Shown here: positions 1 to 64,000 of the stretch, in pieces
How the letters are laid out: every line of letters begins with the position of its first letter
Numbering within the stretch: position 1 is the first letter of the stretch
From: Bdellovibrionales bacterium
Lineage (GTDB): Bacteria; Bdellovibrionota; Bdellovibrionia; Bdellovibrionales; UBA1609
NCBI GenBank assembly: GCA_965219095.1
Contig: CBDCMT010000001.1
Coordinates: forward strand, 2,112,001 to 2,176,000
Reading direction: 5' to 3'
Length of the DNA stretch: 64,000 bases
Position numbers and translations under genes: made by a program
The notes under the pieces: generated by a model
What the model saw: only the letters and a program-made list of their open reading frames with translations
What the model was told of the DNA's origin: nothing
Databases searched by the model: none

Positions 1-1258
1 CTTGTGTATGCTTTATTCGTCCTTTCTTGCCATTTTTTTTAGGAAATTCTGGAAGCTCTTTTAAGCCTTTTGTAAGAATACTCCTATACCTTCTCTGAAG
101 AGTTTCGTACTCTTTTTGAGTCAGAACTCTTGACTCTTTTTTATGAACTAACTCCACAGTCTCTTTAAGAAGTTTTTTGAGATTTATAGCCCATTTGAAT
201 CCATTGCTTTCTTCTATAAATTTAAGCTCTCTCAAAAGGTGAGCCACACACAAAGCATGAGTTATCTTATCATAACAAAAGTAAGGACTCCAACAATCAT
301 GCACAAGCACTCCTGCATATCTATCCAAGAGACCAATATCTTTTATGGCTTCCCTTCCACCTGAAAGGTGGAGAAACTGCAAGACTAATTCTCCTGAACT
401 ATAAGTATGAATCCAGTAGTTTTTACCCTTAACCCTCATAGAGGTCTCATCAACATGAATGACCTCTGATTCAAGTATCTTTTCTTTCATCTGCTCTTCC
501 CAACTTTTAAGAAACTCTCCTAATTCAGCAATGTATCTCAACATAACTGCAGGAGAAATCATTCGACCTATAAGCCCCATGTAATGTTCCCCAACACGTT
601 GAAAAGACAGCATCTGAACTATAATGAAATTGATGATGGAAGCTCTAATGCCTACACCATACTGAAGAGGACCACTCATACCTTTAGGGAATTGACCTTT
701 ATTTCTAGCTCCACATGAGGGACAATCCTTAACCTCAGAAGTTACAGTATGGGTCTGAATTTCATAAAAAATATCAATCTTTTTACGCTTCTCAAGGCTT
801 TTTACCTCTGCTGTCTTTAAACACATCCCACACTGAGAACACTCTGAGGGAGAGACAGTCTCCTCACTGTTTGTATCTTTACTGTTATCAAGTCTAGAAC
901 CCTTTTTCTGACTCCCACTAGCTTTCTTATTACGATTCCCTTGACGACTAAAATCTTGCGAAGGAGGAAGACCGCTGTTGCTGGAATTTTTTCGAACCTG
1001 TTTTTCTAAAAGCACAACAATCAGAATGTTCACAACCTTAAAGAGAGATTCAAAAACCACAGAAATCTCAGTAGGCACAGAACCTTTCTTTGCAAGCTTA
1101 TCAAAGTCACTTCTTATATTTTCAATCTCATTTCTGATGGAGGTCTTATTTATTGTCATTTGAAAAAAGTATTTAAAAGAAAATCTGTAAGAGCAAGACT
1201 TTTATCTTAAAACAGGTCTAAAGTTAAGGATAACTGAACAATGTAGGTGAGCAGTTAC
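1..1258 (-). mobile_element. IS66-family single-ORF element (IS66-A), copy 1, cut by window edge; transposase starts at 1159
   Basis: Reverse complement of 61002 onward; terminal GTAACTGCTCAC at 1247-1258; inserted in IS630-B. Confidence 0.92.
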
Positions 1259-1574
1259 AAGAAAACTATCATGGAATTGTTTTAATGGACAGAGCCAGTT
1301 GGCATACCACAGAGACTTTAATAGTTCCTAAGAATTTATCTCTGATGCTTTACCTCCTTATAGTCCAGAATTAAATCCCATGGAACAAGTCTGGCAACAA
1401 TTACGAAGGATCAAATTATCGAATGCATGTTTTAAAAACTATGACCATATAGTGAATACTTGTTGTGAGGCCTGGAATACTTTTTGCGATCAAGAGGGCA
1501 GGATTAAAAAATTATGCACTCGATCTTGGGCAAAACAACAAGATGAATCAAGCTTGTAAATTAATTTGAACCTA

Positions 1575-2710
1575 TAGTGCTTCCGTTTAGGTTTTCAGTT
1601 TCCTAAGATAGAGAAGTTATCAGTTATCAAAGTTTCTAATTTAGATCTGTGTTTTCGTATTCCTCTAAAAAATTGACTTAAACTTCCCTTGAAATCGTCA
1701 TAGTTTTCATAATATCGATTCGCCGTGACCTCTTTTTTCATAAACTTCCAAAGCCTTTCTATAGGATTTAAATTCGGTGAGTACGGAGGAAGATAAACAA
1801 GTTTTATATTCAACTCTTTCGCTAACTTCTTGACAGACTTCGATCTATTGTATCCGGCCCCATCTAAGATAAGATGAATCTCTTTTTCATCGGGATGCTT
1901 CTTGCGAATATGATGGAGCATATCACATATGGAAACATGGTTAACTGTCTTATAACTCCTGACTACCGTCTTCAAACTATTGATCTCAATAGCTCCACAA
2001 ACATTCACTCTTTTTCTCCAGCCTGAATTGGTCTTCACTTCAAACTTCTTACCCTCTCTTATCCAACCATATGAAATCGTAGGGCCCCACTCAGGATGTG
2101 TGGAATCAGCAAAGTAAACAGGACCGTCTTTCTTCTTAATTCTCTTGTATTTACGCACAAACTTTTCCTGCTCTTCTTTCTTTGCCTTACCCGGTATCGC
2201 TGTGGCTTTTTTATAAGAAAAACCAAGGCGATGGAGAAGATCAATCACACCACTTGTTGAGTACGTAACACTAAAATTCTCCTCAATGAATTGGATGACA
2301 GACTGTGATGATGGAAAAATTCTTTTCTCTAATTCCTTTAAAAGCATTTTCTCCTCTTTCTTAGTTAAAAAGGACCTTTTAGGGTTGTAATTGTCGTTGA
2401 TTAAGCACTCTATCCCACCTTTGTTATAACGATTTCTACAGGCTCTTATCGTGCCCTCATCAATGAAAAGAAAACGGGAAATATCTTTACACAACTCACC
2501 TTTATCTAAATGGAGAATTGTCATAATCCTTTTTACGTATTTAAGATTTTTCTCTAGAGATAGTTCATAGAGTAAATCTTTTCGCTCTTTTTTTGATAGA
2601 AACCCTGACATATGAAACTATTTTTAAAAATAAATGACTTTTTATCAAGGCCTTAGAATAAAAACTAGACCTCAACTCAAAAAAAACGGAAAACCTAAGC
2701 GGAAGCACTA
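1575..2710 (-). mobile_element. IS630-family element IS630-A, complete copy
   Basis: TIRs TAGTGCTTCCG...CGGAAGCACTA; TA duplicated at 1573-1574 and 2711-2712; empty site AACCTATAAATT seen at ~53147. Confidence 0.95.
1595..2611 (-). CDS. IS630 family transposase (338 aa, intact)
   Basis: HTH N-terminus; YFADST, LILDGAGY and LPPYSPNLNPIE DDE motifs. Confidence 0.95.
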   Translation of the reverse strand: MSGFLSKKERKDLLYELSLEKNLKYVKRIMTILHLDKGELCKDISRFLFIDEGTIRACRNRYNKGGIECLINDNYNPKRSFLTKKEEKMLLKELEKRIFPSSQSVIQFIEENFSVTYSTSGVIDLLHRLGFSYKKATAIPGKAKKEEQEKFVRKYKRIKKKDGPVYFADSTHPEWGPTISYGWIREGKKFEVKTNSGWRKRVNVCGAIEINSLKTVVRSYKTVNHVSICDMLHHIRKKHPDEKEIHLILDGAGYNRSKSVKKLAKELNIKLVYLPPYSPNLNPIERLWKFMKKEVTANRYYENYDDFKGSLSQFFRGIRKHRSKLETLITDNFSILGN

Positions 2711-2956
2711 TATAAATTAAATTGTGTAACTGATTTTTTTTATTTTAAATTTTACCCTCACTTTTTTACACTTATTTTAACCCATCAATCGATTCACACA
2801 ACAATAGATATACATGAAATAAACATATCTTATGAAAACTTAACCTCCCCTCAAAAGAAGTTTTTTTAAAATCTCCTAACTGAAGCTTTTCCTTAAGTCA
2901 ATTTTAAAATTTTAAATTTGAACATAAAAATGTCGAATTAATTTCTGTAATTGGTA

Positions 2957-4321
2957 TAAGACATCCTATCTTGTATTTTTGAGTTCTTTGAGGCCCTTAC
3001 TGGCCTCTATCACCTCCGGTGATTGAACTCAAAAACATTCATTTTATTTGCTTTTATTTGCTGTGTTACATTAAAATTTTAAAAAAGAAGCACCTACTTC
3101 CCAGATGCCTTAAAATGTTATTCAAAAAAAAAAAAAAAGGAGGGAAGAGATGCTTTTGAAGACTATACTAAATGATTGTTTAAGATGGAAGTCTTTTGTA
3201 TACGGAGACATTTATTTTTCAAAAGATAGAAAGTCAATTAATGTTCCTATTAAGGCTCGTAAAAATGGCCAAGCTTTTTGTAGTGTTTGTAAGAAGCCCT
3301 GTTCAGTGTATGACAGCAGTAAATCATCACGGGACTTTGAATCCCTTCCTATTTTAAGTTACAGGGTGTTTTTTGTTTATTTTGTAAGAAGAGTTAATTG
3401 TCCTTGCTGTGGGGTAAAAGTTGAGTATTTACCTTGGGCCGATGGTAAGAAGAGTTTAACGATCTTTTACATGAAGTACTTAGCAGACTGGTGTCGTCAC
3501 CTGTCTTGGAAAGAGGTTTCTTGTAAGTTTCATGTCAGTTGGAATCAGGTCTATGCTTCGGTAGAATGGGTCGTAGAATATGGTTTAAAACAAAGGGTTT
3601 TAAAGGGAATACAAGCTATAGGTGTAGATGAAATACAATGGAAAAAGAACCATCAGTATCTCACCTTAGTCTATGAAATAAGCAAAGAAAGTGTTCGTTT
3701 GCTATGGATAGGAGAAAAAAGAACAGAAAAGAGTTTTAGAAAATTCTTTGATTTACTAGGAGAGAAGTCAAAAGATATACGGTTTGTGTGTTCTGATATG
3801 TGGAAGCCTTATTTAAAAGTCATAAAGGAGAGGGCAAGTGGAGCTTTACACATATTAGATCGGTTTCATATCGTAGCAAGACTCAATAAGGCTTTAGACG
3901 AAGTGAGAGCTTCAGAACACAAAAAAATGAAAGAAGACGGGTATGAACCCCTTTTAACAAAAGCTAGATGGCCCTTGTTAAAAAATGCAGAAAATTTAAA
4001 ATCTTATGAAAAAGTAAAATTAAGGCATTTAATACAGTACAATTTAAAAAGTATCCGCTGTTATTTTTTAAAAGAAGACTTCCGACAGTTATGGACCTAT
4101 GTTTCACCAACTTGGGCTGGTAAATTTATAGACAGTTGGACGAAACGAGTCATGCTTTCAAAAATTGAACCTATGAAAAGAGAAGCAAAAACCATACGAA
4201 GACATAAGCTACTTATTCTTAATTACTTCAAGGCTAAAAAAACCTTCTCCTCAGGGATTGTAGAGGGTTTAAACAACAAAGTAAAACTCACTATGAGAAA
4301 ATCTTACGGCTTTAGAACCTC
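2957..4321 (+). mobile_element. ISL3-family element copy 1: leader plus transposase, left end cut by IS630-B, right end deleted
   Basis: Leader 2957-3079 equals reverse complement of 17738-17860; coding part matches 16800-17654 until AGAACCTC at 4321. Confidence 0.88.
2976..3035. ncRNA. Candidate structured RNA/DNA three-way junction in the ISL3 leader
   Basis: Outer stem TTTTTGAGTTC/GAACTCAAAAA encloses hairpins GAGGCC-cttact-GGCCTC and ATCACC-tcc-GGTGAT; second copy at 17782-17841. Confidence 0.45.
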
Positions 4322-4379
4322 GATTTGGGCTGGAATACGCTTTGTGGGATTGCTCTCAGAAAAAAAGAGAAGGATGTGA
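3150..4379 (+). pseudogene. ISL3 family transposase, C-terminus replaced by out-of-frame IS1634 sequence
   Basis: Zn-finger CSVC/CPCC, IGVDE, VCSDM, DRFHI, SSGIVEGLNNK; native end KAIKIALYH...THRFF (seen in copy 2) missing. Confidence 0.88.
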
Positions 4380-5093
4380 TTAGAAAAATGATAAGGCTAG
4401 ACTCTATTGTTGATGTATCCCATCGCATCAGGTTATCAAGTGGTACCTTGTATGCTCAGAGCATTAATCACAATGTTGGAAAAATCAAAGGACGTTTAGT
4501 TGTTTGTTACAATCAAAGGAGAGCTTTAGATATAAGAGAATCTCGTTTGGACGAAATTGCAAACGCACAAATTCTTTTGTCTAAAAATAAAAATATAAAA
4601 CCAGGTTTGGAAAAATACCTTACTCCAACAGGAAGATTAAGAAGAGATCGGTTGAATTTAGAATCTGAGTTTGATGGTTACTCTTGTATATTTTCTACAA
4701 AAAAGATCTCTGCAAAAGATATTGTTAATTTGTACTATAAGAAAGAGATAATTGAAAAATCTTTTAGGACCTTAAAGGGAATAACAAATTTGAGACCAAT
4801 TCGTCATTGGCTTTACAACAGAGTTCAATCACATGTCTTTATATGCTATTTATCTTGTCTGATACTTTCAATTCTAAAAATGAAGCTTGAAAAGATGCAG
4901 ATGTCTCCAGAGGAAGCTCTTGAAGAACTCGGTAGCATGTATAATGTCTATCTTTATGACCGAAAAAATAAAACTAGACTTATCAAAACAGTAGCTTTGA
5001 ATAAAGTTCAAGAAAAAATACTAAGATCTATTGGAAAAAGTCTTGTCAAAAAAATGTCCGTCTGTAGTGTACATTTTTGAGCACGAACTTAGG
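4325..5093 (+). mobile_element. IS1634-family element, 3' half with right IR
   Basis: Near-identical to 34109-34877; IR ends CACGAACTTAGG at 5093. Confidence 0.9.
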
Positions 5094-5162
5094 TAAATTA
5101 GAAACTTTGATAACTGATAACTTCTCCATCTTAGGAACCTGAAAACCTAAACGGAAGCACTA
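5094..5162 (+). mobile_element. IS630-A right-end remnant (target of the IS1634 insertion)
   Basis: Encodes KLETLITDNFSILGT* and ends with TIR CGGAAGCACTA. Confidence 0.85.
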
Positions 5163-5181
5163 TATAAATTGCATAAGTGTA

Positions 5182-5229
5182 TCACTTGAGACAAAAAATT
5201 GCTGTGCAGAATTTTTTTGTCTCAAGTGA
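5182..5229. repeat. Long palindrome upstream of lptC (hairpin, terminator or operator)
   Basis: TCACTTGAGACAAAAAATT...ATTTTTTTGTCTCAAGTGA. Confidence 0.7.
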
Positions 5230-5264
5230 AAAGATTAATTTTTCTTTGATTCTTAGCTAAAAAT

Positions 5265-6188
5265 GTGTTAAAGTTATATATGTGGCTTAAAAAAGTCCTT
5301 TTAGGAACTTCCATTTTAACTCTCCTTATTCTACAGCTTGTCTTGATCTATAAGGATGTGATTGAAGAAGAAGAGCTTTCTAAAACACCACCGCTTCAGA
5401 AAATTCAAGGACTTTATGTTATAGGTTCAAACAATAGACAGAGAACTTGGAAGCTTTATAGTAAAACAGCGTTTTATAAAATAAAAAAAGAGTTTCTCTT
5501 AGAAACGGTTAGTGCAGAATTTTTTTTCAATAACAGCATATCCTTTAAAATTGTATCAGATAGAGGGAACCTTCATCTTCTTGAGAAAGACTTTGACCTT
5601 AAAGGTAACGTACAGATCGAATCAAGAAATAATTTAAGATTCTTTACAGATTTAGCTCGATATATATCATCTGAAAGAACCCTAAGAGCGGATAAAGTTT
5701 TTATTAAAAGTTTGAGTAAGGATGGTCTTTCCTTAAAAGGAGAAGAGCTTTTTATTGCTATCAATAAAAAATATCTAGAAATTGAAAAACCCTTAGTTTC
5801 TTCTAAAAATATAAAAATTAAAGCAAATAAAGCTTTTTTGAAAGATGGAAAAAAAAACATTCATTTTTCCGATGATATAGAGGTGGAATTACAAAGCTAC
5901 AAAGTTACAAGCAAGAAGGCCTTTTTAAGCTATAAAGATGCTTCTTTTACTCCACACTTTTTGCAAATGAGCAATCAAGTAAGACTTACTGGCAGGAACG
6001 TTTGGGCTGTTTCATCTAAAATGAAAGTGGATCTTCCTAAACAAAAGTATATTTTTGAAGGAAATTCAAGATTATTGTATAATTATAGTGAGCTTAAAGG
6101 GGAAAAAATTATTTTTTATGGAAAAACTAAAAAGCTTGATATAATTAAAGGGCAGTTGGAATTTCAAAGAGGAATTAAAGGTGAATGA
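5265..6188 (+). CDS. lptC: Extended LPS export protein LptC (probable LptC/LptA-like multi-jellyroll)
   Basis: N-terminal TM, LKGNVQI jellyroll motif, C-terminal LptA-like LKGEKIIFY; overlaps lptB. Confidence 0.72.
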   Translation: MLKLYMWLKKVLLGTSILTLLILQLVLIYKDVIEEEELSKTPPLQKIQGLYVIGSNNRQRTWKLYSKTAFYKIKKEFLLETVSAEFFFNNSISFKIVSDRGNLHLLEKDFDLKGNVQIESRNNLRFFTDLARYISSERTLRADKVFIKSLSKDGLSLKGEELFIAINKKYLEIEKPLVSSKNIKIKANKAFLKDGKKNIHFSDDIEVELQSYKVTSKKAFLSYKDASFTPHFLQMSNQVRLTGRNVWAVSSKMKVDLPKQKYIFEGNSRLLYNYSELKGEKIIFYGKTKKLDIIKGQLEFQRGIKGE

Positions 6189-6909
6189 GCTAAGAGTTCA
6201 TAATCTCTCTAAGAGCTTTAAAAGTAAAAAGGTGGTGAAATCGATTTCACTTTCTGTTCGCCAAGAACAGGTCGTAGGACTTTTAGGAGCTAATGGAGCT
6301 GGTAAAACGACAAGTTTTTATATGACGGCAGGTCTTTTGTTTTCTGATTCAGGGGAAGTTTTTATAAATGATCAAAGAATTGATCATTTATCTTTAAGCG
6401 AAAGAGTTAAAAAAGGTCTGGGTTATTTGCCTCAAGAATCAAGTATCTTTAGAAAAATGACTGTTGAAGAAAACATACAAATTTCCTTAGAATCTCTTAA
6501 CTCCTTATCTCCTAATGAAATTAAGAGTAACACTGATAAAATTATTACAGACTTTCATCTTAATTCTGTAGCTAAAAGTTTAGGTTATACACTATCTGGA
6601 GGTGAGAAAAGGAGAGTAGAAATTGCTCGTGCTATTGCCAGAAGACCTTATTTTCTCTTGCTAGACGAGCCCTTTGCAGGCATTGATCCTATATCGATTA
6701 ATGAATTGCAAGAAATGCTTTTACAGTTAAGAAAAAAAGAATCTCTGGGCATACTTATTACAGATCATAATGTAAGAGAGACTTTAAAGATTTGTGATTA
6801 TGCATATTTGTTAAAAGAAGGTGAGATTTTAGTCCAGGGGGATTCCAAGGCTGTAGTTCAGTCTCCTCTGGCCACAAAATTTTATTTAGGGTCAGATTTC
6901 AAATTATAG
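6181..6909 (+). CDS. lptB: LPS export ABC transporter ATPase
   Basis: GANGAGKTT, YLPQESSIF, LSGGEKRRVEIARA, DEPFAGIDP, ITDHNVRETL. Confidence 0.97.
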   Translation: MNELRVHNLSKSFKSKKVVKSISLSVRQEQVVGLLGANGAGKTTSFYMTAGLLFSDSGEVFINDQRIDHLSLSERVKKGLGYLPQESSIFRKMTVEENIQISLESLNSLSPNEIKSNTDKIITDFHLNSVAKSLGYTLSGGEKRRVEIARAIARRPYFLLLDEPFAGIDPISINELQEMLLQLRKKESLGILITDHNVRETLKICDYAYLLKEGEILVQGDSKAVVQSPLATKFYLGSDFKL

Positions 6910-6936
6910 AGTATAATATTATAGGGTATAATTTTT

Positions 6937-8412
6937 ATGGCAATGAAATTAAAAACTACTTTTAAACTATCTCAAAACCTAAGAATGAGCCAGCAACTTC
7001 AACAAGCTATAAAGTTATTACAGTTAAGTCGCCAAGAACTTTCTACACAAATAAAAAAAGAACTTTTAGAAAATCCTATTTTAGAAGAGACTGTAGAATC
7101 TAAAGAAAACGAAAAGGATCATTTATCACATTCAGATAGTGAAAACTATAGTGAAAAATCTGAACATAGCGATAATTCTCAAGATCAGAATCACATAGAT
7201 TTAGATTGGGAAAATTATTATAATCTCTCTTCTCATAAATCTACAGATGGAATAAAACATCGCTCTTTAGCATCAAATAACGATATTTCAAAGTACGAAA
7301 GTTTCTTAGCCCAGCCTCGTTCTTTAGACGAACATCTTGTGTGGCAACTTAATTTATGTGTTTTTAATGAAAAGGAAAATAAAATAGGTCATTTTATTAT
7401 TGATAGTATAGGTGAGGATGGCTACTTGAAAACATCTTGTGAGGAGTTGTCAAAAAATAGTAAATACAGTTTAGGAAAGATTAAGAAAGTTCTACAAATT
7501 ATACAAACCTTTGATCCTGTAGGTGTAGGAGCTCGATCACTAAAAGAGTGTTTGAGCTTACAAGCTCAACTCTTGGGCGAAACCAAAGAAGATTTAACAA
7601 TCCTCATACAAAACCATTTAAAACATTTAGAGCAAAAAGATTATAAAAAAATTGCTCAAGTCATGAATAGAAGTGAAGAGAGAATTACTGAGCTTTGTAA
7701 TATTATTTATTCTATGGATCCTAAACCAGGTCTTGCTTACTATGATCAGTCACCTAACTACGTCACTCCTGATGTATATGTTCGTAAAGTAGGGGATAGT
7801 TATGTTGTTATTTTAAATGAGGAAGATTTGCCTCGACTTTGTATTTCTAATCATTATAAGAATATTTTACAAAGCAATGGCTTAAAATGTACTTCTGAGA
7901 ACTCTGAAGTAAAAAAAACAAAAAAATACATTGAGAACAAATTGAACTCAGCTTTATGGTTGATTCGTGCTGTCAATCAAAGGAATAAAACAATCTATAG
8001 AGTTATGGAAAGTCTTGTAAAACGCCAAAGAGATTTCTTTGAAAAAGGCCCTCAGCATATAAAACCTTTGATTTTGAGAACGGTAGCTGAAGATTTAGAA
8101 GTCCATGAATCTACAATCAGTCGTATTACAAGCAATAAATATGTCAGCACCTCTTATGGAACTTTTTCTCTTAAGTATTTTTTTAGCTCTGGGATTGTCA
8201 GAAAAGATGGAAGCTCTTTGTCTACACAGACAGTTAAGTTGAAGATCAAGGAATTAGTCAAGAAAGAAAAGCCCAGCAAGCCTCTTTCTGATCAAAAACT
8301 TTCAGAAGCTCTTAAGAAAGAAGTAGGTATAAATCTTGCCAGAAGGACTGTAGCAAAATATAGAGAATCAATGGACATACTTCCTGCTTCAAAAAGAAAG
8401 AAGATAGTTTAG
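6937..8412 (+). CDS. rpoN: RNA polymerase sigma-54 factor
   Basis: LQQAIKLLQL region I, VHESTISR HTH, RpoN box ARRTVAKYRE. Confidence 0.98.
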   Translation: MAMKLKTTFKLSQNLRMSQQLQQAIKLLQLSRQELSTQIKKELLENPILEETVESKENEKDHLSHSDSENYSEKSEHSDNSQDQNHIDLDWENYYNLSSHKSTDGIKHRSLASNNDISKYESFLAQPRSLDEHLVWQLNLCVFNEKENKIGHFIIDSIGEDGYLKTSCEELSKNSKYSLGKIKKVLQIIQTFDPVGVGARSLKECLSLQAQLLGETKEDLTILIQNHLKHLEQKDYKKIAQVMNRSEERITELCNIIYSMDPKPGLAYYDQSPNYVTPDVYVRKVGDSYVVILNEEDLPRLCISNHYKNILQSNGLKCTSENSEVKKTKKYIENKLNSALWLIRAVNQRNKTIYRVMESLVKRQRDFFEKGPQHIKPLILRTVAEDLEVHESTISRITSNKYVSTSYGTFSLKYFFSSGIVRKDGSSLSTQTVKLKIKELVKKEKPSKPLSDQKLSEALKKEVGINLARRTVAKYRESMDILPASKRKKIV

Positions 8413-8421
8413 AGAAAAAAT

Positions 8422-8877
8422 GTGGAAGAAGCTTTTATAAGATCTCCTTTAGGGGTTTTAAAAATCATAGTTAAAAATGAAAGTGTTCTATCAGTTAAAA
8501 AAGTTCCTTCATTTTGCTATAAAAAAGTTCAAACCTCTTTCTATATGAAAAAGGTTATAAAAGAACTTGGGGATTATTTTGCTTCTGTGAGAACAAAGTT
8601 TCATATTCACCTTAGACCTCAAGGAACTGATTTTCAAAAAAAAGTTTGGAAAAAGTTAATGGAAATTCCTTATGGGAGGACTTTATCCTATTCAGAAGTG
8701 GCCTGTAAGATAGGGCATCCTAAAGCTTTTCGTGCCGTAGGACGAGCTTGTGGAAAAAATCCTTGTCTCATTTTGATTCCCTGCCATCGTGTTGTAGCAA
8801 AACAAGGATGTCTAGGGGGGTTTTCTATAGGCCTTAAAAATAAGAAATATCTCCTTTCTCATGAAAATGTGACTTGA
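8422..8877 (+). CDS. ogt: Methylated-DNA-protein-cysteine methyltransferase
   Basis: GTDFQKKVW, IPYG, RAVGRAC, IPCHRVV. Confidence 0.93.
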   Translation: MEEAFIRSPLGVLKIIVKNESVLSVKKVPSFCYKKVQTSFYMKKVIKELGDYFASVRTKFHIHLRPQGTDFQKKVWKKLMEIPYGRTLSYSEVACKIGHPKAFRAVGRACGKNPCLILIPCHRVVAKQGCLGGFSIGLKNKKYLLSHENVT

Positions 8878-8939
8878 TTTGAGACTCTCTGTTTCTCTGT
8901 ATGCTTTTTTACTTTAGAATAAAGTTAAGGAGGTTTTTT

Positions 8940-9242
8940 ATGAATTTAGAAATCTTATTCGAAGGAGTTGAGCACTCTGATCTTCTAACGGGGAATATAA
9001 AAAAACAGCTCTCTAAATTATCTAAATATTCTCAAAGTGATTTTTATGGAAAGGTTAATGTTAATGGGTTAAACCATCACAAGACTATTGAAGTTTCTCT
9101 GTACAAAGACCATGCTGAATACCATGCCACTGGTCAAGGTCGCTCTTATTTAGAGGCTATAAAAAATGTAGAGAAAAAATTGAGCCGTCAAATCAATTCT
9201 TTAAAGAATAAGAAAACATTTAAAAGAAAAATAGCAGCATAA
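8940..9242 (+). CDS. hpf: Ribosome hibernation factor HPF/RaiA family (short form)
   Basis: Downstream of rpoN; YLEAIKNVEKKLSRQI; SD AAGGAGG precedes ATG at 8940. Confidence 0.75.
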   Translation: MNLEILFEGVEHSDLLTGNIKKQLSKLSKYSQSDFYGKVNVNGLNHHKTIEVSLYKDHAEYHATGQGRSYLEAIKNVEKKLSRQINSLKNKKTFKRKIAA

Positions 9243-9268
9243 AAAACCCTGTTATAAAGAGACCTGTA

Positions 9269-9328
9269 GAGTCTGTAAACTATACTTCGTGTTTCAAAAA
9301 TCAGTTACACAATTTAGTTTACAGGTTC
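9269..9328. repeat. IS256-like terminal-repeat scar containing a half MITE
   Basis: GAGTCTGTAAACTA...AGTTACACAATTTAGTTTACAGGTTC; same motif at 22951-22981 and in the IS630-B tail. Confidence 0.5.
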
Positions 9329-9333
9329 TATTA

Positions 9334-10437
9334 CTAACTCCTCCAAGACTCCCAGTATTCTTTCCACTCTACTTGATCTAAGAGAGGTGTTCTTAAAAAC
9401 TCTTTTCTTGAATCCACCATAACAGCATATTCATTAGTGGAGGTTTTTTGAAGGATCGCTTCAAGAGCCTTAGGATGAGGTCCATGGGGAAATCCTGGCG
9501 GATGGAGGCTCATCATACCGGAATGTAAATTGTCTCGGCTAAAAAAGTCACCTTCGTGATAGAAAATCACTTCATCATAATCGATGTTTTGGTGATAAAA
9601 AGGAACTTTCAAAGAATCTTTGTCACTTTCTAAAGGTCTTGGTAAAAAAGAACACACCACAAATTCTTTTGCTACAAACGTTGTATGAACACTAGGTGGC
9701 AGGTGAACTCTATGACTCATAACAGGCATAATGTGCTCCATACTTAAGATAAAGGGATAAAGATCTCCCTTCCATCCTATAACATCGTAAATGCTCTCTT
9801 CATAATGAAATGTAGTCATTTTACCGCTTTTTCTCACAACAACTTTTAGTACAGGTTTATTTTTTACTTCACCTTCAAGTTCTTCTAAATTAGGTTTTTG
9901 TAAAGTGTTTTGATCATAAAGAGCATGCTGGCCTAACAGACCTCTTTCAGGCTCTTGGTAATGACTGGTTAAGTTTTCAATCACAAAAAAATCACTATCC
10001 TCATCACAACGGAAAGTATGGACTAAACACTTAGGTATCACAATATAATCACTTTTTTTATATCCTAATAAACCATACTCTGTTAGAATCTTTCCTTTCC
10101 CTTTATGGCAAAAGTAGATCAAATCACCATCAGCATTTCGAAAGCCTTCCTCAGTTTTAGAGTTTTCAACTTTTAAGGACTGCAAATAAAGAGTACAGTT
10201 TTGATTGTAAAGAAGTTTATGAAGCTCTTCACTAGAAGAAGGAAGAAGTTTTGCCAGATCAAACATACACGGTTTCAAAGGACCTTCGATAGAGGTCCAT
10301 CTTGTACTCGGGTTTTTTTTAATTAAATGAGATACAGGCCCATAAAAGCCTTTTAGCCCTTGTTCTTCTTCAAAACAACCCTCCGGGATTGCTTTATGTC
10401 CTTGTATCGTTGGTTTACCCTGTTTGTAATAATCCAT
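9334..10437 (-). CDS. hmgA: Homogentisate 1,2-dioxygenase
   Basis: FRNADGD, HLPPSVH, PFYHQNIDYDEV, HGPHP; follows hppD. Confidence 0.93.
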   Translation of the reverse strand: MDYYKQGKPTIQGHKAIPEGCFEEEQGLKGFYGPVSHLIKKNPSTRWTSIEGPLKPCMFDLAKLLPSSSEELHKLLYNQNCTLYLQSLKVENSKTEEGFRNADGDLIYFCHKGKGKILTEYGLLGYKKSDYIVIPKCLVHTFRCDEDSDFFVIENLTSHYQEPERGLLGQHALYDQNTLQKPNLEELEGEVKNKPVLKVVVRKSGKMTTFHYEESIYDVIGWKGDLYPFILSMEHIMPVMSHRVHLPPSVHTTFVAKEFVVCSFLPRPLESDKDSLKVPFYHQNIDYDEVIFYHEGDFFSRDNLHSGMMSLHPPGFPHGPHPKALEAILQKTSTNEYAVMVDSRKEFLRTPLLDQVEWKEYWESWRS

Positions 10438-10452
10438 AAAGCTTTCTTTAAC

Positions 10453-11481
10453 TCACAAGTAGCCCCTTTTTTTCTGATCCCTTTCAATAGCGTCAAAAAG
10501 AGCTTGGAAGTTCCCCTCTCCAAAACCATCATGGTTTTTTCTTTGAATGATCTCAAAAAAGATAGGCCCAAAAATATTTTTTGTAAAAATTTGCAAAAGA
10601 TAACCTCTCTCATCTCCATCAACCAAAATTTTAAGCCCCCTTAAGTCATCTATATTTTCCGTAACACCAGGAACACGTTTTTTTATATCATCATAATAGG
10701 TATCAGGAACATCTAAAAATTCAACTCCTTTTTCTTTTAATTTTCTCACACTTTTTATAATATCATCACTCAAAAGTGCGATGTGCTGAATGCCAGGCCC
10801 TTTATACTCTTCTAAATACTCTTGAATCTGAGACTTTTCGTTCTTAGGTTCGTTAATAGGTATAGTAATGTTATCACAAGGTGATCTCATGACTTTAGAG
10901 ATCAAACCTGTTTCCAACCCTTCAATATTAAAATAACGTACTTCACGAAAATTAAACAAATCCTTATAAAAACCACACCAATTTTGCATTTGATTTTTAC
11001 CTACATTGTGGGTTACATGATCTAAAATTTTAAGCCCCACACCTTCTCTACTAAGGCCTTCTTCAAAAAGAAAATCAGGTTCATAAAGGTTATTCCTACC
11101 CTTATCATCTACAAAGTAAAGAGCAGAATCTCCAATACCAGAAATAGCAGGAAAACTATGGCTCTTTGAGGGTTCAAGCTTTTTGACAGGTTTTTGACTC
11201 ATCTGCTCAAAAGCCTTTAAAGCATCTTCCACCCTAAAGCCCATAGCACAAACACAAGGACCGTGTTTTTTTGCAAAATCTTCAGAGAAAGTCCCTTTTG
11301 TATTATTCACAATAAAATGAACAGCCCCTTGTGTGTACAAAAACACATCCTTTTTTTTATGCTGTGCTACTTTTTCAAAACCTAATTTTTTTAGATTTGT
11401 GTGCAAAAAACCCTCACCCTGACTAGAAAATTCTAAAAACTCTAAACCTTTTGTTCCCACAGGATTATCTCTAATATCCAT
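10453..11481 (-). CDS. hppD: 4-hydroxyphenylpyruvate dioxygenase
   Basis: DHVTHNV, GPGIQHIA, LLQIFT, FFEIIQRK, GFGEGNFQALF. Confidence 0.97.
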   Translation of the reverse strand: MDIRDNPVGTKGLEFLEFSSQGEGFLHTNLKKLGFEKVAQHKKKDVFLYTQGAVHFIVNNTKGTFSEDFAKKHGPCVCAMGFRVEDALKAFEQMSQKPVKKLEPSKSHSFPAISGIGDSALYFVDDKGRNNLYEPDFLFEEGLSREGVGLKILDHVTHNVGKNQMQNWCGFYKDLFNFREVRYFNIEGLETGLISKVMRSPCDNITIPINEPKNEKSQIQEYLEEYKGPGIQHIALLSDDIIKSVRKLKEKGVEFLDVPDTYYDDIKKRVPGVTENIDDLRGLKILVDGDERGYLLQIFTKNIFGPIFFEIIQRKNHDGFGEGNFQALFDAIERDQKKRGYL

Positions 11482-11581
11482 AATAATCTCTCCTCTTTCT
11501 TATCCTCTTGCAACATAATACATTGACAAAAAGTCTATGTCCATACCTAAATTGATAAGAAAAAATTATATTTAAAGCATT

Positions 11582-12754
11582 ATGACTATATCTTATTGGC
11601 TGGATCAGTCTTTTCGGAAAAAATCAACATCTGATGTTGTAATCATAGGAGGGGGTATTTCAGGCCTTTCAACGGCTTTTTGGCTAGAAAAAGAAGACTC
11701 CAGCCTTAAAATCACTCTAATTGAAAAAGGTCCTCTTGGTTCAGGAGCTACAGGGAGAAGTGCTGGTTTTATTACTTGTGGGTCTGTAGAACACTTTAAC
11801 CGCATGGCAGAAAACTGGGGAATTCAAAAAGCTCGTAAAATATGGCAATTTAGTGAAAAAAATCTACAACTTTTAAAAACTCATATTATTGAAAAAAAAG
11901 AGCTTTTTTTTCAACAAAAGGGAAGCTTCTCTTTAGCTTCAACCGAAGAAGAGTTTAAAGAATTAAAAGCATCCTATGAACTCATGAAGTCTTTGAACAT
12001 CTCTGTGGAGGCTTTAAGTGAAAAAGACATACAAAAAAGACTTCACAGTGAAGGTTTTGTAGGAGGCATTAAATACATTGATGATGCCTCCATTCACCCT
12101 ATTAAACTTTTAGAAGCTGTCAGACAAAAGCTTAAAAAAACAAGTGTTTTTGAGAATGAAGAAGTTCATAATATATCTTTTAAGTCGCAATCACAAAATT
12201 ACGTTATTAAAACAAACAAACAAGAAATTGAATCCAGCTTTCTTATTCACGCAACAAATGCTTACGCTCCTCTTCTAGAAAATTATTTTAAAAATAAAAT
12301 TTATCCTACAAGAGGACAAATTCTCACTACAGAACCTGCTGAGCTTTTTTTAGAAGCTCCTTGTTATGCCAATTTTGTGTTGGATTATTTCAGACAGCTT
12401 CCCACAGGAGAAGTTCTTATCGGAGGGTTTCGCCAATTACAAAAAGATGCAGAAATTGGCTACGGAGATCAAACTTCAGAAGAAATACAAAAAGCCTTAG
12501 AAGATTTTTTAAATAAACATCTTCCTAAAATTAGAGGAAAAAAAATCACACATCGTTGGTCAGGAGTTATGGGTTTTAGCTCTGATGGCCTTCCTCTTAT
12601 AGGAAATCTGCCCCATCAAAGCCAAAGCTATTTTATCAGTGGCTTTACAGCCCATGGGTTAGGCCTTGCTTTTCATTGTGCTCAAAAGCTTGTCGATTTG
12701 ATCTTTGGCCGTCAAATCGATGAATTTATCTCTGCAAAACGTTTTAGTAGTTGA
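11582..12754 (+). CDS. FAD-dependent oxidoreductase (DAO/PuuB-like)
   Basis: VIIGGGISG, GATGRSAG, WSGVMGFSSDGLPLIG. Confidence 0.88.
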   Translation: MTISYWLDQSFRKKSTSDVVIIGGGISGLSTAFWLEKEDSSLKITLIEKGPLGSGATGRSAGFITCGSVEHFNRMAENWGIQKARKIWQFSEKNLQLLKTHIIEKKELFFQQKGSFSLASTEEEFKELKASYELMKSLNISVEALSEKDIQKRLHSEGFVGGIKYIDDASIHPIKLLEAVRQKLKKTSVFENEEVHNISFKSQSQNYVIKTNKQEIESSFLIHATNAYAPLLENYFKNKIYPTRGQILTTEPAELFLEAPCYANFVLDYFRQLPTGEVLIGGFRQLQKDAEIGYGDQTSEEIQKALEDFLNKHLPKIRGKKITHRWSGVMGFSSDGLPLIGNLPHQSQSYFISGFTAHGLGLAFHCAQKLVDLIFGRQIDEFISAKRFSS

Positions 12755-12788
12755 AAGTCTTAGAAAAAGAGCATAAAATCAATCGAAT

Positions 12789-14171
12789 ATGATTTCGAAT
12801 ACATCTGAAGTTTTTGTCAACAGAACTCTCAATATGAAAAAAATAACACATATTGGTCTGGATATGGACCTTACATTAGTTCGTTATAACACCTATGCCT
12901 TTGAAAGCTTGACTCACAAAGAAATTGTCTTCGATCTTGTAAAGAAAAAGCATTATCCTGAAGAAATTTTAGATTTAAAATTTGATTTTTCAAGAGCAAT
13001 CCGAGGGCTTGTGATCGATAAAAAAAACGGTAACCTTTTAAAGATTTCCCGTTTTGGAGCCATAAGACTTGCTTATCATGGCCTAACTCCTCTTACATTT
13101 TCTGAGAAGAAAAAAACTTATAGAAGCCCATACATTTTTATCAGTGATGATAACTACGAAGTAGTTGACACTCACTTCTCTCTCACTTTGAGCATCTTAT
13201 TTGCTCAATTGGTCACTCTTAAAGATACCTCCCTTAAAGATAAACTCCCTAATTACAAAACTCTCGGACAAGATATTATCGAAATTTTAGATGAAGCTCA
13301 CAGCACAGGAAATCTAAAACAAAAAGTCATTAAAAATTTAGATCAATACATTATTAAAGATCCAGAGGTCATAGAAGCTTTAGAGCGTTATATTTTACAC
13401 AACAAAAAGATCTTTATCATTACAAACTCTCTTCCTGACTACACTATTGAAGTACTCAACTTTGCCATTCAACCTTATTTGAAAAAACACAATCATTGGC
13501 TTGATCTTTTTGAAGTTGTTATTGCAAATGCTGAAAAGCCAAGGTTCTTTTATGAAAAAAAAGATTTTACAAAGTACGACATTAAAACAAAGACCCGAAC
13601 ACCTATGAAAGGACGTATAGAATCTCATTGTCTTTATGAAGGTGGTTCTGCAACTATCTTCACTGAACAAATGAATGTAGATCCTGACCAAGTACTCTAT
13701 ATAGGAGATCATATTTATAGCGATATTGTGCGTATTAAGAAGGATTCAGGATGGAGGACAGCCCTTGTTATTGAAGAGCTAAGTTCAGAAATTGAAAAGT
13801 ATAAAAAATTTTCAAGTACACAGAGGAAGATTGACAAGCTTATGAAAGAGAAAATTCCTTTTGAAGTGAAAATTGATGAATTCATCTCAGAAGACATTGA
13901 AAGTAAAACAAAAAATAATAAAAAGAAAATAGAGCAACTTCTTCTTAAAATCAAAGATATCGATAACTCTATACAACCTCTTATTAAAGAAGGCTTTATC
14001 GTTTTTAACCCTTATTGGGGAGAGATTTTCAGAATAGGAGCAGAAGAAACGTTTTTTACTCATCAAATTGAACGTTTTGCTTGTGTTTATACATCAAAAT
14101 TAAAAGAGTTCCTTAAGCAGTCCCCTAGAACTTACTTTCGTTCTGTGAAGCGTTTCATGCCTCATGAATAA
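12789..14171 (+). CDS. HAD-IG family 5'-nucleotidase (cN-II like)
   Basis: GLDMDLTLVRY, ITNS, KPRFF, YIGDHIYSDI, GWRTALVI. Confidence 0.92.
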   Translation: MISNTSEVFVNRTLNMKKITHIGLDMDLTLVRYNTYAFESLTHKEIVFDLVKKKHYPEEILDLKFDFSRAIRGLVIDKKNGNLLKISRFGAIRLAYHGLTPLTFSEKKKTYRSPYIFISDDNYEVVDTHFSLTLSILFAQLVTLKDTSLKDKLPNYKTLGQDIIEILDEAHSTGNLKQKVIKNLDQYIIKDPEVIEALERYILHNKKIFIITNSLPDYTIEVLNFAIQPYLKKHNHWLDLFEVVIANAEKPRFFYEKKDFTKYDIKTKTRTPMKGRIESHCLYEGGSATIFTEQMNVDPDQVLYIGDHIYSDIVRIKKDSGWRTALVIEELSSEIEKYKKFSSTQRKIDKLMKEKIPFEVKIDEFISEDIESKTKNNKKKIEQLLLKIKDIDNSIQPLIKEGFIVFNPYWGEIFRIGAEETFFTHQIERFACVYTSKLKEFLKQSPRTYFRSVKRFMPHE

Positions 14172-14196
14172 GACTTTAAATAAGGTCGGTCAGTTA

Positions 14197-14931
14197 TTAA
14201 AAGTAAAACTGAAATGCTAAAGAGTATGATGAAGTTTCATCATCAAAAAGTGTATCAAAGGTGAGCGTCTTAGAGCTTGAAGCTATTTCAGCAGAAATAA
14301 AAGCTTTCTTGTGAAGCTTGTATTTTAACTCTGCTGAATAAATTTGAATCAAAACTTTATCTCCATTGAAATTCCACACATAAACCAAAGACATATCACC
14401 TGCAGCAACCAAACGCTCCATAAGGTTAAAAGCAATTTCAAAGAAAGTTTTTGCTGAATAATGGGTCAGGTCTAATTTCTTATCTAGAGTATCTACCTCA
14501 GAACTGTAAAGATTATAGTTAAAGCCCTGATAAAAAGTAGTGCTTAAAGGCCCTAGCTTTTTTGATAAGATAAGCTTTCCTGTTACCCCCGTTCTTAAAC
14601 GATTATCACGAGATGTCTTTGTAAAAGGTATTTGAAAAGAAAGATCTCCTGCAAAAGATAGTTTTTTCTTTTTATGGAAATAAAGGATTCGTCCTACATT
14701 CGCTATAGGATCATTTTTATAAGCATAATAAAGTTTAAACTTCGTTTTTTGATTCCATGCATAGCCTAGAGATATGTTAGTGGAAATCGTGCCATATGAA
14801 AAAAGATCAAAGCCTTTTCCATAGAACACTTCTATCATACCAAAAAAAGGAGATTTTTCTTCTTTTTTAGAAGAAGCCCAAGAGGTTTGAAAGATAAAAA
14901 GCAAAATCAAAGCATAAAGACAGACTTTCAT
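14197..14931 (-). CDS. Hypothetical exported protein, probable outer-membrane beta-barrel
   Basis: Signal peptide, alternating beta pattern, C-terminal YSLAFQFYF. Confidence 0.6.
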   Translation of the reverse strand: MKVCLYALILLFIFQTSWASSKKEEKSPFFGMIEVFYGKGFDLFSYGTISTNISLGYAWNQKTKFKLYYAYKNDPIANVGRILYFHKKKKLSFAGDLSFQIPFTKTSRDNRLRTGVTGKLILSKKLGPLSTTFYQGFNYNLYSSEVDTLDKKLDLTHYSAKTFFEIAFNLMERLVAAGDMSLVYVWNFNGDKVLIQIYSAELKYKLHKKAFISAEIASSSKTLTFDTLFDDETSSYSLAFQFYF

Positions 14932-15179
14932 ACTCTTATAATCTAATTAAACCTTTTATTTTTCAACAATTTATTAGCTTTTAAAGCTTAAGCCTTCTAA
15001 AAACTAGACTAAGTGTTAATCTTCAGAGATTCATACGAACCTTTTGAAAGAGAAATGTTTTTCATGATGCCTAAATAAACTTGTTTGTTTAAGCACTGTT
15101 TGTACAATTCTCTCTTAAGAGCAGTCTATTTTTATGGTTTTTTAAGTTTTTCAATAAGAGACTATTATTAACACACGTA

Positions 15180-15443
15180 GGCTTTGTTGTACATAAGCGT
15201 TTTAGATCAAATTGTTTCCACTTGAGGTGACATCATTCCTATTGAGTTTGGAGTCTGATAGCTGAAGGAGTTTTCATTTGATTGAGAATCTTGCATTTTA
15301 TAAAGGCTTCATTAGCTTGATTCATAAAATTTCTTGAATTAAGTCTTGATCCTAAGAAGTTGTTTGAATCGATACATAGTCGTTTCAGCAATAGAACAAT
15401 GAGGCGTAATTTCACAACGTACATGTTCTCTTTTGATTTAATC
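15180..15443 (-). mobile_element. IS5-family (IS903-like) right-end remnant
   Basis: End GGCTTTGTTG; peptide LGSRLNSRNFMNQANEAFIKCKILNQM resembles IS903-group C-terminus. Confidence 0.65.
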
Positions 15444-16673
15444 GTAAGTCGGTTTTTTAACCGCCCTTGACTCCTACGAGGGGTATATAGTGCTTCCGTT
15501 TAGGTTTTCAGGTTCCTAAGATGGAGAAGTTATCAGTTATCAAAGTTTCTAATTTAGCTCTGTGTTTTCGTATTCCTCTAAAAAATTGACTTAAACTTCC
15601 CTTGAAATCGTCATAATTTTCATAATAGCGATTTGCTGTGACCTCTTTTTTCATAAACTTCCAAAGCCTTTCTATAGGATTTAAATTCGGTGAGTACGGA
15701 GGAAGATAAACAAGTTTTATATTCAACTCTTTCGCTAACTTCTTGACAGACTTCGATCTATTGTATCCGGCCCCATCTAAGATAAGATGAATCTCTTTTT
15801 CATCGGGATGCTTCTTAATGAATATGATGGAGCATATCACATATGGAAACATGGTTAACTGTCTTATAACTCCTGACTACCGTCTTCAAACTATTGATCT
15901 CAATAGCTCCACCTATTGATCTCAATAGCTCCACAAACATTCACTCTTTTTCTCCAGCCTGAATTGGTCTTCACTTCAAACTTCTTACCCTCTCTTATCC
16001 AACCATATGAAATCGTAGGGCCCACTCAGGATGTGTGGAATCAGCAAAGTAAACAGGACCCTCTTTCTTCTTAATTCTCTTGTATTTACGCACAAACTTT
16101 TTCTGCTCTTCTCTCTTTGCCTTACCCGGTATCGCTGTGGCTTTTTTATAAGAAAAACCAAGGCGATGGAGAAGATCAATTACACCACTTGTTGAGTACG
16201 TAACACCAAAATTCTCCTCAATGAACTGAATAACGGTCTGTGATGATGGAAAAATTCTTTTCTCTAATTCCTTTAAAAGCATTTTCTCCTCTTTCTTAGT
16301 TAAAAAGGACCTTTTAGGGTTGTAATTGTCGTTGATTAAGCACTCTATCCTGCTTTGTTATAACGATCTCTACAGGCTCTTATCGTGCCCTCATCAATGA
16401 AAAGAAAGCAGGCAATATCTTTACACAACTTACCTTTATCTAAATGGAGAATTGTCATAATCCTTTTTACGTATTTAATATTTTTCTCTAGAGATAGTTC
16501 ATAGAGTAAATCTTCTCGCTCTTTTTTTGATAGAAACCCTGACATATGAAACTATTTTTAAAAATAAATGACTTTTTATCAAGGCCTTAGAATAAAAACT
16601 AGACCTCAACTCAAAAAAAACGGAAAACCTAAGCGGAAGCACTATATTTCTTAGATTTTAAAGGAGAAGTTTT
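15444..16673 (-). mobile_element. IS66-B right-end fragment interrupted by IS630-A
   Basis: 15444-15487 plus 16645-16673 match the reverse complement of 63840-63912. Confidence 0.8.
15488..16644 (-). mobile_element. IS630-A copy 2, transposase pseudogene (frameshifts, 22-bp tandem duplication 15891-15934)
   Basis: Same TIRs and TA TSD as 1575-2710; ORF split into fragments. Confidence 0.93.
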
Positions 16674-16780
16674 AGGCTTTAGGAATTTTAAAGCCTTTTA
16701 TCAGTTTGCAGAAGTCTATCTTAAATCTTATTTTTCGCCTCCTCAAAAGAACCTCCGGGAACCCACAGATTCTTTTGAGG

Positions 16781-17731
16781 AAGAAAAACCTAACAATTTT
16801 TTACATGAAGTACTTAGCTGACTGGTGTCGTCACCTGTCTTGGAAAGAGGTTTCTTGTAAGTTTCATGTCAGTTGGAATCAGGTCTATGCTTCGGTAGAA
16901 TGGGTCGTAGAATATGGTTTAAAACAAAGGGTTTTAAAGGGAATACAAGCTATAGGTGTAGATGAAATACAATGGAAAAAGAACCATCAGTATCTCACCT
17001 TAGTCTATGAAATAAGCAAAGAAAGTGTTCGTTTGCTATGGATAGGAGAAAAAAGAACAGAAAAGAGTTTTAGAAAATTCTTTGATTTACTAGGAGAGAA
17101 GTCAAAAGATATACAGTTTGTGTGTTCTGATATGTGGAAGCCCTATTTAAAAGTAATAAAGGAAAGGGCAAGTCAAGCTTTGAATATATTAGATCGGTTT
17201 CATATCGTAGCAAGACTCAATAAGGCTTTAGACGAAGTGAGAGCTTCAGAACACAAAAAAATGAAAGAAGATGGGTATGAACCCCTTTTAACAAAAGCTA
17301 GATGGCCCTTGTTAAAAAATGCAGAAAATTTAAAATCTTATGAGAAAGTAAAATTAAGGCATTTAATACAGTACAATTTAAAAAGTATCCGCTGTTATTT
17401 TTTAAAAGAAGACTTCCGACAGTTATGGACCTATGTTCCACCAACTTGGGCTGGTAAATTTATAGACAGTTGGACGAGACGAGTCATGCTTTCAAAAATT
17501 GAACCTATGAAAAGAGAAGCAAAAACCATACGAAGACATAAGCTACTTATTCTTAATTACTTCAAGGCTAAAAAAGCCTTCTCCTCAGGGATTGTAGAGG
17601 GTTTAAACAACAAAGTAAAACTCACTATGAGAAAATCTTACGGCTTTAGAACCTCTAAAGCTATAAAAATCGCCTTATATCATAACCTTGGAAAACTGCC
17701 AGAACCTCCGGGAACCCACAGATTCTTTTGA
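16781..17731 (+). pseudogene. ISL3 transposase, N-terminally truncated; right IR ends at 17737
   Basis: Near-identical to the 3150 protein from KKxLTIFYMK; native C-terminus present. Confidence 0.88.
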
Positions 17732-17901
17732 GGAGGCAAATTTTAATGTAACACAGCAAATAAAAGCAAATAAAATGAATGTTTTTGAGTTCAATCACCG
17801 GAGGTGATAGAGGCCAGTAAGGGCCTCAAAGAGCTCAAAAATACAAGATAGAATGTCTTACTCTTGCTTTGATTAATATGAGCCTTTTTGGGGGATTTCT
17901 A

Positions 17902-18773
17902 GGGCGTGTCCTCATTTGACTGGACCTTTACTTTGAAGTTTAAGCCAAATAAACATACATGCTATAGATAGCATAGCTTTGAAATTTCTAGCAAGCTTTT
18001 CAAATCGAGTGGCAATACCTCTAAAATGCTTAAGACGAGCAAAAAGGTTTTCTATCTGATGTCGAGATTTATAGATATGACGATCAAAATCTTTATTTTT
18101 CTTTTTGCTATTTTTTCGTCTCGGTATCACAGGCTTTATCTTCTTACTACGAGCCTTATCTCGTATCTCATCCGAGTCATAGGCCTTGTCAGCAATCAAA
18201 TACTCACTACGAAACTCATCAATTAAATCACCTGCAACTTGACTGTCGTGTACTTCACCCCCAGTGATTTTAAAACAGAGTGGATTTCCATGCGCATCGG
18301 AGGCCATGTGTATTTTTGTTGTGGATCCACCTCTAGATTTTCCCACAGCACGACTTTCTCCACGCCGAGCTCCACTAGCATGCTGATGAACCGATACGTA
18401 ACTTCCGTCGATGGACACCCACTCTGTATCAACTTCTTCTTGTAAAGTAAAAAAAAATCATTCCATAACCCTTTTTGTGCCCACCTATTAAAGCGATTAT
18501 ATGCTCTCTTCCAAGGACAGAACTGTTCAGGAATATCACGCCACGGACTGCCTGTGCGTAATTTCCATAAAATTGCTTCCATAACATTTCTATTGTTTGC
18601 TGAATGATAACAGCCTTTCTCTCTTACTAATAGCTTCCAGATCCTTCCACATAGAATCTGTTAAAACTTTTCTTAACATAACACCTCCCTTTGTTATGAG
18701 CTTTTTACAATCTTTATAAATATTCAACACGGCTAAGGTCTTGAAAAAGGTCTGGGCAAATGAGGACACGCCC
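17902..18773 (-). mobile_element. IS5-family (IS427-like) element, two ORFs with probable -1 frameshift, plus an extra frameshift near the start
   Basis: TIR GGGCGTGTCCTCATTT; inserted at CTAG; ILWKLRTGSPWRDIP, SIDGS, GKSRGGSTTKIH, ADKAYDS, RHQIENLFARLK. Confidence 0.92.
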
Positions 18774-19569
18774 TAGCTACTTTTCACCCACAGATTCCCG
18801 GGAGGAGCCTATTTTTCTAAAATGTTGTCTTACTCCCGATTTGTGAACATCAAAAAAGACATGGCTTTTTTGATGTTTCTTTTCTCGACAAGCCTTATGA
18901 GTAAAACCACCGGCATATCATTTATTGATTCTACATCGATTTTTCTTCAAAAATAAAAGAATAGGAAGAAATAAGGTGTTCTAAAAGTTAGCTAAAAAGA
19001 GGCAAAAGTAGTATGGGCTGGTTCTTCGGATTTAAACTCCATATTGTTATCAATCACCTAGGAGAACTTTTAAGTTTTACCTTAACTCCGGGAAATGTGG
19101 ATGATCGAAAGCTAAGTTATGGATTTATAGTAAAGGGCTGATAGGAAAACTCTTTGGGGACAGAAGTTATATTTCATCAGACCTTTTCAAAAAGCTTTTA
19201 AAGAAGGGAGTTAAGCTTATTACAAACGTCAAATTAAATATGGAGAATAAATTGATTCCCTTATTTGACAAGTTGATGTTGAAAAAACGTTCTGTTGTGG
19301 AGGTCAGTGATTGGAGTGTTAAAAGGAGATTTTCATCTTGAGCATTCTCGCCATTGTAGCCCACAAAACTTTGTCATCAATCTTTTAGGTACTCTCATCT
19401 CTTACTTGCTTAAAACCTAAAAAACCCTTCATTCAACTTAAAACTCAAGAACAGGGGCTTCTGAACAATATATAAAAGTCGAAACTCGGATTATTAAATA
19501 CAAAGTAGCTTGTATTTTTTGAGTTCTTTGAGACTTTATCGGTAAATTATCTATGAAACAGAAAAAATA

Positions 19570-19600
19570 GATGACCAGCTTTTCAAAAAGGCTGGTCATC
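19570..19600. terminator. Hairpin, possible intrinsic terminator
   Basis: GATGACCAGCTTTT-caa-AAAGGCTGGTCATC. Confidence 0.55.
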
Positions 19601-19701
19601 CATATGAGTATGTCAAGAGAAAAAAGCTCCCTATTTAAGATAAACTTCGAAATAATTTAGGCTCTTTCTTTACTAAACTTTTTAAGCTATATTGATTAAA
19701 C

Positions 19702-22700
19702 GTGCGTATTTTGCTTTCTTTTTTTATAAAAAGACATCTCTTAGCTAACCTCATGCTAGCCCTTGCCTTTCTCTTTGGCATTATAAGTCTATGGAAAATC
19801 CCTCGCAACGTTTTTCCTCTTGTGAACTTTGATCTGATCAGTATATCCACTTCTCTACCAGGGGCATCTCCTGAACAAGTTGAGAAGCTTTTGCTTAATC
19901 CAATAGAAATTGCTTTAAATGGTATTGATGGGATCAAACAAATAAAAGCTTCTGCGGTAGAAAATTTTACTGTTGTTGTTATTGAAATCGATCCTGACAG
20001 CAATACAGAAAGGGTAAAGCAAGATGTACGAAATACCATAGAGGCTATCAATGACTTTCCTAAAGAAGCCACAGAACCTATTATTAATGAAATTGATGCA
20101 GAAACAAATCAACCCTTTTTAGAACTTTCCTTAGAGATGCCGGAAAGAAATGATAAGCTTTTTGAATTATCTCATTTTGCAAAAGAAGAACTTGAAAAAG
20201 TCAAAGACATACGATCAGTTAAAAAGGTAGGTTATCGTAATCCTGAAATCTATGTTTTAGTAGATTCTTTGAAGCTTTGGAATCAAAACATTTCCCTCAC
20301 ACAAATCAATCAAGCCATTCAATCTCAAAACATCTCCTTACCAGCAGGAAAAGCTTTAGACAAACGCAACACAGAGATTTTAGTGCGTACTCAAGGGGAG
20401 TACGAAAGTGAAAGCAATAAGGGAAGAGATGTACAAAGAACACTTCTATCAAGTGTTAAAAATACAATTATACGTTCTAATGATGCAGGTTATGCTGTTT
20501 CTCTAAAAGATGTTGCTCATGTTAGTATGGGGAGAAAAAAAGCCACACAGCTTAACCGCAGTAACGGAAATCCTGCCATTGACTTTGTAATATCAAAAAA
20601 ACTTCGATCTGATGCAATTACTGTAGCAGAAAATGTTAAAAAGAAAATTATCGATCTTAAAGATAAAATAGGAGAGGGTAGGATCTCTATTTTTAGAGAT
20701 CTATCTTTTTATATTAAAAGGCGACTTAAAATTTTAGAGCAGAACTTTTTCTTAGGTCTTATTCTTATTTTATTACTTCTATCTTTAGTTTTGCCATGGC
20801 AAGTTAGTACTGTTGTAGCTGCTGGAATCCCCATTGCCATCTTAGGTTCTATAACTATAGCCTATTTAATTGGTTTTACTTTAAATCTTATTAGCGTGCT
20901 AGGTCTTATTATTGTACTAGGTGTCATTGTAGATGATGCCATTGTTATAGGAGAAAATATCTGGAAAAAAGTTGAAGAGAATATGCCAATTGAAAAAGCA
21001 GCCCTTAAAGGCACTGAAGAAATGCTGTCTCCTGTAACAGCTTCTGTTATGACAACCATTTTAGCCTTTGTTCCTATGTTATTTATGTCAGGGATCATGG
21101 GAAAATTTGTTTTTGAAATACCTCTGATGGTGATCATTTGCCTTGTCCTTTCTTTAGCAGAAGTTTTCTTTTTAATGCCATCCCATTTTGTTTCGTGGTT
21201 AAGCCCTTTTTTAAAGGACGTCCACATTAAAATGAAAGAGAGGAAACGAACTTCTAAGAGAGAAAAGTTCTTTGAAAATTTTAGTGCAATCTATGAAAGG
21301 TGGGTTTCCTGGACTGTTCGTAAAAAATACATTTCTTTAGGAATTTTATGTTTATTTTTTACACTGACAGGTTTAATTGTATCTTGGAAAGGACGATTCG
21401 TTTTATTCCCTTCAGGAGGGGATGAAGTTTTCTATGTGTCTATAGAAACTCCTTCAGGGACACCTTTAAAGGAAACAGAAAGGCACGTTTTTTCTATTGA
21501 AAAAGAAATTTTGAAATTAAAGAATACGAATGAATTAGAAAGCATTAAAACTTCTGTAGGAAAACTTTGTTCTCGGAACTTTCATCAATCTAATAGAGGA
21601 GATGAATATGCTTGTATTAGAGTCAACTTAGTACAAAAACAAGAAAGAAATCGCAATCGCAAAGTGATCGAAGATCAGTTAAGAGAAAAAATTAAACTTA
21701 TGAAAGGTTTCACTAAAGTCACTGTGGAAAGTGCTAGAGAAGGGCCTCCTCAGGGTTCAGATATTTCCATTGAAATTTTAGGAAAAGATTTTACAGTTTT
21801 AAAAGAGATTTCTGATCGTATTTTAAAAAAAATCATCACCATGCCGGGAACTGTTGATGTAAGAAGCTCTTTTTCTAGCACAAAAGAGGAGTGGCGTATC
21901 ATCCCTGATAAGAGGAAGATGGCAATCAACGGCCTTACTGCCACTCAAATTGCCACTACTGTCAGAGCCTCTCTTGATGGGTTGACTCCCACATCTTTAC
22001 GTAACTTAGAAGAGGAGATCGATATAAGAGTCAAATTGAAAAGAAATGGAGCTGTAGATACTTTGCCTTGGCTCAAATCTCTAAAAATAGGAAATAGCTT
22101 AGGAAATATGATCTCTCTTAATTCTGTAGCCACATTTGAAAAACAACAAACTATCAGATCAATAACCCATTTAAATGGAAAACGTTCTATCAATATATCT
22201 GGATCCATTGATGAAAATACTATTGTTAAAGGAAAAAAACTAACTCCTTTAAGTTTTATTCAACAAATTTCTCCCTTTATAGACAAAGTTTTAAAAGAAA
22301 AATCTAATGAAGGAAAATATGGTTATGAAGTGTCTTATTCAGGAGAAAGTCAGGACACACAAGAATCAATGAAAACACTTATGTCTTCTTTTATCTTTGC
22401 CTTTATAGGTATTTTCTTTCTTCTTGTGTTAACATTTCACAATTTTATTCAACCTTTTTTAATTTTAATGTCTGTTCCTCTAGGTCTTGCAGGAGTTGCT
22501 TGGGCTCTCATTTTTCATGGGAAACCTTTAAGCTTTATGTCAGGGATGGGAGTGATTGCACTTTCGGGAGTCATTGTCAATAACGCCATCATGCTCATTG
22601 ATTTTGTAAATTCAGGAAGAAAGAAAGGCTTGAGTCTGGAAGATTCTATTATTTCAGCAGCCAAAAGACGATTACGCCCCATCCTTCTTACAACTCTCAC

Positions 22701-22950
22701 CACAGTAGTAGGACTTATGCCTACTATCTATGGAGAAGCTATTGTTGCTCTTACAGGAGGAGTCTTTGGAGGTTATGATCCCTTTATTGTGCCGTTAGCA
22801 TTGGCACTAGGTTGGGGCCTTGCCATAGGAGTGTGTTTGACTGTGACTTTCTTCCCCCCACTCATTGCCATTGTTGATGATTTAAGATTCTATTCGAAAA
22901 CATTTTTCAAAAAAATATTTTATTTCATAAGAAAACATATTTTAAAATGA
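19702..22950 (+). CDS. RND family efflux permease (AcrB/AcrD/AcrF family)
   Basis: PGASPEQVE, GVIVDDAIV, GVIVNNAIMLIDF, RLRPILLT. Confidence 0.95.
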   Translation: MRILLSFFIKRHLLANLMLALAFLFGIISLWKIPRNVFPLVNFDLISISTSLPGASPEQVEKLLLNPIEIALNGIDGIKQIKASAVENFTVVVIEIDPDSNTERVKQDVRNTIEAINDFPKEATEPIINEIDAETNQPFLELSLEMPERNDKLFELSHFAKEELEKVKDIRSVKKVGYRNPEIYVLVDSLKLWNQNISLTQINQAIQSQNISLPAGKALDKRNTEILVRTQGEYESESNKGRDVQRTLLSSVKNTIIRSNDAGYAVSLKDVAHVSMGRKKATQLNRSNGNPAIDFVISKKLRSDAITVAENVKKKIIDLKDKIGEGRISIFRDLSFYIKRRLKILEQNFFLGLILILLLLSLVLPWQVSTVVAAGIPIAILGSITIAYLIGFTLNLISVLGLIIVLGVIVDDAIVIGENIWKKVEENMPIEKAALKGTEEMLSPVTASVMTTILAFVPMLFMSGIMGKFVFEIPLMVIICLVLSLAEVFFLMPSHFVSWLSPFLKDVHIKMKERKRTSKREKFFENFSAIYERWVSWTVRKKYISLGILCLFFTLTGLIVSWKGRFVLFPSGGDEVFYVSIETPSGTPLKETERHVFSIEKEILKLKNTNELESIKTSVGKLCSRNFHQSNRGDEYACIRVNLVQKQERNRNRKVIEDQLREKIKLMKGFTKVTVESAREGPPQGSDISIEILGKDFTVLKEISDRILKKIITMPGTVDVRSSFSSTKEEWRIIPDKRKMAINGLTATQIATTVRASLDGLTPTSLRNLEEEIDIRVKLKRNGAVDTLPWLKSLKIGNSLGNMISLNSVATFEKQQTIRSITHLNGKRSINISGSIDENTIVKGKKLTPLSFIQQISPFIDKVLKEKSNEGKYGYEVSYSGESQDTQESMKTLMSSFIFAFIGIFFLLVLTFHNFIQPFLILMSVPLGLAGVAWALIFHGKPLSFMSGMGVIALSGVIVNNAIMLIDFVNSGRKKGLSLEDSIISAAKRRLRPILLTTLTTVVGLMPTIYGEAIVALTGGVFGGYDPFIVPLALALGWGLAIGVCLTVTFFPPLIAIVDDLRFYSKTFFKKIFYFIRKHILK

Positions 22951-23010
22951 AAATCAGTTACACAATTTAATTTATAGGCTCACAATACAGTTTTCTGACT
23001 TTATTTTTTC

Positions 23011-23058
23011 GCCTCCTCAAAAGAACCTCCGGGAACCCATAGATTCTTTTGAGGAGGC
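23011..23058. mobile_element. 48-bp mini-ISL3 palindrome
   Basis: GCCTCCTCAAAAGAA-18 nt-TTCTTTTGAGGAGGC. Confidence 0.85.
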
Positions 23059-23195
23059 ACTTAAAATTAAAAGGATCAAATGTCACATCTATCAATAATC
23101 GAAACTATTAACTTTTCTTGAGGAAATTTAAAAAGCTTAGGGTGTGTCCTCATTTGCCTAGACCTTTTTCAAGACCTTAGGCGTATTGAATATCT

Positions 23196-23316
23196 GTAAG
23201 TCGGTTTCTTAACAGCCCTTGACTTCTGTGGGGAGGATGTTTCTTAGATTTTAAAAGGGTTTTTTTGAAAGAAGTGTAGTCAGTATAAGTTAGGAGCGGT
23301 TTAAAAACCGAGTTAC
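23196..23316. mobile_element. 121-bp IS66-B-derived MITE with 8-bp TSD GAATATCT
   Basis: GTAAGTCGGTTTCTTAACAGC...GCGGTTTAAAAACCGAGTTAC; TSD at 23188-23195 and 23317-23324. Confidence 0.9.
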
Positions 23317-23375
23317 GAATATCTATAAAGATTGTAAAAAGCTCATAACAAAGGGAGGTGTTATGTTAAGAAAAG

Positions 23376-24908
23376 GTAACTGCTCACCTACATTGTTCAG
23401 TTATCCTTAACTTTAGACCTGTTTTAAGATAAAAGTCTTGCTCTTACAGATTTTCTTTTAAATACTCTTTTCAAATGACAATAAATAAGACCTCCATCAG
23501 AAATGAGATTAAAAATATAAGAAGTGACTTTGATAAGTTTGCAAAGAAAGGTTCTGTGCCTACTGAGATTTCTGTGATTGTTGAATCTCTCTTTAAGGTT
23601 GTGAACATTCTGATTGTTGTGCTTTTAGAAAAACAGGTTCGAAAAAATTCCAGCAACAGCGGTCTTCCTCCTTCGCAAGATTTTAGTCGTCAAGGGAATC
23701 GTAATAAGAAAGCTAGTGGGAGTCAGAAAAAGGGCTCTAGACTTGATAACAGTAAAGATACAAAACAGCGAGGAGACTGTCTTTCCCTCAGAGTGTTCTC
23801 AGTGTGGGATGTTTTTAAAGACAGCAGAGGTAAAAAGCCTTGAGAAGCGTAAAAAGATTGATATTTTTTATGAAATTCAGACCCATACTGTAACTTCTGA
23901 AGTTAAGGATTGTCCCTCATGTGGAGCTAGAAATAAAGGTCAATTCCCTAAAGGTATGAGTGGTCCTCTTCAGTATGGTGTAGGCATTAGAGCTTCCATC
24001 ATCAATTTCATTATAGTTCAGATGCTGTCTTTTCAACGTGTTGGGGAACATTACATGGGGCTTATAGGTCGAATGATTTCTCCTGCAGTTATGTTGAGAT
24101 ACATTGCTGAATTAGGAGAGTTTCTTAAAAGTTGGGAAGAGCAGATGAAAGAAAAGATACTTGAATCAGAGGTCATTCATGTTGATGAGACCTCTATGAG
24201 GGTTAAGGGTAAAAACTACTGGATTCATACTTATAGTTCAGGAGAATTAGTCTTGCAGTTTCTCCACCTTTCAGGTGGAAGGGAAGCCATAAAAGATATT
24301 GGTCTCTTGGATAGATATGGAGGAGTGCTTGTGCATGATTGTTGGAGTCCTTACTTTTGTTATGATAAGATAACTCATGCTTTGTGTGTGGCTCACCTTT
24401 TGAGAGAGCTTAAATTTATAGAAGAAAGCAATGGATTCAAATGGGCTATAAATCTCAAAAAACTTCTTAAAGAGACTGTGGAGTTAGTTCATAAAAAAGA
24501 GTCAAGAGTTCTGACTCAAAAAGAGTACGAAACTCTTCAGAGAAGGTATAGGAGTATTCTTACAAAAGGCTTAAAAGAGCTTCCAGAATTTCCTAAGAAA
24601 AATGGCAAGAAAGGACGAATAAAGCATACACAAGCTCAAAACCTTTGGCTGCGATTTAAAAAGTATGAAGCAGAAATACTGTGTTTTGCTAAAAGAAAGA
24701 ACGTAGATCCTACTAATAACAGAGCTGAAAGAGATCTAAGAATGACTAAAGTGAAAAAGAAAGTGTCAGGGTGTTTCAGAACAGAAGAAATGGCGAAATA
24801 TTTTTGTCGTATTACCAGCTATGTTAAAACAATGAGAAATAGAGGGTATTCTTCTTTAGAAGCCATCTCTATGGCTTTAAATAAAAACTTACGAGAGTGA
24901 GCAGTTAC
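23376..24908 (+). mobile_element. IS66-A copy 2, transposase frameshifted at ~23762
   Basis: TIR GTAACTGCTCAC; TSD AAGAAAAG; ORFs 23475-23843 and 23716-24900. Confidence 0.95.
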
Positions 24909-25085
24909 AAGAAAAGTTTTAACAGATTCTATGTGGAAGGATCTGGAAGCTATTATAAGAGAGAAAGGCTGTTATCATTCAGCAAACAATAGAAATGTTA
25001 TGGAAGCAATTTTATGGAAATTACGCACAGGCAGTCCGTAGCATGATATTCCTGAACAGTTCTGTCCTTGGAAGACAGCATATAA

Positions 25086-26499
25086 TACCAATTACAGAAA
25101 TTAATTCGACATTTTCATGTTCAAATTTAAAATTTTAAAATTGACTTAAGGAAAAGTTTCAGTTAGGAGGTTTTAAAAAAACTTCTTTTAAGGTGAGTTT
25201 AAGTTTTCATAAGATAAGTTTATTTCAGGTATATCTATTTGTTGTGTAAATCGATTGATGGGTTAAAATAAGTGTAAAAAAGTGAGGGTAAAATTTAAAA
25301 TGACAAAAATCAGTTACACAATTTAATTTATAGGTTCAAATTAATTTACAAGCTTGATTCATCTTGTTGTTTTGTCCAAGATCGAGTGCATAATTTTTTA
25401 ATCCTGCCCTCCTGATCGCAAAAAGTATTCCAGGCCTCACAACAAGTATTCACTATATGGTCATAGTTTTTAAAACATGCATTCGATAATTTGATCCTTC
25501 GTAATTGTTGCCAGACTTGTTCCATGGGATTTAATTCTGGACTATAAGGAGGTAAAGGCATCAGGGATAAATTCTTAGGAACTATCAAAGTCTCTGTGGT
25601 ATGCCAACTGGCTCTGTCCATTAAAACAATTCCATGATAGTTTTCTTGAATATTTTTAGATATCTCATCTAAGTGAATTTGCATCATCCCTGAATTACAT
25701 TCCGGTAAAATCCAAGCACAGCCTTTATCTTTATCCGGACAAACTGCTCCAAAAATATAAGTGGATAAAAATTGTCTTTGTCTCACAACTCTAGGCCGTG
25801 TGCCTTTTCTTGCCCAAATCCTGCTCAAAGAACCTTGCTGAGCTTATTCTGCATTCATCCTGCCACCAAATCTCTATTTTATGAGTCTGAATCTTTTCTT
25901 TTATTTTCTCCACCTCTTCTGGAAAATGTTCCTTAAACTGTTCCATAGCTTCTTAATGAACTTTTAGGATGAAGAGAACGACCACTGATCCATACAATAT
26001 TAAGGCGGTCTAAAGAAACATAAACCCCAGAAAGAGAATAGCAACAGTTAAATTCATCTGCTAAAAGTTTCTGTATTTCCTTTGCTCCTATGCTTCCTCC
26101 CTCTCTTTTGTCTTGAATTTCATCTAACTTGATTTTGAAGTTCTCTTCTTCTGTCACTGGCAAACGAGGCTTGCGTCCTCTGCCTTCTCGATCTATCAAT
26201 CCCTCGTAATCAAAGTCTACAAAAAAAGACTGTAACCAGGATTTGATACTGTGACGGTGATACAAAACCATACCTGCTGTTTCTTGAATCGATTTTCCTT
26301 CTTGCATATGCTGCAAAGCCAATAATTTTGTCTTGATGTTGGCACTTCTTTCTACTTTGTAAGTAGCTAGAAAATTATACCCTTGAATCTGTGTAACTAA
26401 ATCTTTTTTCGACATGACTCTAAAAATTTAACAGAGTTTTATCAAAAAGCCAGGACGCAATACGTTAAAAAAATGTCGAATTAATTTTTGGAAATGGTA
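25086..26499 (-). mobile_element. IS630-B copy 2 (ORFs 25933-26415 and 25346-25828), TSD TAA
   Basis: Ends TACCAATTACAG...GAAATGGTA; WWQDE, MDRASWH, LPPYSPELNPME. Confidence 0.93.
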
Positions 26500-26513
26500 T
26501 AATCGCTTTAATA

Positions 26514-27555
26514 ACCCGAGTTTCGACTTTTTTCAGGGCTAAAGGCTAGCTAATATAAACAAATACCTCAGACTTTTGTAAGATTTTCTTGAAAAAGCAA
26601 CTTACAAGAAAAAACACCTTGAGAGTTATAAAAAAACATACAAGGAGGTCTAAGATGTTTAATTCTAATTATATCATATCAATTTATGTTCTTGTCGATG
26701 ATTTTTTAACCCCTCTCATACAGCAGCATCCAGAACTGGTTCCCAAAAATAAAGGAGGTTTTTCTTGTGCTATGTCTCCCAGCGAAATTGTCACTCTTTA
26801 TCTTACTTTTCCAAAGTTCTGGCTTTAGGAATTTTAAAGCCTTTTACCAGTTTGCAAAAGTCTATCTTAAATCTTATTTTCCTAAAATGTTGTCTTACTC
26901 CCGATTTGTGAACATCAAAAAAGACATGGCTTTTTTGATGTTTCTTTTCTTGACAAGCCTTATGAGTAAAACCACCGGCATATCATTTATTGATTCCACA
27001 TCGATTTTTCTTCAAAAATAAAAGAATAGGACGAAATAAGGTGTTCTAAAAGTTAGCTAAAAAGAGGCAAAAGTAGTATGGACTGGTTCTTCGGATTTAA
27101 ACTCCATATTGTTATCAATCACCTAGGAGAACTTTTAAGTTTTACCTTAACTCCGGGAAATGTAGATGATCGAAAGCTAAGTTATGGATTTATAGTAAAG
27201 GGCTGATGGGAAAACTCTTTGGGGACAAAGGTTATATTTCATCAGACCTTTTCAAAAAGCTTTTAAAGAAGGGAGTTAAGCTTATTACAAACGTCAAATT
27301 AAATATGGAGAATAAATTGATTCCCTTATTTGACAAGTTGATGTTGAAAAAACGTTCTGTTGTGGAGGTCAGTGATTGGAGTGTTAAAAGGAGAGTTTCA
27401 TCTTGAGCATTCTCGCCATCGTAGCCCACAAAACTTTGTCATCAATCTTTTAGGTACTCTCATCTCTTACTTGCTTAAAACCTAAAAAACCCTCCATTCA
27501 ACTTAAAACTCAAAACAGGAGCTTCTGAACAATATATAAAAGTCGAAACTCGGGT
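26514..27555 (+). mobile_element. IS982-family copy 2, complete ends, frameshifted transposase
   Basis: TIR ACCCGAGTTTCGACTTT; TSD TAATA; FIDST, GWFFGFKLH-like, LFGDKGYIS. Confidence 0.92.
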
Positions 27556-27594
27556 TAATAGGTGGGCACAAAAAGGGCTATGGAATGATTTTTT

Positions 27595-27642
27595 GCCTCC
27601 TCAAAAGAACCTCCGGGAACCCACAGATTCTTTTGAGGAGGC
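27595..27642. mobile_element. 48-bp mini-ISL3 palindrome
   Basis: Same as 23011-23058; truncates IS5 copy 2. Confidence 0.85.
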
Positions 27643-27778
27643 AATAAATTTAACATATGAGTATTAAAACATAAAAAAAAAATTAAATAAAATGACCTGG
27701 ATTAAAGGCTTGAAAATTGTGAAAAAAATTACTGGTCAGAACACTAGTAAGTGCAATTGGATTTTTAAGTTAGTGTTC

Positions 27779-28564
27779 TTATGATTTTCGTATTTTGATA
27801 AGATTTTTATGATTTGAAATCTTATTTTTCCTAAACCCCTTTTTCTGAAAAAAAATTTTCTGTATGTCTTTTCTAGAAAGAGTTTTTAATTTCCCTGGTT
27901 TTAACTTTCCTAAACGAAGATCTCCAATAGAAACTCTTTTTAGCTTTAAAACATGAAAATCGACTTTTTCAAACATCCTGCGAATTTGTTGGTTTCTACC
28001 TTCCGATATCACAACTTTCACCCAATCATTTCTTATACTATCTTCATATTTGACTTTTTGCACCTTCAAGACTCTTGCTTTTTTTCCAGATAAAGTAACT
28101 CCTCTTTCAAGTTTCCAGAGAGCGTTCCTATGAATATGGCCTCTTACTTTAACCATGTAGGTTTTAGGGATTTTGTATTTAGGATGTATAACTTTTTGAG
28201 AAAATTCTCCATCGTTAGTTAAGAGAATCAAACCCTCTGATTCCCAATCTAAACGTCCTATAGGAAACAGCCTTATAGGTATGTGGGATATAAAATCAAA
28301 AAGAGTAGGTCTCCCTTCTGGATCAGAAAGTGTAGAAAGAACTTTTTTAGGCTTATAAAAAGAAAAGTAAAAGAAATGCTTTTCGAGCTTTACTTGCTTT
28401 TTGTCACAAAAAACCTCATCTTTTAAAGGATCCACTTGATAACCTAAAGTAGTCATTTTTTTTCCATTGATTCGAATATGGCCCTCAGAAATTAACTTGT
28501 CAGCCTGACGTCTAGAGGCTACACCACTCATAGAAAGAAACTTATTAAGCCTTATTTTACTCAT
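27779..28564 (-). CDS. rluB: rRNA pseudouridine synthase, RluB/RsuA family
   Basis: S4 domain RLNKFLS..SRRQAD, IGRLDWESEGLILLTNDG, EGRNQQIRRM. Confidence 0.85.
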   Translation of the reverse strand: MSKIRLNKFLSMSGVASRRQADKLISEGHIRINGKKMTTLGYQVDPLKDEVFCDKKQVKLEKHFFYFSFYKPKKVLSTLSDPEGRPTLFDFISHIPIRLFPIGRLDWESEGLILLTNDGEFSQKVIHPKYKIPKTYMVKVRGHIHRNALWKLERGVTLSGKKARVLKVQKVKYEDSIRNDWVKVVISEGRNQQIRRMFEKVDFHVLKLKRVSIGDLRLGKLKPGKLKTLSRKDIQKIFFQKKGFRKNKISNHKNLIKIRKS

Positions 28565-30119
28565 GATGCTTTAATACTTTTTTCAGCCTTTCAGAAAATT
28601 TATCTCCTGATTCAAAACCATTAAGAGTCAAGTTTTTAAGCCAAATTCCTTGAGAGGAATAAAATGTTACAAAAGGAAGTCCAAAAATTCCGTATTTTTT
28701 TCTTAAAATCTCAAGATCATCTGAGTTCTTTGTAGCATCAAATTTTAAAAATAAAAATTCATCCTTTAGAGCTTTGACCTTTTTATGAGTGAAAGTATAA
28801 ATATCAAGTTCCTTGCAAGCTGTACACCAGTTAGCCCAAAAATCAATCACAACAGGGCGGGATTCTTTAAAAGCAAGCTCTAAAGTCTCTTCACTGTAAG
28901 TTTGCCAAGGTAAAGATTCTTTAATATGATCTTTTTGATAATTTACAAAATAAGTGTTCAAGTAAGAGTAAAGAGGTTGAGAGTAAAACACAGAAAGCCC
29001 TAACATAGAAATCCCTAAAATCACCTTAAAGAATTGGGAAAAGCTCCCCATACGACTGATCTTATTGAGCTTATGACTAAAAGCTCCTAAAAACAAAAAA
29101 GGAAAACCTAAACCAAAAGCAAAGATAAGCAGACTTAAAAAGCCGTAGGACACATCTTGTGTTTGAGCCACATAAGCTAAAAGAGCAAATAAAACAGGTC
29201 CCACACAAGGGCTTGCTATAAGTGCCGCTAAACCTCCTAATATAAAAGCTCCTTTAAAACTTTTCACCGAGCGAGGTTTTGAAAGGAATGTTTCGAAAGG
29301 TGTAATCCATGGCAAAACGCCTAATATAGATAAGCCTAAAAATAAAAACACAAACGTTAGAATAGAAGAAAACCATAAAGTTCCTAAAAAACTTCCAAAA
29401 ATTTGACCTGTAAGAGCAGAAACTAAGCCTATAAGAGAATAGATCACAGCTAAGCCTAAAACGTAACAAAAACTCATAATAAAGGGGTGTTTTAAACTGT
29501 TTCTAAAAGCAGAAACCGTGATAGGAACTAAAGGTAAAACACAAGGTGTAAAACTTGTGAAAAGCCCTGCTAAAAAAACATACAAAATTACAAAAAATAA
29601 ATTTTTTCTCTTCTCAAAAGGGAAGGTTGTTTGATTTAGGATCTTACTATGCTTTTGAGTGATAAGAGGTATTTCTAAATTAATGGTTTGGGGAAATAGA
29701 CAATATCTATTTGTACAGGCTTGATAACTAAGTCCCAACTTAAGGGGAACTTTCCCTTTGTTTATATCATGAGGTAATTTTATTGAAGTTCTTAATTTAT
29801 GATAACCAGAGCCTAAGCCTATTCTTGTTTTTTTAGAGTTGGGATCATAAAATTTAACTTTTGAATCCACTCTTAGCTTATCTACAAAAATATTTTCAGG
29901 ACTGATAAGTTTCAATACTAAAGTTTCTAGGTAGATATAGTGAGAAGGGGCTAGAGAGACCATAAGATGTAAATCTGCTTTATCCCCAGGACTTATAACA
30001 TCCTTATTTAAAGAATAACCCTTAAAAGATAGGGGTTTAGGATTTACCATAACATCATCTACAGCATAAAAATTTAACGTAAAAAAGAAACAAAGAAAGA
30101 AAAAACAAAAGTTTTTCAT
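28557..30119 (-). CDS. dsbD: Thiol:disulfide interchange protein DsbD
   Basis: YQACTNRYC, FTPCVLP, SPCVGP, FWANWCTAC. Confidence 0.93.
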   Translation of the reverse strand: MKNFCFFFLCFFFTLNFYAVDDVMVNPKPLSFKGYSLNKDVISPGDKADLHLMVSLAPSHYIYLETLVLKLISPENIFVDKLRVDSKVKFYDPNSKKTRIGLGSGYHKLRTSIKLPHDINKGKVPLKLGLSYQACTNRYCLFPQTINLEIPLITQKHSKILNQTTFPFEKRKNLFFVILYVFLAGLFTSFTPCVLPLVPITVSAFRNSLKHPFIMSFCYVLGLAVIYSLIGLVSALTGQIFGSFLGTLWFSSILTFVFLFLGLSILGVLPWITPFETFLSKPRSVKSFKGAFILGGLAALIASPCVGPVLFALLAYVAQTQDVSYGFLSLLIFAFGLGFPFLFLGAFSHKLNKISRMGSFSQFFKVILGISMLGLSVFYSQPLYSYLNTYFVNYQKDHIKESLPWQTYSEETLELAFKESRPVVIDFWANWCTACKELDIYTFTHKKVKALKDEFLFLKFDATKNSDDLEILRKKYGIFGLPFVTFYSSQGIWLKNLTLNGFESGDKFSERLKKVLKHHE

Positions 30120-31054
30120 TTTTTAAGGCCGATTTCAACAAGCCTTTGTTGTAAAAAGTTCTCCGCAGGAATAGGTTCATACTTTTTTCCCTCTCCTATA
30201 CAACTTTTTAAGCATTCAATCATAAAATCAGAGTTAGGATGAATGAAAAAAGGCATAGAATAACGGCTTATGTTTTCTGTATCAGGATTTACAACTCTGT
30301 GAGTTGTTGAGGGAAGTACATCATTAGTCAATCGTGACATCATATCACCTGTATCTAAAATGATGTTTTTAGAATCTGTGTCTATAGGAATCCAACGACA
30401 ATTCCGATCTAAGGCTTCTAAGCCTGACTGAGATGCAGAAATAAGAAGTGTAATAAGGTTAATGTCTTCATGAGCCGCTGCTCGCACAGCCCTAGGATTA
30501 TCATTTTTTCTCAGAGGAGGGTAGTGAAGAATTCTTAAAATTGTATTCCCTTCTTCTGTTACTTTATAGAAGAAGTCTGGATCAAGTTTAAGGGGAGAAG
30601 TCAAGGCTTCTAAAATTTGAAGAGAGATTTTATCTAAACAGGAATAAAGCTTTAAAAAAGTTGTTTTGAATCCTTTGATTTCTTCAGGCCATGCATTTTT
30701 AAGAAAAATTTCATAATTCCTATGACTTTTGTCTAAATTTCGTCCTATATGCCAGAACTCCTTCAAATCTGCAACTGTTTGACCCTTAGCTGTCTCTACT
30801 CCAAAGGGAGTATAACCTCTTTGTCCTGAATTTTGTAAGTCGTATTTTTTTTTGATTTTGCTATCTAGACCAAAAAATTCTTGTGATAAGCGATAGGCTT
30901 GATTCATAAGCTCTTCTGAAAGAGAGTGGTTTTTTAAGATTACAAAGCCTATATTCTGAAGACCTTCGAACAAATCTCTAGAAAACAGCTCCTTGTCTTT
31001 CTGATCTCCTAATATGTACTGCTGTAAGTTAAGTTCTTTTATGGTTTGAGGCAT
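30116..31054 (-). CDS. 2OG-Fe(II) oxygenase, isopenicillin N synthase family
   Basis: LRILHYPP, AHEDINLITLL, STTHRVVNP, RYSMPFF; start at 31054 or 31090. Confidence 0.9.
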   Translation of the reverse strand: MPQTIKELNLQQYILGDQKDKELFSRDLFEGLQNIGFVILKNHSLSEELMNQAYRLSQEFFGLDSKIKKKYDLQNSGQRGYTPFGVETAKGQTVADLKEFWHIGRNLDKSHRNYEIFLKNAWPEEIKGFKTTFLKLYSCLDKISLQILEALTSPLKLDPDFFYKVTEEGNTILRILHYPPLRKNDNPRAVRAAAHEDINLITLLISASQSGLEALDRNCRWIPIDTDSKNIILDTGDMMSRLTNDVLPSTTHRVVNPDTENISRYSMPFFIHPNSDFMIECLKSCIGEGKKYEPIPAENFLQQRLVEIGLKK

Positions 31055-31104
31055 ATTCCTATAAATAGAAAAATAAAATAAACACGTCAAGCTTTCTTTA
31101 AAGC

Positions 31105-33066
31105 TTGAGTAAGTTTAAAAGATTAGGCATATTAAAGGGTGTGAAAAAAATCCCCCCTCTAGAGGGCCTGATCAAAAGACATCCTGATGGTTTTGGCTTC
31201 TTCATTCCTTTTGACAAGAAATTTCCTGATGCCTATATCACTAAACAGAAAATGAAAGGGCTTATGACAGGAGACAAGATCTTGGTTCAAATGGTTCCTG
31301 AGAGAAAATATCCTAATAAATTTAGAGTTGTAAGTTTAAAGCTTCTTGAGAGACATTTTCAATTTGTCGTAGGCCGCGTATGCCAGCTTTTTGAAGACTT
31401 CTTCGTCCTCCCCGACATCTCACAGGCTTGGGGTTCAGAGCTTTACCTCCAAGTTCCAGGAAAGCTTTCAGTAAAAACCGGAGACTGGGTTTATGTCCAG
31501 GTGACACACTATCCTCCTCGCTTGAAAGGACGTGTTGTAGAAAAGCTAGGTTCTACAGAAGACCCTTTTATCGATAACAAAAGGGTCTTACTAGAATATG
31601 GTTTAAAGCTTGAATTTTCTTCGGAAGCTCTTAGAGAGGCTGAAGAGATTTCGGAGGGTATAAAGCCTTCTTGCAAAAAAGGTAGAAAAGATCTAACTCA
31701 CCTAGGTTTTGTCACAATTGATGGACAACAAGCTAAAGATTTTGATGATGCGATTTTTGTGGATTCAAGCTCTCAAGGCTTGAACCTTTATGTGGCAATT
31801 GCTGATGTAAGTTATTATGTAAAAACTCAGTCTGCATTAGATAAAGAAGCCTTTCAAAGAGCTAACTCAATTTACTTACCTAACTTTGTGAGTCCTATGC
31901 TACCTCCTAAACTTAGTGATAATGTTTGTTCTCTTAAGCCTTGTGTAAAAAGATTAACTTTTGTATGTGAAATGTCTTTTAACTTTCAAGGACATTTAGC
32001 AAAGGAGCCTCAGTTTTACGAAGCTGTGATCAAAAGTCATCGTCGCTTCACTTATGCAGAAGTAGAAGACATTTTAGAAAGTAAGGATCCATCAGAAACT
32101 ATGATTCAAAAAGCAGGCCAATTAGCTAAAACACTTTTAAAAAACAGGAGAAAAAAAGGATTTTTGGATCTAAACATTCCAGAAACTATTATTCCTGTAG
32201 ATGATTCAGGTAAACCTCTTGATATTTTTTCATCACAGAGACTCTTTTCTCATCGTTTGATTGAAGAGTTTATGCTACAGGCCAATCAAGCTACAGCTAG
32301 AGTTATTGCCAAAAACTTAGTCCCTTGTCTTCACAGAGTTCATGAACTCCCAGAGAATAAGAAAATAAAGGAACTTAAGAGCTTTCTTGCAAGCCTCGGG
32401 ATTTATAAAAAAATAAAAAACCAAAAAGCTCTCTCCGAGATCTCTAAAACATTTCAAAATTCCTTTCAAGGTGTTCTTATGAATCAATTGATCTTAAGAG
32501 CTATGAATCAAGCACGTTACAGTTCCGATGTGTTGGTGGGGCATTATGCTCTTAACTTTACTCATTATACTCATTTTACATCTCCTATAAGACGTTATGC
32601 AGATTTGGTTGTTCACAGAGTTTTAAAAAACTTCCTTAAAATCAAAAAACATAAAAAATATAGTAAAGAAGAAATGGAATCCATAGCTCAAAATGTGAGT
32701 ACTTTAGAGCAAACAAGTACCAAAGTAGAAAGAAAGGTACAAGCTGTTAAAAAAGCTCGCTTTATGTCCCAATTTTTAGGAGAAGAATTTGATGGCTTTA
32801 TTAGTTCTGTGAATAAAAAAGGACTTTTTGTGAAGTTAAGAATTTACACTGTAGATGGATTTATCCCTATAGAGAATTTAAGAGAAAAAAGCATACAATT
32901 TGATTCAGAAAGAAGGCTTCTTTTTTCAAAAAAAACAGGGGTAAAATATATGATAGGAAAAGAAGTGAGAGTTTCTATAGCTTCTATTGACTTAGATCAG
33001 GGTTATATTAACTTTTTTATGGCCTATAAAAGAGCGACTAAAAAGCGTAAAAAAACAAAATGTTAA
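31105..33066 (+). CDS. rnr: Ribonuclease R / RNase II family exoribonuclease
   Basis: HPDGFGF, TIDGQQAKDFDDAI, IEEFML, YTHFTSPIRRYADL, S1 domain. Confidence 0.92.
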   Translation: MSKFKRLGILKGVKKIPPLEGLIKRHPDGFGFFIPFDKKFPDAYITKQKMKGLMTGDKILVQMVPERKYPNKFRVVSLKLLERHFQFVVGRVCQLFEDFFVLPDISQAWGSELYLQVPGKLSVKTGDWVYVQVTHYPPRLKGRVVEKLGSTEDPFIDNKRVLLEYGLKLEFSSEALREAEEISEGIKPSCKKGRKDLTHLGFVTIDGQQAKDFDDAIFVDSSSQGLNLYVAIADVSYYVKTQSALDKEAFQRANSIYLPNFVSPMLPPKLSDNVCSLKPCVKRLTFVCEMSFNFQGHLAKEPQFYEAVIKSHRRFTYAEVEDILESKDPSETMIQKAGQLAKTLLKNRRKKGFLDLNIPETIIPVDDSGKPLDIFSSQRLFSHRLIEEFMLQANQATARVIAKNLVPCLHRVHELPENKKIKELKSFLASLGIYKKIKNQKALSEISKTFQNSFQGVLMNQLILRAMNQARYSSDVLVGHYALNFTHYTHFTSPIRRYADLVVHRVLKNFLKIKKHKKYSKEEMESIAQNVSTLEQTSTKVERKVQAVKKARFMSQFLGEEFDGFISSVNKKGLFVKLRIYTVDGFIPIENLREKSIQFDSERRLLFSKKTGVKYMIGKEVRVSIASIDLDQGYINFFMAYKRATKKRKKTKC

Positions 33067-33178
33067 AATTATCTTTAGTATCAAGTACATAAAGGGTTAA
33101 AGATCATGTTAAGTTGCATTTTGAAAAAAGTTTTCTTAAGACCCAGTTGAAAAAAAGAGGAAATGAAGTATGAATTTA

Positions 33179-34877
33179 CCTAAATTCGTGACCAAAAATG
33201 TACACTACAAAGCTATAATTTCCCATTTTCCATAAAAATCTCAGTTTTCATAGGGGAATTTTCGATTTTTAGATAAAATCACAAAAAATAACTTGCCTTG
33301 CATTTTCCTTTGTAGTGTAATATATTACACTACAGGAGGGAGAAATATGAGCTTTATCAGAAGAATAAAAAGAGGAAAGGTAACATATCTTGCAGAAGTA
33401 GAGAACAAAAGGGTTGATGGAAAAGTTATCCAAAAGCATATTCGGTACATCGGGAAGGAAGAGAATGGTGAAACTGTAATTTCAATGAGCTCATCTGATC
33501 TTGAAATAGAAAAGGTCAAGGTTTATGGTCCTTTGCTTGTTTTAGATAAAATAGCTAGGGAAATAGATTTGCAAAAATCTCTTGGCCAATACTCCAATGA
33601 AATATTAAGCATGGTCTATGCTCACTGTTTAGATTACAAAAGCCTTAGAAAAATGCCAAAATGGTATGAGAGAACAGATTTAAACACTTTGCTAAATTTA
33701 GAGGATCTAACCGAAAGTCGTTTGCTTTCTGCTCTAGATTCTTTAGAGAGTGATCCAGAAAATTTACAGAAGAAAATATTTCAAGGTGCTCAGAAAAGGT
33801 ACAATCTTGAGCTAAAAGGGTTAGTGTACGATGTTACAAACACATACCTTTATGGTAGCAAATGTCAGCTTGGAAAATTAGGAAAGAGTAAGGATGGGAA
33901 ACGTGGAAATCCTTTGATTCAAATTGGTTTGGTGACAACTCAAAAAGAAGGAATACCAGTGTTTCATAAAACTTTTAGTGGAAACATACACGATAGCAGG
34001 ACTCTACTAAGTTTATCCGATGGATTTGCAAACTATGGACTAAGTGGAGGAATGTTTGTTTACGACAGGGGCATTTTCTCAGAGAGAAACCTCAATGAAA
34101 TCAATGAATTGGGCTGGAATACGCTTTGTGGGATTGCTCTCAGAAAAAAAGAGAAGGATTTGATTAGAAAAATGATAAGGCTAGACTCTATTGTTGATGT
34201 ATCCCATCGCATCAGGTTATCAAGTGGTACCTTGTATGCTCAGAGCATTAATCACAATGTTGGAAAAATCAAAGGACGTTTAGTTGTTTGTTACAATCAA
34301 AGGAGAGCTTTAGATATAAGAGAATCTCGTTTGGACGAAATTGCAAACGCACAAATTCTTTTGTCTAAAAATAAAAATATAAAACCAGGTTTGGAAAAAT
34401 ACCTTACTCCAACAGGAAGATTAAGGAGAGATCGGTTGAATTTAGAATCTGAGTTTGATGGTTACTCTTGTATATTTTCTACAAAAAAGATCTCTACAAA
34501 AGATATTGTTAATTTGTACTATAAGAAAGAGATAATTGAAAAATCTTTTAGGACCTTAAAGGGAATAACAAATTTGAGACCAATTCGTCATTGGCTTTAC
34601 AACAGAGTTCAATCACATGTCTTTATATGCTATTTATCTTGTCTGATACTTTCAATTCTAAAAATGAAGCTTGAAAAGATGCAGATGTCTCCAGAGGAAG
34701 CTCTTGAAGAACTCGGTAGCATGTATAATGTCTATCTTTATGACCGAAAAAATAAAACTAGACTTATCAAAACAGTAGCTTTAAATAAAGTTCAAGAAAA
34801 AATACTAAGATCTATTGGAAAAAGTCTTGTCAAAAAAACGTCCGTCTGTAGTGTACATTTTTGAGCACGAACTCAGG
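33179..34877 (+). mobile_element. IS1634-family element, complete, 7-bp TSD GAATTTA
   Basis: 31-bp imperfect TIRs CCTAAATTCGTGACCAAAAATGTACACTACA / TGTAGTGTACATTTTTGAGCACGAACTCAGG; TSD at 33172-33178 and 34878-34884. Confidence 0.93.
33347..34864 (+). CDS. IS1634 family transposase (intact)
   Basis: YDVTNTY, GKSKDGK, GNIHD, VYDRG, IEKSFRTLK, RPIRHW; SD GGAGG before ATG 33347. Confidence 0.92.
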   Translation: MSFIRRIKRGKVTYLAEVENKRVDGKVIQKHIRYIGKEENGETVISMSSSDLEIEKVKVYGPLLVLDKIAREIDLQKSLGQYSNEILSMVYAHCLDYKSLRKMPKWYERTDLNTLLNLEDLTESRLLSALDSLESDPENLQKKIFQGAQKRYNLELKGLVYDVTNTYLYGSKCQLGKLGKSKDGKRGNPLIQIGLVTTQKEGIPVFHKTFSGNIHDSRTLLSLSDGFANYGLSGGMFVYDRGIFSERNLNEINELGWNTLCGIALRKKEKDLIRKMIRLDSIVDVSHRIRLSSGTLYAQSINHNVGKIKGRLVVCYNQRRALDIRESRLDEIANAQILLSKNKNIKPGLEKYLTPTGRLRRDRLNLESEFDGYSCIFSTKKISTKDIVNLYYKKEIIEKSFRTLKGITNLRPIRHWLYNRVQSHVFICYLSCLILSILKMKLEKMQMSPEEALEELGSMYNVYLYDRKNKTRLIKTVALNKVQEKILRSIGKSLVKKTSVCSVHF

Positions 34878-35115
34878 GAATTTACTTTAAAAATTACCCC
34901 TTTATTTCAACTCATACCAGATTTCTATTTTTTCGCTAACTTTATTTGTGAAGTCCTCCAGTCATTGAATCAATCAGAGTTTTTTCTTTAGTTTTTTGTA
35001 TTTTTCAGTGATTTTGTATTTGCCTTTTTTTTGAGCTCCTTCAAAATAGATAAGCTTCCTATCTTTTAAGAATTTTATATAGTTTTCTACAGCTCTTAAT
35101 GTGACTTTTTGGAGA

Positions 35116-35316
35116 GGTGTCGTACTTGATCCTAGAATGTCCATATGATCTCCCAAGACATAAACTCTGATCCTTGATCTACACTTAACGTTTTTAAAGC
35201 TTTTTTGGGGAATCGAGATAAACCCATTTGATAGTTTCCATGACGTGTTGACTTTGACGAGAAGTGGATTTTAACATCACCAGATACCTTGACTTTCTTT
35301 CTACCAAAGTTGATAT
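35116..35316 (-). mobile_element. IS30-family remnant
   Basis: Manual translation STLVERKSRYLVMLK...(frameshift)...KTLSVDQGSEF; IR-like sequence at 35116-35142. Confidence 0.72.
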
Positions 35317-35317
35317 G

Positions 35318-35370
35318 TAGTGCTTCCGTTTAGGTTTTCAGGTTCCTAAGATGGAGAAGTTATCAGTTAT
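35318..35370 (-). mobile_element. IS630-A right-end remnant
   Basis: TAGTGCTTCCGTTTAGGTTTTCAGG...TATCAGTTAT identical to 15488-15540. Confidence 0.85.
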
Positions 35371-35518
35371 GCCAATATAAATTTCACCTCCAGAGGAGTT
35401 GGCAAAAGCCACCATCTCTCTATCTAAGCCCTACCTTGCACTTTCTTTAAACTCGACTTTCTGGTTTTCGCCTTTTTCTAGAATAAGTTTAAGTTTTTTT
35501 GATAAAGAATTCTTCATT

Positions 35519-38500
35519 TTAATTTATATGTATAGATGTCTTAACTGCTTTAATTAATTTTTCTTCTTCTTTTTTTTGTCTTTCAAACCAGTTAGTAGAC
35601 CAAATTCTATAAATTTTCCAACCATATCCTTCTAAAACCTCTTCTCTCAATCTATCTCTATCACGAGCAGATTTTAATGAGTGATATTTAGCACCATCAC
35701 ACTCTATTGCAAGTACAAAATCATTATTTTTAGGATGTTTAACAACAATATCAATTTTATAACCAGCAACTCCGTATTGATACTCAATATCAAAGTTATT
35801 TTTCTTTAATATTTTTCCAACAGATTCTTCAAAGTCATTAGGTTCATTATTAGTGGGATAACCCAAGTTTGGCAGAATGCCTTTTTTCGCAAACTTTAAA
35901 TAATCTTTAAGAACTCGAACTCCTCTCTTAGTTTTTTCATCTACTCTAATGTCACTTTCTTTCATAGAAGAAAATAAGAAAATTTTCTTCTTAGCTCTAG
36001 TAAATAAAACATTTAATCTCCTATGCCCGCCCTCATTATTAATAGGGCCAAATCTTTGTTTAACAGTACCATCTATCTCATCTGGTCCATAAACGGTAGA
36101 TATAAAAATAACATCTCGCTCATCACCTTGAACATTTTCAAGATTTTTTACAAATAAGGGTTCTAAGGAGTTTTTCCATTTTTCATAATAGGCCAAAACA
36201 TCTTTATCTAAAGCTCTACGTTGTTCTATTTCATTATCTATCAGTTCTGTTTGCCGTTTGTTCATGGCCACTATTCCTATAGACAGGTTCATATTACTTT
36301 TCATAAAGTTAATAACTGTTTCTATAAGTATTTTTAATTCTTCAGGATTTATGCCTCCGAAAGACCTAGAGTTGCTATTATTACGTGAGGGTTTATATTT
36401 AGCGTTTTCAGCATAAACAAATTCTACGCCTAGATTTTTTCTTTTTTTTGGAGAAGGAAAAACAATCAATTTGTTATCATAAAACTCTGAATTAGAAAAC
36501 TTAATTAGATCCTCATGTCTTGAGCGATAATGCCAAAGAAGGTCACAAAATTTTACGTTGGAATTATTGAATAGATCTAATATAGATTCTTCATCAACTA
36601 TATTTTCTTCTTCATCTTCATTATTTTGAGTTTTGAAATAATCAGTCGGAGGTAACTGCTGTTCATCACCTACAACTATTATTTGCTTTGCTCTTAAAAT
36701 TCCTCCTAATGCTTCCTCTGGAGGCATTTGAGATGCTTCATCTATAATCAACAAATCAAACTCAAACTCCCCTGGCGTTAAATACTGTGCAACAGTGGAT
36801 GGAGACATAAGACAACACGGTTTAAGATCCAACAAAGCTTTTGAAGCTTTTGAAAACAGCTTTCTTAACGGTATATTCTTCTTTTTGCCGAATTCTGCTT
36901 TTATTGCACACAGATCTGTCCACTCTTTCTTTGCCCCCCTATTGTTACCTTCTGTAACTTTTATGCTCTTTAGTTTTGAATATATCTTATATTGACCATT
37001 TTCAATACTTTTTTTGTCATATTTTTTAAATCTATCTATATCTAAATCTGACACTCCATTAAATTTCTCATCCTGCAAAAGTGTTTTGTAAAAAATATAA
37101 TCCAGCACTTCCTTTGTATAAGATATAGGCTTTTTTTTCTCTATGTAAGATTCAATAACATGTGAAAAGTTATATTTTTGAAGAGATTGAAGGGTTTTAT
37201 AAAAAATTACATAGTCATCATATCCATCTATGTTTTCTTTTATTAAGTGAAGTTTATTTCCCCAATCAATAATATTGATATTTTCGACATCTTTATAAAC
37301 AAAGTCAACTTGCATTTTTGAAGCTAATTTTTTTCTGCACCTTTCTTCTGATTCCAATTTTTTTATAATACATGCGAAATCTTTTTCTTGAAATTTTGAA
37401 AATAGCCAATTTATCCTTTTTGAAATTTTCTTATCTCGCAATTTGTTATAAAACTTAAATAGATCATTTAATTCCTCTAATTTCATAACCTGATAAATAT
37501 TCTTGAATTCCGTCCATTTTTCATTCAATTCTTTGCTTTCTAATAGGAAAGATTTTGCATTATCTGAAAGTTTTGTGCTATTTTTTACTTCTTTAGACCA
37601 CTTTACTATTTCATCCGCTAAATTAAAGTCGATTTCCTCTAAATTTTTAGGATAATTGAATGCACCTTTAATGAAGCTACTATTGATAAGCCTGTACTTT
37701 AATTCCATGTGAGTAGCTAACTCATTAAAAGTTTGCAAACATTCACTATAGTCAAATTGTTTTCTATTATCAGTGATGTATTTCCAAACCTTTCTAGCAT
37801 ACCAATAATTCCTGCAAAGGAAAAAATTAAAATAATTATTTTTTTTATCTTGTAAGAAAATGCTCAAGTCCATATAAGTTGTAGCATCTCCCTCCATTGA
37901 TTTCGGATATTCGTTTATGTAATCTTTTTCTTGTTCAAGAACTTCTTCAACTCTTTCTCTCAGATCTATTATCTTGCTATTAGAATTTTTCATAAAGAAA
38001 TGCCTATTTTTAGCTCTCAAGATATCTGCTTTAGTATTGAAAATAAACTCTAAAGCCCTATAAATATCACTGCAGTTTAGGGTATTTAAGAAGTCTTCGG
38101 ATAACTTTATAGGATTTACATTATGTTTAAATTCACCTGTAATTGAAGAGATATTTTTTATATCATTAATACTTATAGGTAAAAAAAGCTTATTTTTATT
38201 AACCGATGAAATTAGCTCTTCCAAAGATTTTGTATACTGTTTTGCTTCATTTTTTATTTCGTCATGCTTTATTTTGTTCCCTATATTAGATTTTGCCGGA
38301 ATGCCATACCAGGGCCAATCACAAACTATTTTCCCATAATCTCTTGATGTTTTTTTATATGAATTTTCTAATTCCTCTAATTTTCTGCCCAGTTCCTTAT
38401 GATTTTTTTTCTTCTTATCTTTAAACTCTTGGGTTTTAATATAATCCCAAGGAATTTTACTTTTAATTTTATCTATACATTTAGAGTTATTTATGTATGC

Positions 38501-40081
38501 CCATATCGAATCAAAACAAGTTGTTTCTCCCTCTATTTCAATATCAGTATTCAAAGGCTTTTTGATAAAATTTTTATACTCAATGAGTGATTCTTTTATA
38601 TTATTATAATTATTGTAATCTTGAACTTTATTTTCTGCCTTCCCTAATCTATTCGGAGAGTCTATTCTTTCTTTTAAGGATTTCAATACTTCTTTTTTAT
38701 CTGTTATACTCCCATCTAAACAAAATAAACCTAATTTAGAGCTTTCAAGACGTTTCTTAACTACATCTAAAGCAGCTTTTTTTTCAGACATGAAAAGTAC
38801 TTTCTTACTTTGATTTAAGAAGGAGGCTATTATATTTGAGATAGTCTGGCTTTTACCAGTTCCAGGGGGGCCCTTTATTATCATGTCTAAGCCATCTAGG
38901 GCTTTTTTTATGGCATGAAATTGTGAGGAGTCAGCGTCATGTATTAAACAAGGTGTATTTTTTTCATTTAGATCTAAGTTTGAATCTATATCATCTGGAA
39001 TATTTTCTTGTTGAACTGTTCCTCTTTCTTCCCACAGTTTTTTTAATATAGGATGTTTTGTTAAATTGGGCCAATTTTCTTCTTTTAAATCTTCGTACAT
39101 ATTAAGTTTATGAAAAGAAAACCTTCCAATACAAACAATCCTTCGTAGATTCCAGCCCATCTCTTTTGAAGAGTTGCTTATCACATCTGTCTCTACTCTC
39201 TTGAAGTAACCCTCTACACTAAAATTATTGATGTCATCTTTTAAATCTATTTCTGGAAGAACAATTTCAAAATTAGAGTAGAGCCTTTCCTTTAAAGCTA
39301 AGTTCGGTAAGGGTACCTGTTCGCTTGAATAAACACTGAAAACATATTTTCCTCTCCTTAATTTTTTTTTAAGATTTAATTGTAACAAAATTAATGGTGC
39401 CAATAAAGTTTTTTCACTATTCTTAACATCTTTGTATTGTAAAAATCCGATTGACATATAAAGTGTGTTCATTCCCTTCTCTTCACGATCTATTGTTATA
39501 CGTCTTTGTATTGAAGATACTCTTCTTGTCATATCATCTTCAAAGAGCAGTGTTTGAAGATAATCGTCATCATGCTTTTCCTCTAAGCTCTCTTTAGGAA
39601 ATGGTAGATTTAAATCAGGATTTAGTTTGTTTATTTTCGCCCAGTCTTTTGGATTATAGAGTTGATCTTCTTTTCGTTTTGATAGGTTTAATTTATCCCT
39701 GACTTTATCCTTTAGCCAACGCTCAATTTCATATTCTTCGTTTATAATTTCTTTATTTGAGTTTTTTTTATCTTCTTCGAGCTTTTCGCATTTTTTTCTG
39801 TATTCGCTGTCTGTTTCTATTAATTCATATAGAGTTGATTTAAATTCATTGGTTCTTTCATCTGGAAGTTCATTTTTTTTATCAAATGGGGGCAATGGTT
39901 TAAATTCTAATTTTTTATTTTGAGATATTTTTTCATAAATCTTTTCAGGCAACTCATCGATAACATAAATATGCGTATTCGATTTTGAACTAAGATTAAA
40001 GTTTAACAAGCCATTCCTATTGCTCTGATCAATTAGTTTTTTTTGCAGTTCCGCAATGCTTTTTTTTATTATATTATCCAT
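35519..40081 (-). CDS. DUF4011 + SF1 (UPF1-like) helicase + Vsr-like/MTES_1575 nuclease, Hhe-like anti-phage candidate
   Basis: LIDQSNRNGLLNF, EEKGMNTLY, GPPGTGKSQT, IIDEASQ, GDEQQLPP, HYRS, ENVQGDERD, RRLNVLFTRAK, LAIECDGAKYH, RIWSTNW. Confidence 0.88.
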   Translation of the reverse strand: MDNIIKKSIAELQKKLIDQSNRNGLLNFNLSSKSNTHIYVIDELPEKIYEKISQNKKLEFKPLPPFDKKNELPDERTNEFKSTLYELIETDSEYRKKCEKLEEDKKNSNKEIINEEYEIERWLKDKVRDKLNLSKRKEDQLYNPKDWAKINKLNPDLNLPFPKESLEEKHDDDYLQTLLFEDDMTRRVSSIQRRITIDREEKGMNTLYMSIGFLQYKDVKNSEKTLLAPLILLQLNLKKKLRRGKYVFSVYSSEQVPLPNLALKERLYSNFEIVLPEIDLKDDINNFSVEGYFKRVETDVISNSSKEMGWNLRRIVCIGRFSFHKLNMYEDLKEENWPNLTKHPILKKLWEERGTVQQENIPDDIDSNLDLNEKNTPCLIHDADSSQFHAIKKALDGLDMIIKGPPGTGKSQTISNIIASFLNQSKKVLFMSEKKAALDVVKKRLESSKLGLFCLDGSITDKKEVLKSLKERIDSPNRLGKAENKVQDYNNYNNIKESLIEYKNFIKKPLNTDIEIEGETTCFDSIWAYINNSKCIDKIKSKIPWDYIKTQEFKDKKKKNHKELGRKLEELENSYKKTSRDYGKIVCDWPWYGIPAKSNIGNKIKHDEIKNEAKQYTKSLEELISSVNKNKLFLPISINDIKNISSITGEFKHNVNPIKLSEDFLNTLNCSDIYRALEFIFNTKADILRAKNRHFFMKNSNSKIIDLRERVEEVLEQEKDYINEYPKSMEGDATTYMDLSIFLQDKKNNYFNFFLCRNYWYARKVWKYITDNRKQFDYSECLQTFNELATHMELKYRLINSSFIKGAFNYPKNLEEIDFNLADEIVKWSKEVKNSTKLSDNAKSFLLESKELNEKWTEFKNIYQVMKLEELNDLFKFYNKLRDKKISKRINWLFSKFQEKDFACIIKKLESEERCRKKLASKMQVDFVYKDVENINIIDWGNKLHLIKENIDGYDDYVIFYKTLQSLQKYNFSHVIESYIEKKKPISYTKEVLDYIFYKTLLQDEKFNGVSDLDIDRFKKYDKKSIENGQYKIYSKLKSIKVTEGNNRGAKKEWTDLCAIKAEFGKKKNIPLRKLFSKASKALLDLKPCCLMSPSTVAQYLTPGEFEFDLLIIDEASQMPPEEALGGILRAKQIIVVGDEQQLPPTDYFKTQNNEDEEENIVDEESILDLFNNSNVKFCDLLWHYRSRHEDLIKFSNSEFYDNKLIVFPSPKKRKNLGVEFVYAENAKYKPSRNNSNSRSFGGINPEELKILIETVINFMKSNMNLSIGIVAMNKRQTELIDNEIEQRRALDKDVLAYYEKWKNSLEPLFVKNLENVQGDERDVIFISTVYGPDEIDGTVKQRFGPINNEGGHRRLNVLFTRAKKKIFLFSSMKESDIRVDEKTKRGVRVLKDYLKFAKKGILPNLGYPTNNEPNDFEESVGKILKKNNFDIEYQYGVAGYKIDIVVKHPKNNDFVLAIECDGAKYHSLKSARDRDRLREEVLEGYGWKIYRIWSTNWFERQKKEEEKLIKAVKTSIHIN

Positions 40082-40102
40082 ATACTCATCTTATATTTAA
40101 TC

Positions 40103-40176
40103 TATACTAATCGTGTTTCAAAAACACCTCTTTCTAGCTAAGATAAAAAGGAGATTTTTTGAAGTGTGCCAGTATA
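40103..40176. mobile_element. 74-bp TA-flanked palindromic MITE
   Basis: TATACTAATCGTGTTTCAAAAA...TTTTTGAAGTGTGCCAGTATA; reverse copy at 40653-41249 interrupted by IS5. Confidence 0.62.
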
Positions 40177-40348
40177 TCCCAAACCCAACTCCTTGTCATT
40201 TAAAGTTGATCCTCTAAGACTTTGAAAAAAATTAAAATGTGACGATTTTCGTCACTTGTTTTCTTAAACTTAGACTTCCAGTCTGGTTTTCTTTTCACAT
40301 TCATAAAGGTGAACCTATCACATAAGTTAAGAAGACACAAATATTTTT

Positions 40349-40472
40349 GCTTTCTCAAAAGAATCTGTGGGTTCCTGGAGGTTTTGTCAGTTTTCTAATG
40401 TTGTGATATAAGGCTTTTTAGAACTTTAGAGGTTCTAAAGCTGTAAGATTTTCTCATAGTGAGTTTTACTTT
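40349..40472 (-). mobile_element. Degenerate ISL3 right-end remnant
   Basis: GCTTTCTCAAAAGAATCTGTGGGTTCC... collinear with the reverse complement of 17737-17612. Confidence 0.8.
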
Positions 40473-40604
40473 ATAGTTTGACAGACTCCAGAGTTTATAA
40501 ATGCCTTCTTTCAATATGTTTCTTGAAAGCTTCTACCTTTAAAGGAGAATTTGCTATCTTCTTAATAAATTCAGAAAAATTTCCTCTTGAAAATAGACTG
40601 TGTT

Positions 40605-40645
40605 GAAAAAGTGGAGTCAAAATTAACGTATATGCAATGCATTAG
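40605..40645. repeat. ~42-bp dispersed repeat, possible IS4-like end (second copy ~51857-51898)
   Basis: GAAAAAGTGGAGTCAAAATTAA.GTATA.GCAATGCATTAG at both sites. Confidence 0.6.
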
Positions 40646-40690
40646 CTTTAACTATACTGATTACACTTCAGAGCTTCCCTTTTATCTATA

Positions 40691-41208
40691 GTGTGTCGTC
40701 AATTAATTTAACCAAACCATAGAAGAAGCTAACATCACTTAAACCTAAGAAGTGTTTTTTCTTGATATATTTTTTGATAGACACTTACAAGATGATTTTT
40801 TGTACTTAAACCTCCTTTGGAGTGTTTCAAAGCTAAAGTCTTTTTTTTGGCTTCTTTTTTGCACTAAAAGCCTGAAAGTTCTCTAAGGTTCCTTCATTTT
40901 TTACTCTGAATTCACTCTAAACAAACTAAGTGTGTGATAATACCATTTCCAAAAAATAATTCGACATTCTTTTGTCGCATAAGGTTCCGGAAGAGATCTC
41001 CAAGAGGCTCCAGCCCTCAAAATCCATAGGACTTAAGTTAACAAATTGTTGGTTGTTTTTTGCTTCTAACTTCTACTGTTTTTTTTCCGACCAGAAAGTA
41101 AAAACTCTGTCTTCTTCCATGTTTTAAGTTTTTAATTCTTATCTTCTTGATATCCTTCACTTTCTTTCTTAGGCTAAGGTTACCACATTAAATCAATTGA
41201 CGACACCC
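40691..41208 (-). mobile_element. Highly decayed second IS5 (IS427-like) element containing an IS630-B left-end relic (~40941-40972)
   Basis: TIR GTGTCGTCAATT.ATTTAA at both ends; fragments VLWILRAGASWRSLPEPY and HSKGGLSTKNHL. Confidence 0.7.
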
Positions 41209-41340
41209 CATAGCTAGAAAAAGGGGATTTTTGAAACACGGCCAGTATGAAAAAGCATTTATTTTGAAGTGTGACCAATATATTTATGTTTCATATAGAG
41301 CCCTTTTTTATTTCAAGATCTTATCTTGAGGGGGCTTTTT

Positions 41341-42033
41341 TTAAAATTTCAAAGAAACTATGGATATATCCTTATGTTGTATGAAAAAACTTGTGATTTC
41401 TTTTATATTTTTTATATGAATTTCTATGAGGTTTTTAATAACCTTTAAATAAGGTTTCATTGAATGCAAATGAATTAAGTAGTGGTGCCTATGTTCTTTA
41501 GGGTCATCCACATGTTTATGGGAATTGATGTAATTTTCATAAGATTCTAAATAAGCTTTTAGATGTTTTTGGCTTTCGTCCTTATAGTAATCTTCATTTG
41601 TGTTATAAGCTTTAAAGTTTGTAGGAGGCGTTAAGGTTCTTTCAAGAATGTCTGTTTCTAAAATTTGTATAGTATTTTCCACCCAAGCCATGTGGGTATC
41701 GAATACCTTCCGCATTTCTTCTAAATGACTGATTTTCTCCTTTATGTAATTTCCGTATTGTTTAAAGTAATTTTCAGAAATGTTTTGAGTTTCTTTTATT
41801 TTATGACAATTTGATTCTATTTGCTCTACTTTTTCTGAATACTGTATGATTTGAGGATGAAAAACTTTCAAGTCATCATGTATACTCTCTAAAGAATTAG
41901 AAATAGCCTCTCTCAACTTTAATTCCTGTGTAGCTTGTACTGTACTTAGAAAGCTGAATAAGGGAATCAAAAAGATTTGTGTTAATATGTCTTTTATCAT
42001 TTTTTTTAAATGCATTATATTAAATAATAACAT
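41341..42033 (-). CDS. Hypothetical helical His-rich protein, probably secreted
   Basis: 230-aa ORF with hydrophobic N-terminus ending VQA; downstream hairpin ~41298-41340. Confidence 0.6.
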   Translation of the reverse strand: MLLFNIMHLKKMIKDILTQIFLIPLFSFLSTVQATQELKLREAISNSLESIHDDLKVFHPQIIQYSEKVEQIESNCHKIKETQNISENYFKQYGNYIKEKISHLEEMRKVFDTHMAWVENTIQILETDILERTLTPPTNFKAYNTNEDYYKDESQKHLKAYLESYENYINSHKHVDDPKEHRHHYLIHLHSMKPYLKVIKNLIEIHIKNIKEITSFFIQHKDISIVSLKF

Positions 42034-42226
42034 AAAAAATCTACAAATGATAGAAAATTTATTATTGGTTTTTGTATGTGAAATGACCTATGGGACTACT
42101 GATAAAATATCAACAAATATAGGACTCACTTTGAAATAATTACACATCTTAAACGTAAGTCAGTTATCTGACCGCCCTATCTGAGCTTAAATTTCTCTTA
42201 TAAGTTTTTCTTAGAGGGAGGATTTT

Positions 42227-42556
42227 ATGGAAGAAGGGATTAATTTAAAAAAGAAGATACAGCTTTGTCGAGAGGAAAATTCCAACAAGAAGCTTATACG
42301 CTACCCAGAAGCTCTTAAGAGAGAGATTCTAGATTTTTTGAAAGAGGAAAAGGTTTTTAAATTTTGTAAAGAGACAAAAGTCACCTCCTCCACGATCAAT
42401 AACTGGAAGAAGTCTTATGTTTCAACAGTATCCCCTAAGAAGTCTCTTTTTAAGGCCGTTTCTTTGAAAAAGGAAAGCTTATGTGAGGATAAGAAGGTCT
42501 TAGTCTTAAAGGGTCTAGATTGGGAAGAGATTTTAGAATTAGTGAAGAATTTATGA
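42227..42556 (+). CDS. tnpA: IS66 accessory protein TnpA (HTH)
   Basis: RYPEALKR, STINNWKK; first ORF of IS66-B. Confidence 0.75.
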   Translation: MEEGINLKKKIQLCREENSNKKLIRYPEALKREILDFLKEEKVFKFCKETKVTSSTINNWKKSYVSTVSPKKSLFKAVSLKKESLCEDKKVLVLKGLDWEEILELVKNL

Positions 42557-42882
42557 TCTTTTTTTCTGAAGGCTATCGTATTTTTGTCTGCTCTCGAAAG
42601 ATAGATATGCGATGGAGTTTTGAGAGGTTAAGTTATTTGGTAAGAAGTGAGATGAAAGGTGAGATCAACTTGGGAGATCTTTATCTCTTTCTAGGTTTTA
42701 ACAGAAAGAGGTTAAAGGGTCTGTTCTATGATGGGAGTGATCTTGTTTTACTAACAAAGAGGATGGAGAAAAAAAGGTTTATGAGTTTAAGTGATTTAAG
42801 TTTTCCCCAATTAACAAGGAGTGAGCTTAAGCTTTTAGTTCATGGTTCGATTTTAAGAAAGTACGAACCTGAGAAAAGATAA
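42553..42882 (+). CDS. tnpB: IS66 accessory protein TnpB (Orf2-like, not the RNA-guided TnpB)
   Basis: IDMRWSFERL, LYLF...RKRLKGLFYDG...LLTKRME; ATGA overlap. Confidence 0.85.
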   Translation: MIFFSEGYRIFVCSRKIDMRWSFERLSYLVRSEMKGEINLGDLYLFLGFNRKRLKGLFYDGSDLVLLTKRMEKKRFMSLSDLSFPQLTRSELKLLVHGSILRKYEPEKR

Positions 42883-42945
42883 TTTTTTTAGATTATTTTT
42901 TTTTAAAATCTTGCAAAACAAAAAAAGACATGTTGACATTAATGT

Positions 42946-43996
42946 ATGCAAATGAGTCTTTTTCCTTATTTAAAAAAAAAAGCGAAAACCCTGAATACAA
43001 ACATCTTCCTTCGTTTGTTCGAGAGGAAAAAGACTCAGAAAATATAAAGTTGATTTTCAATGAATTCATTCACCTTTATAAAAAAAAAATTAAATGAGCT
43101 TAAGAAGAAAAAAGAATTAAAGAAGATCAATTAAAGCTTTTTAATGATGAACAGCTTAGTAAGTTCAAGAAAATAGTATTTGGAAAATCCAGTGAAAAAA
43201 GAAAACTATCTTCTCGTAGTAGAAAGAAGCTTAAAAAGACAATTCTTCTTGAAGCTGAGAGTTTAGTTCCTGCTCCTAAGGAAGAGGAGATGAAGGCTGA
43301 TCTTCCCCTAAAAAAGTGGACAGTTTTTATTACTTTAGTGAGAGCCGTTCAGCGTGTTCTGTTAAAGAACTCTTAGGCTCTTATAAGGGGCTTATTTTAA
43401 CAGATGGATACGTTAGTTATAAAACACACTTTAAGGATGAAAAGGGAATTGATCTTGCTTTTTGTTGGTCTCATGCGAGAAGAAAGTTTATTGACATAGA
43501 ACAGAATTACCCTAAGGAGTGTGGAAAAGTATTAAAGCTTATGGGGGAGATTTTTAAAGTTGAATCAAAGGCAAAAACTTATGAAGAGCTCAAAAGTTTA
43601 AGACAAACAGAATCAAAGGATTTAGTTTTTAAACTTCAGGATCTGTATTATAAGCTTTATGGAAAAGCTCGTCCTGAGAGTGGGTTAAAAAAGGCTATTG
43701 ATTATAGCTTTAATCACTGGGATGGCTTAAATTTATTTTTAGAAAATGAGAAAATTCCTATGACCAACAATGAAGCAGAAAGAACGATTCGACATTCTGT
43801 GATGGGAAGAAAGAACTTTCATGGATCAAGGACTCAGAGAGGGGCTGAAACAGCAGCAGTGCTTTACACTATTGTGGAAAGTTGTAAGAAGGTGGAATTA
43901 GATCCTAAGGACTATATTTTAATGGTTGTGGGAAACTCCCTCGATAAGATACCTATTAAAACGCCTTTTGAGTATACAAGTGAGCTTCGTTCTTAA
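42946..43996 (+). pseudogene. tnpC: IS66 transposase TnpC, frameshifted and internally deleted
   Basis: VFGKSSEKR fragment; TDGY, CWSHARRKF, TNNEAERTIR. Confidence 0.85.
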
Positions 43997-44300
43997 AGAA
44001 TAAAGCACAAAGAAAATCAAAATTATGAAAAAAAACTAAGAATTATTCTTTTAAGAACTTCTCTAATACTTTTGTAACGGGGAAGGCCTTAGGAAAACGT
44101 CTTACAACGCCGTTTTACAACAAGATCAATAAAAACTTCTCCTTTAAAATCTAAGAAATATCCTCCTCAGTAGAAGTCAAGGGCTGTTAAGAAACTGACT
44201 TATCGAAAACCCAACCCCCTTTTTTTATATTGAAATAAAGAGGCGATAAGGAATAGGTTTGTCAATAATAGTCAACCTAGACTTCTTGAATAAAGTTTAT

Positions 44301-45791
44301 TTAATACAGTTTCATTTGTGAAAATCTAGACATAAATTCTTCCATGTCTTTTATACTACTAGATAGTTCTGCCATAGAAAGTAGGCTGAACAGTTCAGCG
44401 ATTCGGAAAGAAATTCTACGAGCTTTTTTTTCTTCTTGGATTATACCTTTTGGCATAAGTTGGGATAACTCTTGCAAGATATGAGAAGCAAGTGGGATGG
44501 TTTTTGATTGTATAATGTCAAAACTTTCTGGATATTTTTTAAAAACTCGTACAACATCAAGGCTTAATACGTTGGTAGTTCCCTCCCAAATAGAAAAAAC
44601 TTGAGTATCTCTTAATCGGCGTGGTAGATCGGTATCCTCAATATAACCTGCTCCTCCAAAGCTTTCTAAAACCTCACTGACAACCTTTAAGCACACTTTA
44701 GCTGTGAAAAGTTTGACAACAGGAGTAAGAAGCCTCCATAAAATGATTTCTTCTTCAGAAGCTTTTTTTAACTCTACTTTTTCAAAAAGTTTTACAACAT
44801 AAAAAGTAAAACAAAAGCAAGCTCTTGTTTGTGCTTCTAAATCATCTAAAGTTTCCTTATGGAGAGAGTGTTCTATGAGAGTTTTGCCAAAGGCCTGTCG
44901 TTTCAGAGCGTAATCTTGAGCTAATAACAAAGCACTCCTTGCTTCACTGATAGCACAAACTGCATTGTAAAGACGAGTGGTGTTTAAAACAGGAGATATG
45001 TTTTTAATTCCCTCGCCTAGTTCTCCTACGAGATAAGCTGGTGTTCTTTCAAGCTCTAACTCTGCTGTAGGTAAAGCCTTCGTTCCTAACTTATCCTTAA
45101 GTCTTCTGATTTTTATATTTTGAAGCCTTCCCTTTTCATCTTTTAAACAAATAGCAAATAAACTTAAACCTTGATGTGTTTTAGCCAAAGCTAAAGACAT
45201 ATGCGATGTTGTAGCCGAAGAAAACCACTTTTGCCCTTTTAAATAGTACAAACCCTCTGAAAAGGATGCTTCGGTAAATGTTCTAGACACATCAGAGCCT
45301 CCTGTTATTTCTGTCATCCATTGTCCTGATGTCCAAAAAAAATGAGGATCACGGCTTAACAGATGAGGAATAAAAATCTTCTTTACCTGAGAGTTAGCTT
45401 TTTTTTCTAAAGCTAAAACAGCTCCGTCTGTCATAGCTAAAGGGCAGGAAAAAAACGCACTCATGTGATGGAACACATAAATATGCGACATTTGATAAAG
45501 ACGTGCATGAGGTGTGTTTTCATAAGTCATGGCAATCAAACCCTCTTTAGCAGAAAAGTCGTGCATACTTTGCCATAAAGCTGAAAGCTCTATTTTATCA
45601 CTTCTTTTTCCCCAAGGATCATAAGGTATGTGCTGAGGGTAATGGTAATGAATCCGAGAGTCCCAATTAAGTTTCTTACTAAAACTTTCAAGACGGCTGA
45701 GGTCTTTTATGTGTTGCTTCAAATAAGTTTGCAAAAGAGGGTCACCTTTAAAAAGACAAGGTTTTTGAGGAGGGGTTTGATAAAAACTCAT
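44301..45791 (-). CDS. Acyl-CoA dehydrogenase (AidB-like)
   Basis: CPLAMTDG, WTSGQWMTE.TGGSDV, RLKDKLGT, R.AFG, GGAGYIED, IWEGTTNV. Confidence 0.9.
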   Translation of the reverse strand: MSFYQTPPQKPCLFKGDPLLQTYLKQHIKDLSRLESFSKKLNWDSRIHYHYPQHIPYDPWGKRSDKIELSALWQSMHDFSAKEGLIAMTYENTPHARLYQMSHIYVFHHMSAFFSCPLAMTDGAVLALEKKANSQVKKIFIPHLLSRDPHFFWTSGQWMTEITGGSDVSRTFTEASFSEGLYYLKGQKWFSSATTSHMSLALAKTHQGLSLFAICLKDEKGRLQNIKIRRLKDKLGTKALPTAELELERTPAYLVGELGEGIKNISPVLNTTRLYNAVCAISEARSALLLAQDYALKRQAFGKTLIEHSLHKETLDDLEAQTRACFCFTFYVVKLFEKVELKKASEEEIILWRLLTPVVKLFTAKVCLKVVSEVLESFGGAGYIEDTDLPRRLRDTQVFSIWEGTTNVLSLDVVRVFKKYPESFDIIQSKTIPLASHILQELSQLMPKGIIQEEKKARRISFRIAELFSLLSMAELSSSIKDMEEFMSRFSQMKLY

Positions 45792-46675
45792 GAACCTAAC
45801 TTCCAGTTCATAAAGTTTTCTCTTTGATGAATAGGGATATACTTTCCTTTTTCATTTTTAGAAATTTGAGAAAGTGCATATTGGCTATCATGAGTATAAA
45901 ACAAATACCAAGAGTCTTTGCAAGCTCTTTTATAAAGACTTTGTTTTTCATCAATGACCTTTTCAGGATAACGATCGTAACCCATAGTTAAAGGGAGGTG
46001 TAACCAAGGGATTCCAGGAATTAAATCTCCGGCAAAAAACACAAGATCTTTGTGTTTTTTAAAACCTACATGAAGTTGTCCCGGTGTATGTCCATAACTT
46101 AAATGAAAGAAAAGTTCTTCAGGAAGCTTTTCAGGTTTTTTATCCTTTTTCACAACCAAAAGCCTTTTTGATTCCTTAAGTAAGGGTACAAGAGAGGGTA
46201 TAAAAGAAGCCCTATCTCTTAAATGAGGTTTTTGAGCACGTTCTAAAGCCACATCCCCTACAACATAACAAGCTTTAGGAAACAAAAGCCTTGGTTTTTT
46301 GTCAGGATCATAAACTGATAAAAGTCCTCCCGCATGATCGAAGTGCAGATGAGATAAAATGACAAAATCAATATCTTCTTCGTTGAGGCCTATGTTCTTT
46401 AAATTCTCTAAAAGAATATGGGTTTTAGGGTTTTGAACACCATACCTTTCAGCTAAAGAAGGTTCAAAAAAAGCTCCAATCCCTGTTTCGCAAAGAATGT
46501 TTACAGAGCCTATTTGAGCAAGCAAAGCTCTACAAGCTAGAGGGATACGGTTTTTTTCATCAGAAGGAAGCCATTTCTTCCATAATTCTTTAGGAACGTT
46601 TCCAAACATAGCTCCCCCATCTAATAGCTGACGATTACCTTCAATAGAGGATAAAATGATAGATTCTTTCATCAT
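45788..46675 (-). CDS. MBL-fold metallo-hydrolase (YtnP-like)
   Basis: LDGGAMFG.VPK, SHLHFDHAGG, GHTPG, GDLIP, MGYD. Confidence 0.9.
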   Translation of the reverse strand: MMKESIILSSIEGNRQLLDGGAMFGNVPKELWKKWLPSDEKNRIPLACRALLAQIGSVNILCETGIGAFFEPSLAERYGVQNPKTHILLENLKNIGLNEEDIDFVILSHLHFDHAGGLLSVYDPDKKPRLLFPKACYVVGDVALERAQKPHLRDRASFIPSLVPLLKESKRLLVVKKDKKPEKLPEELFFHLSYGHTPGQLHVGFKKHKDLVFFAGDLIPGIPWLHLPLTMGYDRYPEKVIDEKQSLYKRACKDSWYLFYTHDSQYALSQISKNEKGKYIPIHQRENFMNWKLGS

Positions 46676-46770
46676 TAAGTATTATAGCATAAGCTTTCAT
46701 TTAATCACTACAATGCGTTAAAAACGTCTCATTTTTTCTTCTATAGACATAAGAAAATCCCTTAGAGATA

Positions 46771-48624
46771 ATGAAGTGTATGTCTCAAACACGCCCTTCT
46801 TCAGGCCTCCACTGGATCATTGCAACAGGAATTGTAGGGGCCGATATTGGAACGTCTGTTTTTTATGGTACAGGTATTTTGTTCCCCATTGTAGGTTACT
46901 GGGCACCTTTTTTTATTTTACTTGTGTGTTTTATGATGTGGTTTTTTAAGCGAACCTATGAAGAGGGTTTAGCTTTAAGTCCTTATAACGGTGGATCTTA
47001 TTCCATGGTTTTGAGAAGTTTAGGACGAAGAGTAGCTGTTCTTATAGGAGCTATGACAGTGCTTTCTTACCTTGCTACAGCTACTGTGAGTTCTCTTTCA
47101 GGAGCGTATTATTTCTCAACGCTTTGGGAAAGCTCTTTTGACTCTTCCACCATTGTGCTTATGGCTTTTTTTCCTCTTGTTTTTTTTGGCATCTTGAACT
47201 CAAGAGGTATTAAAGAACCTGCAAAACTTGTGACTGTGATCACGGCCTTGCATTTTGCACTTTTAACCATCATGGCTTTATGGGGTCTTTTTTATTTAGC
47301 TTTTCATTACGAAGCTATTGATTTTACAAGGCTTCAAAACTTACAGTTGAGAAAAGAGTTTACTTTAGGACTTTTTGTTTACGGAGTGGCGGCTGCTTTT
47401 CTAGGGATTACAGGTTTTGAATCAGCGGCACAAATTGTAGAGGAATTACAAGCTCCGGCCCTCCTTACTGTCAAACGCCTTTATAAGGCTGTGATTCTTC
47501 TTGTGTCTTTCACTGCTCCTCTTATTTCTTTTTTGTGTTTGATGATTCTTACAAAAAACGAAGTGAACCAAAACCTCGATTCTCTTCTTTCAGCCTTAGC
47601 TCATAAACTAGGAGGACGTGGTTTTGTGACGGTAATTGTAGTGGATGCAACTTTAACTCTTTTTGCAGCCACTAACACAGCTTTTGTAGGATTCATTGGT
47701 CTCGCCACCACTATGGCCAAACAAGGAAATTTACCTCTTTTTCTTCTATCTCGCTTCCAACATCATTTTCCCTCCGTAAAAGGCTACCCTTTTATTGCTT
47801 TACCTTTTATGTTAATTGCCATGCTCATGACAGCTTTCGTTACAGGGGAAATTGAAGTTGTGGCTAAAGTTTATGAAATTTCTTTTATTTTTGTCATGGT
47901 GAGTTTCTGTATAGGTGTGATTCTTATGAGAAATAGGAAAATTAGAAACAACATTCAAACAGAATACCTTTCCACTTGGATCTTAAAAATAAAAAATAAA
48001 AAAATCCCTATTATACCTTTAGCTTCAGCTCTTGTTTTACTTACAGCTAATGTGGTTTTGTTCTTAAATTCATCAAACCAAGTACATCTTATGTTGCTTT
48101 TTCTCCTGTCTTTTACTCTTTTGATTATGATCTACTACCGATGGGGGGTTTTAGAGAAACGTTTAGAAACTCACAGTGACTTGCGTTTAGGATTAGGAGT
48201 TTATTCGCGAGTCATGGACCTCCCTCACGACTTAAAGAAGTATGTTCTTTGTGCTGGAGGTGTAAATGTGAGGCGACTCATCAACCAGTGTATTGAAGTT
48301 CTCTTAAAGAGGGAGGAAAAATTTGAGCTTATCATTTTTCATGCAGAAGACAGTCCTGAAGAAGAAAAGGAATCCTTTTTCTTTGAATTGCTTCAAAGAG
48401 TGATTTCTCAGCAAATCGCCCCCCTCTATGAAAAACGAGGAGACTTTATTTTAACAGTCAAAGTTTTACCAGGAGGCCTTGAAGAAGGTTTACAAGGTCT
48501 TAAAAAAATCACTCATATTGAAAGAATTTTTTTAGGAGTGGGACGTACTTTAGAGGGAACACAAAAAGCCTCTCAGTCCATTTCTTCTGAAATTCAAATT
48601 GAAACAGAAATCATAGAAAGGTAG
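46771..48624 (+). CDS. APC-superfamily transporter with cytoplasmic C-terminal domain
   Basis: GADIGTS, NGGSY, ITGFESAAQ, ~12 hydrophobic segments. Confidence 0.82.
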   Translation: MKCMSQTRPSSGLHWIIATGIVGADIGTSVFYGTGILFPIVGYWAPFFILLVCFMMWFFKRTYEEGLALSPYNGGSYSMVLRSLGRRVAVLIGAMTVLSYLATATVSSLSGAYYFSTLWESSFDSSTIVLMAFFPLVFFGILNSRGIKEPAKLVTVITALHFALLTIMALWGLFYLAFHYEAIDFTRLQNLQLRKEFTLGLFVYGVAAAFLGITGFESAAQIVEELQAPALLTVKRLYKAVILLVSFTAPLISFLCLMILTKNEVNQNLDSLLSALAHKLGGRGFVTVIVVDATLTLFAATNTAFVGFIGLATTMAKQGNLPLFLLSRFQHHFPSVKGYPFIALPFMLIAMLMTAFVTGEIEVVAKVYEISFIFVMVSFCIGVILMRNRKIRNNIQTEYLSTWILKIKNKKIPIIPLASALVLLTANVVLFLNSSNQVHLMLLFLLSFTLLIMIYYRWGVLEKRLETHSDLRLGLGVYSRVMDLPHDLKKYVLCAGGVNVRRLINQCIEVLLKREEKFELIIFHAEDSPEEEKESFFFELLQRVISQQIAPLYEKRGDFILTVKVLPGGLEEGLQGLKKITHIERIFLGVGRTLEGTQKASQSISSEIQIETEIIER

Positions 48625-48629
48625 AGTTT

Positions 48630-49670
48630 ATGACAAAGAAAATAGGTATTTTAGGGGGAGGTCAGTTAGCTCGCATGCTCACACAAGAGGCTCTTCCTAT
48701 GGGCTTAGAAATCCATGCCTTATCGGAGAGTAAAGATGATCCTGTTGCAAAGGTTTGCCCTTTGTGGAAAAAAGGCTCGTTGAAATCAAAAAGAGATTTA
48801 AAAAAATTTTCGGAAAGAATGGATCTTCTTACTTTTGAAAGTGAATTCTTGAACACAAATCTCTTAAAAACTTTTAAAATAAAACCATCTTTGCGTCTTA
48901 TGACAATCTTACAAGATAAACTTCATCAAAAACTCTTTTTAGAAGAATACAAACTTCCTGTGACTCCCCTTAAAAAAAATCTTCTCTTTCCTTTTGTGGT
49001 AAAGCTCAGAAAACTCAGCTACGATGGTTATGGCACTTTCTTCGTTAACAATTTTGCAGATTTCACAAAACATTCTCTAAACTTTCGGAGCAAGGAATTT
49101 TTGTGGGAAGAAAAAATAGACTTTAAACGAGAATTAGCCATTACGGCTGTTAGAAATAAGAAAAAACAAATTGTTTTCACACCTCTTGTGGAAACCTTTC
49201 AAGAAAAGGGGCGATGTCTCTGGGTCAAAGGGCCTATTCACTTTAAAAAAATAAAAGGAGTAAAAGAAAAAATCAGAAGATTTTTAAACAAGATCCAATA
49301 CGAAGGAGCAATGAGTTTTGAATTTTTTGAAACAAAAAATAAAGAACTTTTCATTAACGAAGTAGCTCCTCGTGTTCATAATTCTTGTCATTACTCTTTA
49401 GATGCTCTCAGTGAAAGTCAGTTTGTCCTTCATTTAAAAGCCATTTTAAATGAAAATTTGACAGAACCGAAACTCCTCTGCAAAAAATTTTGTATGGTGA
49501 ATCTTCTATCGACAGGAAGAAAAAAAATCAAGTTGAGTTGGCCTCAACATGTCCATGTTTATTGGTATGGGAAAAAACACAACAAACCTTATAGAAAAAT
49601 GGGACATATCACTTGTTTAAATCAACCTCTAAGTTTTTTACAAACAAAAAGAAAGGAATTTTTATTATGA
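48630..49670 (+). CDS. purK: N5-carboxyaminoimidazole ribonucleotide synthase
   Basis: [35 protein letters not shown]. Confidence 0.95.
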
Positions 49671-50152
49671 AAGTAGCTATTATTATGGGAAGTGATTCCG
49701 ATTTACCAAAAATGAAGGAAGGAATTAAACTTTTAAAACAAATGAAGGTTCCCTTAGAGGTAAAAATTGTATCAGCCCACAGAACTCCTTCTTTTATGAA
49801 AGATTATGCTGAAAAAGCTAAAAAAAGAGGGATTCAGATTATCATCGCAGGTGCTGGCGGCTCAGCTCATTTACCCGGCATGGTAGCCTCTCTCTCTCAC
49901 TTACCTGTGATAGGAGTTCCCATTGAAACTAAAAAACTTAAAGGTCTTGATTCCTTACTTTCAATAGCACAGATGCCCAAAGGAGTTCCTGTGGCCACTA
50001 TGGCTATTGATAATTCCTTTAACGCTAGCCTCATGGCAATAAGGATTTTATCTCTTCATAACAAATCGCTTCATAAAAGACTCGAAGCTTTTCAGAAAAA
50101 ACAAGCTTACAAAGTGTCAAAAGCAAATCAAAAATTAAAACGTCTCTTTTAG
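49667..50152 (+). CDS. purE: N5-CAIR mutase
   Basis: [38 protein letters not shown] overlap with purK. Confidence 0.97.
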
Positions 50153-50264
50153 GAGATAAAAGTCTTTTTTTAAAAACTTTTGAAGTGCTTAAGTTCATTC
50201 CATAAGCCTCTTATTTCGGATCTTTTCTTGCTTACTTTTTATTATAAGTAAAAAAGGGGGAACT

Positions 50265-50447
50265 ATAGATAAATATCATTTACAATATGAATTACAATAC
50301 TTTGGACTTAATCCTAAAGAATGGTTATTCTGTGAACTGAAAAATAACACAGCCGTACTGGTGCATAAAAAACATACCTACTTTAAGTTAAAAGGCATTA
50401 TTGAGAAAGATTCTTGGAAGACCATAGACTGTATCAGTTCTTTTTGA
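50265..50447 (+). CDS. Unannotated 60-aa ORF starting at ATA (non-canonical start or pseudogene)
   Basis: SD AAGGGGG at 50254-50260; open frame IDKYHLQYELQYFGLNPKEW...SWKTIDCISSF*. Confidence 0.45.
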   Translation: MDKYHLQYELQYFGLNPKEWLFCELKNNTAVLVHKKHTYFKLKGIIEKDSWKTIDCISSF

Positions 50448-50604
50448 AAGATTTAAAAAGGAAAAAATATCTTTTTTTGTAAATAGGAAGTTTTTTTCTT
50501 GACATACTTTCTCATAGATGACTTCGGTCACAACATAAAATAAAAAAAGGACCATCTGTTAAGATAACCCCTTTTAAACATCTGGTTTTAGTGAAAAAGT
50601 GTTT

Positions 50605-51468
50605 TTACTGAAGAAGGAAAAGACCCATCAAGTTGTAAGCATTTTGAGTGGGAATTCCTATGTGAGTAGCTGCTTTTACAAAGAGCTTATGAATTTCAAC
50701 AGGATCTGCTGTTGCTTGTTCCATCTCATCAAATGAAACTCCAGTCATTTCTTGTGCGTACCAATTAGCTGTCTTTCTATCCATGCTATCTGGATCAAGG
50801 CTTGCAAATTCCATAGCTAGCTCTGCTATTACTGGAGCTTTGTCTTCAGACACATTAAACTGAGTGCGTAAGATTTCAGAGAATTTTTCAATTTTATTTT
50901 CTTCTATAAAACCAAGTTCCATTCCTGTATAGTAACCGTAAGTGCCTTTTGTATCGCTGTATTGTTTTCCTGTGTTAGGATCTGTATAAATCTGATTAAT
51001 AATATAGTACCGTATAATTGTATCTCCCTTTACTATGTGAAAAGGGATTTTAAAGATTCTTTTTGATTGTACAAGATTAGTTACAACGTTTTCCCTATAG
51101 TAAGAGCCAATATCAGGATGATTCGGGCCTGTAAAACGGTTAAGATTCACAGCCACATACCCACTCTCAAAGTTGTTTCTGTCATAATAAATAGCATAAC
51201 CTGTTTGGTTAGTCCATGCCCTTAGTAATACAGTATCGTACCTTACACCTTGCTTATGGAAAACCCTATTAAGCTCTTTTGCAAAAAGTCGAGCTAAGTT
51301 TAGATGATCTTCATTTTGTCTTGTCCCCTTATAGTCATCATAGTCATCACCTACGCCTACGCCTAAGTCTAGATGATCTCTATTTTGGCCACCTCTATAG
51401 CCGCCGCAACCTACGAGTAAAAAAGCCCCAAGGATGATTGTCATTAAAGTTTTTGGTATTGTTTTCAT
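50605..51468 (-). CDS. Hypothetical lipoprotein
   Basis: Lipobox LVGC; SD AAGGAGG. Confidence 0.75.
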   Translation of the reverse strand: MKTIPKTLMTIILGAFLLVGCGGYRGGQNRDHLDLGVGVGDDYDDYKGTRQNEDHLNLARLFAKELNRVFHKQGVRYDTVLLRAWTNQTGYAIYYDRNNFESGYVAVNLNRFTGPNHPDIGSYYRENVVTNLVQSKRIFKIPFHIVKGDTIIRYYIINQIYTDPNTGKQYSDTKGTYGYYTGMELGFIEENKIEKFSEILRTQFNVSEDKAPVIAELAMEFASLDPDSMDRKTANWYAQEMTGVSFDEMEQATADPVEIHKLFVKAATHIGIPTQNAYNLMGLFLLQ

Positions 51469-51963
51469 ATTTCCTCCTTCATGTGTAAAGATTAAACTTA
51501 AAAAAATTATATCCTTACTTTTATTTCATGTAAGTGTAGGAAAGAACTCTTACTTCTGTCGGTTTTATCTTTACCACTCACTTATGTTATAACTACAAAG
51601 CTACTAGCAAACCTCTAATATTTTGTCAATAACCTTTTTAAAAAAATGTTTTAATATTTTGCAACATTTGTTTTGTTCTGACTTTGGTATAAATATATTA
51701 AAAGTTTTTTTGAACTTCATTTTTAATTACTGTGCGTTACATAGAAATCAGGGATTCATACCAGTAAAGATTTTAAAGCTTTCTTGCAAAATAAAATTAA
51801 AATGTAGTGGAATAAAAAACATTTCAATGTGCTTGTTTTTACACTATGGATTGCACTGAAAAAGTGGAGTCAAAATTAATGTATACGCAATGCATTAGTT
51901 CTAGATATAATGTGATAGGACAAAGACTTCCCAAAGGGATAACGAACATGAAAAGGATTATTA

Positions 51964-53762
51964 CCTAAAATCCCTCTGAGTTATACCATTTCCAAAAATT
52001 AATTCGACATTTTTTTAACGCATTGCGTCCTGGCTTTTTGATAAAACTCTGTTAAATTTTTAGAGTCATGTCGAAAAAAGATTTAGTTACACAGATTCAA
52101 GGGTATAATTTTCTAGCTACTTACAAAGTAGAAAGAAGTGCCAACATCAAGACAAAATTATTGGCTTTGCAGCATATGCAAGAAGGAAAATCGATTCAAG
52201 AAACAGCAGGTATGGTTTTGTATCACCGTCACAGTATCAAATCCTGGTTACAGTCTTTTTTTGTAGACTTTGATTACGAGGGATTGATAGATCGAGAAGG
52301 CAGAGGACGCAAGCCTCGTTTGCCAGTAACAGAAGAAGAGAGGTTCAAAATCAAGTTAGATGAAATTCAAGACAAAAGAGAGGGAGGAAGCATAGGAGCA
52401 AAGGGAATACAGAAACTTTTAGCAGATGAATTTAACTGTTGCTATTCTCTTTCTGGGGTTTATGTTTCTTTAGACCGCCTTAATATTGTATGGATCAGTG
52501 GTCGTTCTCTTCATCCTAAAAGTTCATTAAGAAGCTATGGAACAGTTTAAGGAACATTTTCCAGAAGAGGTGGAGAAAATAAAAGAAAAGATTCAGACTC
52601 ATAAAATAGAGATTTGGTGGCAGGATGAATGCAGAATAAGCTCAGCAAGGTTCTTTGAGCAGGATTTGGGCAAGAAAAGGCACACGGCCTAGAGTTGTGA
52701 GGCAAAGACAATTTTTATCCACTTATATTTTTGGAGCAGTTTGTCCGGATAAAGATAAAGGCTGTGCTTGGATTTTACCGGAATGTAATTCAGGGATGAT
52801 GCAAATTCACTTAGATGAGATATCTAAAAATATTCAAGAAAACTATCATGGAATTGTTTTAATGGACAGAGCCAGTTGGCATACCACAGAGACTTTGATA
52901 GTTCCTAAGAATTTATCCCTGATGCCTTTACCTCCTTATAGTCCAGAATTAAATCCCATGGAACAAGTCTGGCAACAATTACGAAGGATCAAATTATCGA
53001 ATGCATGTTTTAAAAACTATGACCATATACTGAATACTTGTTGTGAGGCCTGGAATACTTTTTGCGATCAGGAGGGCAGGATTAAAAAATTATGCACTCG
53101 ATCTTGGGCAAAACAACAAGATGAATCAAGCTTGTAAATTAATTTGAACCTATAAATTAAATTGCGTAACTGATTTTTTTCATTTTACATCTTAACCTCA
53201 CTTTTTTACACTTATTTTAACCCATCAATCGATTCACACAACAATAGATATACATAAAATAAACTTATCTTATGAAAACTTAAACTCACCTTAAAAGAAG
53301 TTTTTTTAAAACCTCCTAACTGAAACTTTTCCTTAAGTCAATTTTAAAATTTTAAATTTGAACATGAAAATGTCGAATTAATTTCTGTAATTGGTATTAT
53401 AACTAGGTTTGAGCTTTTTCAACAATTTAAACGCCGAAAAAATTTCTTTTTGACGTTTTGATACTTCGGCTAAAATGATCTTATCATTTGCAAGATGGTA
53501 AACTTTAAGTTGATCAAGTGTTCTAAATAACTCCTTTTTAGTAACTTTTTTGTATAACTTTTCTTGATTCATAATTTTATCAATATGAGAAATTAAAATC
53601 AAAGCCAAAAAGTTTATAAAAACACTTCCCTTCATTGAAGTGGATGATTTTACCCTACTCCTTTTTTCAAGAATATTGTGCTTAAAAGATCTAAATAATC
53701 TTTCTATCCCATCTCTACTGCGATAAAGCGATAACACATCCTTCCGATCTAAGCCCCTATTC
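51964..53762 (-). mobile_element. Second IS1634-like element (3' remnant) interrupted by IS630-B
   Basis: LYRSRDGIERLFRSFK...SVFINFLALIL at 53397-53737; continues across the TTA TSD to end CCTAAAATCC at 51964. Confidence 0.7.
51984..53396 (+). mobile_element. IS630-B copy 3 (ORFs 52068-52550 and 52655-53137), TSD TTA
   Basis: Ends TACCATTTCC...AATTGGTA; TTA at 51981-51983 and 53397-53399. Confidence 0.93.
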
Positions 53763-53810
53763 GCCTCCTCAAAAGAACCTCCGGGAACCCACAGATTCCC
53801 GGGAGGAGCC
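53763..53810. mobile_element. 48-bp mini-ISL3 with right and left IR ends
   Basis: GCCTCCTCAAAAGAACCTCCGGGAACCCACAGATTCCCGGGAGGAGCC. Confidence 0.85.
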
Positions 53811-53981
53811 CTTTTTATAAAGGTCTATAAAAAAACACTCCCTATTTACAAAAATATAAACTTTTTTGCAAGACAACCTTTTTGTTACTTAAGTTACATA
53901 AACCTCTCTAATAACGCACAAAGTCTTAAAGGACCTCCCTAGAATTATTGAAATTGTAATCAAAAGAAGCTAAAAGTAAGT

Positions 53982-54365
53982 ATGTCTGTTTCAAAAGTCA
54001 TTTGTAGTTCTAAAGCTCCTCAACCTGTAGGCCCCTATAGTCAGGCCATTCAAGTGGGGCATTTTGTGTTTTTATCGGGGCAGATTCCTATTTGTGCTAA
54101 GACTAATGAACTTGTTTTAGGGTCTATTGAGAAACAAACTGATCAGGTAATGAAAAACATAGGCTTTGTTCTTCAAGAAGCTGGTCTAAACTTTGAACAT
54201 ATTGTCAAAGCCACAATTTTTCTTACTTCTTTAGAGAATTTTAATAAAGTCAATGCCATTTACTCTAGTTATTTTTCAGAAGCCCCTCCTTCCCGTTCCT
54301 GTGTTGAAGTTTCTAAACTGCCTAAAAATGTTGATGTAGAGATTGAAGTGGTGGCTTTTTGTTAA
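53982..54365 (+). CDS. ridA: RidA family enamine/imine deaminase
   Basis: AP.PVGPYSQA, LSGQIP, PPSRSCVEVSKLP, VEIE. Confidence 0.93.
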   Translation: MSVSKVICSSKAPQPVGPYSQAIQVGHFVFLSGQIPICAKTNELVLGSIEKQTDQVMKNIGFVLQEAGLNFEHIVKATIFLTSLENFNKVNAIYSSYFSEAPPSRSCVEVSKLPKNVDVEIEVVAFC

Positions 54366-54387
54366 GTTTTTAACTCTTGTGAAGTTT

Positions 54388-54945
54388 ATGAAAATGATTA
54401 ACATATATACATTTTTTACAGTTTTTATTTTTATTTTTTCTTTTTTGTTCTTAAAAGAACTTCAAAAAGTTAAAAAATTTGAAATCACCTCATGGACTCA
54501 AGATCAAACAGCCGATTGTGCTGTTAGTCTCACTGGAAAAGCCTATCGAATTGAAGAGGGGTTTAATTTGTTAGTACAAAAACAAATCAAAAATCTTATT
54601 ATATCTGGAGTTCACAAAAGTTCTTCTTTAGAAGAGATCTTTCCTGCTTGGCCGTTTTATGGGAGCCTTGATAAAAAAAGAGTTATTTTAGATAAAGTTT
54701 CTAAAACAACTTATAGTAATGCTCAACAAAGTTTATTTCTAGCAAAAACCATAGGATGCAAATCTCTTATTGTCATCACTTCTCACCTTCATATGTACAG
54801 AGCTTATAAAACCTTTCAGGCGATTTTTCCAAGCCATATTCAACTCCAATCTCGCTCCGTGGTCTCAGGACGTCTTAAACCTAGCATAAGAGAATTTTTT
54901 ACTGAAACCTTTAAATCCTTATTCTATAATTTATGGGTATATTAG
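54388..54945 (+). CDS. YdcF/DUF218 family protein
   Basis: LTG...RI, LIISG, TTYSNA, ITSHLHMYRA; start uncertain (54343-54394). Confidence 0.82.
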   Translation: MKMINIYTFFTVFIFIFSFLFLKELQKVKKFEITSWTQDQTADCAVSLTGKAYRIEEGFNLLVQKQIKNLIISGVHKSSSLEEIFPAWPFYGSLDKKRVILDKVSKTTYSNAQQSLFLAKTIGCKSLIVITSHLHMYRAYKTFQAIFPSHIQLQSRSVVSGRLKPSIREFFTETFKSLFYNLWVY

Positions 54946-56145
54946 GTGTTTAAAAATCATTTAGGTTTTTATTTTTTAAAAAATTACCTTTTTTCTAAAA
55001 GATCTGATTCCATTGTAAAAGTGATCTCCTATATTAGTATAATAACTATGTCTTTGGCCTTTTTTTCTTTTTTACTTGTTCTTTCTGTGATGAAAGGATT
55101 GAAGGAATCTTCTGTGTCTAGGTATCTGAAAGCAGAGCCTCATTTAGAAGTTATAGTTCCCTCCCCTAAAGACAAAAGAATTGCTTCACTTGAAAAAAGT
55201 TTGAATAATCAAAATGTAAAAAGACATTACATTTTTGAAAGCCAAGACTTGATCCTGAAAAATTCAGAAGGATTGCTTTCAGGAGTAAAGGCTATAGGTT
55301 TAAAAAAGAAGAATCTTATTAGATTTTTTAATAAGCCAGAAAATAAGAAATTAGCTCAAGATCTCTTAAAAAAAGAAGTACTCATAGGTGCCGACATAGC
55401 CTATACCCATAATTTTCTAGAAGGTGAAAGTTTGACAGCTTTCCCTCTAGAAGCAGCTCTTTACCCTGTGGGAGAAGTTCCTCTTTCAGAGTCTGTAAGT
55501 ATAAAGGGTCTGTTTAGTTTAGACGTTCCTGAGATTGATGGATCTACTATTTTTTATGTCATAAACGATACTTTTTCAGACTTTCGCAACTCAAAACAAA
55601 AAACCATAGGAGTTCATGTTAAATTAAAAAATCCTTACAAATACAAGGTTTTAGAAAATGATATAAAAGCTCTTGGATTTCAAGTGTCTTCTTGGAAGGA
55701 TCGCAATTCTGATTTTTTCTTCTCTCTCCAGCTAGAGAAACTGGTTATGGCTTTGTTTTTAGTCCTTACAGGACTTTTAGCTTCTTTCTCAGTTTCGACC
55801 GTATTATCTCTTTTAATAGAACAAAAGCAACAAGAGATCTCCACTTTAATGTCAATAGGTCTATGCTTAAACAGTGTAAAAAAACTTTTTAGACAAATTA
55901 GCTTCTTACTCTCATTTTTGGGTTTAGCTATTGGTTTGGGGCTTTCTATTCTCGTTTGTCTTTATTTAGAGGCCTATCCTCTTTATCTTCTCCCCTCCCA
56001 TGTGTTTTACGATTCAAGTCTTCCTGTTCATTTGACTTTAGATACCTTTTTATTTGTTTTTACTGTGGGGATTTTTATAGTTTTTCTCAACTCAAGACTT
56101 GCTGTTTTAGGATTTAAACCCCTTTTAAGAAGAAACTCATCATGA
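54946..56145 (+). CDS. lolE: Lipoprotein-releasing ABC permease, LolC/E family
   Basis: LVLSVMKG, SWKDRNSDFFFSLQLEK, EISTLMSIG, FYDSSLPV. Confidence 0.8.
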   Translation: MFKNHLGFYFLKNYLFSKRSDSIVKVISYISIITMSLAFFSFLLVLSVMKGLKESSVSRYLKAEPHLEVIVPSPKDKRIASLEKSLNNQNVKRHYIFESQDLILKNSEGLLSGVKAIGLKKKNLIRFFNKPENKKLAQDLLKKEVLIGADIAYTHNFLEGESLTAFPLEAALYPVGEVPLSESVSIKGLFSLDVPEIDGSTIFYVINDTFSDFRNSKQKTIGVHVKLKNPYKYKVLENDIKALGFQVSSWKDRNSDFFFSLQLEKLVMALFLVLTGLLASFSVSTVLSLLIEQKQQEISTLMSIGLCLNSVKKLFRQISFLLSFLGLAIGLGLSILVCLYLEAYPLYLLPSHVFYDSSLPVHLTLDTFLFVFTVGIFIVFLNSRLAVLGFKPLLRRNSS

Positions 56146-57026
56146 AAGCATTTCATTGTGCTAGTTACGGCAAATGGATCTTATGCGGTGAACATGCTGT
56201 CTTGAGAAACCATTCAGCTTTAGTTTTTCCTATCTACTCTAAAAAGCTAAACTTCCACTATAAGCCGGAAGATAAGCCCTTAAATGTAAGAGGAGAAGGA
56301 GGCTTTAGCGAACATTATAGATTTTTGTTTTTATCTATTTATCATAAAGCCCTAGATATGCTAAACATAAAATCTTTAAGAGGGGAGATTCATCTTTCAG
56401 GAAATTTGCCCGTAGGCTCAGGCTTAGGAGCATCAGCTAGCGTGTCTGTTATTTTAGGAAAGTGGTTTAAATTTTTGGGTTTTATAAAAACAGAAGAACT
56501 TTTTAGTTTTTGTAAAGGTCTAGAGGATGTTTTTCATGGAGAAAGTAGTGGCGCTGATATTGCCGTTAATTTAGAAGAAAAGCCTATTTGTTTTACAAAA
56601 ACCTCTTCACAGCCTATCATTCATCCTTTACGGTTAAAATGGAATCCTTACTGGCTTTTATCTTTTTCAGGAGAAATGGGATTCACAGCAGATTGTGTAA
56701 GAAAAGTCAAAGATCTATTCAAAACTGATCCTCAACACGCAAGAAAACTTGATCTGACCATGAAAGAGGCTGTGGAAGAAGCTTCAAAGGCAATTTGTGT
56801 TTTAGATCAAAAGGAAGGACTCTATGTCTTAAAAGAGGCTGTTGATAAGGCTTATGCTTGCTTTAAAGGTTGGGGTTTGATCACTGATCATTTAGAAAGT
56901 TATATGGAAAGCCTAAGAGAGAAAAATTGTTTAGCCTTAAAACCCACAGGAGCTGGTGAAGGAGGTTATGTGCTGTCTTTGTGGAACTCTTATCCCACAC
57001 TCCAGAAATCTTTTATTAAGATTTAG
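56142..57026 (+). CDS. mvk: Mevalonate kinase (GHMP family)
   Basis: GKWILCGEHAV, PVGSGLGASAS, HGESSGAD, KPTGAGEGG. Confidence 0.85.
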   Translation: MKAFHCASYGKWILCGEHAVLRNHSALVFPIYSKKLNFHYKPEDKPLNVRGEGGFSEHYRFLFLSIYHKALDMLNIKSLRGEIHLSGNLPVGSGLGASASVSVILGKWFKFLGFIKTEELFSFCKGLEDVFHGESSGADIAVNLEEKPICFTKTSSQPIIHPLRLKWNPYWLLSFSGEMGFTADCVRKVKDLFKTDPQHARKLDLTMKEAVEEASKAICVLDQKEGLYVLKEAVDKAYACFKGWGLITDHLESYMESLREKNCLALKPTGAGEGGYVLSLWNSYPTLQKSFIKI

Positions 57027-57299
57027 TTTACAACCTCTTCCCTCATAATGAAACCTCAAGCACTCTTCTAACGATCAAACGTTTTATATGTCGAAAAATT
57101 TTATCTCTCCATGGAAAGTATAGCTTGTATTTTTTACTATTTCCCTACAAATCATGAATTGAAAATCGTTTTATTTGTAAGAATATTTTGTATAATCAAC
57201 ATAACCCTCTTTTTGTCTCAAAATGAGTCACTCGGACTAAAGGTATAAACTGAATCTGTCGATAAAAGATTGTAAAAAAAAATAAAAAAAGGGAAAGGA

Positions 57300-57992
57300 A
57301 TGAAATCTTTAATCATAATTTTACTATCAGTCTTGAGCGTACAAGTAAAAGCTAGCCATTGTACTGAAGAGTGTTGTAAGATTGAGAATTTTAAGGCAAA
57401 TAATTGTCCAGAAGCAAAAATTTTAAGCTCGAATCTTTTGAGCGACTCCGGTTTTATGACTCTTTTTATGGGGAGTTTGGGAGTTTCCAGTGCTACAGCA
57501 GCCCTTACAGACTCCGTTAAAAAAGCATGCCTTGTGAATGCAGGCTTATCTGGCACTCTAGCTTATAAAACTTACAAACACAAAATGGCCTGTCAAGTCA
57601 AAATGAGTGATACACACAGTTCTCTATGTGTCGCAAATTTAGAGAGATTAAAAGTACAATTGATGGTTGCTATGACATCCCTCCTAGCTTCTACAGGTTG
57701 TGCGGCTGTTTTAGAAGTCAATGAAAAAATGGATGATAAACTAAACCGTTTAGGTGATGATGTAAATAAAATCAAAACCAAAACGATAATAGAAATAGGA
57801 AATATGATCGATCAAAAAATAGAAGCATCAATAAATAGACTAAAAAACAGTGACGAAATAAAAGCTCTTAAGGCTCAACTGTTGGAAGATATAAAAAATG
57901 AAGTCAGTGGTGTAAAGGGCGAAGCGTTGCAAGATATAGAAAACATGATCGATAGAAAAATAGATGAATATAGAAAAAAACTGGGAATCTAA
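57300..57992 (+). CDS. Hypothetical secreted Cys-rich protein with coiled-coil tail
   Basis: Signal peptide ending VKA; small-residue hydrophobic helices; repeated IxNMIDxKI. Confidence 0.7.
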   Translation: MKSLIIILLSVLSVQVKASHCTEECCKIENFKANNCPEAKILSSNLLSDSGFMTLFMGSLGVSSATAALTDSVKKACLVNAGLSGTLAYKTYKHKMACQVKMSDTHSSLCVANLERLKVQLMVAMTSLLASTGCAAVLEVNEKMDDKLNRLGDDVNKIKTKTIIEIGNMIDQKIEASINRLKNSDEIKALKAQLLEDIKNEVSGVKGEALQDIENMIDRKIDEYRKKLGI

Positions 57993-58073
57993 GTTAAGAG
58001 ATATCGTTTTTTAGTTTTAAAATATGCAAGTATTTAAAGTATGAAGCGTTTATTGATAGGGAGATAAGGGATT

Positions 58074-59291
58074 ATGAAGGGATATTTTTTTTCTCTATAC
58101 CCATTGCTGTTCTTGATTTTTTTAATTTTTTCATTTTTTTTATTTCAAAACTGTTCTTTTAGAATAAAAGGCGAGGATTCAGAAAGCGAGTTCTCAATTT
58201 CGGCAATTTTTGAAACTTCAGAAGAGTGTTGGAATTCTGATTTTCAGAGTTGCATTTTTTTTAAAAATCCTTTTTATTCTATGTCCATTCAAGATCAAAA
58301 CAATTTTTCTATAAAGGAAAGTTGGTTCAAAGAAGATTTAAGTTTATTTCAAATTCAAGCTATTGATCTTGAAGGTCTAGACTCTTCAGGTTTTTTAAAA
58401 AATGAAAGATTCTCTGTTATACCTTATGAGGATGAAAGACTTTCTGTCAAATCAATGGGAGAGAATAAGTTAAAATTTCACTACCCTTCTTCAGAATTAG
58501 CTCAAATAACTGCATACTACTGGACTCATAGAACTTTGAATCTCATAGAAAGCTTCATGCCTAAAGAAACCATAGCTCATACAGAAACATTCCAAGTCCA
58601 TACAAAAGCAAAAACAACAGGATGGTCTTCAAAAAAGAAATCCATATATCTTGGATATGATGAACAACTGGATACAGCCTTCAGTGCTGAAACCACCATT
58701 CATCTTGTAGCAGAAGCCAGTCTTTTTTTTCAAACCAATGGTGCTGTCTATAAACTTAAAGATAAGACAAAACATATCACTTGTGGTTTCATGCAAAAAG
58801 ATAAAACAGTGGCTTTATATAAAGACCACTGCTGTTCTTTAAAGAGGGGTTGCTCTAAAGCCCTTATTTTTGGGCAAGGCGATTATATTGTAAGTTTGTT
58901 CTTTCCTAGGGCTCCTATTGTAGGGGAAAGCTATGCTGGCAGTCTCACAGGTTTAAGCTACTGCGGAATTTCAAGAAACCTTAGCGAAGTGCGTCAAAAA
59001 ACTGCAGAAGAGTTCTTTACTGCTTGTTCAGAAGAGGGAATGCCAGGGCAGATTTTCACTATGGGGATTTTTTATGCCTCTCTTTGGTGGAACATCAGGC
59101 AACAAGCTCTCCTTGAGAAAAAAGAAGATGACGTAGATAAGCTTTTCTTCCTTCATCTCTTAAGATTAAACGGTGATGATGACATTATAACAGCCTTTGA
59201 GAAAGTCAGAAATTTAGATTCAGAAATTTTTCCTAAAGAAGAAAGTCTTTATTCTTTATTTGAAGAGGAACTTAAAGAGAGAGGGCTTTAG
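58074..59291 (+). CDS. Lipoprotein with degenerate M36/M4 metallopeptidase-like fold
   Basis: FQNCS lipobox; AYYW, IYLG, ALIFGQGDY, GIFYASLWWNIR; no HExxH. Confidence 0.6.
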   Translation: MKGYFFSLYPLLFLIFLIFSFFLFQNCSFRIKGEDSESEFSISAIFETSEECWNSDFQSCIFFKNPFYSMSIQDQNNFSIKESWFKEDLSLFQIQAIDLEGLDSSGFLKNERFSVIPYEDERLSVKSMGENKLKFHYPSSELAQITAYYWTHRTLNLIESFMPKETIAHTETFQVHTKAKTTGWSSKKKSIYLGYDEQLDTAFSAETTIHLVAEASLFFQTNGAVYKLKDKTKHITCGFMQKDKTVALYKDHCCSLKRGCSKALIFGQGDYIVSLFFPRAPIVGESYAGSLTGLSYCGISRNLSEVRQKTAEEFFTACSEEGMPGQIFTMGIFYASLWWNIRQQALLEKKEDDVDKLFFLHLLRLNGDDDIITAFEKVRNLDSEIFPKEESLYSLFEEELKERGL

Positions 59292-59294
59292 AAC

Positions 59295-59530
59295 ATGTTA
59301 AGAAGAAAAAAACTTTATTTTATTTTTTATTTAATAACTTTTTTATCTATTATGGCCATAGGAGTTTATTTTAATTCCACAAAGCCAAAAAGCATTTCTA
59401 AAGTAACCCAAGAAAAAACGGTTCAAAAAGAAAATATTGCAAAAAAAAGCTCTTCCTTTTCTTCACAAGCGTTAACGAAAACCTCATCAACAAACATACC
59501 AAATTCTGAAAGAAAGGATTCTCTGTCAAA
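59295..59530 (+). pseudogene. Membrane-anchored protein truncated by the inverted lolE-mvk copy
   Basis: N-terminal TM and low-complexity linker; frame runs into antisense mvk at 59531. Confidence 0.6.
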
Positions 59531-60392
59531 ATCAGCGCCACTACTTTCTCCATGAAAAACATCCTCTAGACCTTTACAAAAACTAAAAAGTTCTTCTGTT
59601 TTTATAAAGCCTAAAAATTTAAACCACTTTCCTAAAATAACAGACACGCTAGCTGAGGCTCCTAAGCCTGAGCCTACGGGCAAATTTCCTGAAAGATGAA
59701 TCTCCCCTCTTAAAGATTTTATGTTTAGCATATCTAGGGCTTTATGATAAATGGATAAAAACAAAAATCTGTAATGCTCGCTAAAATTCCCTTCGCTTCT
59801 TACATTTAAAGGCTTATCTTCTGGTTCATAGTAGAGGTTTAGCTTTTTAGAGTAAATAGGAAAAACTAAAGCGGAATGGTTTCTTAAAACAGCATGTTCA
59901 CCGCATAAGATCCATTTGCCGTAACTAGCACAATTAAATGTTTTCATGAGAAGTATCCCTTAAAAGAGGTTTAAATCCTGAAACAGCAAGTCTTGAATTG
60001 AGAAAAACCATAAAAACCCCTGCTGTTAAAACAAATAAAAAGGTATCTAAAGTTAAGCGAACAGGAAGGCTCGAATCATAAAACACATGGGAGGGGAGAA
60101 GGTACAGAGGATGAGTCTCTAAGTAAAGACAAACAAGAACAGAAAGCCCCAAACCAATAGCTAAACCTAAAAAGGAGAGTAAAAAGCTAATTTATCTAAA
60201 AAGTTTTTTCACATTATCTAAAGAGAGTCCTATTGACATTAAAGTGGAGATATCTTGTTGTTTCTGCTCTATTAAAAGAGATAGCACAGTCGAAACTGAA
60301 AAAGAGGCTAAAATTCCTGTGAGGGCTAAAAACAAAGCCATGACAAATTTCTCTAGCTGGAGAGAGAAGAAAAAATCAGAATTACGATCTTT
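59531..60392 (-). pseudogene. Inverted diverged partial copy of lolE 3' end and mvk 5' half (source 55696-56558)
   Basis: Reverse-complement match; nonsense CAA>TAA at ~60192-60194; mvk fragment ends at SSGAD. Confidence 0.92.
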
Positions 60393-61001
60393 GCCGAGCT
60401 CCACTAGCATGCTGATGAATCGATACGTAATACCAATTACAGAAATTAATTCGACATTTTCATGTTCAAATTTAAAATTTTAAAATTGACTTAAGGAAAA
60501 GTTTCAGTTAGGAGGTTTTAAAAAAACTTCTTTTAAGGTGAGTTTAAGTTTTCATAAGATAAGTTTATTTCAGGTATATCTATTTGTTGTGTAAATCGAT
60601 TGATGGGTTAAAATAAGTGTAAAAAAGTGAGGGTAAAATTTAAAATAACAAAAATCAGTTACACAATTTAATTTATAGGTTCAAATTAATTTACAAGCTT
60701 GATTCATCTTGTTGTTTTGTCCAAGATCGAGTGCATAATTTTTTAATCCTGCCCTCCTGATCGCAAAAAGTATTCCAGGCCTCACAACAAGTATTCAGTA
60801 TATGGTCATAGTTTTTAAAACATGCATTCGATAATTTGATCCTTCGTAATTGTTGCCAGACTTGTTCCATGGGATTTAATTCTGGACTATAAGGAGGTAA
60901 AGGCATCAGGGATAAATTCTTAGGAACTATCAAAGTCTCTGTGGTATGCCAACTGGCTCTGTCCATTAAAACAATTCCATGATAGTTTTCTTGAATATTT
61001 T

Positions 61002-62533
61002 GTAACTGCTCACCTACATTGTTCAGTTATCCTTAACTTTAGACCTATTTTAAGATAAAAGTCTTGCTCTTACAGATTTTCTTTTAAATACTTTTTTCAA
61101 ATGACAATAAATAAGACCTCCATCAGAAATGAGATTGAAAATATAAGAAGTGACTTTGATAAGTTTGCAAAGAAAGGTTCTGTGCCTACTGAGATTTCTG
61201 TGGTTTTTGAATCTCTCTTTAAGGTTGTGAACATTCTGATTGCTGTGCTTTTAGAAAAACAGGTTCGAAAAAATTCCAGCAACAGCGGTCTTCCTCCTTC
61301 GCAAGATTTTAGTCGTCAAGGGAATCGTAATAAGAAAGCTAGTGGGAGTCAAAAAAAGGGCTCTAGACTTGATAACAGTAAAGATACAAACAGTGAGGAG
61401 ACTGTCTTTCCCTCAGAGTGTTCTCAGTGTGGGATGTTTTTAAAGACAGCAGAGGTAAAAAGCCTTGAGAAGCGTAAAAAGATTGATATTTTTTATGAAA
61501 TTCAGACCCATACTGTAACTTCTGAAGTTAAGGATTGTCCCTCATGTGGAGCTAGAAATAAAGGTCAATTCCCTAAAGGTATGAGTGGTCCTCTTCAGTA
61601 TGGTATAGGCATTAGAGCTTCCATCATCAATTTCATTATAGTTCAGATGCTGTCTTTTCAACGTGTTGGGGAACATTACATGGGGCTTATAGGTCGAATG
61701 ATTTCTCCTGCAGTTATGTTGAGATACATTGCTGAATTAGGAGAGTTTCTTAAAAGTTGGGAAGAGCAGATGAAAGAAAAGATACTTGAATCAGAGGTCA
61801 TTCATGTTGATGAGACCTCTATGAGGGTTAAGGGTAAAAACTACTGGATTCATACTTATAGTTCAGGAGAATTAGTCTTGCAGTTTCTCCACCTTTCAGG
61901 TGGAAGGGAAGCCATAAAAGATATTGGTCTCTTGGATAGATATGGAGGAGTGCTTGTGCATGATTGTTGGAGTCCTTACTTTTGTTATGATAAGATAACT
62001 CATGCTTTGTGTGTGGCTCACCTTTTGAGAGAGCTTAAATTTATAGAAGAAAGCAATGGATTCAAATGGGCTACAAATCTCAAAAAACTTCTTAAAGAGA
62101 CTGTGGAGTTAGTTCATAAAAAAGAGTCAAGAGTTCTGACTCAAAAAGAGTACGAAACTCTTCAGAGAAGGTATAGGAGTATTCTTACAAAAGGCTTAAA
62201 AGAGCTTCCAGAATTTCCTAAGAAAAATGGCAAGAAAGGACGAATAAAGCATACACAAGCTCAAAACCTTTGGCTGCGATTTAAAAAGTATGAAGCAGAA
62301 ATACTGTGCTTTGCTAAAAGAAAGAACGTAGATCCTACTAATAACAGAGCTGAAAGAGATCTAAGAATGACTAAAGTGAAAAAGAAAGTGTCAGGGTGTT
62401 TCAGAACAGAAGAAATGGCGAAATATTTTTGTCGTATTACCAGCTATGTTAAAACAATGAGAAATAGAGGGTATTCTTCTTTAGAAGCCATCTCTATGGC
62501 TTTAAATAAAAACTTACGAGAGTGAGCAGTTAT
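61002..62533 (+). mobile_element. IS66-A copy 3, TSD AATATTTT
   Basis: GTAACTGCTCAC...GTGAGCAGTTAT; TSD at 60994-61001 and 62534-62541. Confidence 0.95.
61101..62525 (+). CDS. IS66 family transposase (intact, 474 aa, ISBst12-like single ORF)
   Basis: NSSNSGLPPS, CSQC/CPSC, HVDETS, LVHD, CVAHLLREL, TNNRAERDLR. Confidence 0.94.
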   Translation: MTINKTSIRNEIENIRSDFDKFAKKGSVPTEISVVFESLFKVVNILIAVLLEKQVRKNSSNSGLPPSQDFSRQGNRNKKASGSQKKGSRLDNSKDTNSEETVFPSECSQCGMFLKTAEVKSLEKRKKIDIFYEIQTHTVTSEVKDCPSCGARNKGQFPKGMSGPLQYGIGIRASIINFIIVQMLSFQRVGEHYMGLIGRMISPAVMLRYIAELGEFLKSWEEQMKEKILESEVIHVDETSMRVKGKNYWIHTYSSGELVLQFLHLSGGREAIKDIGLLDRYGGVLVHDCWSPYFCYDKITHALCVAHLLRELKFIEESNGFKWATNLKKLLKETVELVHKKESRVLTQKEYETLQRRYRSILTKGLKELPEFPKKNGKKGRIKHTQAQNLWLRFKKYEAEILCFAKRKNVDPTNNRAERDLRMTKVKKKVSGCFRTEEMAKYFCRITSYVKTMRNRGYSSLEAISMALNKNLRE

Positions 62534-63761
62534 AATATTTTTAGATATCTCATCTAAGTGAATTTGCATCATCCCTGAATTACATTCCGGTAAAATCCAA
62601 GCACAGCCTTTATTTCTATCCGGACAAACTGCTCCAAAAATATAAGTGGATAAAAATTGTCTTTGCCTCACAACTCTAGGCCGTGTGCCTTTTCTTGCCC
62701 AAATCCTGCTCAAAGAACCTTGCTGAGCTTATTCTGCATTCATCCTGCCACCAAATCTCTATTTTATGAGTCTGAATCTTTTCTTTTATTTTCTCCACCT
62801 CTTCTGGAAAATGTTCCTTAAACTGTTCCATAGCTTCTTAATGAACTTTTAGGATGAAGAGAACGACCACTGATCCATACAATATTAAGGCGGTCTAAAG
62901 AAACATAAACCCCAGAAAGAGAATAGCAACAGTCAAATTCATCTGCTAAAAGTTTCTGTATTCCCTTTGCTCCTATGCTTCCTCCCTCTCTTTTGTCTTG
63001 AATTTCATCTAACTTGATTTTGAACCTCTCTTCTTCTGTTACTGGCAAACGAGGCTTGCGTCCTCTGCCTTCTCGATCTATCAATCCCTCGTAATCAAAG
63101 TCTACAAAAAAAGACTGTAACCAGGATTTGATACTGTGACGGTGATACAAAACCATACCTGCTGTTTCTTGAATCGATTTTCCTTCTTGCATATGCTGCA
63201 AAGCCAATAATTTTGTCTTGATGTTGGCACTTCTTTCTACTTTGTAAGTAGCCAGAAAATCATACCCTTGAATCTGTGTAACTAAATCTTTTTTCGACAT
63301 GACTCTAAAAATTTAACAGAGTTTTATCAAAAAGCCAGGACGCAATGAGTTAAAAAAATGTCGAATTAATTTTTGGAAATGGTATAACTTCCGTCGATGG
63401 ACACCCGCTCTGTATCAACTTCTTCTTGTAAAGTAAAAAAAAATCATTCCATAACCCTTTTTGTACCCACCTATTAAAGCGATTATATGCTCTCTTCCAA
63501 GGACAGAACTGTTCAGGAATATCACGCCACGGACTGCCTGTACGTAATTTCCATAAAATTGCTTCCATAACATTTCTATTGTTTGCTGAATGATAACAGC
63601 CTTTCTCTCTTATAATAGCTTCCAGATCCTTCCACATAGAATCTGTTAAAACTTTTCTTAACATAACACCTCCCTTTGTTATGAGCTTTTTACAATCTTT
63701 ATAAATATTCAACACGGCTAAGGTCTTGAAAAAGGTCTAGGCAAATAAGGACATGCCCTAG

Positions 63762-63912
63762 AAGAACTTCTCTAATACTTTTGTAACGGGGAAGGCCTTA
63801 GAAAAACGTCTTACAGGCTCGTTTTACAACAAGATCAATAAAAACTTCTCCTTTAAAATCTAAGAAATATTTCCCTCGTAGGAGTCAAGGGCTGTTAAGA
63901 AACCCGACTTAC
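63762..63912 (+). mobile_element. IS66-B right-end remnant
   Basis: Matches 44053-44203; ends CCCGACTTAC followed by TCTTAAAC. Confidence 0.88.
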
Positions 63913-64000
63913 TCTTAAACAATTAAATGAAATATGAGAAAATTTTAGGAATACCTACAGATATGGAGATAGAATCCTTAAAAAAAGTAAAAACAGCACC

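Follow-up and report, generated by a model that had tools for sequence, protein, structure and literature searches.

Did the 21.8 kb of genes that lie between two IS66-B ends sharing one 8-bp flank arrive as a single unit, and if so, by which route? A sequence-only reading of the 64,000-nucleotide stretch that was analysed (the window) had proposed either a composite transposon or the recombination of an IS66-bearing circle into a resident IS66-B. Composite transposons are textbook structures, Tn679 reportedly being an IS679-based one described by Han et al. in 2001, and in IS-rich genomes a target duplication is often found displaced. The host is a transposon-riddled member of the Bdellovibrionales, 35% of whose genome lies in repeats of at least 5 copies.

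The octamer that brackets the block

The octamer TCTTAAAC occurs on the forward strand directly 5' of the IS66-B left end at 42155, which starts with GTAAGTCAGTTATCTGACC, and again directly 3' of an orphan IS66-B right end that stops at 63912 (copies at 42147-42154 and 63913-63920). It is absent behind the left element's own right end, which stops at 44203 with a deviating terminal base (...GACTTAT) and is followed by CGAAAACC. These placements agree with the sequence-only reading, except that the orphan end consists of 151 bases only and is truncated by an IS5. A composite should carry its duplication outside and not inside: here TCTTAAAC is found at the outer ends and CGAAAACC at one inner end, the second inner end being lost. 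An IS66-B left end preceded by CGAAAACC, proposed as the partner of the inner end, was sought among 172 catalogued IS66-B ends and not found, and neither was its one-base-shifted version GAAAACCC. The closest resemblance is shown by GAAAAACC at C2:1378884, which has a partner of its own 6.9 kb away.

For the match statistics 161 of the 172 ends were used, after removal of 11 with duplicated context. Facing ends at most 7 kb apart had an exact 8-base match in 18 of 45 pairs, in line with the 8-bp target duplications attributed to IS66 elements. The facing pairs 7-25 kb apart yielded one exact match in 33, where 0.008 were expected; this match is the 42155/63912 bracket, and the displaced duplication is indeed unlikely to be a coincidence. 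There were no matches in 132 facing pairs 25-100 kb apart, one in 1,737 at more than 100 kb (0.4 expected) and one in the 10,933 remaining end pairs (2.6 expected). A preferred target, with many IS66-B copies flanked by TCTTAAAC, is ruled out as the explanation, since the octamer lies beside no other end of the 172.

Composition of the block

The two border copies have the same orientation, with about 14 kb of host DNA between them, and the terminal inverted repeats of IS66-B begin with GTAA (Table 1). Copy 1 lost about 550 nt of tnpC at the short end of another multi-copy IS, which we take to be IS3-like from its end features. An unbroken tnpC was found in none of the three full-length IS66-B copies inspected. 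Most IS66-B ends lack a local partner and the copies are mosaics, which blurs any linkage between left and right variants.

Table 1. Features of the bracketed block (positions in the window)
Feature	Position	Strand	Remarks
IS66-B copy 1, internally deleted	42155..44203	+	~96% identity to nearest copies; outer left end 42155, inner right end 44203
Putative tnpA-position ORF, 109 aa	42227..42556	+	right place for first ORF; no Pfam/family match
IS66 TnpB accessory gene, upstream of tnpC	42520..42882	+	PF05717, NF033819 above cut-off
Short end of another multi-copy IS at tnpC deletion	43298..43330	+	
3' part of IS66 TnpC (DDE transposase)	43316..43996	+	PF03050, NF033517 above cut-off; internally deleted
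Left cargo block	44204..51846	.	ORFs and IS scar as below
AidB-like acyl-CoA dehydrogenase	44301-45791	-	
MBL-fold hydrolase	45788-46675	-	
APC transporter	46771-48624	+	
purK	48630-49670	+	
purE	to 50152	+	
IS scar inside left cargo block	50459-50524		
Lipoprotein-like ORF	50605-51468	-	
Internal IS pile	51847..53810	.	truncated multi-copy IS fragment, IS630, ISL3 remnant
IS630	51983-53399		clean insertion interrupting the multi-copy IS fragment
ISL3 remnant, 48 nt	53763-53810		unmatched flanks
Right cargo block	53811..59526	+	
ridA	53982-54365	+	
DUF218 gene	to 54945	+	
lolC/E-like permease	54946-56145	+	
Mevalonate-kinase-like gene (mvk)	56142-57026	+	
Stretch with decayed duplicate elsewhere on chromosome	57073..58809	+	duplicate C2:1532733-1531697
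ORF230	57300-57992	+	
ORF405	58074-59291	+	
ORF cut off at block edge	59526	+	
Inverted partial copy: lolE 3' end and mvk 5' end	59527..60392	-	90.5% identical, synonymous changes in excess
Nested IS pile	60393..63761	.	IS5 > IS630 > single-ORF IS66
IS5 fragment, interrupted	60393-60430 and 63385-63761		
IS630 inside IS5 fragment	about 60430-63387		
Single-ORF IS66 inside IS630	61002-62533		duplication AATATTTT
Orphan right end of IS66-B copy 2, 151 nt	63762..63912	+	cut by IS5 at a TAG; putative outer right end of composite

IS sequences account for about 7.5 kb of the 21.8 kb. The block is no clean unit today, owing to its internal IS scars (50459-50524 and 51847-53810) and the inverted partial lolE-mvk copy. 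The deletion joint at 60392/60393 removed the remainder of the IS5 and presumably also the left part of IS66-B copy 2. The unmatched flanks of the ISL3 remnant say little, because just one of eight close ISL3 pairs retained a duplication. The old parts of the block diverge by about 3-4% from their nearest copies and the nested IS5, IS630 and IS66-A by about 1%. The intact cargo genes are single-copy in the genome. A foreign origin of the whole block is unsupported, as its GC content resembles that of the rest and the duplicate is intragenomic; the source of the cargo looks intrachromosomal.

The decayed duplicate and gene order in relatives

That the cargo came from elsewhere, as had been proposed, is supported by a decayed duplicate and a sister right end at C2 ~1.53 Mb, about 640 kb from the block. 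The duplicate has 86% and 94% identity, most of ORF230 is deleted in it, and its decay was neutral (6 synonymous and 20 non-synonymous codons, 6 gaps, about 4% substitutions). The sister end (C2:1529304) lies 2.2 kb further in the same orientation, behind a 2.2-kb ISL3 pile with unmatched flanks. It differs from the orphan end by an edit distance of 4, against at least 11 for the other 170 IS66-B ends and at least 12 for the rest of the 32 long right ends; identity is 97.4% versus 92.1%, and the variant columns are common to both. Projection through a third copy sets the sister end apart weakly (4.1% versus 4.7%). The homology stops at the terminal base, followed by TCTTAAAC in the block and GATAGGGA at C2:1529304, which is what cleavage by a transposase predicts. 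An end preceded by GATAGGGA, i.e. the partner at the donor flank, is lacking among the 172 ends, and no donor remnant of the left block (44204-51846) was found in the genome. For the proposal that 42155-63912 arrived as one unit, a donor copy with other flanks gives support at the right cargo (57073-58809) and the right end, and none at the left block.

The decayed duplicate adjoins ccsA. In 15 of the 38 relatives with both genes, ccsA and mvk lie on the same strand 15-26 kb apart (far apart in 2, on different contigs in 21). As the ccsA-to-mvk cluster is scattered over some ten places in this genome, the one ccsA adjacency is modest evidence (a rough estimate gives 1-9% by chance). The outer neighbours of the block, one on each side, are rnr and dsbA, and in 8 of 36 relatives these are separated by 25-45 kb (far apart in 5, on different contigs in 23). 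Six of these eight regions were examined; they contain no cargo genes and largely match C2 2.14-2.26 Mb. For a thioesterase gene 5 kb right of the block, 34 relatives have a match; it is at most 35 kb from a cargo gene in three of them (G013, G016, G038), and weak paralogues are so placed in 3 more, the total being about the chance level. A hairpin of 10 bp at about 63980-64020 would terminate the dsbA transcript, which fits an intergenic target and is not diagnostic. A look-up of protein clusters gave no sister strain (7 of 10 proteins present, all singletons), and searches of metagenomes by sequence pattern and by protein gave zero matches and one irrelevant match, respectively; a protein scan of genomes gave none. 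The best non-self match of mvk has 62% identity. GC skew switches sign every 25-100 kb and, being scrambled, is uninformative on origin.

A precedent occurs elsewhere in the genome, where a small IS66-B composite of 1.4 kb (C2:1979618-1981000) consists of a 70-bp MITE, 1.2 kb with a host-type gene and a right end. AGTAAAAC repeats at its outer ends and the inner end is unmatched. At 25 other places its two flanks adjoin each other, overlapping by 8 bases, and its outer target duplication is proven. Putative copy-then-delete jumps by IS66 ends involve two further genes, one protease-like and one a BspA repeat gene.

Origin of the bracket and relation to known systems

We consider it probable that a duplicative, intrachromosomal transposition of an IS66 composite produced the 21.8-kb bracket and that the donor was later mostly deleted. 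The transposase would have used the outermost ends of a direct pair of IS66-B copies to copy the intervening chromosomal genes to the present site, from a donor close to ccsA, and would have duplicated the target octamer TCTTAAAC on insertion. The donor at 1.53 Mb, and with it the direction of transfer, would follow from the remnant and from gene order. The donor would have survived the jump, either by copy-out or by a cut-and-paste transfer between two sister chromosomes, both of which fit the data. Later deletions may then have taken the left part of the second IS and, at the donor, most of what had become redundant, after which the younger IS5, IS630 and IS66-A would have piled in, an order with which the divergence values agree. 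The left gene block presumably travelled in the same event; its membership follows from the bracket, as it is joined to the right block across the ISL3 remnant with unmatched flanks. Points against this reading are the loss of three inner or donor ends that it requires, as CGAAAACC and GATAGGGA precede none of the left ends, the ISL3 pile between the cargo remnant and the sister end, and the left block's lack of a donor remnant.

Homologous recombination is an unlikely alternative, in which a circle excised between two direct IS66-B copies would enter a resident IS66-B flanked by TCTTAAAC and split its ends, the donor being kept on the sister chromosome. The many locally partnerless ends and mosaic copies agree with it, as do the abundant far-displaced partners of IS66-A (18 of 9,794 pairs versus 4.8 expected, and 5 of 1,885 versus 0.9); such distant exact matches (23 versus 5.7 in the shuffle) suggest that recombination between copies is common and that the null may be lenient. 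Further points in its favour are an IS66-IS66 event that deleted 270 kb in Agrobacterium, reported in PMC6778807, and, weakly, the left-end subtype, which pairs with the right-end subtype of the orphan and not with its own in two other close pairs. The resident should in that case have supplied the outer right end, whose one sister is instead the end beside the donor remnant; either the resident belonged to the same rare variant, which makes up 2 of 32 long ends, or conversion followed, and two recombination events and retention of the donor are needed besides. As between composite and circle, the data lean to the composite, because the closest relative of the orphan lies beside decayed cargo, which circle integration does not predict.

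Somewhat less likely still is the reverse direction, in which the bracket would have arisen in the window, by whatever route, before a composite jump took it to C2 1.53 Mb and the copy there decayed. Both the duplicate and the sister end are compatible with either direction, the functional genes sit in the window, and 44204-57073 holds no inward-facing IS66-B end, so that the end at 42155 would have served in this jump too. Yet the TCTTAAAC bracket would require a separate origin, none of the catalogued ends is preceded by GATAGGGA, and synteny puts ccsA with mvk and rnr with dsbA.

With neither circle nor composite, an intact IS66-B could have had its right end displaced by 20 kb through two inversions in succession or through repeats joined in the assembly. 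The flips in GC skew, the scattered conserved clusters and the repeat content are in keeping with this, but inversions would not duplicate the cargo and leave the sister end at the remnant unexplained; moreover, the junctions appear structurally unique and the repeats short against the 2.4-Mb contig. This explanation is improbable. Least probable is a chance match between two unrelated ends: two distant ones occur for IS66-B, TCTTAAAC is compatible with a soft target bias (p ~1.5e-4 per end, with three one-mismatch versions as flanks elsewhere) and inspection of several IS families raises the odds to perhaps 0.05-0.1 by our estimate, but 0.008 matches were expected in the distance class, and the sister-end duplicate and flank synteny point to the same right boundary independently of the octamer.

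The preferred composite resembles the 17.8-kb Tn6097 of Paracoccus, which has two copies of ISPfe2 and 6-bp repeats (PMC3281130), and the IS-bounded Tn125 and Tn4352 (PMC6737455) in having two copies of one IS around host genes, a duplication at the outer ends only and a similar size. It differs from them in the IS66 family of its ends, in a single-copy housekeeping cargo apparently moved within one chromosome, and in its decay, with a second IS reduced to 151 nt and a fossil donor still visible. The TnpB and TnpC families, the terminal inverted repeats and the 8-bp duplications are those of IS66 elements, as in the tnpABC organisation (PMC6778807) and the 8-bp repeats of ISPpa5 and ISPpa7 (PMC3281130); in contrast to those elements, we find a natural host cargo of 14 kb, MITE-like and cargo-bearing derivatives, and a broken tnpC in the three full-length copies inspected. 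IS-IS recombination with adjacent deletion can leave target duplications missing or displaced (PMC11708052). In pAt15955 of A. tumefaciens (PMC6778807), direct IS66 copies likewise surrounded a large segment and the inner ends had no matching repeats; whereas there the segment was deleted and one hybrid IS was left, in the present case a single repeat is common to the outer ends and duplication of the segment extends to the IS terminus.

This class of event is not new; the value of the locus is that a single genome shows the remnant of the donor together with the recipient, the target duplication and the relative ages. The locus is also relevant to the question of whether the donor stays intact when IS66 moves, a point settled by no paper in our literature search, which covered few subscription papers. 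As a tentative and rather doubtful extension, IS66-B would have moved a 20-kb single-copy housekeeping block duplicatively, copy-then-delete jumps would be a main cause, in this IS-saturated bacterium, of the break-up of operons that are conserved in the host's order, with no lethal intermediate, and the fossil donor would be natural evidence that the donor is left intact in IS66 composite transposition. Judging from this case, housekeeping genes amounting to tens of kilobases may be copied by IS66 ends from one place to another on the same chromosome. Such copying would let probably essential genes, e.g. the lolC/E-like permease and mevalonate kinase genes (essentiality presumed), move via a safe duplicated state.

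Target repeats and anatomy of the bracket

The three junctions read from the sequence alone (42154/42155, 44203 and 63912) were recovered with the sequence originally given for them, and the bracketing element was assigned to the IS66 family by its TnpB and TnpC. A profile scan yielded 172 ends of IS66-B and its MITE-like derivatives, or 161 once 11 with duplicated context were removed. Exact 8-base matches occurred in 18 of the 45 facing IS66-B pairs at 7 kb or less, in one of 33 pairs at 7-25 kb (the bracket itself, 42155-63912; 0.008 expected), in none of 132 at 25-100 kb, in one of 1,737 beyond 100 kb and in one of the 10,933 remaining pairs (2.6 expected). Given these distant counts, the shuffle null is not lenient for IS66-B. 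For IS66-A, a younger IS66 element of the same genome, distant exact matches exceeded the shuffle (18 versus 4.8 and 5 versus 0.9 expected), and therefore recombination between copies scatters partners, and low-complexity targets are under-modelled. The sequence-only reading had considered that the repeat might be a preferred target found at many copies; among the 172 ends, TCTTAAAC flanks only the bracket. The left end preceded by CGAAAACC that it envisaged elsewhere was absent from the same 172 ends.

The two blocks of host DNA together amount to about 14 kb, and their intact genes are single-copy, except for the lipoprotein family, ORF230 and distant acyl-CoA dehydrogenases. They are separated by an IS pile, the last part of which is an ISL3 remnant with unmatched flanks; since ISL3 seldom keeps its repeats in this genome (one of eight), these flanks say little about the continuity of the blocks. 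IS66-B copy 2 is cut by an IS5 151 bases from its end, with an IS630 inside the IS5 and an IS66-A inside the IS630, and the loss of its left part is presumably due to a deletion joint at 60392/60393, where the IS5 interior is fused to an inverted lolE-mvk fragment. A second IS5 occupies the same TAG position in a different IS66-B right-end variant (C2:1648865-1649888), and this position is probably an IS5 hot spot. Directly left of the block, 35519-40081 encodes a 1520-aa DUF4011/superfamily-1 helicase/MTES_1575 nuclease protein, a possible defence gene.

Coordinates of the bracket parts and of related IS66-B units (bare numbers are window positions)
Feature	Position	Remark
IS66-B copy 1	42155-44203	about 550 bases of tnpC deleted
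Host DNA, left block	44204-51846	
Host DNA, right block	53811-60392	
Small composite	C2:1979618-1981000	70-base IS66-B MITE, 1.2 kb of a protease-like gene, right end
Copies of the protease-like unit	C2:900286-901493, 175661-176868, 152438-153360, 830284-830488	
Parents of the protease-like gene	C2:938538, C2:1785884, C1:602107, C2:2236079	about 90%
MITE examples	C2:15235-15415, 826140-826397, 1413043-1413163, window 23196-23316	

The second locus and its right end

Part of the bracket (57073-57353 and 58053-58809) is duplicated at C2:1532733-1531697. Over the 729 coding bases that align, the copies differ by 30 substitutions, and there are six gaps. With 6 synonymous and 20 non-synonymous codon changes, the duplicate has decayed neutrally. 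Beyond it lie a 2.2-kb ISL3 pile and an IS66-B right end (C2:1529304), oriented as in the window. The orphan right end of the bracket differs from this end by an edit distance of 4, as compared to at least 11 for the other 170 ends and at least 12 for the rest of the 32 long right ends. When the comparison was projected through a third copy, the sister end stood out from other ends by far less (4.1% versus 4.7%); we rely on the direct comparisons instead. The control comprised 168 low-copy duplicates; in 24 pairings the ends flanked the two copies on matching sides, and top-ranked ends were confined to the pair described here and one other. Homology of the two right ends runs to the terminal base, where it gives way to TCTTAAAC in the window and GATAGGGA at C2:1529304; therefore a unit ending exactly at the IS66-B end was duplicated, and such a unit points to the transposase.

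The inverted lolE-mvk copy (59527-60392, 90.5% identical to 55696-56562) has a synonymous excess (lolE 29 synonymous to 20 non-synonymous, mvk 13 to 8) and has, in contrast to the remnant at C2 ~1.53 Mb, diverged under purifying selection. Its final 170 bases are nearly identical to their counterpart, and it may be a sister-lineage allele or a functional paralogue of old standing, with part of it converted.

Probable direction of copying and alternative explanations

We consider it probable that the bracket is an IS66-B composite copied from the ccsA locus, the donor of which was later largely deleted. Cargo genes at that locus would have been enclosed by two direct IS66-B copies; the transposase would have acted on the outer ends, a copy would have inserted between ORF230L and dsbA, and the donor, now dispensable, would have been largely deleted afterwards, having survived either through a copy-out reaction or because the unit passed from one sister chromosome to another. 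Divergence of about 3-4% in the old parts and about 1% in the nested elements fits this order of a composite followed by later insertions.

The direction is suggested by the ccsA-like gene that adjoins the remnant. In 15 of the 38 relatives holding both genes, ccsA and mvk lie on the same strand 15-26 kb apart (far apart in 2, different contigs in 21), and rnr and dsbA, which flank the bracket outside, are separated by 25-45 kb in 8 relatives out of 36 (far apart in 5, different contigs in 23), although these relatives are kin and the counts not independent. No cargo genes were found in six such rnr-dsbA regions, which correspond largely to C2 2.14-2.26 Mb. The adjacency of ccsA is modest evidence because its cluster is shattered in this genome: the 25-kb resB-ccsA...mvk...pheST-type cluster (names other than ccsA and mvk assigned from gene order and size), collinear in 10 of 10 relatives examined, is split over about 10 places. 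A thioesterase gene immediately right of the block also counts against this direction: in 3 of the 34 relatives with a match, about as often as expected by chance, a cargo gene is found no more than 35 kb from it.

Integration of a circle into a resident IS66-B is unlikely; it predicts a right end derived from the resident, whereas the orphan end has its sister at C2:1529304. Copying from the window to C2 ~1.53 Mb, which would still leave the bracket a composite, is quite unlikely. Inversions or misassembly are very improbable and chance slightly more so, as both leave the duplicate at C2 ~1.53 Mb unexplained.

The bracket is a real feature, better supported than in the sequence-only reading, of which the claim that the genes arrived as one unit is borne out only partly. 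The synteny comparison proposed there showed that the modules APC-purK-purE, ridA-DUF218-lolE, mvk and MBL are mostly non-adjacent in relatives (exceptions: G027, purK and lolE, 10 kb; G008, purK and mvk, 13 kb), and therefore the block is a lineage-specific mosaic.

The host genome, other IS66-B units and known composites

The window corresponds to C2:2112001-2176000, C1 and C2 being the two contigs of a 3.11-Mb genome. This genome had no same-genus relative among the genomes searched, and the best named mvk hits were from Bdellovibrionales. Another copy exists for 46% of it, repeats of at least five copies make up 35%, and the sign of the GC skew changes every 25-100 kb. The last 8.6 kb of C2 (C2:2388495-2397094) is 99.99% identical to internal C1:220448-229047, which suggests a structural variant or a junction that the assembly did not resolve. 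Three near-identical 2.5-kb tandem units at C2:442100-449571, each with an IS66-A left part and two genes, one protease-like, stem either from recent amplification or from faulty assembly.

The small composite carries AGTAAAAC at its outer ends, and its inner end is flanked by another 8-mer. When each flank was used alone as a query, the two were joined directly, overlapping by 8 bases, at 25 other places within a multi-copy repeat; therefore insertion of the composite duplicated the target at its outer ends. The junction between cargo and IS end is present at four further sites, where the flanks differ. Its gene, protease-like by a motif read by eye, had no Pfam match; the gene (340-358 aa) was moved repeatedly by IS66-B ends and MITEs. 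IS66-B left ends at C2:736544 and C2:1814034 abut BspA-type leucine-rich-repeat genes through a common junction but have outer flanks that differ; they may mark a third cargo unit. IS66-B-derived MITEs form families of about 70, 120, 180 and 257 bases, many with 8-bp duplications still intact. In two full-length IS66-B copies (C1:544939-547548, catalogued as L074, and C2:1457991-1460586) the first ORF and tnpB are read in a single frame of 218 aa, while breaks at the same places divide tnpC into three.

Han et al. reportedly showed in 2001 that an IS679 composite transposes. Our literature search, mostly of listings and with few subscription journals, brought up no natural case of an IS66 composite that had moved housekeeping genes and whose donor can still be recognized, and the accessible parts of PMC5994717 and PMC8369957 contained nothing specific to the case. 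Recombination between IS66 copies (PMC6778807) is described, and so is the disappearance of target duplications as a result of recombination and of deletions next to the element (PMC11708052), in the accessible parts of these papers. As far as the portions available of PMC3281130 and PMC6737455 describe them, the bracket would work like Tn6097 or Tn4352. Judged by its sequence, it can be classed as a composite transposon, a real instance of a class that is already known.
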